The notes: generated by a model from the letters alone, not told the origin. Positions 1 to 64,000 are shown, counted from the whole stretch's first letter. The stretch is DNA of 64,000 bases, filler included, from Reclinomonas americana ATCC 50394 (GCA_048213135.1; 18 parts of 18 records of this genome joined end to end with filler, not necessarily neighbours in it); one strand, 5' to 3'. Translations and numbers: made by a program.

Positions 1-204
1 AGGTGGCTTTGCATCTTCCTCCTTCTCCACTTCTGCTGGCCGACGACGATGCACAGCGCGCACCACACAAAACTCATATTGTTCCTCGTCAGAGAGTCGC
101 ATCACTTGCTGCTCGAGAACAATTTGACTGTCTCCATCTGCACGAGGAGGCGGCGGAGCAGAGGCAGAGCCACTGCCTTCACCGCCACCGTCTTTGAAAC
201 CCAT
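1..204 (-). CDS. First exon of a tandem paralogue of the RING-TRAF-TLDc gene (runs off the window edge)
   Basis: 1-208 is clearly homologous to 2984-3200. Both read MGFKDGGGEGSGSAS...ADGDSQIVLEQQVMRL on the minus strand; ATG at 204. Confidence 0.75.
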   Translation of the reverse strand, partial: MGFKDGGGEGSGSASAPPPPRADGDSQIVLEQQVMRLSDEEQYEFCVVRAVHRRRPAEVEKEEDAKPP

Positions 205-466
205 TCTCCGTGAGGGAGAGATGAGAGACGGAGGACACCCGATGCAGGACGTCTTTTCTCCGACGTGAAGCCGCAATGCAGCAGGAACAACAGTCCGCGT
301 TGTGTGGGTTCTGTGCGACTGCTCAGCTGCCATCCCTGCTCTTGATAGTGAGATTCACAACGAGCGACAAAACACACTTGCATCTGTTCGCCAGCTTGGC
401 TGAGCATGCAAGATGCATGCAAGATGGATGTCACCTGAACGACCAGGGAGCACAGTGTTCTGTTAT

Positions 467-3197
467 TCACTCAACGAGGAACACTTCGTAGTCTGCCACT
501 TGAAAGTTCCGCGATCCCATCAGTGTCGTGTTGTCATATGCTCCACCGTCGGTTCTCTGATAGCTGCCAGGTCGGCCGAAGCTCTTGCTGCTGCTGTTGC
601 AGTTGTCATACAAGATAAGGTCGTAGCCACCTGCGAAGACTGGTCCGTATACAGCGTGGTGCCAAACGGCCTGCTGCTTCCTGTCACCCTTCAGTGAAAA
701 GCGTCGCGCACTTGCACCACTCCACGATGCCGAGAACAGGAAACTGGTGCCGGACGGATCGGCGACATAATCCCCACTCGATGTCCACGGCACAGGCGTG
801 TACCCGCCACACACACGTCCCGTCGACGACTTGACCACAGTCAGCGTCGCTCTGCAAGCAATCACACACTCGTCAGAAACCGAGTATATCACTCTCTCTC
901 CTCTTCCCTCAATCACTCACCCGTGATTGTCACATCGCTGATGGAACGTAGCCGCTGCAAATCCATCCCGACTGCCCTTGAACAGCAACGTCAATTTGGG
1001 AACACCCCCATAGCCTCCTCGCGCCTGTTGCACCCACTGCAGCACCACTCGTCCATCCGCCGCACTCAGCAGATCACTGTCGATCTTCCTCTCCGCCCGC
1101 TCTCGCTCCTCTCGTTCCCTGGCCTCACGCTCTCGCTCCTCCCGCTCTCTGGCTTGCCGTTCTCGCTCCTCCTGTTCTCTGGCTTGACGCTCCCGCTCAG
1201 CAGCCTCACGTTCCTGAATTACTCGTTCACGCATCTCCAATGGCTCGAGACGGGCGAGCAGCTGCAGATGAAAGCAACCGAGAGAATAAGGAGAAAATGC
1301 ACTCGAACGGTCCACTGACATTCACACGACAGACCTCAGCAACACCTCTTTCGAGAGATTCACGCATGCGCTGCTCTGCAGCAAGTTGCTCGCGAGTAGC
1401 TTGACTCTCAGCTTTCCTCGCCTGTTGCTCCGTGACAATGCGCTCATTTGCAGCTTGCAGCTCGTGTGCCAATCGCTCTTCGACAACCCGCCTCGCATCC
1501 TTCTCCTGTGCCAGCTGCTCCCTGCCTTCGGCCACCATTTGAGAGAGCTCTCGCACCCGACCATGCAGCTGTACACATAACCAATAGCCACATTAGCTGC
1601 TTAAATAACCAGCAGCATCCTCTGTCCACCATTCCAAACTCACCTCTCGCAGCGGTCGCTCCACTCGCAGCACGTCGCACACTCGCTCATGCTCCTCCCT
1701 TTCACCAACAATTCCACGCCAGGCACACCCCAGTTCACCACCACGACACACTGTGTGCTGCAGTCGGCACTCCGTTTCTGCCACCAAAGAACAATGAGAC
1801 ATAACCTTAGTGTCATTCACACTACTCTGCTCATCAAGCACACTCACCAAGATGCCTTTGCATCTCCGCCAGTGAACACTGCTGCTGACATCCACGCGGA
1901 CACACTCGCATGCACCCACTCCAGCTGTGCTCCACCATCTCACTCAGTGCCAATCGCACTCCACACCCGAGTGGACACTGGCGCATGCAGCCACTCCACT
2001 CATGCTCCGACGTGCGATCCAGTGTCATTTGCTGTCCGCATCTCTCGCATGCATACGGGCACTGCGTCAGGCCATGTGTGCGGTAATAGTCGCCCACCGT
2101 CTGTTCTCATCAACAGTGAGCGGAGAGGGAGAGAGAGGGAAAGAGAGGGAGAGAGAGCAAGAGAGGCTGAAGAAGAAGTGGACGATGGGAAGGTAGACAA
2201 GAGACAGAGAATTAGAGGATGCGAAGAGAACGGGACGCGACACCGAGAATGAGAGGGAAGGCAAGAGAGGGAGAGGGAGAGAATGCCACGGTGCAAAGAA
2301 AATGAGGAAATGAAACTTTGAAGATGGAGGAGAGAGAAAGACACCACGAGAAAGAAGAGAGAGAAAACACACAAACCATGGGTGCATGGCACAGTGGGCA
2401 TCTGATCTGCATTCTCACACACGTCGTCAGCAAAGCAAGGCATTTATCACGCACAACGAGCATCATCTCCCCACCTTCAAGTTGCCATAGATGACCACAT
2501 TCCGTCGCTGAGCCTCCTTCAGTGTGGCCAGCGATGTGACTCCATCGCCACACAGATCCGACCCGGCCTCTGTCACGTGCTCACTGCCACGCCACTCGTC
2601 ACATCACTGTGCATGACATGGAAGACCTTGCTTCTCCCTCTCGCACTCACCGACAGATGAAGTGCAGCTCGTGGGCACACAACACGAAATCCGGAGCACA
2701 CAGATCCTGTTGTTGCAACACAGAAGGGAAGTCATGTCACAATAAGCACGATGAAGCAGACAAAGGGTGATGGCATGCGCAACTCATGAACAAAGACTAT
2801 GCTCTCACTCTCTTCATGTTATGAGGATGTGTACATGACGTGGCGAGAGCGTGTGCTTCTCTCTCCCTTTCCCCTTCATTCTCTCTCTCTCTCTCTCTCT
2901 CATCCACTCACAAAAACACACTGGGCACACATACTCGTCCGCCATGATTCGTGTCTCCGCAGCGACATGCTCCATCCACAAACGAGGTGGCTTCTTGTCA
3001 TCCTCCTCCTTCTCCACTTCCGAGGGACGACGACGATGCACAGCGCGCACTACACAGAACTCATATTGTTCCTCGTCAGGGAGTCGCATCACTTGCTGCT
3101 CGAGAACAATCTGACTGTCTCCATCTGCACGAGGAGGAGGAGGAGGAGGAGCAGAGGCTGAGCCACTGCCTTCACCACCGCCGTCTTTGAATCCCAT
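467..3197 (-). CDS. Multi-exon protein: RING-like finger, TRAF-type zinc fingers, coiled coil, C-terminal TLDc domain
   Basis: Exons encode ADEYVCPVCF (RING start), CPYACERC..H..C.RQCPLGC..H..C.RVCPRGC and LGCAWRG..EEHERVC (TRAF-Zn), and an E/R-rich coiled coil. These are followed by TLDc hallmarks LLFKGSRDGFAAATFHQRCDNHG / TLTVVKS..GRVCGGYT / SFLFS / YGPVFAGGYDL / FQVADYEVF. GT-AG introns; RING exon boundaries not fully resolved. Confidence 0.8.
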
Positions 3198-3284
3198 TCT
3201 CAGTGAGAGAGATGCGAGAGGACATTGTTGCAGGACAACGCGAACTACGAAGTCGCGCATGCATGAGCACAACAGAGGTGACAC

Positions 3285-3315
<31 letters not shown>

Positions 3316-3339
3316 AGAGAAGAAGAGAAGAGAAGAAGA

Positions 3340-3371
<32 letters not shown>

Positions 3372-3471
3372 NNNNNNNNNNNNNNNNNNNNNNNNNNNNN
3401 NNNNNNNNNNNNNNNTTAATTAATTAANNNNNNNNNNNNNNNNNNNNNNNNNNNNNNNNNNNNNNNNNNNN
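3372..3471. other. Assembly gap linker (N-run, TTAATTAATTAA, N-run); first of 17
   Basis: The same 100-nt six-frame-stop linker also occurs near 9065, 14371, 19219, 20856, 22888, 32115, 33991, 36806, 38061, 45830, 50681, 53913, 55293, 56839, 58026 and 59444. Confidence 0.97.
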
Positions 3472-3728
3472 AGAAGAGACAACTCTGTTGCAGTGTTCCT
3501 CTCTCTCCTCTCTCGGTGTTGCTTCATGCAGTGTCTTGTCTGTGTACTGAGTGTCTCTGCGTCTTCGTCTCCCCTGTTGCTATGCTCTTCCCTCTTTTAT
3601 AGCTTCTCTTCATGATCGTACAGCGTGGCTTTCTTGCAGTCTTCTTTCATTTTTTCTCTCATTTTCTGTCGCTGATTGTTTGTTCCGCCTTTCTTGTCTT
3701 TGTCTCCGTTCCCTCTTCCTTCCTTCAG

Positions 3729-3908
3729 GCATGCCGGCAGAGAATGTCAAACAGCAGAGTTTGGTCTCTGTATCCACCACTTCATTCTCGTGTCTTGTCT
3801 CCGTCACCATTAATCCTTGCCTTCCCTTTGCTGTTCTCTCTCTCCCTCTCTTTCCATCTTTCGTCTCTCTTTCTCTCTCGCTCTCTCTCTCTCTCTGTTT
3901 CTCTCTCG

Positions 3909-3939
<31 letters not shown>

Positions 3940-6087
3940 CACACGTCTCCTTGTCTCTGCCACGTTTCACTTTCTTCTTGCCTCTCTCGATTCCCCGTGT
4001 CTCTGCCCCCTCACTTTGCTGATCTCCCTCACCCTCCCTCCCTCCAGCTCGACTCCCTCCACCACCAGCTCCTCAGCGACCCCGGCGCCAACGCCACCGC
4101 ATGGCGCCAACTCCTTGATGACGCCCTCTCCACAGACACCGGCCTGGCGAGTCGCTTGCTTCAGACCGCCGCCCTCGACCCCACCGATGCCGTGTTGGAT
4201 GCGTGCATCGACGCTCTCCGACCGCACTCGGCGTTGCAGCAGGCGGAGCGCGCGTTGTGTGCCGAGCTCGGCCGTGTGCTGGCCCCCACGGTGGAGACGC
4301 CAGACTTTTCCGCGTCGTGGTCCCGCGCCGTGCATCGGCAACCCATTCCCACCGACACGAAAGCGCCTGCATCACCACCACCACCACCACCAACGACATT
4401 TGCATGCTTGTCGGGCGGGCCGTTTGCGCGGCGGCCGCCCCGTGTGGCGCGCACCGCCGACGACATTGTGCCGCTGTTGCGTCAGTATGCCACGACAGCT
4501 GCGTCGGTGGCGGAGGCATCGCCGACGCGCGATCCGTTGCTGCCACTGGTGCGCTTGCATGTCGGTACTGCGGCGACGCACGAGACTGCCGTGGTGGAGA
4601 GGGAAGCGGTGCTGCGTGGCCCCAGGTGAGTTGGGGAGGGGGTAGGGGGGGAGAGAGAGAGAGAGGGAGAGAGAGTGAGGGCACGCGAACAAATTCCTGC
4701 TAGTCACAGAAGCCCTCCACCTGATGCGCTCGGGGACGGGGAGCACATTGCCCGCATGTGTAAGACTTCTTGATTCGTTCTTCTGCTCCCGCTCTCCTTG
4801 CATGCACCGGGAAGGGAAGTCATTCTGCTCAATTGAGCCTCTCCTCGCACGCTTCTGTCACACGTTATATCTTCTTCGTTCATTATTGTGCTCCTTCAAT
4901 ATTGTGCTCCCTTCTCCTGGCTTACACGGAAGAGATGTCCATCATCAGTCAATCGCGAGGATCTTATTCATTTGTTGATTTGCTCCTCTCTCGTTGCATG
5001 CACGAGAAAGGAATGCCGCAGTCAATCACACTCATTGTCTTCTTCATTTGTTGTCTTGCTCCCTCTCCCCCATTTGTGACGTGAAGCCAATTGTCAGTCA
5101 CACTCAACAGCTTATGTTTTCATTCTTCTTTTCACTTTCTCCTCTCCAGTCTGCTCTCTCCCGAATCTCTCGACGTTGCGCGCGCGGTGTCGCCGGATTC
5201 GCGACAGCAGGACATGGTACCGTCTGCACGGGCGAGCAAGCTCGCCGCCGCTGTCGGAGTTGTTGCCTGCGGGAGGTGAGTCAGAATGCAGCTGTGCTCG
5301 TTCTTTCCTGTGTTCACTCCGTATTCTGTGCGCAGTGCGAGTACGCCAGCGCCAGGAATGGCATGGCCGACCAGTGAGGTGCGTCTGTTTGCAGTTGCTT
5401 GAGCACGACTCTCCGACTCACTCATTTGTGGGATTCACAGTTGTCCGCCACAACAGCGAATCAGATGGCTGCTGCGCTTGGCGGTGCGGCGGATGGCAAT
5501 CTCGTGCGCGTGCCACTCGATCTCCTCAGTGAGCACGCGTCACTGGAGGAGGGACGCGCGGTGGTTGCAGCTGCGGCAGGTGTGTAATGGATGGAGACAG
5601 CCCTTGATCCCTCCCTTCCCTCCCTTCTCCCTTCCCCTCACATCTCCATTCCCTCTCTTCTCTTTCCCCTTATTCCTCCTACCTTTTTTCTCCCTTCCCT
5701 TTTTCTCCCTTATCTTCCTCCCTTCTCCCTTCCCTCCCTTTCGGTCTCTTTGCGCTGACACTTTGCCCATCACCAGTCGACGCCGCCGCCTCTGCCGTCA
5801 CCTCACACATCAGTGGCGAGCTGCAGAACGAATTTGCCCGTCAGCTGGTCAACGCAAGAGACCAAATCTCCCGCATGGAGGCCACGGCCCGCGAGCCAGT
5901 AACCGAAGCAGAGCTGCAGACTGCGCGAGCAGCTTGTGCACAGGCCGACGACGAAGACCGCGCCATTGTGCAGCAGGTGCTACCATTCATGGCCTCCTTT
6001 TGCTGCACACAGCCACTCACTCGTCGCTCGCAGGAGACCGCGGCATTCGTGCAATGGTTAAGACAGGAACAGCACCTCATTCCATGA
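3729..6087 (+). CDS. Multi-exon hypothetical protein (start uncertain)
   Basis: GC-rich coding-like exons at about 4048-4626, 5150-5276, 5441-5579 and 5845-6087, bounded by AG/GT; no recognisable domain. Confidence 0.5.
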
Positions 6088-6242
6088 ATCCGTCGGTCAT
6101 CTATGACAGCTGGGCTGGCCTGCGGGGAGCAAGAGAGACGGATGATCCACCAAACATGTTTCAATGTGACGCTCCCAGTGTGCTAGAAAAAAGATACAGC
6201 AAAGCTGCAAGGAAAGAAAGTGAAAGTCTCCCTCAGCCCCCA

Positions 6243-8805
6243 TCACCGGAAACGCAGTCGTCGGTGTGCCTCGTCGTCATCGTCGCCATTCCACTCCACG
6301 CCACCATCGTCGTCGTCGCTGGCGGTGCGAGGTGGGGCGCGCGCTGCGCTCGACGGGGTCTCGTTGAGGATGCGGTGCAGCTGCAGTTCTCGCCGCTCTC
6401 GCTCCAAATCGTTGCGCATGCGGGCGACCTCGTTGCGCTGCAAGTCCAACTGGCGTGCCTCGGCCAGCAGGCGCTCGCGCTCATCGTGCAAATGCGCCTC
6501 GCGGTCAGTCAACAGCTTCTCGCGCGCCAGGTCGAATGGCCTTTGGATATCAAGTGAGACTCTTTGCTTGCATGCAACGAGTGAGAAAGAAGACGCAACG
6601 AAGATGGTCCACCACGATTGGCGGCCCCCAGACCGCCGCCCGGCGTGCTCAAGATCTTGGCCACATCGTACGGGTCGGTGATGCCGTCGGCGGAGGACAG
6701 CATGAGTTGCAGCAGGCGCTCCTGCTCGCGAATAATGGTGACATAGTCGCCTGCCACATTTCATCAGTCGATTGCTCGCACTTCCCTTCTCCCCACATAC
6801 AACGCAACGAAGTTTGCTCTGCACGGCGGGGTCGGTGACAGACGGGGAGCCGACGCCGCGCGACGCCGACATCGTGAGCACGGCCGTCAGCAGCGGATCC
6901 GAGTCGGAGCCGGAGGAGCGAATGTCGCGGGCGGGCGTCACCGGTGTGGATGGCGAGGCGAGCGACGAGGAGGCGGCGGCGCTTGCTCTGCTACCCTCCA
7001 GTTCTCGCACGCGGACGCGCAGCTTCTCCAGCTGTTCGTGCATGGATGATTCGCGGCTGGCCATCAGTTCGTAGGGGAGGGTGAAGACGCCGGAGGGGGT
7101 GGCTGAGCGGAGGCGTCTCGGGAGCTGCAAGGAGGGAAGGGGAAGGGTGGGTGAAGGGAAGGGAGGGGGAAGGGAAAGGGGGAGAAGGGGGAGAAGGGAA
7201 AGGGGAGGGGGAATGGAAGGGGGGAAAAGGTGAAGCAAAAGGAGAGAAGGGAAAGAAGGAAGGGAAAGGGAGAAAGGAAAGCAGGAAGCGAAAGGGAAAG
7301 ATCGGTAGGCATACGAGCTGTCAGCTAAAGAACAACACAATCAGGTGCACAGACAGACTGACAGACATTTTGAGTTATTCAGCGAGAAAGGAAGAACAGA
7401 GAAAGGGAGGGAGAGAGACAGAGAAGGGCGTATTTTGAAGGGAAGTCAGAAAAAGGGACGGGGAAAGGGGGATGTGGGTGAGACGAGGGAAGGGAGCGCA
7501 GATGTAGTAAGCATACGACAACATTCATATCCGGTGCGTAAACAGACTGACAGACACTTCAGTCATTCAGCGAGAGAAAGAAAGAAGAGAGATAGGGAGA
7601 GAGAGAGAGAAGGTGAAAGTAGGAGAGAGCGGAAGTGAGCAATAAGAGAGAGAGTGGGAGAGAAGAGCTACAGACAGAAAGAGAGAGTGAAACGGAGAGA
7701 GAAAGAAAGAGAGACAGTCAGAGAGAGTGCAAGAGGGTATGCCTTTCGCAAGTTCCTCTAGTCTGTGCATGTCTTCTTGCTTACTTGAATGCTTCCCATC
7801 TTAACAGGCAAGTGCGACGGAGAGAGAAAGAGAAAGAGCGACAACCGGCGAGAGTGAAAGAGGAAATGCCTTTCGCAGGCTCTTTCTGTCTGTTTTCGCA
7901 TCTTCTTGCTCACTTGAATACTTCCCCTCGTACCAGAGGGAGAGAGAGTGAGGGACACAGCCAGAGAGACTGAAAGAGAGAACGGCATTCGCGGGCTCTT
8001 TCTGTCTGTATACGAATCTTCTTGCCTACTTGAATACCTCCCCTCTTTGCAAGCAAGTGCGATGGAGAGAGACAGACAGACAGAGAGAGATGGAGAGAGG
8101 TGGAGAAAGTCGGAGCGACAGCCAGAGAGATTCGTCACTCGCAGCTCTTTCTTCTTCTTACTTGAATACTTCCCTTCTTAGCAAGCAAATGAGATGATGG
8201 TGCGTATCCCTCAGTGTCGTGTCAGACTGTTTGCCTGCGTGCTATTCACCCAGCTGCTTGCGGTGTGCGTCTCTCTCTCCCCCTCTCCCTCCCTCCATAC
8301 GCAACATTGCGCACGGCCGACTTGGGCTCCAACCGCATCACCTCCTCCACCAGCAAGTCAATGTGCTCCTGCAGTTGCTGCACATCGGCCCGCAGGCTCT
8401 TGTTCTCGTCAATCAGCTCGTTCTGCCGATCCTCGTAGGTGCGGACAATGTGCGTGAACATGTCGTGCTGCACTCTCACAGGTAAGCACCTCTTCACGCA
8501 AAGACATGTACAGCGACAGAATCACCTGCTGCGACTCGGCGCTGACCGGAATCGCCGTACCACCCAGCGATGCTCGCGGACCGGCGGACGGCGCACCGGA
8601 GGGCGACAGTGGCTTCGGGTTGATGACGATTTCGGAGCCGAGGTTGGCGACGACGCCGGCGGAGCCCGGGCGCATGGAGCTGCGCAGGGTAGTGGAGGAG
8701 GATGAGGTGGATTGAGAGGTGGTGCCGCTGGCGCCACGCAGGGCCGAGTTGAGACGGTCGCGGAGGCGAGTGTATTCTTGTTCTTGCTTCCGGGCGTTGA
8801 CCTTG
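6243..8805 (-). CDS. Multi-exon coiled-coil protein (5' end lost in a gap)
   Basis: Exons such as HDMFTHIVRTYEDRQNELIDENKSLRADVQQLQEHIDLLVEEV, MHEQLEKLRVRVRELE and DLAREKLLTDREAHLHDERERLLAEARQLDLQRNEV show heptad patterns; stop near 6243. Confidence 0.6.
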
Positions 8806-9564
8806 CAGAGGGGAAAGGGGGTGTGATGGGGGAAGGAGAGGGGAGGGGGGGGGAAGGGGAAAGGGGAAGGGATGGAAAGGGAAAGGAGAAGGGGGAAGGG
8901 AGGGAAAGGTGAAGGGAGAAGGGAGGGAAAGGAGAAGGGAGGGAAAGGAGAAGGGAGAGTAGAGGTAATGAAAGGATGGGGAAAGGGAGAGGAGGAGGAA
9001 GAGAGAGAGAGAGAGAGATACTTGAAGGAAAGAAGATGGAGAGAGAGAGAGAGAGAGAGAGAGTANNNNNNNNNNNNNNNNNNNNNNNNNNNNNNNNNNN
9101 NNNNNNNNNTTAATTAATTAANNNNNNNNNNNNNNNNNNNNNNNNNNNNNNNNNNNNNNNNNNNNTCCTCCTCCTCTCTCAGTCTCTCTTCCTCGCACAC
9201 ACACACACATACATACACACACACACTCACACACTTTCGCACACACATTACACAATTTCCTTCTCTTTCCAATCTCTTGTCTCTCCATCACACACTTGCA
9301 CTCTCTTCTCCCTTACCCTGCACTGCACTCTCCCTGCACCCACTCATGCTCTCTCCAACTCTCCACATTGTGTAAACACGCATCTTGACCTCCTCTTCCT
9401 TTCACTCTCTCTCTCTGTGTGTGTCACACACGCAACTCTCCACCACATCATGCGCGGCATACTCTCGCACACACGCTGCCTCGTCGCCCATCGCGCTCTC
9501 TCTCACTCCCACTCAGTCGATTTTGACAGGTTTTGGCGGGTTTTTCTAGTTTACATAAGCGTTA

Positions 9565-12500
9565 TCATTCTTCGTCAATCATGACTGTGTAGGAGACGGG
9601 AGCGGCGGCGGGTGCAGATAGTGCGGAGGTGCTGGTGGCTCCGCTGGGTGGAGAGGTGGTGGTGGTGATGGAGGAGGCGGAGATGGCGCGGTCGCGGAGG
9701 TATCTCCTGTAAATTAAATACATGTGTGAGCTACATTATCGTGAGAGTTTCTCTGCTCCCTTGCCCTCCTCTCCCTCGTCATCCTCCAAGAGAGAAGGAA
9801 AGCAGAGAAGAGACGGAAAGAAGAAGAGAAAAGCGAAGTGAAGCGAAGTGAATGGAAGTGAAGACACGCAAAGAGAAACAAAGAAAGCAAAGAGATGCAA
9901 ATAGAGGCGAAGAGAGGCGAAGAGAAGCAAAGAGACGAGAAGAAACGCAGAGAGAAGCAAAGAGAAGCGAAGAGCAGAGATGAGACAGATGAGAACAGAA
10001 CACAACGAGCTCCCATCGATCCCTTGCACATGGAACTCTTACCCCTCGCCTATTTCATTCTTTCCCTCTCCATTGTTCTCCTACATCTTGCCCTCCTGTA
10101 TCTTGCCTTCTTCAGCCTTTAGAGAAGAGAAGGGAAAAGAAAATAAGAGGAAAAGAGACGAGAATATCAGGGATGACAAGTAAAGAGAACGAGGAGTGCT
10201 TCCTTGCCCACTTCGGGAAGAGGAGAGAAGAGAACAGAAAAAAAGGAAGAGTATCCCTTGCCCTTTTCCTCTTCTTTTGACATCCGCTTCACTTGCCCTC
10301 CTCTCCATTAACAGACAAGAACGGAAGAGGAGAGAGGACAAGAGAACAGAAGACGAGAGTATCCCTTGTCCCATTTCCCTTGCCCTCCTTTTCACTAACA
10401 GAGAAAGAGAAAAGGAGAGAAGAGAAGGGGTGAAAAGATCGGAACAATGATGAACAGAGAAGAAAAGAGAACAACAGAGAGGTGAGAGAGAGAGAAGAGA
10501 GGAGAAGTAAAGAGAAGAGTTGAGGAGAAAAACGCATCCGCCCACTCCCAGTCGTTCTGTCATACAATCCCTTCCCCTTTCCCTTCCTCCCTTGCCCTCC
10601 CTCCCTTCCCCTTTACCCCTTCCCCCTTTGCCCACTCACCTCCTCAGCACCACCACCACCGCAACAATCACAAACAACGCAGCGGCCAGACCCGTCCCAA
10701 TCACCAAAATCATGCTCAACGACAAGTGCCGCGCCTCGGGGAAACCTTGCGTACACACACACCCTCATAAGAAAATCCTCCCCATTTTCTCCCGCCACCC
10801 TTCCCGCTTTCAAACCTCCTCCCGTAATCACACGCCGATTCTCACTTGGAATGCCAATTCCGAAGCCGTTCTCGGCGCGCACATTGACAATGTACGACGT
10901 GCCGGGTTTGAGGCCAGCCACTTGATTGGAGAGCGCTGACACGCGAACCGTCTTTGGCTCCGCGCCGCCCAGCTCCGGCATGTAGGTCACCCAGTAGGCG
11001 GTGATTTGCGACAGCCCAATGTACGACGGCGGCGCCCAGGACACCGCAAAGGACTCGTCGCTGGTCTCCACCTCGTGCAGCTGCATCGGTGCGGCGGGCT
11101 CGGCGGCTGTAATCAGGAAAGGGGTGAAAAAGGCGCATGCGAAAACAGGAGCGCGCAATCCACGCAACTCATGGTCCGCTGCAGCGCCATGCGCTCACTG
11201 ACGGGCCCGAGGCGACCGAGGGCATCGCGCGGAATGACGCGCACCTCGTAGAACGTCTGCGGTCGCAAAAAGGCGAGCATGGTGCACGCGCATCCGGCAA
11301 CGACCTTGACGTGCAGCTCACTGCCCTCCTCAAACGACTCCAGGCCAATCATGCGCTCCAGCAGCGGGAAGTACACCACCTGCATGGAGAGTGAGGGATG
11401 GGAGAGCGGGGGAAGAATAAGCGGTGCACGAACCAAGTAATCCGCGGCACCCGGCACTGGCTGCCATTGGATCTCGAAAAAGTCACCTTGAGAATGAGTG
11501 AGGACGAGGTCTTGTGGTTGCAACAATGCTGCAGAACGAAGAAAAATGTGAGTTGCAAGCGCTGGGCAAGGGGAAGGCAAAACACTCAACTCGAATCGGC
11601 CACCGGCGGGAACTGCACAAAGAGGAATTTGGACGGAATGCTCTCGCCCACCTCGGTGCGCCCCACAACCCACAGGCGCGCAAAGCTGCCCGGAACCATG
11701 CGCTCTGCGTGACAGAGAGAGTGAGGACGAACAACCACAAAAAATCACTTGCCCTCAATCACAGTACCAAGAGAGACCACTCGATCTGCCGCCGGCGTGA
11801 CGCGCTCCTGAATCGGCATCATCATCGTTCCAGACACCACCTGACCGCGCACCACAAAGTCCTTGAGCGGTGGCATGGCCGTCACCGCCGCGGCCGCCCA
11901 TGTGAGCGTGGCGCCCTCGGAGTGCAAATCGCGCAGCGCGAGTTCCTCGGGCGGGCCGGGAAGCTGACCGGTGCGCACCAGATTGTTGGCGCCATTGTCG
12001 ACGGCCGCGTCATTGACAAATGTGGCGGCACGGGTGGCCGTGCCCACAGTGTTGATGGCGCGGACCTGTCGCAAGAAGGAAGGGGGGGAAGAAAGATGAG
12101 CAAGGAGAAAGAACGCAGTGACGTGCGGGGAGAAGAAGGAAACGCAGTGACGTGCGCGGGGCAAAAGGAAAACGCAGTGACGTGAGGAGCAGAAGGAAAC
12201 GCAGTGACGTGCGATAAGCAGAAGGAACGCAGTGACGTGCGCGGAGCAGAAGGAAACGCAGTGACGTGCGACAAGCAGAAGGAAACGCAGTGACGTGCGA
12301 CAAGCAGAAGGAACGCAGTGACGTGCGACAAGCAGAAGGAACGCAGTGACGTGCGACAAGCAGAAGGAAACGCGCTGACGTGCGATAAGCAGAAGGAACG
12401 CAGTGACGTGCGACAAGCAGAAGGAACGCAGTGACGTGCGACAAGCAGAAGGAACGCAGTGACGTGCGACAACAAGCAGAAGGAAACGCGCTGACGTGCG

Positions 12501-14999
12501 ACAAGCAGAAGGAACGCAGTGACGTGCGACAAGCAGAAGGAAACGCACTGACGTCCGGCAAGTAGAAGGTACGTAACGACGTGCGGGGAGCACAAGGAAC
12601 GCAGTGACGTGTGGGGAGCACAAGGAAACTCACTTCCCCTCCACTCCTCCTTCCGATCCTTCCTCTCCACTCTTTCTCTTCTTGACTTCTCCCCGCTTCG
12701 CCTTCCCTGTCCTCTCCTTCCCCAATTCTCCCTTTCCCCACTTACATCCACATGGTACAACACCCCCGGCGTGAGATCCTCGATGGTCGCCGACAACGTA
12801 GACACCCGAGTCGACACAATGTGCGTCGGCCGCGGATCCTCCGACGCCAGCCACCAGCGCACTTCGTACGAAGTTGGCAAGCCAAAGCCGCCCGTCTCTT
12901 GCGGAGGTTTCCATCTGACGCCACTCATTCTGTCAGCACAACGGCAAGCAACTGGAGAATAAAGGAAGTGCGCACCGCAGTGTGATGGACGTCGGCGTCT
13001 TGGCAAACTCGTCCGACACGAGCCAGTCGATGAAACCGGGAACTATGAAGGAGAACACGTCGATGAGCATCAAAACTGATTCTGCTCCCGCAGTACATGC
13101 ATCTCCATTTACAATTGGCGTCCAAGCTCATTCTCTCACTGATCCTTTCTTGCGAAGCACATCAACACGCTCAACCCCCCTCAGGTAGTTCTCTGACTGA
13201 TTCTTCTTGCAACCCACATACACACGCACAAACTCTCTGCGATAGCTCTCTCAGAGATACTCTCTTGCGAAACATATACACACACACGAACCCCAAGACG
13301 GCGGCCAAGCTCACTCCCTCCCTTGCAACCCACATATACACGGAGAATCAACTTCGCCAAAATAGATCATCTTTCCCCATCTCTCGTACTCTTTCCCAGC
13401 GACGCAGGCTGACATCCATGCAAACAAAATTCCCTTTCTCTTTCTCTTTCTTGATGTCCATCGTATCCCCCTTTGCCTCGCCCTCCCACATATCGAAATC
13501 GTCGTCTTTCGCCTTTCTCCAACTCGATTCTCACCCAGAATGTCTGCCTTTCCTTTCTCCCTTTCTCTCTCTTTCTCTCTTCCTCTCTCTCTCTTCGTGT
13601 GTGTGGGTGCCTTTCAGCTTCTCTGTAGCCACAATTAGACAGGAGTCGAGCTTCTAAATTCTCCCCTCTACCGCTTCTATTGATTTAACTCTCTCATTCT
13701 ATTTCTCTCAAGCTGTGCCCCATACAAACTTACAGTGATAACACTCCACCTCGTTCCACACCGTCTAAGTTGCTCTCCCCTTTCTTCCTGTCCCTTATTC
13801 TCCTCGAACACCGCCCTTCCCCCTTCTCACTTTCCTTTTCCTACCAGCAGCTCCTTCTCTCTCCCGTCCTTGTCCTCCATCCTCTCCCCCGGTGCCCCCT
13901 CCCTCATCTGCCCTTTTCACCTCTCCCTCTCCCACTGGGCTCCTTCAACCATCAATCTCTTCCCTACCACCCTTTCCCTTCCCCTTTCCCTTCCCCCTTC
14001 CCCCTTTCCCTTCTCATCCCTTTCCCTTCTCATCCCTTTCCCTTCTTATCCCTTCCCCTTTACCCCCTTCCCCTTTTACCCCTTCCCCTTCACCCCCTTT
14101 CCCTTCCCCCCCCCTTTCCCTTCTCCCCCCTTTTGCTCACCTGTTGGGGTGGATGCCGTGTGGGTCAAAATCAACGCACTGGCCGCCGTCCGCCCATACC
14201 CATTGGAGAACTCCAACAGAAAGCTGTACTCGGTGTCCGCCTGCAACCCGTTCACATTGATGGCGGAGGCGTAGGGCACCTGCGACCCGCGAATCTCCGC
14301 CAGCGGCACCGTCGACAGCGGCACAATGGTCGGCGGCGTGGTGGTGCGATCCAGCACGCCGTGACTCACCNNNNNNNNNNNNNNNNNNNNNNNNNNNNNN
14401 NNNNNNNNNNNNNNTTAATTAATTAANNNNNNNNNNNNNNNNNNNNNNNNNNNNNNNNNNNNNNNNNNNNTCTCTCTCTCCCCCTCTCTCTCTCTCTCAT
14501 ACACACACACACACACTCTCTCTCTCTCTCTCTCTCCCTCTGCCTCTTCTCCTTCTCTCCCTCGCATTCTCTTTCTCTCTCTTCCTCCCTCCCTCAACTC
14601 TCTCAAATCTCTCTCTTCCTTCCTCCCTTCCCCTTCTATCCCTAGACTCACCTCCTCCACCACACCATCCCTCACCGGCCAGCTCAACTGCGCCACCTCC
14701 GTGCCCACCGAAAACCTCACCTCCACCCTCACACCCCCATCACCGTCACCACACCATCCCGCGCGCACCACATACACCAACGCATCCGCCCTCCGATGCT
14801 CCACATTCCCACGAAACACCGGCAACGCCGCCTCCCACGCAACCTGCGCATGCACAGAGCCGCGCGACTGCCACACATTGCGCAGACGCACTCGCGGAGG
14901 CGCAGACGGAGTCCCATTCACCGTCGACTCCAGAAGCACACAAGACGCGCATAATGATAATGATAACAAGAGGATGAGGAGCAGCACACAATGCCGCAT
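9565..14999 (-). CDS. Type I membrane protein with several fibronectin type III domains (receptor or adhesion-like)
   Basis: Signal peptide MRHCVLLLILLLSLSLCASC. FN3 motifs include VSWAPP..ITAYWVTY..GLKPGTSYIVNVRAENGFGIG, DLTPGVLYHV.VRAINTVG and GLQADTEYSF. TM exon MILVIGTGLAAALFVIVAVVVVLRR at about 10640-10725; last exon 9565-9705 ends VSYTVMIDEE*. Spans a gap. Confidence 0.8.
12110..12627. repeat. Intronic minisatellite, unit of about 28-30 bp (GACGTGCGACAAGCAGAAGGAACGCAGT)
   Basis: About 17 directly abutting copies with no unique spacers, inside an intron of the FN3 gene. Confidence 0.9.
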
Positions 15000-15250
15000 T
15001 TTGTGATGAGTTTAGGCGTCGACTAAGTCGCGGTTTAGGCGACGACTAAGGCGCAGGAAAGTGAATGTGAGAGTGTGAATCAAAGTGTGTGAAAGTGTGA
15101 GCAAGTGTGTGAAAGTGTGTGTGTTTGTGTGAGAGAGTGTGTGCGTTGTGTGTTTAGAGTGACTTTGATCAATGTGATTGTGAAATTTCATTTGTGTTTG
15201 TGTTTTTGTGTGTTTGTTTGTTTGTGTTTGGCTGAGTGAGCGCGGGCGAG

Positions 15251-18088
15251 ATGAAGAAGAAGGTTTGTTTGTTGTGGAGGTTGTTTGTGTGTGTGCGTTT
15301 TGTTTGTGTGTGCGTGAGATGGCATGTCTGTGTGCGCTTTGTCGGAGCATTTGTGTTTGTGTGTTCTTGTGTGCGTTGTGTGTGTGCGTCTCTCTCGCTC
15401 TCTCGCTCTCTCTCCGCGTGCGAGTGTGTGTTTCCTCCTCGTGTTTGTGTGCGTGTTTTTGTGTGGCAATGTCGGTGACATGTTTTTCTCTTTGTGTTTT
15501 TAGGTTTTGTTGATGGGGCGGTCTGGGTCGGGCAAGACGTCGATGCGGTCGATTGTGTTTGCGAACTATGTGGGTGAGTGGGCGGAGAGAGACAGTGTGT
15601 GTGTGTGTGTGTGTGTGCCGTGATTGATTGATTTTTTTGTGATTCGGGCAGCGCGTGACACGATGCGTCTGGGAGCTACCAGTTGCGTATATTTCGTGGA
15701 TGACAGGGAAAGGGAGAATGAGAGGAGAGGGAGAGGGAGGGAGTGGTTGTTGAGTTGAGGGAATGAGTTCCGATGCTCCGAGCGTGAGCGGAATCAGCAG
15801 GCGGAACGAGAGCACAGTGCGTGGAGCAGAGCGAGGAGCGCAGCGAGTGGAGCAGAGCGAGGAGCGCAGCGAGTGGAGCAGAGCGAGGAGCGCAGCGAGT
15901 GGAGCAGAGCGAGGAGCGCAGCGAGTGGAGCAGAGCGAGGAGCGCAGCGAGTGGAGCAGAGCGAGGAGCGCAGCGAGTGGAGCAGTGACGAGCGAGCGAC
16001 ACTGCAAGTGGAGCAAGCGAGATCACAGCGAGTCGAGCAGAGCAGAGCGAGAGCAGTGAGGGGGGCTGTCAATCAATGCCATGTTGCACTCTCCTCTCTC
16101 TTTTCTCACCTTTCCTCGCGTGCAGTCGACGTGGAGCACTCCAGCGTGCGCTTCCTCGGCAACCTCGTGTTGAATCTGTGGGATTGCGGCGGGTGCGTTA
16201 AAACGTCCTCTTCAATTTCTCCGTCGTCGCCTCACGCTGCGACGACGCCACAGCCAGGACGCCTTCATGGAGAATTACCTGGAGAGCCAGCGCGACCACA
16301 TCTTCAAGAACGTGGAGGTGCTGATCTACGTCTTTGACGTGGACACGAAGGAGGCCGCGGTGTGTTTGATGGCGAGGACAGTGGAATGGACGTTTCACGT
16401 GTGTTCATTCTCTTTTTCTCTTCGTAGAGCGACATCCACTACTACCAGTCGTGCCTGGCCGCCATCATGCAGTACTCGCGCAACGCGCACGTCTTCTGCC
16501 TCATCCACAAGATGGATCTGGTGCCGGAGGATCGCCGTGATATCGTTGCGTGATAAGGGGCAAGAATATGCTTTCTTTCCGCGTCTATGTAGGGCCGAAT
16601 CGTATTGACAGCACGTTTACAACATGCCACTGTCTCTTGTGGTGTTATGCTTGACAGCGTATCCTTTCCTTCCCTCGTCTGTGTTGGGCCGAATCGTCTC
16701 TGTTTCTCTTTTGGTATGCGTTGTGGCGAGCCCTGTTGGCAGCACGATTGCCCACTGTCTCTCCGCGATTTCATCGTTGACAGCGCTTTCTGCCTGCAAC
16801 TTCAATATCTCCCTTTCCATGCTGGCCGCTGTTGTATTGTCTTCGTCCCGTGCCTATTTCACTCTCGCTCTTTGCCTTATGCTCTCTCCCTCTCTTCTTT
16901 CCCCCTCTCTCCCTTGCCTGTCCTCTCGTCCCTTGCTCTCCCTCTCCGCTTGTCAGTCTTCTCGTCCCTTGCCTCTTGCACTCTCTCCTTGCCTATCTTC
17001 TCGTCCCTTGCCTATCTTCTCTCTCTCTCCCTCGCTTTCTCTCTTTCTCTCCCTTCCCATGCTCCCATGCTCCCATTGGTCGCTTCCCTTTCCTCCCCTT
17101 TCTCCCCTCTCTCTCTCTTTCTCTATTTCTCTCCTCCCTCTCTCTTTCTCTCCCCCTTGCTTCCGATTGCTCGCTTCCCTCTCCCCCTTTCTCCCTTTTC
17201 TCGCCTCTTCCCTCAATATCTCTCTCGTCCCTCTCTCTCCCTCTCTCTCTCTTTCCCTTGCCTTCCCCCCTTCCCCCCTTTCTCCCTTTCTTCGCCTCTT
17301 CCCTCACCACTTCTCTTGTTATCCAACAGACCTTTGCGGAGAAGGAGGCCGAGCTCAAGAAGATGTCGTACCCGCTCAACATCAAGTGCTTCTCGACCAG
17401 CATTTGGGACGAGACGCTGTACAAGGCATGTTTCCCTGCTCCTTTCCACTGAGCCTCCCTTCCCCTCCTGCGTGCTGACTCCTTTCCGATTGCAGGCGTG
17501 GAGCTCGATTGTGTACTCGCTCATCCCCAATGTCGACATGCTGCAGCAGCACTTGGAGCGCTTTGCGGAGGTGTGCGAGGCCGACGAGGTGGTTTTGTTT
17601 GAGAAGGCGACGTTTTTGGAGATTTCGCAGTCGGTGCGGAAACCGCACACGGATGTGCACCGATTTGAGAAGATCTCCAACATTGTCAAGCAGTTCAAGC
17701 TGAGCTGCAGGTATGCTTGTTGCGGAAGAAGGAGGAGAAGGAGGATTGAGTGCATGTGCTGATTCTATTGGTGGGCGACAGCAAACTGCAAGGACAGTTC
17801 CAGTCGATCGAGGTGCGCAACTCGAGGTTTGCGGCCTATATTGAGCTGTTCACGAGCAACACGTACATCATGGTCATCATGTCGGATCCCACCATTCGTT
17901 GCGTGGACTTGTTGATGGCGACTGTGTGGAGATGATGGCTGACGTTCCTCACTCTCTTCCCCCTTTCCTTGCCCTCTCCCTTTCCCTCCGCAGAATCGGC
18001 CACCACGCACCTCAACATCCAACTGGCGCGCGTGCACTTTGAGCGCTTCATCTCAAGTACGGAGGGCCTCGGCACCGTACTCAAATAA
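15251..18088 (+). CDS. RRAGA: Ras-related GTP-binding protein A (RagA/Gtr1), TORC1 pathway
   Basis: Spliced product [134 protein letters not shown] is diagnostic of RagA/Gtr1. Confidence 0.96.
15820..16055. repeat. Intronic minisatellite, 26-bp unit GAGCAGAGCGAGGAGCGCAGCGAGTG
   Basis: About 6 perfect copies plus degenerate ones, within a RagA intron. Confidence 0.9.
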
Positions 18089-18269
18089 GCGTCTCTGTTG
18101 TGCGCGTGACCTGCGCTGGCATCTCTCTCACACTGCTGTCGCCGCTGGTCTCTCTATTCCATTGATCTGTCTATCGAGTTTGTTGTTACGTTTGTTGAGT
18201 GAAAAGAATGAGATTTTTAAAGCCAACAAGAACAACAAGGACAGAGGTGGTGGTGGTGGTACAGCGGTT

Positions 18270-20149
18270 CTAAAGAACCGAGCAGCCGCTTCGCAGCGCA
18301 GCAGCATATGGACCCTGCTCTGGCCTTGTGGAGAGCGAAGGGGGTGAGGAGGCGGAAGCTGAAGAGGATGACTTGGTGGCGACGGAAGTGGGGTCGAACT
18401 TCTCGCCCGGGTGGTAGAGCCAGTGCAGGAAAGCCTGCGGAGAGGGTACATGAGCAATCAACATTCGCGAGGGATAAGAAAGGCAGACGTGCCTGCACGT
18501 GGAGCTCGGTCGGCTGCTTGTCCACCGATATTACGAGACTCTGACGGCCGTCAATCTGCTCGGGTGTGAGACTGCCGGCGAGCTTGTCTCGTGTCTCCTG
18601 TGAGAGCACGGAGTCTTTCGGTAACCGCTTGGATGCCACGTCGTCGGTCACGAAGAAGAGCAAGGGTTCTTTGAAGGAGAAGTGAGGGAGATGAGGAGAA
18701 GGAGAACGTGGAGTGAGAAGGGCGCACCGGTGGTTGAAGAGGTGAGGTGCTCCAGCAGGCCGCGGAGACCGAGCACGTCGCGAATCAACCAGCGGGCCAC
18801 GCATCCGTTCAGCAGCATGACTGTGATGCGAGGTTGTGAGAGGAGGGCACAAACATGAAAGGAGACTGCGTGAACGGAAGAACAGAGCGAAGGCTGGTAA
18901 GAGTCGTGATTTGAGACCAAGGAGAGGAAGAGTGGCTGCGGGATGGAGGTGGACAGTACGAGCGCGTCCAAGAGACAGTGGAGAGCATGCTTCAGACCGA
19001 GGAACACAGGAAGTTAGGAATGCTGATGCACCGATACGATACAGAGAGAGAGAGAGAGAGAGAAGAAGAAGACAGACAAGACAGACAGACTGAGAGACAG
19101 GGAGACAGCGATAATGGAGGAGAGCTGGAGTAAACGACGGGACACGGAAATGTATATCCAGAAATGATGCACAAAGGGTGCAACATGGAAGGAGACGCGG
19201 AGAGAGGCAGAAAACAGANNNNNNNNNNNNNNNNNNNNNNNNNNNNNNNNNNNNNNNNNNNNTTAATTAATTAANNNNNNNNNNNNNNNNNNNNNNNNNN
19301 NNNNNNNNNNNNNNNNNNAGAGAGAGAGAGAGACTGAGATCACGATGGAGGAGAACTGGAGTAAACAATGCAACACGGAAAAGAACACACAGAAAAGACG
19401 CAAAAGGGTGAAAATGAGATATAGAGAGACACGCACACACAAAGAGAGAGAGAGTGACAGGAAGAAAAAGAGAGAGAGAGAGAGAGAGAGTGACAGGAAG
19501 AAAAGAGAGACAGAAAGAGAGAGTGAGACAGAAGCGAGAATGAGACAGAAAGAGACTGAGAAAGATGGAGAGCTGGAGGAACGAAGATACGGGAAAATAC
19601 ACAATGGGTTAAGAGAAAGAGAGAAGAGAGAGAGAGAGAGAGAGGGAGAGAGACAGAGAGACAGAGAGAGAGACAGAGACAGAGATAGAGAAAAGATGGA
19701 GAGCTGGAGGAACGAAGATACAGAAAAGGGTTAAAAGAGAAAAAGAGAGGGAGAGCAGGCGAGGAGAACAAATTAAAAGTTGCAACAGGGGCAGAAATAG
19801 AGATACAACAAGGCGCACAAAGGGTGTAAGAAGGAAGGAAAACCGGAGAGAGGGGCAGAGAAACACAGACAGAGGTGCCCAGAAATCCGTAAATGTCATA
19901 CGCAACCAGTTTAAGTTCTGCAACTCTTCTCATGTGTTCTCTCAAGTGTTCCAAGATGTTGCTCTTCACTCCACCCTCTCACCTTCTCGCCCTCTTGCCC
20001 TCTCACCTTCTCGCCCTCCCACCCTCAACCCTCAACCCTCAACCCTTCACCCTCCACCCTCTTCCCTCAATCCTCCACCCTCAACCCTCAACCCTCAACC
20101 CTCCACCCTCCACCCTCCACCCTCCACCCTCCACCCTCCACCCTCCACC

Positions 20150-20180
<31 letters not shown>

Positions 20181-22816
20181 CACCCTCTCGGCCTTCACCC
20201 TCAACCCTCAGTCCTTCTCCTCTCCCGTCCACTCACCAACTCGCTGATGATCGATAACGGGAAATGTGCTGGGATCCTGCGAGCGTACCAAATGAAACTG
20301 CGGATACACCGTGGCGCGCCCGTTCAGGTGCACTTGCAGGGCCTCCACCATGGCCGCAGGCGCTGCCGACGTGCGCGAATCGATCGAGTTGTCGTGAACG
20401 AAGAGGATTGAAAACTGGCGACTGACGAGTGAGTGGCAAGAGGACGATTCGTCTCTTCCTTCGAAACGCACCCTCTGTTGCACGGGAAGTGGCATGAATT
20501 CCCTGCTGCTGCGCATGGTGCGCGGTGACACGGGTGGTGATCCGCGGGGAGTGGTGAGAGATTCAGTTCGTCGGCGGGTCGCAGCAGTGAAACTGAATAC
20601 AGCTACAGAGAGGAGAAAAGGTGAGAGACTGGAAACAATGGGTTCGCTGGAGTGCTGCCGCACCTTCCTCCAAGAACTTGCACAGACGAGTGCGATGCTC
20701 GTCGAGATCGCTGGCGTGCTTTGACGACAATCTCAGCGGGAAAGACAGCAGCAGACCACGTTGGCCATTCATATCGGCATGCCGCAAGCCTGTCAATGCG
20801 TGACGTGAGCAAGGGGGGACAAAAGGGCAGAGAAGCGAGAGAGAGAGAGAGAGAGNNNNNNNNNNNNNNNNNNNNNNNNNNNNNNNNNNNNNNNNNNNNT
20901 TAATTAATTAANNNNNNNNNNNNNNNNNNNNNNNNNNNNNNNNNNNNNNNNNNNNGAGAGAGAGAGAGAGCGATAAAGAGCGAGTCCTCCTTTCACACAA
21001 TCACCTTGCTGCTCCAACACAGTCACCAACTCGGTCGGAGCGCATCGCGTGGGGTGCGGAATCGGCAACTGTGGCGACGGCTCCTTGCCGCGTCGCTTCT
21101 TCAACACCGGCTTCATGCACGGATCGTTGGTGACCGCGTAGACCACCCGGCCGGCGCCTACCACATCCGTGAGAAAGCAATCAACTTTTCCCTTGCAATC
21201 CGTCCACTCACCGAGACATCTGTCGAGAAACTGCGCCATGCGCCCGAATCCGTGCGTCAAGTCGAGCATGTGATCGCGGGCGTCCATGATCATCATCACC
21301 ACGGTGGGTTTGTGCAGGCGCTTGCGCTCGTCCTCGCACTCGGCGTCCACCTCGCCGTACACGCCGTCGCTGTCGACCGCCTCTTGTGCTTTGCTCAACT
21401 CGGCGAGCTATGGGGAGGGGGAAAGGAAAGGGGAAAGGGGGAAAGGGGGAGTGAGGGAATGAGGGAATGAGGGAAGGGAAGGACGGGTAGGGGAAAGAGG
21501 GCGAGGGGATGCGGACAGGGCGAGAGACAGCGAGTGGGCGAGAGACAGCGAGTGGGCGAGAGACAGCGAGTGGGCGAGAGACAGCGAGTGGGCGAGAGAC
21601 AGCGAGAGGCGAGAGACGGCGAGAGGCGAGAGACGGCGAGAGGCGAGAGACGGCGAGAGGCGAGAGACGGCGAGAGGCGAGAGACAGCGAGAGGCGAGAG
21701 ACAGCGAGAGACAGCGAGAGACAGCGAGAGACAGCGAGAGACAGCGAGAGACAGCGAGAGACAGCGAGAGACAGCGAGAGACTGCGAGTGGACGAGAGAT
21801 AGCGAGTGGGCGAGAGACAATGAGAGGGCGGGAGACAGCGAGAGAAGTCAAAATCTCGCTGCCCTTTGCCTGCCAAACGCACCCTTCTCGCCGCCCGCCC
21901 ATCGGCCTTGAGCAACGGCATCTCCACGACGACCTTCTCCACCTGCACATGCACGCCCTTGCGCAGCATGGCCGATCGCACCGTGCCGAGAAACTCTTCC
22001 ACCAGCAGCGGAAACGGGTTCCGTTTCGACGATGATGAGGAGGAGGAAGACTCACCAGCGGCTGCTGTTGATGAGGAAGAAGAAGAGGGAGAGGAGGGAG
22101 AGGCGCCTGCTGCTGCGGACCGGGGGGAGGAGGAGGCAAAGGCGGCGGCGGAGAGCGAGGTCGGTGGCGGGGAAAGGCGGCCTGAGACGGGGCCGCGTGG
22201 GGAGGAGGGCGAGGAGAAGACTTGGGAGGCGGGTGGGGAGGATGGGGTAGTGGTAGTGGTGGTGGAGGTGGAGGATGAGCGGGAGAGCTTGATCATTTCT
22301 TGAGGGACGAGGATGATGAGGGAGACGGTGGGGGTGGAGGACGGGGAGGAGGCGGAGTTGAGGGAGGTGGCGCGGCGGGGGGGACTGTGAGGGAGGGGGA
22401 GGAGGGAAGTGAGGGACAGTGAGTGAGGGAGGGAGGGGGGAGGGAGAGAGAGAGAGAGGTGCGAGTGCGCGGGATCAAAACTCACAATCTCTGTTCTCTC
22501 TCTCTGTTCTCTCTCTCTCTTCACTCTGTCTCGCACATGCAGGCACGCATAGACAGGGAACAAAGGCGACAGGTGATGTGTGTGCGAGAGAGAGAGAGGG
22601 TGAGCGAGAGTGTGGGAGAGATCGGAACTGCAAACAATCGTGAGCGCGCGCATTCTCACTCTCAGTGCTCTCTCTCTCTCGCTCACACACACACATTCTC
22701 ATTCTCACACTCACACACACAGAGAGACAAAGAATGCATCTTGCTGAGCGCTGTGTGTGTGTGAGTGAGTGAGTGAGTGAGCGTGTGTGTGTGTGAGAGA
22801 GAGAGAGAGAGAAAGT

Positions 22817-22887
<71 letters not shown>

Positions 22888-22987
22888 NNNNNNNNNNNNN
22901 NNNNNNNNNNNNNNNNNNNNNNNNNNNNNNNTTAATTAATTAANNNNNNNNNNNNNNNNNNNNNNNNNNNNNNNNNNNNNNNNNNNN

Positions 22988-23019
<32 letters not shown>

Positions 23020-23215
23020 GAGTGTGCGCAACAGAGAGCATGGAGGACGCTGTGCGTGGTGAGCTGAGCAACACCGAGGGCACGGCGGGCGGGAGAGAGG
23101 ATAATGATTGAGGTGGAGGTGGTTGTTGGTGGTGGTGGTGTGCGGCGGCGGCATGTGTGGAGGAGAGTGAGGAGAGAAGGCTGGAGGAGGAGGAGGAGGC
23201 GCCGTGCATCGCCAT
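18270..23215 (-). CDS. Multi-exon protein with Ser/Pro-rich N-terminus, two similar alpha/beta domains and a C-terminal CaaX (CSVL)
   Basis: First exon MAMHGASSSS.. (ATG 23215). Further exons near 21860-22290, 21210-21410, 21080-21160, 20235-20790, 19875-19970, 18730-18990, 18493-18670 and 18270-18434, ending RSGCSVL*. Crosses three gaps, so the linkage is inferred. Confidence 0.55.
20020..20210. repeat. Heptamer array (CCCTCAA/CCCTCCA)n in an intron
   Basis: About 25 copies seen directly. Confidence 0.85.
21518..21845. repeat. Intronic satellite built on GCGAGAGACA (10, 16 and 18-bp variants)
   Basis: Direct inspection. Confidence 0.85.
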
Positions 23216-23949
23216 GTTTTCCGGCGCGCGAGAGAGGGCGAGTTATCTGTGAATACGGATATCGATGCAATTCTCCCACGTAAAGCCTTGATGGAAGAGG
23301 CAAATGTAAATGCTTGCGCTTTCAACCTCCAGTGGCAGTTGGATAAAGCTGATCTGCACCTTGTCCTACAATGGGTAAGGGTCAAGGGTCAAGGGTCGAG
23401 GAACAGCGATTTCACGAACGCGGATGACGGGACTATAGGGTTGAGAAAACACGCGTACGATGCGGGCAGACTACGCGATGTTCGCTTTCCGCTGTGCTGG
23501 TGGAAATTAGGCTCAACACCAGAACCAAGCAAACAATCTCCCACCCGCAGCAGCTGCGCCGCAGCCTCAGGGCAACTAGAACCATCGCGCCGCTACTGCA
23601 GCACCCAGCTTCTACGAGTTCAGCGTCTACGAAGGCCGCTGACACTATTTGCGCCGCGAAATCCTCTCGAGACCATCACGCGTTTGACTTACTTTGCCTC
23701 CTGAAAGGGAAGATGACTGTTGGAGAAGTAATTATGCGCTTTATATATTGTTAATGTAGTGATAGTTGATGTTAGACATACTGGGGTTTCTGAAGTAGAA
23801 CGATCAGGAGCCGATGCCTCAGGTCGTTTGATTGTAACCAAAGCAAGTGAAAAGCCCCGTTTGTTGGTGACTGACCGTCACGGAAGAAACCAAGGCCATT
23901 GTCGGCAAGGGATTTGTCGATGGTAAACGGAATGTTCTTTTCGCCAACG

Positions 23950-26900
23950 TTAATCGTCATCATTATTGCCGTCGTCTTCGTCGCCTGCTATCCAGTCAAC
24001 ATCGTTGGGATCGTCTCCCCAGTCATCGTCGTCGGCATCCGTGCCCTCGTCGTCATCGTAACCGCCATCATTAGAATCCAAGTCGCTCTCCGAATCCTCC
24101 GCTACTTGGCCTGCCACCTCCGCGACAGGGAAGATAAAGTCCCCGACATCGTCAATTGCATAGGTGAAATCAGGTAGGACGGTGCCGATAATGCGCTCCA
24201 GCAGTCCTTGAGCGTTTCGACGCATCAGATGAATCGACTTTCCAGATACTCGAGCAGTGTAGGATGTTCCACATGACATGCCGCCGAAGGCAAACACTTG
24301 ACCCACATTAGGAGTCACAAGATCTGCCTGCTCGTCAAGAGGAACTTCTATTCCACTTGCCAGCGACCACACCCGCACAGTCTGGTCCCAACTGCCACTC
24401 ACAATGTGCTGGCCATCGGGTGTCACTGCCACTGTACGCACCCAGCTCGTGTGACCTTTCAGTCGACGCACCTTCTCGCCACTCGCCAGTGACCACACCC
24501 GTACAGTTTTATCCCAACTGCCGCTGACAACGTGCAGGCCATCGGGTGTCACTGTCACTGCCCGCACCCGATCCGTGTGGCCTTTCAGTCGACGCACCTT
24601 CTCGCCACTTGCCAACGACCACACCCGCACAGTCCTATCATGACTGCCACTCACAATGTGCTGACCATCAGGTGTCACTGCTACTGCATTCACCTCTCCC
24701 GTGTGGCCTTTCAGTCGACGCACCTCCTCGCCACTTGCCACCGACCACACTCGTACAGTCCAGTCAGTACTGCCACTCACAATGTGCTGGCCATCGGGTG
24801 TCACTGCCACTGCCCACACCCCACTCACCCGCACAGTACTATCATCACTGCCCCCAAAAACCTCTTCCGTGTGGCCTTCCAGTCGGCGCACCTCCTCGCC
24901 ACTTGCCACCGACCACACCCGCACAGTTCCGTCACCACTGCCACTCACAATGTGCTTCCCATCGGGTGTCACTGCCACTGCCCACACCCAACTCGCGTGA
25001 CCTTCCAGTCGTCGCACCTCCTCGCCACTTGACATCGACCACACCCGTACAGTCTTGTCAGCACTGCCACTTACAATGTGCTGGCCATCGGGAGACATCA
25101 CGAGATCCGATGAATGGCCTTCCGCCCACAATTCCTCCCCCGTTTCCACAGACCACATTCTCACCGACCAGTCCATATCTGCACTCAAAACGTACTGACC
25201 ATCGAGAGTGAGCACAACACTTCGCACTGAATCAGTGAGTCCTCCTAACCGCCGCGCGCCCTCCTCATCCACCACCGACCACACCCGCACAGTCTTGTCA
25301 TAACTGCCACTCACAATGTGCTGGCCATCAGGTGTCACCGCCACTGCACACACCTCACTCGTGTGGCCTTCCAGTCGGCGCACCTCCTCGCCACTTGCCG
25401 CCGACCACACCCGTACAGTGTTGTCATTACTGCCACTCACAATATGCTGGCCATCAGGCGTCACTGCCACTACATTCACTGAGCCTGTTCGACCTTTCAG
25501 CCGGCGCACCTCCTCGCCACTTGCCGCCGACCACACCCGTACAGTGTTGTCATTACTGCCACTCACAATGTGCTGGCCATCGGGTGTCACTGCCACTGCT
25601 TGCACCCCATTCGTGTGGCCTTCCAGTCGGCGCACTTCCTCGCCACTTGCCAGCGACCACACCCGTACAGTTTTGTCCCAACTGCCGCTCACAATGTGCT
25701 GCCCATCGGGAGTCACTGCCACTGCTTGCACCCCATTCGTGTGGCCTTCCAGTCGGCGCACTTCCTCGCCACTTGCCAGCGACCACACCCGTACAGTTTT
25801 GTCCCAACTGCCGCTCACAATGTGCTGCCCATCGGGAGTCACTGCCACTGAATGCACCCCATTCGTGTGGCCTTCCAGTTGGCGCACCTCCTCGCCACTT
25901 GCCACCGACCACACTCGTACAGTCTTGTCCCAACTGCCACTCACAATGTGCTGGCCATCGGGTGTCACTGCCAGTGCAAGAACAACACTCGTGTGACCTT
26001 CCAGTCGGCGCACCTCCTCTCCACTCGCCAGAGACCACACTCGTACAGTCTTGTCATCACTGCCACTCACAATGTGCTGCCCATCGGATGTCACTGTCAC
26101 TGCAGTCACCCTACTCGTGTGCCCCACTATCGGCTTCCTCGGCCACCTCACACCCGACACATCCGCCCCTCTGAAATCCGCCTCCCTGGCATTCGCCATG
26201 CACAAATTCACCCCTCGCAAATCCGCTCCCCTCCACACCGTCCTGTGCATCACCGCATCCCTCAAATCCGCACCCCTTACTCGCACTCCAGACAGATCTC
26301 GCCCACTGAACGACACTTGCGCCACACACAACACCGTCGCTGCATTCGCGGCTGCCGTCACCACTCGCTTCTCGTCCACATCGCGCGACATCTCAATCAC
26401 CTCCCACAGCCTCGCTTGCAAACGAGGTGACCGTCGTACCACCTCGGCCATCTGCTCCATCAACGATGGTCGATCATTCAGCAGTCGCACTGCCAACACA
26501 TGCTGCTGCACATCTTGCATCGTCAACCTCCTCTCCTCATCCCACGTCTCCCATGCAAACACATGGCGCGCCACACAGTGCTCCAGCAAGGACAGATGCA
26601 CGAAGCCCCACTGCGTCGTCCCATACCGTCGCACAATCGGACAGCACACTCGCACATACTGGTTCTTTCGACCAAGGAACTTGTCAAACGGTCCCTCTTC
26701 CACTCGTCGCAAGGCGAGTGGCGCACCACCAAAGTCATCCTCACTCGATTGACTCTCCATCACAGACACACGCACCACATTCTTCTCATGCATCAACCGT
26801 GCCAGTCCCTCACAGAACGAGAAACACGTCTCCTCACTCGGCACACGCTCCGCACCCAGACGCGTCTGCCTCTCCTGCTCCCTCACAATCCAATGTCGAA

Positions 26901-28941
26901 TGAATCGGTCAAACACATCACACCGAGTCGGTCGCTGCACAGCACTCGCCACCAACTCCGGCAACACACGAGCCACCACTGCCAGCAGGAATGGATTCGA
27001 CACCAGTGCATCCAGTCCATGCACACTCTTCAATGCATGGATGTAATCATCGGCAGAAGACCACCCTTCATCATCACCAGCACCCACCTGCACCAGTCGC
27101 GCAATGTACTCCTCAATCTGCTCCTTATTGAACGGTGCAATGTGTCGCTCCATCAGCTGCTGCATGCACAGTTGGCCACGTACATCCACCGGTGCAAAGT
27201 ACCGTCGATACTGCGTCACACCACCCAGAGCCGTCAGTGCGTAATCCCCACGACAGGTGATAATCACCTTCAAATCGCGACACACATCCAGCTGGTTCTT
27301 GACAAAAAGATTCACACCACGGTACAACTCGTCGTATCCGTCGAGCAACAACAGCAGTGGCTCCTCCTTCAGTCGTCGCACATCTGACTCACTGAATCCC
27401 AACTCGGGCGACAATCGCTCCAATGCTTCCTCCAACAATCGCTCATCGGCATTGCGCAATGCACCAAGCGGCACACGCACAGGCACTCGTCTGCTCTCTC
27501 TCGTCTGCCACCGTCGCCATGCTCGCTCAGCCAGCACTGACATGGTGGTGGTCTTACCAGCTCCACTGTTGCCAAACAGCACCAGCACACGCTGCGTGGT
27601 GTTGGTGTCGGAGAGGAAGGCATCCACCTCCGTCAATAAATCCGTCATCTTGTCGGTCGAGGAGACGTCACGCTCACGTGAGCACAGCAGTGGCACATAC
27701 ATCTGCATGTCCTTGCGCACACTCTCGTCGTGCTGGTAGAACGAGAGCTCACGTTGAGCGAGTTGATGCAGTCGCTCCTCAAATGTGCTGACAATGAAGT
27801 CGAGGTGGCGCGCCTCACAGATACGAGTAGAGAATTGTGCTCGCTCATCAGTCGTCAACTGCAGTCGAGAGAGAATGGAAAGGAAGACACCACCGTCACC
27901 AAGATACTGTTGTACCGTGGCATCCGTCAGCGGCAACTCATCGTGTCTCAGCTTGTTCCTGACACTCTGCAGCTCCTCCACCGATTTCCGCTCATCAGCA
28001 TCGTCAATCAGCAGCAGCTTGCGACCGTCATCCAGAACGAAACCACCATACAGCATGATAGAGGTGAGTGATGTCGTATCGAAACCGTCGCACGAAGGTT
28101 CGGAAGAGGCATCAGCGTCAAATGCGGCACGCCAGGCCAACGCCACCGGGTGCTTCTCCTCAAACAACTTGACTCGAGAAGGGTGGAGTGGAGCGTGCCG
28201 CTCACGCCATGCCTTCACAGCCGCCGCATCCATGCCAGCAGGTGTGAAACTCGGCACCCATGCCCGCACATCAAAGTCGGGATGATCGCGACTGAACTGC
28301 ACCAGTTTGCGTTGACAGCGCAGACGCACAGCTTCCTCCACCACCTCAAAGGCCATGTTAATGCGCTGCGAGTTGATCATGCTGCGCGTGCATACAAACA
28401 CAGTCAGCACAAGCCCACGCTGAGTGAGGAGAAACAAAGAAGAGGAGAGACGAGGATGACAATGGCAAGCAGAACAAACCGGGTCCCTCGCTCCGAGTTG
28501 CTGTGCGAAGAAATGAGAGTGAGTTGCATGCTTTGCACAGAGAGATGACCAATACGCATCCTAGACACACCTTTCACTCCCACTCCCTCCACTCAACTGC
28601 AGCGTCACGCCAAGCGTCAGACGGACAACAAGGTGCGTGGATGAGTTGATGCCGAGAGTCTTCAACTTCATCACATTCGCATCCTCCAAGTCGTAAGGGA
28701 CAGGCTTCTCTACCCCCACAATCTCCACCCCCTCATCTCCACTCTTCTCACGCAGCAAGCGGGTGGCCTCGCGCAGCAAGACTGCGAGAGTGGACATGGC
28801 CGACATGCCCTCCACCACCACCGACAACGACGAATCATGCGCCGCACTCACGTGCACAGAGAACTGTGTACAAACAAAGAGAAGTGAGCACACACATAGA
28901 GAAGGAGGGAAGAAAGAGAACAAACAAACACACACCGACAT
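23950..28941 (-). CDS. NLR-like STAND protein, copy 1: Ubl-like, HEPN-like, NACHT, pentapeptide repeats, 14 WD40, acidic tail
   Basis: Exon 1 ATGTCG at 28941; exon 2 about 28863-28571 (FSVHVSAAHDSSLSVVVEG..LKTLGINSSTHLVVRL); exon 3 28381-23950. Motifs: FDTTSL, RNKLRH (27943-27960), Walker A GNSGAGKTT, Walker B LLLLLDGYDEL, KVIITCR, NPFLL, FVHLSLLEH, AAANAATVL..FSGRDLSGVRVRGADL, then 42-aa WD repeats. Confidence 0.9.
24340..26130 (-). repeat. Highly conserved 126-bp WD40-coding tandem repeats
   Basis: Unit GHT..V.AVAVTPDGQHIVSGS.D.TVRVWS.ASGEEVRRLE; about 25605-25730 and 25731-25850 appear identical at the nucleotide level. Confidence 0.92.
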
Positions 28942-29274
28942 TGAGTGTTCTGTTCTCCGGCGCGATTCACAACAATTCCTGTCAATGGAGTTGTCACAAT
29001 GCCGGCTGTTTCAACCGAAGGGGGAGGGCGCAGGCTGCAGGTGTTGCTGACAATGCCAAACGGACGAATGCAAGCACAATCACAGGGTATTTTATACACT
29101 CCACTTCCTATTCAAACACCTCGGCGCAGCTTGCGCTCGTCTTCCTCATCATTCTCACTCTAACAGCATTTGACAGCCGATCAGCGTTGCTGTGATTTGC
29201 CCAGCATCGGCATGACAGTCATTTGAGCGCTGCACCAACAAGCCACTGTCAGAAAACTTGTCTCCAATAGCACA

Positions 29275-32214
29275 TCACTCTCTCCCTCCACGCAACGGCG
29301 ACTCTGGTGGCGATGAAGGCCCAAACCGCTGCTGCTTTCGCTGCCGTTCCAACTCACGATCCTTCTCCACCAAGTCGAGAATCGCGGCACGTCGATCGGC
29401 CGCCGACAGCGATTCAAAGTCCACCGAGCGCGCGGTGGCCGGGCCCCTGATTGTAGAAGTGAGACACTCTCCCTTCCTCCCTTCCCCCTTCCCCCACACT
29501 CAACTGCCGAGAACTCGGCGACCCACTCCCCGGCGGCGTTCCCTCCCGCTCCATCTTTTGCTTGAATCGCCTGCCATCGCACCAATCACATAAGTCACCA
29601 CTAGCATCACAAATCACTCCGCCAATCAACAAACCTCGTGCGCGCCGAGAACGGAGTGATGCGCGTCGTCGGGTGCGGTGAGCCGCCACTGCTGCTACCT
29701 CCACCACCAGGAGCTGCCAGAGAAGATCAGCGACAGAAGCAAAGCCAACACAAGTCGGTGAACACGCACAAGAGAGAACGCGGACTTCAGTCAGACTGCT
29801 CCGTCCAGTATCCAACGACCGCGTCGTCTGCCCAGCAGCCGCCGCCGTCGCCGCAGCGCGCGCCGTTTGTGCTGCGCCTCCATTTTGTTAGCAACCAGAA
29901 ACGCGCTATTCCAAGTGAAAGTGGGACGCAACGAGAAGTCGGGGTGTTCCCAGGCCGCGCACCTCGCCACTTATCCACCTGCCCGTGCGCCATCGACACG
30001 CGGACAAACATTTCATCACGCGGCTTCTCCGATGGCGGTGGCAATGGCACAGCCTGGTTCGAGTGCATGATGCGCAATTGCTGCAGAATCAGAAGGGTAA
30101 GTGACGGCAAAGGCAAAGAATTTGCAGAAGAGCACGAAACTGCCTGTGCTGCAGCAGCAGCCACTGAACCAGGAGTAGCCGTGGCCTGCGAGGTTGCAAT
30201 CGCCTGCGCCAAACCGCCAGTCGGTGGTGGCGAGTCCTTGCCGTCCGACTCCTGCGCGAGCACAAAGAGTGAGTGACAATGCCCCACACCCAAACTTGAA
30301 GAGGAGACGCACCACATCCGAGTAGTCGGCATCGTTTGAGTGCTGTCACGGAAAGAGCTGGTGAGTATGCAACCAAATAGAGAACAGAAGACTGGCGCAC
30401 TTACCCGGAAGCCCACAGACGTGCGTGGTCGTGCATGATCTTGCGGCACGTCAAAGTTCTGCGGCGGGGTGTTAGCATGTTTTGTTCATGATAACCGTGG
30501 TCAACACTGACGCAACTCGGAAGGTGTAGTAAGGACCCGTCTGCGAGCGCATCGGATTGCGACTGTGGAGAGCAAGCAAGTTAGCAACACATTTCGACAG
30601 AAGGTCGAAGTCTGTCGTACGCACGCAGTGGAGTTGGCAGAGGTTGCACGCGGCATCTTGGGTTTCGATGCCTCGCTTGGTGAATTGCCCTTGAGCGGTA
30701 GCCGGGGGATCACTACACGAGAGGGGGACAAGCAAAGTGAGGAAATAACAGAAGTAGGCAACTCACTTACTCACTACTCACATAATACACGCACATATCA
30801 ACGCACTCTATCTCTCACTCCTTCCCTTTCCCCACAAATGCACTCACCAGTCTCAGACAATTGGCTCGTGGTATGCGCATGGTAGTCGACATAAGGCGAC
30901 GGCGGGGGCGACCTGTCCTCTGGGTACAGACGATACGGTGCCACCTGCGAAATGGGAAGGATGTGAGAAAGACGAAAGGGACTGCAGAACAGAGAATACA
31001 AGTGAAAGAAGTACAATCAAGCGTCCATCGGCACTGCCACGAGAGAGTAGGAGAGCACCAAGAAGATGCAAACCGCTTCCTATCTTTCCTTCCTCTCCAC
31101 CTCACACACAATAGACCTTCCTATTCCCAACCCACATTCCTGCCAGTCTAAGCGAACACTATCTGGCACTTGCCCTCTCTCCGCACAAGAAGTCGTGGCT
31201 TTCACCCTCCCTCGCTGCGAACTGCTTTGCCCAAACTGTGGCTTCCGTCACTTCCCGACTTCCAAAACAAAATTCTCTTAGTTGCCTCTACCCCCTATCC
31301 TCATCGCTGGCCTCGCTAACTACTTCCGTCATTGCTCACACTCCATATCACTTCGCGCCACACCACACAATCGCGCTCTCCCACTCACACTCTCCTTCAA
31401 TTTCTCCTTTCGTCTCCTCTGAAAGACACCTTCATTCCACAGCCTTGCACTCCCTCTCGACCATCCCTAACATCATCCATTCTTCCCCTTCTCCCCTTTC
31501 CCTTTTCCCCCGCACATGCATCTTCTTCCCTCATTCTCCCTTTACCCCTCCCCCTTCTCCTCTTCTCCCTTTCCCCTTTTTCCCCCTTCTCCCTTTTCTC
31601 CCCCTTCTCCCCTTCTCCCCCTTCTCCCTCTTCACCCCCTCCTCCCCTTTCCTTCCCCCTTCTCCCCCTGCTCCCCCCACAAACCTCATCCTCATCCTCC
31701 GAATCAAACTCCTCCTCCGCTCTCTCCTGCCCCGGCAACACCAACAACCGCACCGTCGCCAACACCAACTCCATATTCTTCTTCCGCTCCAACCACAAAT
31801 CCGACTTGCGCCGCCGCGTGCGATCCAGCAAATCGCGATAGCGCAGCTGCAGTCGCTCGAACACGCCGAGTTTCCTGCACAGAAGGAGGTAAGTAGGAGG
31901 AGGAGCAAAAGGAGTGGGATCAAGTGACGCAACTTGTACGGATCGCCAGAGGTACCGAGGTCGAGCAGCTGCTTCTTGCGTCGCAGGAGATCAAAGTTGG
32001 CGCCGGCAATCTCCCGGCGCAGCTTGTCGTCGGTTTTGATGGCCTCCTGCAGAGGGGGCAATGCGATGAGACAAGGGGGAGGGGAGAAGGAAGGGAGATG
32101 GAGGGAAGGGGGGGNNNNNNNNNNNNNNNNNNNNNNNNNNNNNNNNNNNNNNNNNNNNTTAATTAATTAANNNNNNNNNNNNNNNNNNNNNNNNNNNNNN
32201 NNNNNNNNNNNNNN

Positions 32215-32252
<38 letters not shown>

Positions 32253-35200
32253 GACTTGAGGGAGTGAGGGAAAAGGACAGGCAGCGAGAGCACAGAAAGC
32301 TATAAGCAGATTCGAGACCAGTACTGCCAGTCAACTACAGAGACCGAGGAGGGAGAGAAAGAGAAGAAGAAGAAAGGGTGGCAGACAGGAGCGCATAAGA
32401 GAGAAGACTTGAGAGTGGTTGAGTGAAGAGACTGAAGGCGAAAATAATGCATAGAAGCGTGAGAGGCCAGTCAACTACGGAGACAGAGAGGTGAGGATCA
32501 GAGAGAGAGAGAGAGAGAAGAGGAGAGAGAGAGAGTGCGTGTGCGTGTCTGTGAGTATGTAAGTGTATGGGCGTGGACCTCACCTGCAACACGGGAGCAC
32601 CCTGACGCAGACGATCCAATTCCTGCTGCATGGCGGCCATCTGATCGCGCAGTTCTTGGTTCTCCTTGCGCAGTTGCGCGAGTTGCGCACGCAGTTCCTC
32701 GATCAACACATCGCTGCGAGAGAAATAAGCAACAGGAGGAATCACATCAGCAGCGAGAAACACACACCGCTGCGCAATAATGCGATCCTTCTCGCGCAGC
32801 TGGTCCTGCATGTCGCTGGCATTCGCCGCATTCTCCACACGCACAACATGCGACCGCAAATCCTCGGCCATCATCTGCGACTTGTCCACCGACCTGCCAC
32901 AAGACAAAAAGGGTGAGCGCAACGAAAGCCCAGACATTCACAATCCGCCCACGCACTTTTGCAGCGCCGATGTCGACGACGAGGCCTGCTCGGCCTTGTA
33001 CTGCGCCTCCGCCAGCGCCTGCTTCAGCCGGTTGCTCTCGTCGGCAAAGTCGGAGCGCATCTTGAGAATGTTTTCGCGCAGACGCTCCACTTCTTGTTTC
33101 GAGCGCTGCAAAAAAAAGAGTGAGACGAGGAGAATTCAAGAGAGAAGGCGAGCGGACAAACCTCCAGCTCCATGTGCGTGTCGTCGAGTTCACGTTCCAG
33201 CGTCGTAATCTTGAGTTCGAACACGGTGCGGACTTCCAAAATGGCCTGTGCAGGGAAGGGAAAGTGAGTAAGATGCAAGCATGAGGAGAGCGGAAGGGGA
33301 GGGGTATGGAAAGCGAAGGAGGGTAAGGGGTGGGGGGACGAAATGCAGCGAGGGCGAGAGACAGCGGGGGCGAGAGAAAGAGAGAGAGCGCAGAGATAGA
33401 GAAACAGAAGGAGAAATACACGTCCTTGCTCAACAATCCTTCCCTTTCCCTTCTCCTTCCCCCGCTCCCCCCCCTCACGCACCCTCTCCTTCTCCGCCGT
33501 CAGCCGCGTCTCGATCTCCGCCAAGTTCTTCTTCAGCGCCGCAATCTCCGCCGCATGCGTCTCCTTGGTCTCCGTCATCTCCTGCTCGTGCTTCGCCGTG
33601 TTCTTCTGAATGGTGATCACCAGGTCGGCATTGGTGCGCTCCAGCTCGTCGTTGGCGTCGCGCAGCTTGCGCAGTTCGTCGGCGTGGCGGGCCTTCAGTT
33701 GCTCGATTTCCTTTTCGAGTTTTTCCTGCACGCGATCGCAACACGTTTAGCAGGGTGGGGATGACGAGAGAAGATCAGTTGCAGAAACTGACCCTGAGCG
33801 CCTTCAGCTCCTTGGCGTGCTTCGCATTCAGCGCCGTGATCTCGCTGTCGGTGGCGCCGCCGGCACCGCCCTGCTGGCCAGTCCAGTTCCAGTGGACCTG
33901 CAGGAGGGGGAAGGGGGAAGGAAAAGGGTGAGTAAGAGAAGGAGATGGTGGGGGAGGAGGAGCAGGAAAAAAAGGGAAGGAGATGGGGGANNNNNNNNNN
34001 NNNNNNNNNNNNNNNNNNNNNNNNNNNNNNNNNNTTAATTAATTAANNNNNNNNNNNNNNNNNNNNNNNNNNNNNNNNNNNNNNNNNNNNACGCTCGCGC
34101 ACAATCAGCTGCTCTCGGAGGTACATGAGCTCCGCGTAGTAGGCCTGCACAGATCCAACGCGTGAGTGCAATGAGCAGAGATAAAGGGCGAGAGATGAGC
34201 TGTACCTTGCGCTGCTGTTCCAGCGTCTCCTTGCGGCGCGTCAGCTGGCCACGTAGCAAGTCCATTTGCAAGTCGTTACCGCGCAGCTTGCGGGTGGTTT
34301 CCTGTGGAGCGAGGGTGAGTGGAAGGGGAAAAGAAGCGTGCTCCACAGCCTTGGTGCGAGAAGAGTGAGGAACTTTCTTCATCCCGCCAGATAGTTCTTC
34401 CTATTTACCCTACTCCGACACTCAAAACAAGTAGATACCAGAAGCAGTGCGAATCTTCAACTTCCCGTTACCTTCTGCCTCCTTCGCTCTTCCTCCGCCT
34501 CCTCGTCGTCCTCATACTATATCTCTTTCTCTCACTATTTCCTATTTCTCTCTTTCTTTCTTATTCTCTTTCTGTTCCCTCTTCTCTCTTCCCTCCTCCC
34601 TATTCTCGCTTCCCTCTTCTCCCTTCTCTTCTCTCATCTCTCTTCCTCCTCCCCTTTCTTCCCCTTCTCTTCCCCCTTTTGCGCAACTGACAACTTCCTC
34701 GAATACGCCTCACTCTGCTTCGCATACTCCTCCGCCAGCGACCGCGTCCTGTCAATCTCCGTGTTGGCCTCCTGCCGCGACGTCTGCAGCACGCCGGAAA
34801 AGTGCATCGACACCTCGTACACCAGCAGAGTCAAGCACTTGCGCATCATCTCGTCGAAGCGCTTGTGCGCCCGTTGCGACAGATCCAGCTTCTCCTTGGG
34901 CGTCAGCTGTGACGAGTAGACGAACTCGGCGTCCTCTGCATAAAAGGAGAAGGGGTAAGTAAGGCAAAGAGGACATGGGAGGTGGAGAGATGTGTGTGCA
35001 CAAGGAGAAGGGGACGGGAGAGAAGGCAAGCAAGGCTGGCGTACGGTGTGCAAAGAGAGCGAACTAGAGCGACGGTAGATGTGCGAGCACGAAGAAGAGA
35101 AGGGAGACAGGGCGGGAGAGGGCGGCGTGCTGTGCGTGCGCGAGGAGGGGAAGTGAGACTTTCATCCTCCCTCTCTATCTCTTTCTGGCATGCATTCCTG

Positions 35201-36731
35201 TCGATGGCTGGCGCAGTCTTCAGCTGGTCCCTTCTCCCTTTCTCGCTTGCTTCTCCTTTCTCTCACTCTAATCTCCCAAAGCGACAGGGGTGGTGAGCAA
35301 GGAGAAGGAAAGGGCAAGAGAGAGTGCGTGTGCGAGAAGGGGAGTGACACTTCCGTCTCTCTCTGTCTTTCTCATTGTCACTCTCTCCCTCTCTCTCTCA
35401 AGGCCTGTCCCTTCTCTCTCACACTCTAATCTCCAGGGCGACAGGGATGGCGAGTTTTGGAGAGAACAAGGGTGACAAGTGGTGCCGAACAAGGCGACAA
35501 AAGGTGTCGAGTTGCAGAGGAGCGAACAAGGGTGGAGAGTTTTTGCGTGAGCGAAAATCCCTCATCTCTCTATCTCTCTCTCTCTCTCTCTGACATGCAT
35601 TCCTGTCGATGGCAGGCGTAGTCTTCAGCCTGCCCCTTCTCCCTCGCCTGCTTCTCCTCTCTCTCACTCTCATCTCCCAGGACGACAGGGGTGGTGAGCA
35701 GGAAGAGTGAAGGGCAAGAGAGAGTGCGTGTGCGAGAAGGGAGTGAGACTTCCACCTTCTCTGTGTCTCTCCCTCTCACTCTAATCTCCCAGGGCGACAG
35801 GGGTGGCGAGTGGTGCGCGATAGGCGAAAGAAGGTGTCGAGGTGTGTGCGCGACGCAACTCTCCGCCTTGTGATACTTATTGGCAATGTCGTCCTTCACC
35901 GCGCGATACGTGTCGGAAATGTTGCGCGCGCACGAGTCGGCAAGCTTGCGCAGCACACTGTCCGACTGCGACATGACGTCCAGCGTGAGGCCCGGCACGT
36001 GCGCCCCTGCACCCGCTGGTAAGCACAACGAGATGACAGCCACGAAAAAAACCGATAAACTGGCACTTACCAGAGGAGCCCAGCGCGGTGAGAATGGCAT
36101 CGTCCGAGCGCATCGACTTCAACCCCGAAGCCGACCCGTCGCCCTCGCTTGCACCTGCCGCACCATCCAAGTCCTCGTCGACCGGCTCGCCCTCCTCCGA
36201 ACTCAGCTCCTCCGACTCGACTGTGCGCATGTCGTCGTCGTCGTCTTCGTCGTCGTCACCGTCGTCGCGTCGACCGGCGGCGAGGAGCTGTGAGAGGTTC
36301 ACGTCGAGGCCGCCACTGGCGCTGGAGGAGGGGCGGCGGAAGGGGGTGGTGGAGCGGGGGCCACCCGGGGCATTGGAGGCACCTGAGGGGCGGCGGAACT
36401 GCGAGGGGAGGAGGATGTGAGGAGAAGAGAGTGAGTGTGAGTGTGTGAGTGAGTGAGTGAGTGTGTGTGTGTGCAAGAGAGAGAGCGAGAGAGAGAGAGT
36501 GGGTGAGTGAGTGAGTGAGAGAGTGAGTGAGTGAGAGAGAAGAGGGAGTGAGAGAGTGAGAGAGTGAGTGAGTGAGTGAGTGAGTGAGTGAGTGAGTGAG
36601 TGTGAGTGTGAGTGTGACTGAGAGGGAGAGAGAGAGAGACTTACTCACGGAAAATGAGCCCGCACATGAATGCAATGATAACACACGCACACACCCGCAC
36701 ACATACACACACGCACTCTCTCTCTCTCTCA

Positions 36732-36804
<73 letters not shown>

Positions 36805-36995
36805 TNNNNNNNNNNNNNNNNNNNNNNNNNNNNNNNNNNNNNNNNNNNNTTAATTAATTAANNNNNNNNNNNNNNNNNNNNNNNNNNNNNNNNNNNNNNN
36901 NNNNNTTCCTCGCGTTCCTCCTCATCGCTATCTCTTGACATGCGCTCACGTGATGACTTGCTCGCTGCTGCCGAGGCAGGTCGCGAGGAGAGCAT
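29275..36995 (-). CDS. Large multi-exon coiled-coil protein with low-complexity termini
   Basis: Chain of exons from MLSSRPASAAASKSS.. through FRRPSGAS.., coiled-coil exons (EKLEKEIEQLKARHADELRKLRDANDELE; EELRAQLAQLRKENQELRDQMAAMQQELDRL; FERLQLRYRDLLDRTRRRK) to a last exon ..SPPESPLRGGRE* at 29275. Crosses three gaps, so it could be more than one gene. Confidence 0.55.
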
Positions 36996-39230
36996 GAGAG
37001 TGTGTGTTAGAGTAAGTGTCTCTGTCCGTGTGTGTGTCGTCAAAGGAGAGAGTGCGTGCGCGTGAATGGCGATGATTTTGCGTGTGTTGGGCGGGTGGTC
37101 GTTTGTTCGATCGATTGATGGTGAGAGGCGCGCAACTTTTTCCTTGCGTGTGGTTTGTTTGTTTCGTTTGGTGCGGTGGATAGAGGAGAGTGAGAGGGAG
37201 AGTGTAGGTGGGGAGGAAGGTGTGTGGCGAAGGAGAGGAAGAGAAAAAACACGCTGTTTTTCCGGGCTCCAGTTTTGGACCGATATCGGTATATTTTCGC
37301 GCGCTGCTTTACCAGGCGGTCTGTCTATTCCTTCTCCTTCTCCCGCCTTTCTCTCTCTCTGTCTGTCTTTGTGCACTCACCGACGCATCATCATCGTCTT
37401 CCTCGCGTTCCTCCTCATCACTATATATCTCGTGACATTCGCTCGCGTGATGACTTGCTCGCTGCTGCCGAGGCAGGTCGCGAGGAGAGCATGAGAGAGT
37501 GTGTTAGAGTGAGTGTCTGTCTCTGTCCGTGTGTGTGTCGTCGAAGGAGAGAGTGCGTGCGCGTGAATGGCGATGATTTTGTGTGTTGGGCGGGTGGTCG
37601 TTTGTTCGATCGATTGATGGTGAGAGGCGCGCAACTTTTTCCTTGTGCGTGGCCTGCTTGTTTTATTGAGTGAGGTGGCGAGTAAGGAGTGAAAGGAACA
37701 GTGTTAGTGGGGAGGAGAGTGTGTGGTGGAAGAGAGGAAGAGAAAACACGCTGTTTTTCCTGGCTCCAGTTTTGGACCGATATCGGTATATTTTCGCGCG
37801 CTGCTTTACCAGGCGGTCTCTCTCTTCCTTCTCCTTTATCCCGACTTTCTCTCTCTCTGTCTTTGTGCACTCACCGACGCATCATCATCGTCATCCTCGC
37901 GTTCCTCCTCATCGCTGTCTCTTGACATGCGTTCGCGTGATGACTTGCTCGCTGCTGCTGAGGCAGGTCGCGAGGAGAGCATGAGAGTGTGAGTTAGAGT
38001 GAGTGTCTCTGTCTGTGTGTGCGTTGTCAAAGGAGAGTGTGTGTGTGTGTGATGGAAGTANNNNNNNNNNNNNNNNNNNNNNNNNNNNNNNNNNNNNNNN
38101 NNNNTTAATTAATTAANNNNNNNNNNNNNNNNNNNNNNNNNNNNNNNNNNNNNNNNNNNNTAGCTCATTGATCGACTCCGGCCAGGACGGCTTTACCGTG
38201 GATCGGCACTGGCGGAGCGAGAATCGGCGCACGAGGGCTTGATATCGGTGCGGTTGCGAGTGTGCTCCAGCGGTGAGCACTCCGGCGGGAGCCAGGATCG
38301 TGACCAGCGGGCCGCACACACGCTCGAGGGAGGGTTTTGCTGGTCACATTGCTTGACCGGCCCCTCTCGAGGCCCGATCTAAGCGAAGGCATGTAAAATA
38401 AAGTCAAACTATAAGTCGGTTGTGGTTGGGGTGCATCGCTGTCGGTGTTGAGTCGAGTAGAGAGTGCCACGTTAGTGACGGTGCTGTCCAGTGGTGGACT
38501 GGTGGTGGCAGTGGAGGACACTACAATTGGTTGTCGAGACTGATAAGTGTGGAGCAAGCTCAAATACGGAACTCTCTCCAAACGTAGTCAGGAGAGTGCG
38601 TGTGAATGGCGATGATTTTTGTGTGTGGGCGGGTGGTCGTTTGTTCGATCGATTGATGGTGAGAGGCGCGCAATTTTTTCCTTGTGTGTGGCTTGCTTGT
38701 TTTGTATGCTGCCGTGGAAAGAGGAGATTGAAGGGGAGAGTGTGGGTGGGGAGGAGAGCGTGTGGTGGAAGAGAGGGAGAGAGAAGCACGCTATTTTTCC
38801 TCACTCACCGACGCATCATCATCGTCTTCCTCGCGTTCCTCCTCATCGCTGTCTCTTGACATGCGCTCGCGTGATGACTTGCTCGCTGCTGCTGAGGCAG
38901 GGCGCGAGGAGAGCATGAGAGTGTGAGTGACTAAGTGAGTGTTTCTGTCTCTGTGCTGCTGTGCTTGGTGAGTGAGTGTGTGTGTGTGTGCGTGTGAATG
39001 GCGATGATCATGATTTTGTGTGTGGGCGGGTGGTCGTTTGTTCGATCGATTGATGGTGAGAGGCGCGCAACTTTTTCCTTGCGTGTGGCTTGCTTGTTTT
39101 CTTTGATAAGTTGGCGAGTAAGGAGTGAAAGGAACAGTGTTAGTGGGGACGAGAGTGTGTGGTGGAAGAGAGGAAGAGAAAGCACGCTGTTTTCCGGGCT
39201 CCAGTTTTGGACCGATATCGGTATATTGTT
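36906..39230 (-). repeat. Tandem amplification (about 490-bp unit, 4 or more copies) of the promoter and first exon of the coiled-coil gene
   Basis: ATG of MLSSRPASAAAS.. at 36995, 37492, 37982 and 38916; shared blocks GGTCGTTTGTTCGATCGATTGATGGTGAGAGGCGCGCAA and CTCCAGTTTTGGACCGATATCGGTATATT. Confidence 0.85.
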
Positions 39231-39639
39231 CGTTGTTTTCGAACAACAATTCATTCACCAACAAAAAAGCAACAGCTAGCTGTCTTGATGACCAAGTCTC
39301 CATTTCCATTTGCAACTGTATTCCACTGCTGTACATCTCGCTGCAGTCTTTTGTGGATTTTCTGTTCAACCACGCTTCTTACGGGCATATGCATGTCGCG
39401 GCCGCGGTGCGCATGCATGCGCAGCGCTATAGCTAGCTGCAGTTCGTATTGAAAATTTCTTGCTTCTGCAGGTGCACGTTTGCATATCTGCTTCTTGACC
39501 CCAATACGGTGATCATCATGCTCTTCTCGGCTTGGTTAAACTTGCAGGATCGCTGTCACACAGGAAACCCACCAGCATTGTGACAACTCCATTGACAGGA
39601 ATTTGTGAAACGCGACTCCGAACAGAACACACGCGCGCA

Positions 39640-42600
39640 ATGTCGGTGTGTGTTTGTTTATTCTCTCTTCCCTCATTCTGTGTGTGCTCACCTTGTTTGT
39701 GCGACAGTTCTCTGTGAATGTGAGTGCGGCGCATGATTCGTCGCTGACGGTGGTGGTGGACGGCATGTCGGCCATGTCCACTCTCGCGGACTTGCTGCGC
39801 GAGGCCACACGCTTGCTGCGCGAGAAGAGTGGAGATGGGGCAGTGGAGATTGTGGGAGTGGAGAAGCCGAGTGCATTTGACATTGAGGACGTGGGAGAGC
39901 TGAAGTTGAAATCGCTCGGCATGAACTCATCCACTCATCTCGTCGTCCATGTGAGCGTTCGCGTGGCACCGCAGTCGAGTGGTGAAAGTGGCAGTGTGAG
40001 TGTAAGGTGCGTGTGGGATGTGTGTGAATCATCTCTCTGCATAACATGCATCTCTCATGCCAACGTACAGCAACTCGGGGCGAATGACTCGGTTAGTTTT
40101 GCTTGACTTTGTCATCCTTCTCTCCCCTCCTTGCTCTTCATTCAATGCGAGTCTGTGCTGACTGTGTCTGCGTGTGCACGCGCAGCATGATCAACTTCAA
40201 CCGCATCAACATGGCCTTTGAGGTGGTGGAGGAGGCCGTGCGTCTGCGCTGTCAATGCGCACTGGCGCAGTTCAGTCGTGATCATCCCGACTTTGATGTG
40301 CGGGCGTGGGTGCCGAGTTCCACACCTGCTGGCATGGATGTGGCGGCAGTGAAGGCATGGCATGAGCGCCATGCTCCACTCCATCCCGGGCGAGTCAGGC
40401 TGTTCGAGGAGAAGCAGTCTGTGGCGTTGGCCTGGCGTGCTGCATTCGACGCCGACCCCTCTACCGACCCTCCGTGTGATGGTTTCGACACGACGGCACT
40501 TACCTCCATCATGCTATATGGTGGCTTTGTTGAGGATGGCGATCGCAAGCTGTTGCTACTTGACAATGGCGATGAACGGAAGGCTGTAGAAGAGCTGAAC
40601 GACGTGAGAAAGGCGTCGGCGCACAAGGACCTGATGATGACCGATGCCACTGTGCAGCAGTACCTTGGTGACGGTGGTGTTTTCCTCTCCATCCTCTCTC
40701 GACTGCAATTGACGGCCGACGAGCATGCTCAATTCTCCGCTCGTGTCTACGAGGCGCGTCACGCTCGACTAATCGTGGATACATTCGAGGAGCGACTGCA
40801 TCGACTGGCTGTACGCGAGCTCTCGTTCTACCAGCACGACGAAAGTGTGCACAAGGACTTGCAGATGTATGTGCCACTGCTGTGTTCACGTGAGTGTGAC
40901 GTCTCGTCAAGTGACAAGATGACGGATCTGTTGACGGAGGTGGCTGTTTTCCTCTCCGACACCGACACCACCCAGAATGTGTTGGTGTTGTTTGGCAACA
41001 GTGGAGCCGGCAAGACCACTACCATGTCCGTGCTGGCTGAGCGAGCTTGGCAACAATGGCAAACGGGAGAGAGCAGACGAATGCCTGTGCGTGTGCCTCT
41101 TGGCGCACTGCGCAATGCCGATGAGCGGTTGTTGGAGGAGGCATTGGGGCGACTGTCACACGAGTTGGGATTCAGTGACACGGATGTGCGACGATTGAAG
41201 GAGGAACCACTGCTGTTGTTGCTTGACGGATACGATGAATTGTACCGTGGTGTAAATCTTTTTGTCAATAACCAGCTGGATGTGTGTCGAGATGTGAAGG
41301 TGATTATCACCTGTCGAGGCGATTACGCACTGACGGCGCTGGGTGGCGCGACGCAGTATCGACGGTTGTTTGCTCCTGTGGATGCACGTGGACAGTTGTG
41401 CATGCAAAAGCTGATGCAGCGACACATTGCGCCGTTCAACAAGGAGCAGATTGAGGAGTATTTCATGCGACTGGTGCGAATGGGTGGTGATGATGGTGAG
41501 GCGCGGTGGATTACTGCCGAGGAGTACAGTCGTGCACTGACGAGTGTACATGGACTGGATGCACTGGTGTCGAATCCGTTCCTGCTGGCAGTGGTGACTC
41601 GCGTGTTGCCGCAGTTGGTGGCAAGTGGCGTGCAGCGACCAACTCGCTTCGACGTGTATGACCGTTTCATTCGACAGTGGATTGAAAGGGAGCAGGAGAG
41701 GCAGACGCGTCTTGGTGCGGAGCGCGTACCGAGTGAGGAGACGTGTCTCTCGTTCTGTGAGGGACTGGCACGGTTGATGCATGAGAGGAATGTGGTGCGT
41801 GTGTCTGTGACAGAGAGTCGGTCAGGTGATGGTGGTGGAGAGGAGGATGACTTTGGTGGTGCACCACTCACCTCGCGACGAGCGGAAGAGGGACCGTTTG
41901 ACAAGTTTCTCGGTCACAAAAACCAGCATGTGCGAGTGTGCTGTCCGATTGTGCGACGGTATGGGACGACGCAGTGGGGTTTCGTGCATCTGTCGTTGCT
42001 GGAGCACTGTGTGGCACGGCATGTGTTTGCGTGGGAGACGTGGGATGAGGAGAGGAGGTTGACGATGGAAGATGTGCAGCAGCATGTGCTGGGAGTGCGA
42101 TTGCTGAATGATCGACCATCGTTGGTGGAGCAGATGGCCGAGGTGGTGCGACGATCTCCTCGATTGCAGGCGAGACTGTGGGAGGTGATTGAGTTGTCGC
42201 GAGAGGTGGACGAAGAGCGATTGGTGACGGCGGCAGCGAATGCAGCAACGATGTTGTGTGTGGCACAAGTGTCGTTCAGCGGAAGGGATCTGTCGGGTGT
42301 GCGAGTGAGGGGTGCGGATTTGAGGGATGCGGTGATGCACATGACGGTGTGGAGGGGAGCAGATTTGCGAGGGGTGAATGTGTGCATGGCGTATGCGAGG
42401 GAGGCGGATTTCACGGGGGCGGATGTGACGGATGTGAAATGGCCGAGGAAGCCGATGGTGGGACATACTGGAGGAGTGCGTTCTGTTGCTGTTTCTCCGG
42501 ATAGTCAGCACATTGTGAGTGGCAGTGATGACAAGACGGTACGGGTGTGGTCGGTGGCAAGTGGCGAGGAGGTGCGCCGACTTGAGGGCCATGCGAGAGG

Positions 42601-44407
42601 GGTATGGGCAGTGGCAGTGACACCTGATGGCCAGCACATTGTGAGCGGCAGTGGGGACAAAACTGTGCGAGTGTGGTCGCTGGCAAGTGGCGAGGAGGTG
42701 CGCCGACTGGAAGGCCACACGAGCGAAGTGCGTGCAGTGGCCGCTGCACCCGATGGTCAGCACATTGTGAGTGGGGGCAATGACAAGACGGTACGATTGT
42801 GGTCGCTCACCAGCGAAGCAGAAGTGCAAAGGATGGAGGGGCACACCAGATCGGTGTGGTCTGTCGCTGTGGCTTTCGATGGAAGGTTCATTGTGAGTGG
42901 GAGTGTCGACTACACAGTTCGAGTGTGGTCGGTGGCGAGTGGAGAAGAAGTGTGCCGATATGTGGGACACACTGGCTGGGTAACATCTGTTGCAGTGACG
43001 CCCGATAGCCAGCACATTGTTAGTGGAAGCCGTGATGCAACTGTGCGAGTGTGGTCTTTTGCGAGAAGAGAAGAGGTGCGACGGTTCGAAGGACACGCTG
43101 ACTCTGTGGATTCTGTCGCTGTAACTGCAGATGGTGAACACGTTGTGAGCAGCGGTGGCTGGCCTGATCAGACTGTGCGTATGTGGCTACTGGTCAGTGG
43201 AGATGAAGTGCGACGGTTTGATGGACACGCACGTGAAGCATGGTCTGTCGCTGTCACCCCCAACGGCCAGCATATTATAAGTGGTAGCTTAGACAAGACA
43301 GTGCGACTTTGGTCGTTTGTGGGCGATCAAGAAGTGCGGCGGCAAGAGGGCCACGCTGGCTCAGCGAATTCTGTTGTGCTCACTCTCGATGGCCAGTACA
43401 TTGTGAGTGCAGGCGATGACGAGACGGTGAGAATGTGGTCGCTGGCAACTGGTGAGGAACTTTGGAAGGTGGCTGGTCAGTCGTCGGAGCTCGTAATGTC
43501 TCACAGTGGTCAGCACATAGTGAGTGGACGTGTGGACGGGGCTGTGCGAGTATGGTCCGTAGCTAGTGGGGAAGAGGTACGGCGATTTGAAGGTCACACA
43601 GACTCGGTTCGGACTGTCGCCATCACCCCCGATGGGCAGTGCGTACTGAGCGGGAGTGATGACGGGACAGTCCGCGTGTGGTCACTGGCGAGTGGAAAAG
43701 AAATGCGACGATTGGAGGGACTCGCTGAAGCAGTGACTTCTCTCATTGTCACTCCGGATGGTCAGTTTGTTGTGAGTGGCAGTGCAAACACCACGGTGCG
43801 AGTGTGGTCGCTGGCGAGTGGAGAGCAAGTACATCGGTTGAGGGGCCATCGTGGATCTGTGTTTTCCGTTGCTGTAACTCCCGATGGCGAGTATGCTGTG
43901 AGTGGGAGCTATGACAAGACAGTGCGAGTTTGGTCGCTATCATGCGGTGACGAAGTAAGACGACTGGAGGGTCATTCTCTCGCGGTGGTGTCTGTTGACA
44001 TCACTGTCGATGGTCAATACGTCGTGAGCGGGAGCCGGGACAACTCAGTACGAGTGTGGTCACTGACGAGCGGGCTGGAAGTGCGACGGTTGGTAGGTCA
44101 CACTGCCTGGATGCGATATGTCGCCTTTACTCATGATGGTCATCATATTGTGAATGGCAACGAAGACGGCACAGTGCGCGTGTGGTCACTGGCAAGTGGA
44201 GAAGAGGTACCGCTTGACGAACAGGCAGATCTCGTGTTTCCTGTGGCTTGTCGTGGCGCTTTCCTGCAATACTTGGCATTTGGTACTGTCTACACCGCAC
44301 GGGTGTGTGGCAAATCGATTCATCTGATTCGTCGAAACACTCACGGACTGGTAGTGCGCATTCTCGGTACCGTGTTGCCCGATTTTACTGACGCGCTGGG
44401 TGTTTAG
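39640..44407 (+). CDS. NLR-like STAND protein, copy 2: Ubl-like, HEPN-like, NACHT, pentapeptide repeats, 14 WD40
   Basis: Same three-exon layout as copy 1 (ATGTCG at 39640, exon 2 about 39708-40006, exon 3 about 40187-44407). Motifs RKASAH (40607-40624), GNSGAGKTT, LLDGYDEL, pentapeptide region and 14 WD repeats. Confidence 0.9.
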
Positions 44408-44504
44408 GATGCCGGAAGGGAGATATTTGTGATTGAAGTCAAGCAATATTGTCAACAAATGACTGCACTTGCCATTCGCGCTTTGGTCTCCCCTCCTCCA
44501 CTAT

Positions 44505-45929
44505 CTACTGCCCCCTCATAAACAAATTCACAAACGGCGACTGCCGAACCACCACCCCCCGCCCCTCCCCCTCCTCCACCACCGGCGAGCACATCACGTT
44601 CGCCGGCCTGGTAAACGGCCGCTCACCCAGCATCACCGACCGCAAGAAGCTGCCAAAAAGGAGTCAGCCCTCACACACACCACGCACTCACCCACTCCTC
44701 CACGTCACGCAACTAAATGTACGACACTTGACTGCCGTCGGCGGTCGTGGATCCTACCCACTCATTGCTGGCCTGCGCCGTGTACCACGTGCCGCCCCCA
44801 TATTGCGCCTCCACCCGCCACGAGTTGCACAGCACGCTGTTGAACATGGCAGTGCCGAGGTAGGTGGCCGTGCTGAGAAACGTCGGCGGAAAGAACACGC
44901 TCGGATACTTGGTGGAGAAGCACGCCACCGAGGCGGCACCCGGCGTCAAGTAGTACAGCTCGGTGGTGGCCACTCCGTCGGCAGAGTATGTGATGAATGT
45001 CTGAGGGGCGAAGGGAGGTGAGGTGCCACACCAGGTGTGTGAGAAAGAGAGGAGAGGACCTGGTCGTCGACGTAGGCCACGGAGCTCGAGTTGATGTCGT
45101 TTGTGTCAATCGCCGACATGCGTCTGCAGGCACTCGTGAGAGAGAGGAAGGGAGGGAAGGAGGGAGGGATGGAAAGAGAAGTGAGAGAGGTGGAAAGGAA
45201 AAAGAATGGACGTAGAAGGGAAAGAGCAACGGATTGTGAGGAAGAAGAAGGCGGGAATGTGCGATAGAGGGAGTGAGCAGCACAGACAAGAAGTGTGAAA
45301 GAGCGACAGACGGACACGAGACGAGAGGAGGAGAAGATGGAAAAGCAGAATATCAACAACCACAATTAATTGTGAAAAACGAGAAGAAAAACCCAGTTGA
45401 AAGCAGGAACAGGAGAGAGGAATGGAGACCAAGTGAGAGGAAGAGAGGGAGGGAATGAAGGGGGTGGAGGAGGGATGGACACGAAAGGAGAGCCAAAGTC
45501 GTCTGCAGACAACAGGAGAAGGGAGAGAAGCAGAGACAACAGAAGAGAAAGGAAATAAGAACAACAGAAAGGGAAGAAGCAAACAAGCGGAGAAGGAATG
45601 AGGAACACTGAAAGGAGAGAGAGAGAGAGCGCGCGAGAGGGAGAGAGAGAGAGGAATGAGGAGGAGAAGGAGATAACAAGAAGGAAAAGAAGAAGACGAG
45701 GAGAAAGAAAAGAGCAGGAGCATGATGAGGCTGATGAGGAGGAGGAGAAGGAGAATGAAAGTGGGAGAACAAGAACAAGGAAAAGAAGCATATATAGAGT
45801 AAAGAAGTGAAGATCAACAACAACAACAANNNNNNNNNNNNNNNNNNNNNNNNNNNNNNNNNNNNNNNNNNNNTTAATTAATTAANNNNNNNNNNNNNNN
45901 NNNNNNNNNNNNNNNNNNNNNNNNNNNNN

Positions 45930-45977
<48 letters not shown>

Positions 45978-46211
45978 CCCTTCCACGCACTGATTCACAG
46001 CATCATAATACGCCTGACTGGCAATGGTGGCATTGACAAAGCCCGGCGGGCAAAACACCGACTCACGCACACACACCGACACCATCACCGCATGGTATGT
46101 GAGCGGGAATGCAGGTGGAGTGGGCGCAGCAGAGGTCACCAGAGGAGCGCACAAGGCGACAGTGAGGAGGAGGAGAAGGAGAGAGAGGAGAAGGAGAGAG
46201 CCTCGCTGCAT
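44505..46211 (-). CDS. Secreted ependymin-related (EPDR-like) protein
   Basis: Signal peptide MQRGSLLLLSLLLLLLTVALCAP, then PTPPAFPLTY, YYDAVNQ, FPPTFLSTATYLGTAMFNSVLCNSW, which resemble protist ependymin-like proteins; last exon ends FMRGQ* at 44505. Confidence 0.55.
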
Positions 46212-46826
46212 GATTGGTGATGTGTTCGAAGCAAGTCCTGCGCTGAACGTAGGAACAGGGAGGAGGAGGAGAAGGAGAAGGAGAAGGAGAAGGAGGAGAG
46301 GCAGAATGAGAAAGAGAAGACATAGAATGCGAAGAAGAGGAGCTCGAGGAGGAGGATCGATATCGCGATCGATATCGGATGTATAAACCGGATCCGGAGA
46401 AGACGGCAGAGGAGGAGAAGGATGAGGAGGAGGTGGAGCTTACACTGTTATTAATGGCGGAACTGCTGCAGTGAACCATCCCTTCTTCTCCTTCTCCGAT
46501 CGTCGATATCGATATCACGATCCTCGCTGCGTGTTCCTCCTCTGCGAATTCTCCTTCTCCTCCTTCGTCTTCTCCATCTTCTGTTTTGCATTCTTCTCCT
46601 TATCTTTCTCCTTGATCGCCACTGTGTGTCACTGCATTTGTTCCTGCTTGCTAGCGCTGTCTCTGACGTGCGATCACGACGTCGATCGCAAAGCCAGATG
46701 CACCTGAACGCGCTCAGAGCACAGTGTGTCGCATCATGAGCAAGCATACGCGACACACAACGGCATCTGCTGCAGCTTCACTCACAGAGCTTCGTCCTTG
46801 CGTGTCCTGCTCGTTGTGGTTTTTGC

Positions 46827-46950
46827 ATGTGGCGAGCGACACTTGTCGCCTTTGTTGTTGCTGTTGTTGTGACAGTGGCGACTGGCGATGAGGCAGTGGA
46901 GCATGCGGGAGGGATGAGCGATAGTGTGTCGAGTGCGCAGACGGATGGGT

Positions 46951-47028
<78 letters not shown>

Positions 47029-47083
47029 TGTGTTGAGTCTGCCTGGCTGATCCTCAGCGCGAGATATCTATCACAGGCGAAGA

Positions 47084-47131
<48 letters not shown>

Positions 47132-47202
47132 ACAGATGAGAGATGAAGGAGGAGCACTCTCTTCTCGTCGTTGTGGTTCCGAAGCCTTTTCTATCATGTA
47201 CA

Positions 47203-47238
<36 letters not shown>

Positions 47239-48459
47239 TGAGAGAGAGGAAGGAGAAGGAGAAGGAGAGTCTGTTGAGCTTGTTGACATCCGCTCTCAGT
47301 GGTTCCGAAAGGCGTTCTTTTTTTTTTTTCCTTCTTTCTTTCTTTCTCACTTTGTCTCTTTCTCGCTTTCTCTCTCACTTTGTCTCTTTCGCTCTCTCTC
47401 TCTGTCTCTTCCTCTCCCTCTCTCCTTCTCCCACTCTCGCTCTCTCTCTCTCTCTAACATACACACGGAGAGAGAGAGAGAGCAGAATGCAGCGGCTATC
47501 TCGCCCTCCTCCCTTGCTTACTTCCCCTCATCTCCCCTTCTCCATCCTTCCCCCTTCCCCTTCCCCCCTTCCCCCCTTTCCCTTTTCAGGCACCTCCCTC
47601 CCCCCTGCCACCCCTCCACCTCCCCCCACCTCCTCCTCCCCACCCGCCGCTTCCTCATCGGCGGCGGCTTCCGCGGCGGCCGCTTCAACAACCAACTACG
47701 CGACGTGGCCTCCCTCTACGCCCTCGCCGCCGCCACCAACCGCATCGCCGTCGTCTTCCCCTTTGCGCAACAAGTCGACGGCGTGCACACCTCCATTCGC
47801 GACCTGCTCGACATGAACGCACTCAACGACAACGGTGCGAATGAGTGTGCAGTGATGGACGACGAGGCGTTCAGGCCGCTGCTCGAGGCGCAGTTGGCGG
47901 CCGGGACGTGGAATTCCACCGTCCCGTGTCGCCGCTCCGACGGCCTGGTGTTTGTCGATCGGGCGGCCGTGCGTCGCTGGCGCCTGCGATGCGATCCGGC
48001 GTCGGCGAGCCCCTCGCCCGTCGTGCCCAAGTCGGGGCACACCACGCCGGTGGAGGATATGCGCAAGTGGATTGACGAGTGTTGCGTGGTATGGTTGGCG
48101 GAAGTGGGGGAGAGGGAGGTACTGACGGGTTGTGGTGCAGATGGCGACGCGCCTGTCATTTTTGTGGGCTCGCTGTATCGGCTGGCGATTTCGCATGATG
48201 CGTTCTTTGCGCGGTTGAGGCCGTCAAAGGCAATTGTGGAGGAAGTCAATGTGAGTAGCAGAAGGGAGAACGAGGGTGATCTCCTCGGCCACTCCAGCTT
48301 GTCTCTTTTCTGCCTCGCATTCATCAGCCATTCGTCATCCGCGTTCTGCTCCTTCTCGTCTCCTCGTGCTCTCCACTTACCGCACGCGTCCTTTTTCACT
48401 CCTTCTTGTCTCACTTCTCCTCCTCTCCAATCATTCAGCATCGTGCATCCTCTCTTTGT

Positions 48460-48490
<31 letters not shown>

Positions 48491-64000: not shown

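What the first reader, a model, noticed from the sequence alone, without database searches (positions are those of the whole stretch)
23950..44407. Pair of NLR-like receptors carrying a putative HEPN RNase effector and a ubiquitin-like header: candidate protist immune or cell-suicide system
Seen in the sequence: two inverted paralogues (23950-28941 minus, 39640-44407 plus) share the order N-terminal ~90-aa domain, ~200-aa helical domain, NACHT (GNSGAGKTT, LLDGYDEL), pentapeptide repeats, 14 WD40. The helical domain has FDTT(S/A)L followed by EELQSVRNKLRH in copy 1 and EELNDVRKASAH in copy 2. The Arg and His of RxxxxH are kept while all four residues between them differ. Established knowledge: RxxxxH is the HEPN RNase active site, which is activated by dimerisation; an upstream FD(I/T)xLL-type motif occurs in DZIP3-like HEPN domains; STAND proteins oligomerise once their repeats sense a ligand (fungal HET-E, prokaryotic Avs, animal NLRs). 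Inference: ligand binding by the WD propellers would oligomerise the HEPN domains and trigger RNA cleavage, as an antiviral, antiparasite or allorecognition response. I do not recognise this full architecture as a described system.
Basis: partly seen in the sequence, partly recalled or inferred. Interest (0 to 1): 0.88.

Follow-up and report, generated by a model that had tools for sequence, protein, structure and literature searches.

The report
Paired NLR-like genes, possible HEPN head
Two neighbouring copies of a large receptor-like gene from an unidentified eukaryote combine an NTP-driven switch and a 14-blade WD40 sensor with an orphan front end that weakly but repeatedly resembles a HEPN RNA-cutting domain, a design already known from animal and bacterial immune receptors.

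Summary
Two head-to-head paralogues (23950-28941 minus, 39640-44407 plus) are 75% identical in protein. Both carry NACHT, pentapeptide repeats and 14 WD40 units, and the quoted motifs are present.

The NACHT-pentapeptide-WD40 part has clear relatives at 26-33% identity, which carry other N-terminal heads.

The head has no detectable homologue among 1.84 billion representative proteins. RxxxxH alone is not evidence: it appears in 53-55% of shuffles. Three weak lines still point to HEPN:
- Pfam's only or best match is Swt1-like HEPN across the motif (E 0.02-0.09, below cut-off).
- The best named ESM Atlas cluster is the same family (score 0.82, a lead only).
- For a low-confidence AlphaFold model (pLDDT 54), 13 of the 14 best matches among 48,161 PDB chains are HEPN or HEPN-related folds (Z 3.1-4.6).

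A first, poorer model gave no such matches. I put a HEPN fold at about 0.6 and an active RNase at about 0.45. The ubiquitin-like exon is only a lead.

HEPN-NACHT receptors are already described in oysters, cnidarians, amphioxus and bacteria, so this is a new variant of a known kind. The organism was not identified.

The parts
28936..28941 (-). Copy 1, proposed mini-exon 0 (ATG TCG)
   Evidence: Inferred from comparing the paralogues. The ATGTCG|GTGTGT donor is identical in both copies. No RNA evidence.
28864..28935 (-). Copy 1, proposed intron 1 (72 nt, GTGTGT..ACACAG, pyrimidine-rich)
   Evidence: Its length differs by 10 nt from copy 2, so it cannot be coding in both copies.
28571..28863 (-). 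Copy 1, exon 1: candidate ubiquitin-like domain
   Evidence: The best named ESM Atlas cluster is the ubiquitin family (PF00240 on 82% of members) at score 0.89, and 8 of the 10 best named hits share that family or clan. Pfam gave 0 families. PDB sequence search gave only unrelated rows with E>=0.42.
28382..28570 (-). Copy 1, proposed intron 2 (189 nt, GTGTGT..GCGCAG)
   Evidence: It contains the in-frame stop of copy 1. In copy 2 the flanking ORFs are in different frames. Splicing restores one frame in both copies.
23950..28381 (-). Copy 1, exon 2: head, NACHT, pentapeptide, 14 WD40, acidic tail, stop
   Evidence: Open frame with Pfam domains.
27751..28194 (-). Copy 1, HEPN-like helical region (aa 63-210 of exon 2)
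   Evidence: Sub-threshold PF18731 match. ESM Atlas HEPN_Swt1 cluster at 0.82. VIA-align matches to HEPN folds span model residues 24-171, which is aa 63-210. omega is 0.18 over aa 96-205.
27943..27960 (-). Copy 1, RNKLRH (R141..H146), candidate catalytic motif
   Evidence: Read from the sequence. In model m4f01343f5f21, R lies at the end of helix aa 130-142 and H in the loop after it, but pLDDT there is below 50.
27061..27594 (-). Copy 1, NACHT NTPase (aa 263-440; Walker A GNSGAGKT at 27550-27573)
   Evidence: PF05729 at 35.6 bits against a cut-off of 26.7. Motifs read.
26146..26310 (-). Copy 1, pentapeptide repeats (aa 691-745)
   Evidence: PF00805 E 9.3e-10.
24334..26127 (-). Copy 1, 14 WD40 units of 42 aa, strongly homogenised
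   Evidence: Pfam finds 14 stretches. TRF finds a 126-nt period with 13.8 copies. Mean pairwise unit identity is 0.77. Variation is concentrated at unit positions 5, 6, 8, 24, 26 and 33.
39640..39645 (+). Copy 2, proposed mini-exon 0 (ATG TCG)
39646..39707 (+). Copy 2, proposed intron 1 (62 nt)
39708..40006 (+). Copy 2, exon 1: candidate ubiquitin-like domain
   Evidence: 72% identical to copy 1 over 78 aa. Pfam gave only an unrelated match at E 0.11.
40007..40185 (+). Copy 2, proposed intron 2 (179 nt, GTGCGT..GCGCAG)
40186..44407 (+). Copy 2, exon 2: head, NACHT, pentapeptide, 14 WD40, stop
40373..40816 (+). Copy 2, HEPN-like helical region (aa 63-210), with RKASAH at 40607-40624
   Evidence: PF18731 E 0.019-0.084, 13.6-15.7 bits. 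Aligned with copy 1 in A3.
40973..41506 (+). Copy 2, NACHT NTPase
   Evidence: PF05729 at 34.7 bits.
42275..42439 (+). Copy 2, pentapeptide repeats
   Evidence: PF00805 E 1.1e-6.
42458..44218 (+). Copy 2, 14 WD40 units, diverged from each other
   Evidence: Pfam finds 13 stretches and my parse finds 14 units. Mean unit identity is 0.51. TRF detects only 2.4 copies.

Best explanation
These are two functional paralogous genes for NLR-like STAND receptors of a eukaryote. Each protein has, in order:
1. a small, possibly ubiquitin-like N-terminal exon
2. a lineage-specific all-helical head
3. a NACHT NTPase with its helical extension
4. a short pentapeptide beta-helix
5. 14 WD40 repeats, enough for two seven-bladed propellers

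The head is most likely a very diverged HEPN domain of the Swt1-like kind. R141 and H146 would be its RNase site.

**Proposed mechanism, all of it inferred**
- The WD40 propellers bind a ligand through their variable top-face positions.
- The NACHT module exchanges nucleotide and oligomerises.
- The heads are brought together into HEPN dimers.
- The dimers cut cellular or invader RNA, stopping translation or killing the cell.

**What is shown:** paralogy, domain order, intact frames, purifying selection, and kinship of the NACHT-pentapeptide-WD40 chassis.

**What is inferred:** the HEPN fold (about 0.6), catalysis (about 0.45), the role of the ubiquitin-like exon, the ligand, and an immune or allorecognition role.
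For: **Chassis**
- Pfam finds NACHT, Pentapeptide and WD40 above cut-off.
- 65 proteins match aa 240-745 at E<=0.001. The full-length rows have 26-33% identity and 95-100% coverage.
- All five relatives I scanned with Pfam carry NACHT. Four of the five also carry pentapeptide repeats after it, and three of those then carry WD40. Their heads differ: kinase in P0046 and P0049, ARM-like in P0025 and P0063, none in P0042.
- Similarity to these relatives begins only at about aa 207, so aa 1-205 plus exon 1 sits in the variable head position.

**Both copies functional**
- omega is 0.17-0.30 in all nine segments tested, and 0.18 over the 110 codons of aa 96-205.
- The three-exon models have no internal stops.

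**HEPN**
- PF18731 HEPN_Swt1 is the only Pfam match for copy 1 and the best for copy 2, in four of four query cuts. It always maps profile positions 74-104 of 115 onto aa 129-160, across R141-H146 (E 0.019-0.089).
- The best named ESM Atlas cluster for aa 90-250 is 99% PF18731 (score 0.82). Nine of the ten best named hits share its family or clan.
- AlphaFold model m4f01343f5f21 (aa 40-210) has pLDDT 54 and pTM 0.50. Aligned against all 48,161 PDB representatives, ranks 1-9 and 11-14 are HEPN or HEPN-related chains: RnlA 7aex and 6y2r, LsoA 5hy3, HEPN toxins 8xdj, 7ae2 and 5yep, HI0074 1jog, 1wwp, YutE 1ylm, ST0689 1wol, sacsin 3o10, ANT C-terminal domain 6nlt, and 3jrt. Z is 4.6-3.1 and each match covers nearly the whole target domain.
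- The 469 chains Foldseek preferred reach only Z 2.6, and the best of those is again the ANT C-terminal domain.
- In the model, R141 ends a helix and H146 begins the next loop. PMC3710099 places Rx4-6H in that position (passage).
- Copy 1 has N after the R, the commonest residue at that place (same passage).

**Sensor**
- Copy 1's WD40 units are 77% identical on average. Their variation is confined to six positions.
- The abstract of PMC1805685 describes this behaviour for the fungal het-d/het-e family.
Against: - No HEPN line reaches its tool's own threshold. Pfam gives 13.5-15.7 bits against a cut-off of 27.5. The Atlas score of 0.82 is reached by a third of shuffled proteins. Z<=4.6 is far below the tool's caution line for helical folds, and no chain reaches Z 5.
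- The three lines are not independent. All read the same two 77-80% identical sequences, and probably the same local motif.
- The motif stretch of the model (residues 71-109) has pLDDT below 50.
- Foldseek found nothing at E<=0.001 for either model.
- The head had no sequence match in PDB chains or PHROGs. PADLOC and NCBIfam gave nothing for copy 1 and one unrelated row each for copy 2.
- RxxxxH is expected by chance. A second one, RHAPLH, exists.
- Copy 2 has K, not N/D/H, after the R.
- No Ex3[KR] motif was seen in the helix that would be helix 2.
- I could not superpose R/H on known catalytic residues, run profile-profile comparisons with HEPN alignments, or test dimerisation.
- There is no expression data, and the organism is unknown.
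Confidence: 0.5

Rival explanations
1. The head is a lineage-specific helical domain that is not HEPN. It could be an adaptor, a membrane-targeting four-helix bundle or another signalling module. The RxxxxH motif and the weak HEPN signals are coincidence. The protein is still an NLR-like receptor, but its output is not RNA cleavage.
For: - All HEPN signals are below threshold.
- The motif occurs in 53-55% of shuffles.
- One of the two models gave no HEPN match, and Foldseek gave none.
- No homologue was found in 1.84 billion representatives.
- Heads on this chassis are highly variable.
Against: - Two sequence-based tools named the same rare family out of about 25,000. A structure search with a predicted model pointed to the same superfamily.
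- No Pfam match at E<=10 to HeLo, SesA, Goodbye, death-fold or other known NLR heads.
- 13 of the top 14 structural matches are HEPN-type, although helical bundles of many other kinds are in the library.
Confidence: 0.28
2. The head has a HEPN fold but is catalytically dead or regulatory. It would bind RNA or another protein, as proposed for the HEPN domains of Swt1 itself. The receptor would signal by recruitment, not by cleavage.
For: - PMC3710099 lists Swt1-like HEPN as 'partly conserved', with Swt1's own dyad inactive (Table 1 passage).
- Copy 2 has the atypical RK instead of RN/RD/RH.
- No Ex3[KR] acidic motif was found in the expected helix (my reading).
Against: - R and H are kept in both copies in the most diverged non-repeat stretch: 55% identity over aa 125-155, omega 0.23.
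- Copy 1 has the canonical RN.
- NLR heads in the comparable animal and bacterial proteins are read as active RNases (passages).
Confidence: 0.14
3. The genes are not conflict or immune receptors at all. They would be housekeeping STAND/WD40 scaffolds, and the duplication and repeat homogenisation have no link to recognition of non-self.
For: - No ligand, expression or phenotype data exist.
- WD40 and NACHT also occur in non-immune proteins. Pfam's WD40 rows include TEP1 and WDR families.
Against: - The head is orphan and lineage-specific.
- Relatives carry variable heads.
- Repeats are homogenised, with variation at a few positions.
- The locus is paralogous, with further WD40-only copies nearby.
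- These are the features of diversifying NLR families (abstract of PMC1805685).
Confidence: 0.08

Closest known systems
Animal HEPN-NACHT NLRs: DZIP3/hRUL138-like HEPN on NACHT proteins of the pearl oyster, and CXorf38-type (Swt1-like clade) HEPN fused to NACHT and DEATH in amphioxus and cnidarians
   Same: An N-terminal HEPN head, a central NACHT and C-terminal repeats. The oyster paper names LRR, TPR or WD40 as the repeats. The Rx4H motif is read as an RNase site, and the genes belong to expanded, variable families (PMC9646362 passages; PMC3710099 passages).
   Different: - Here the head fails the Pfam cut-off for every HEPN family, and no DZIP3 match was listed.
- It has no sequence homologue anywhere.
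- A candidate ubiquitin-like exon precedes it.
- A pentapeptide beta-helix lies between the NACHT module and the WD40 repeats.
- The host is an unidentified eukaryote.
Bacterial HEPN-STAND and bNACHT proteins with HEPN effectors
   Same: An N-terminal HEPN joined to a STAND/NACHT NTPase and repeats. They are proposed abortive-infection RNases (PMC3710099; bioRxiv 10.1101/2022.07.19.500537 supplementary discussion).
   Different: - The present gene is eukaryotic, with introns.
- The bacterial examples named in the 2013 table carry TPR and S1 domains, not pentapeptide-WD40.
- None was retrieved as a homologue of the head.
NACHT-pentapeptide-WD40 proteins of Mortierellomycota fungi, their Glomeribacter/Mycoavidus endosymbionts and unnamed metagenomic or protist records
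   Same: The whole chassis from about aa 207 to the WD40 repeats is homologous (E down to 1e-54, 26-33% identity, 95-100% coverage). Four of the five relatives scanned show NACHT followed by pentapeptide repeats, and three of them then carry WD40.
   Different: Their heads are kinase, ARM-like or absent. From the precomputed lists, they also include TIR, PARP, metallophosphoesterase or peptidase (positions not checked). None shares the head found here.
Fungal HET-E/HET-D/NWD family (Podospora)
   Same: NACHT plus WD40 repeats that are homogenised within and between paralogues, with variation confined to a few surface positions. They act in cell-death and allorecognition (abstract of PMC1805685; compare).
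   Different: No HET domain, and no Pfam match to any fungal NLR head. 'HEPN' does not occur in the main text of the fungal NLR effector survey PMC9815663 (supplements not seen).
RNase L and Ire1 (KEN-type HEPN RNases)
   Same: This is the working analogy. A HEPN RNase is switched on when a ligand-sensing module brings two copies together. PMC3710099 classifies KEN as HEPN and reports that its R, H and the polar residue after R are needed. Activation by dimerisation is recalled, not read here.
   Different: The switch in those proteins is a kinase or ankyrin module, not NACHT. No Pfam match to the KEN family was listed.

Membership tests
NACHT STAND NTPase (PF05729) | Profile match above the curated cut-off | tested here: met
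   35.6 and 34.7 bits against 26.7.
NACHT STAND NTPase (PF05729) | Walker A GxxGxGK[ST] and Walker B hhhhDGxDE | tested here: met
   GNSGAGKTT at aa 270 and LLLLLDGYDEL at about aa 340-350 in both copies.
NACHT-pentapeptide-WD40 chassis (relatives P0002-P0049) | Homology across the NACHT module, helical extension and pentapeptide region, followed by WD40 | tested here: met
   E down to 1.2e-54, with 95-100% coverage of aa 240-745 for most full-length rows. Order checked in 5 relatives: all five carry NACHT, four then pentapeptide repeats, three then WD40.
WD40 double propeller | 14 WD40 repeats | tested here: met
   Pfam finds 14 and 13 stretches. 14 units of 42 aa were parsed in each copy. 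That they form two seven-bladed propellers is inferred.
Swt1-like HEPN (PF18731) | Profile match above the curated cut-off (27.5 bits) | tested here: not met
   13.5-15.7 bits, E 0.019-0.089. It is the only or best match, but it covers only profile positions 74-104 of 115. I therefore do not file the head as a member of PF18731.
HEPN superfamily | Four-helix up-and-down bundle with an insert between helices 2 and 3 | tested here: inconclusive
   For the model with pLDDT 54, 13 of the top 14 of 48,161 chains are HEPN-type, but Z<=4.6. The model with pLDDT 40 gave no HEPN rows. Foldseek gave nothing.
HEPN superfamily | [quoted passage not shown] | tested here: met
   R141 and H146 are in both copies. 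In the model, R is at the end of helix aa 130-142 and H in the loop, with pLDDT below 50. The motif alone is expected by chance in 53-55% of shuffles.
HEPN superfamily | Polar residue (N, D or H) straight after the R | tested here: inconclusive
   Copy 1 has RN. Copy 2 has RK.
HEPN superfamily | Second acidic residue, typically Ex3[KR], in helix 2 | tested here: inconclusive
   None in the predicted helix aa 102-111. An EEAVR stands far upstream at aa 15-19, outside the aligned fold (my reading).
HEPN superfamily | Metal-independent RNase activity and dimerisation | not testable with these tools
   This needs bench work. The homodimer prediction could not be run because the queue was full.
DZIP3/hRUL138-like HEPN (PF18738) | Profile match | tested here: not met
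Not listed at E<=10 for any of six query cuts. HMMER filters drop most matches above about 0.1.
Ubiquitin-like beta-grasp | Profile match or beta-grasp fold | tested here: inconclusive
   Pfam gave none for copy 1 and one unrelated match at E 0.11 for copy 2. PDB sequences gave only unrelated rows with E>=0.42. The best ESM Atlas cluster is the ubiquitin family at 0.89, a lead only.
Fungal HET-E/NWD NLRs | N-terminal HET or another known fungal head | tested here: not met
   No such Pfam match.
Fungal HET-E/NWD NLRs | Homogenised WD40 repeats with a few hypervariable positions | tested here: met
   Copy 1 has mean unit identity 0.77 and entropy peaks at positions 5, 6, 8, 24, 26 and 33 of 42. 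Copy 2 is not homogenised (0.51). Positive selection was not tested.

The most novel reading that the evidence does not exclude
A eukaryote outside the animals has independently built an RNase L-like suicide switch. An orphan ubiquitin-like plus HEPN head sits on a NACHT-pentapeptide-WD40 receptor. The head-to-head pair may be functionally split. Copy 1 would be the fast-evolving sensor, with homogenised repeats and a canonical RN..H. Copy 2 would be a stable partner, with diverged repeats and RK..H. Their heads, the most diverged non-repeat part of the two proteins, would form an asymmetric HEPN heterodimer.
Probability: 0.12. Interest if true: 0.7.

Novelty: new variant of a known kind. Interest (0 to 1): 0.45.

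Why it matters
If the head is a working HEPN RNase, this extends the HEPN-on-NLR design to another eukaryotic lineage. That design is so far described by sequence analysis in animals and bacteria. Here it sits on a different chassis (pentapeptide plus WD40), and the head is so diverged that standard annotation misses it.

It would be a compact test case for three questions:
- Does NACHT oligomerisation switch on a HEPN RNase?
- What does a ubiquitin-like cap do on such a receptor?
- How does repeat homogenisation in one paralogue, but not the other, shape recognition?

If the head is not HEPN, the locus is still a clean example of an NLR-like gene pair with an orphan effector domain of unknown action.

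Tried and rejected
**Homologues of the head**
- None among proteins of 811-2583 aa.
- One spurious fn3-repeat protein at E 3.9e-4 among 1.84 billion representatives.
- None among proteins of 145-464 aa at E<=10.

**Other libraries, on the head**
- PDB sequences: 0 matches.
- PADLOC: nothing for copy 1, and one unrelated ZorC row for copy 2.
- NCBIfam: one unrelated row for copy 2.
- PHROGs: 0.

**Fold searches that gave nothing useful**
- Foldseek against PDB with both models: no match at E<=0.001.

**Profile-profile test against real HEPN_Swt1 sequences: not possible**
- No genome is held for the window.
- Two scans of genome contigs confirmed no locus.
- A locus of E. coli K-12 gave only a record handle without relatives. 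PF18731 matched nothing there or in the 14 control genomes.

**Other attempts**
- Sequencing runs: none was listed, and no RNA holder was listed.
No result exists.
- Rfam and tRNA scans of the window: 0 hits. They gave no help in naming the organism.
- Earlier notes of this scan: nothing for this genome or for look-alike sequences.

**Rejected readings**
- A kinetoplastid-style intronless gene with only a trans-splice site upstream. I rejected it because a multi-exon neighbour gene exists, and the same two GT..AG introns restore one frame in both copies.
- Positive selection on the four residues between R and H. I rejected it because dS is also very high there (1.5) and omega is 0.23.

Full report
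**The locus.**
The window is eukaryotic. It has a multi-exon coiled-coil gene, a RagA/Gtr1 exon, abundant GA/CT/GT microsatellites and 17 assembly gaps. No genome is held for it and no sequencing run was listed. No rRNA, tRNA or Rfam family is in the window. The organism stays unidentified, so 'protist' is unverified.

**The observation.**
- Two very long ORFs lie head to head: 23950-28380 on the minus strand and 40187-44407 on the plus strand.
- Their products of 1476 and 1406 aa are 75% identical (1065/1418).
- Pfam finds NACHT above its cut-off (35.6 and 34.7 bits against 26.7) and pentapeptide repeats (E 9e-10 and 1e-6). It finds 14 and 13 WD40 stretches. I parsed 14 units of 42 aa in each copy.

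**The gene model.**
- Upstream of each long ORF lies a conserved ORF of about 98 aa.
- In copy 1 it is in the same frame as the long ORF but separated by a stop. In copy 2 it is in another frame.
- Aligning the two upstream regions shows a shared donor (AAG|GTGTGT, AAG|GTGCGT) and acceptor (GCGCAG|C) that restore one frame in both copies.
- A second small intron follows a mini-exon ATGTCG (donor GTGTGT, acceptors ACACAG and CGACAG). Its 72 and 62 nt differ by 10 nt, so it cannot be coding in both copies.
- The three-exon models give 1576 and 1508 aa without internal stops.
- This rests on paralogue comparison only. No RNA data could be obtained.

**The chassis has relatives.**
- Residues 240-745 (pre-NACHT helices, NACHT, helical extension, pentapeptide) find 65 proteins at E<=0.001. 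The full-length rows are 26-33% identical over 95-100% of the query.
- Named sources are Mortierellomycota fungi (Linnemannia, Mortierella, Entomortierella), their Glomeribacter and Mycoavidus endosymbionts, a Nitrospirae bin, and unnamed JGI, ENA and EukProt records.
- All five relatives that I scanned with Pfam carry NACHT. Four then carry pentapeptide repeats, and three of those then carry WD40. Their heads are a kinase (P0046, P0049), ARM-like repeats (P0025, P0063) or nothing (P0042).
- The precomputed lists add TIR, PARP, metallophosphoesterase and peptidase families, whose positions I did not check.
- Similarity between our protein and 45 N-terminal pieces of these relatives starts only at about aa 207.
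- Exon 1 plus aa 1-205 of exon 2 therefore occupies the variable head position, where NLR-like proteins carry their effector or adaptor.

**Both copies look functional.**
- Nei-Gojobori estimates give omega 0.17-0.30 in all nine segments.
- Divergence is mosaic. dS is 0.28-0.40 in aa 1-95 and from the pre-NACHT helices to the pentapeptide region. It is 0.99 in aa 96-205 and 1.23 in the WD40 array.
- Nucleotide identity dips from 0.87-0.94 to 0.71-0.78 exactly over the HEPN-like stretch.
- Either gene conversion has homogenised the middle, or the head and the sensor are older or faster-evolving.
- The four changed residues between R141 and H146 are part of this locally high divergence (55% identity over aa 125-155, dS 1.5, omega 0.23). 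They are not a sign of positive selection.

**Is the head HEPN? Evidence against.**
- RxxxxH by itself means nothing here. At least one occurs in 53% and 55% of 20,000 shuffles of the two heads, and two or more in 15-16%. A second conserved one (RHAPLH, aa 61-66) exists.
- The head has no detectable homologue. There was nothing among similar-length proteins. The search of 1.84 billion representatives gave one spurious fn3 protein. PDB sequences and PHROGs gave nothing. PADLOC and NCBIfam gave one unrelated row each, for copy 2 only.

**Is the head HEPN? Evidence for.** Three weak results agree.
1. *Pfam.* HEPN_Swt1 (PF18731) is the only match for copy 1 and the best for copy 2 in every cut I tried. 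It always maps profile positions 74-104 of 115 onto aa 129-160, across the motif. E is 0.019-0.089 and the score 13.5-15.7 bits, against a cut-off of 27.5.
2. *ESM Atlas.* Its best named cluster for aa 90-250 is 99% PF18731, at score 0.82. The tool says a third of shuffled proteins reach that score, so it is a lead only.
3. *Structure.* AlphaFold on aa 40-210 of both copies gave a model with pLDDT 54 and pTM 0.50. It was aligned to all 48,161 PDB representatives without any Foldseek pre-filter, and 125 chains reach Z>=2. Ranks 1-9 and 11-14 are HEPN or HEPN-related.

**How the structural matches were assigned.**
- Five carry HEPN in the entry title: 7aex, 8xdj, 7ae2, 1wol and 3o10. 6y2r is the same RnlA protein as 7aex.
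- LsoA 5hy3 belongs to the RNase LS family, which PMC3710099 classes as HEPN.
- 1wwp, 1ylm and 3jrt are named as HEPN structures in that paper.
- 1jog, 5yep and the C-terminal domain of ANT 6nlt I assign from recall.
- Z is only 4.6-3.1, and no chain reaches 5. The tool warns that such values can reflect a common helical arrangement.
- The information is in the ranking, not the scores. The 469 chains Foldseek preferred reach at most Z 2.6 under the same aligner. The best of them is again the ANT C-terminal domain, and Csm6' appears at 2.1.

**Caveats on the model.**
- In the model, R141 ends helix aa 130-142 and H146 opens the following loop. PMC3710099 places Rx4-6H there.
- That stretch has pLDDT below 50, and I could not superpose it on catalytic residues.
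- Foldseek gave nothing for either model.
- Copy 1 has the usual N after the R. Copy 2 has K.
- The three lines share the same input and are not independent.

I put a HEPN fold at about 0.6 and an active RNase at about 0.45. I do not file the head as a member of PF18731, whose cut-off it fails.

**The ubiquitin-like exon.**
- The ESM Atlas ranks a ubiquitin-family cluster first (0.89), and 8 of the 10 best named hits are of that family or clan.
- Pfam gives nothing relevant. PDB sequences give only unrelated rows with E>=0.42.
- By eye, the exon ends in a strand resembling the C-terminal strand of ubiquitin. That comparison is recalled, not tested.
I treat the exon as a lead, at about even odds.

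**The sensor.**
- Copy 1's WD40 units are 77% identical to each other on average (maximum 95%). Copy 2's are 51%.
- TRF sees 13.8 copies of a 126-nt period in copy 1 and only 2.4 in copy 2.
- In copy 1 the variation sits at unit positions 5, 6, 8, 24, 26 and 33. Most other positions are nearly invariant.
- Repeat exchange with a few diversifying surface positions is what the abstract of PMC1805685 reports for the Podospora het-d/het-e NACHT-WD40 family.
- I did not test for positive selection.
- Two WD40-only genes with the same repeat type lie 17 kb downstream.

**Comparison with what is known.**
- N-terminal HEPN on NACHT or other STAND NTPases is in print. PMC3710099 lists CXorf38 (placed under Swt1-like) with NACHT, ankyrin, CARD and DEATH. 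It lists DZIP3-like HEPN with NACHT, and bacterial HEPN-STAND-TPR-S1 proteins (passages).
- PMC9646362 reports more than 50 pearl-oyster NACHT proteins with an N-terminal DZIP3-like HEPN, and LRR, TPR or WD40 tails (passages).
- The bNACHT preprint lists HEPN among the effectors of bacterial NACHT proteins (passages).
- The fungal NLR effector survey PMC9815663 does not contain the word HEPN in its main text (supplements not seen).
- My searches turned up no paper describing ubiquitin-like plus HEPN plus NACHT plus pentapeptide plus WD40. They cover open-access text only.

**Verdict.**
An NLR-like receptor pair is certain. A HEPN head is the best available reading but unproven. A DZIP3 link and the novelty of the architecture as a kind are not supported.
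- It is a new variant of a known kind, of moderate interest.

Noticed in passing
61057-61983 (+) and 62431-63555 (+): Two tandem WD40-only genes. They are 69% identical to each other and 64-66% identical to the WD40 array of NLR copy 1, and they share a C-terminal tail. tblastn found no NACHT upstream of them. They could be repeat donors, decoys or truncated paralogues.
   Followed up: partly
17 sites, e.g. 3372-3471, 22888-22987, 36806-36905: Every gap is 44 N, then TTAATTAATTAA, then 44 N. Most gaps sit inside GA/CT/GT microsatellites. This is an assembly or scaffolding convention, not biology.
   Followed up: yes
36906-38052, and related sequence at about 38790-39380: A 497-nt tandem repeat (2.3 copies, 88% matches) lies between the two NLR copies. 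A related ORF-like stretch lies just upstream of copy 2.
   Followed up: no
about 32335-34400 (-): A multi-exon coiled-coil gene lies between the two head-to-head NLR copies. The pair therefore does not share a simple bidirectional promoter.
   Followed up: no
27766-28065 (-) against 26134-27765 (-): Divergence between the paralogues is mosaic. Nucleotide identity is 0.71-0.78 over the HEPN-like stretch and 0.81-0.94 over the NACHT to pentapeptide region. dS is 0.99 against 0.28-0.40. This suggests gene-conversion tracts or an exchanged head segment.
   Followed up: partly
24880-24840 (-), aa 1168-1181 of copy 1: A 14-aa insertion (a partial WD40 unit) is present in copy 1 relative to copy 2. 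It looks like a remnant of unequal exchange within the array.
   Followed up: no
23953-24160 (-): Copy 1 ends in a tail of about 70 aa rich in D, E, G and N. Copy 2 lacks it and stops soon after the shared ..GTVLPDFT.. stretch.
   Followed up: no
16647-17762 (+) and 11882-12928 (-): An exon encoding the C-terminal part of a RagA/Gtr1 GTPase (E 9e-18) and an exon with a fibronectin type III domain.
   Followed up: no
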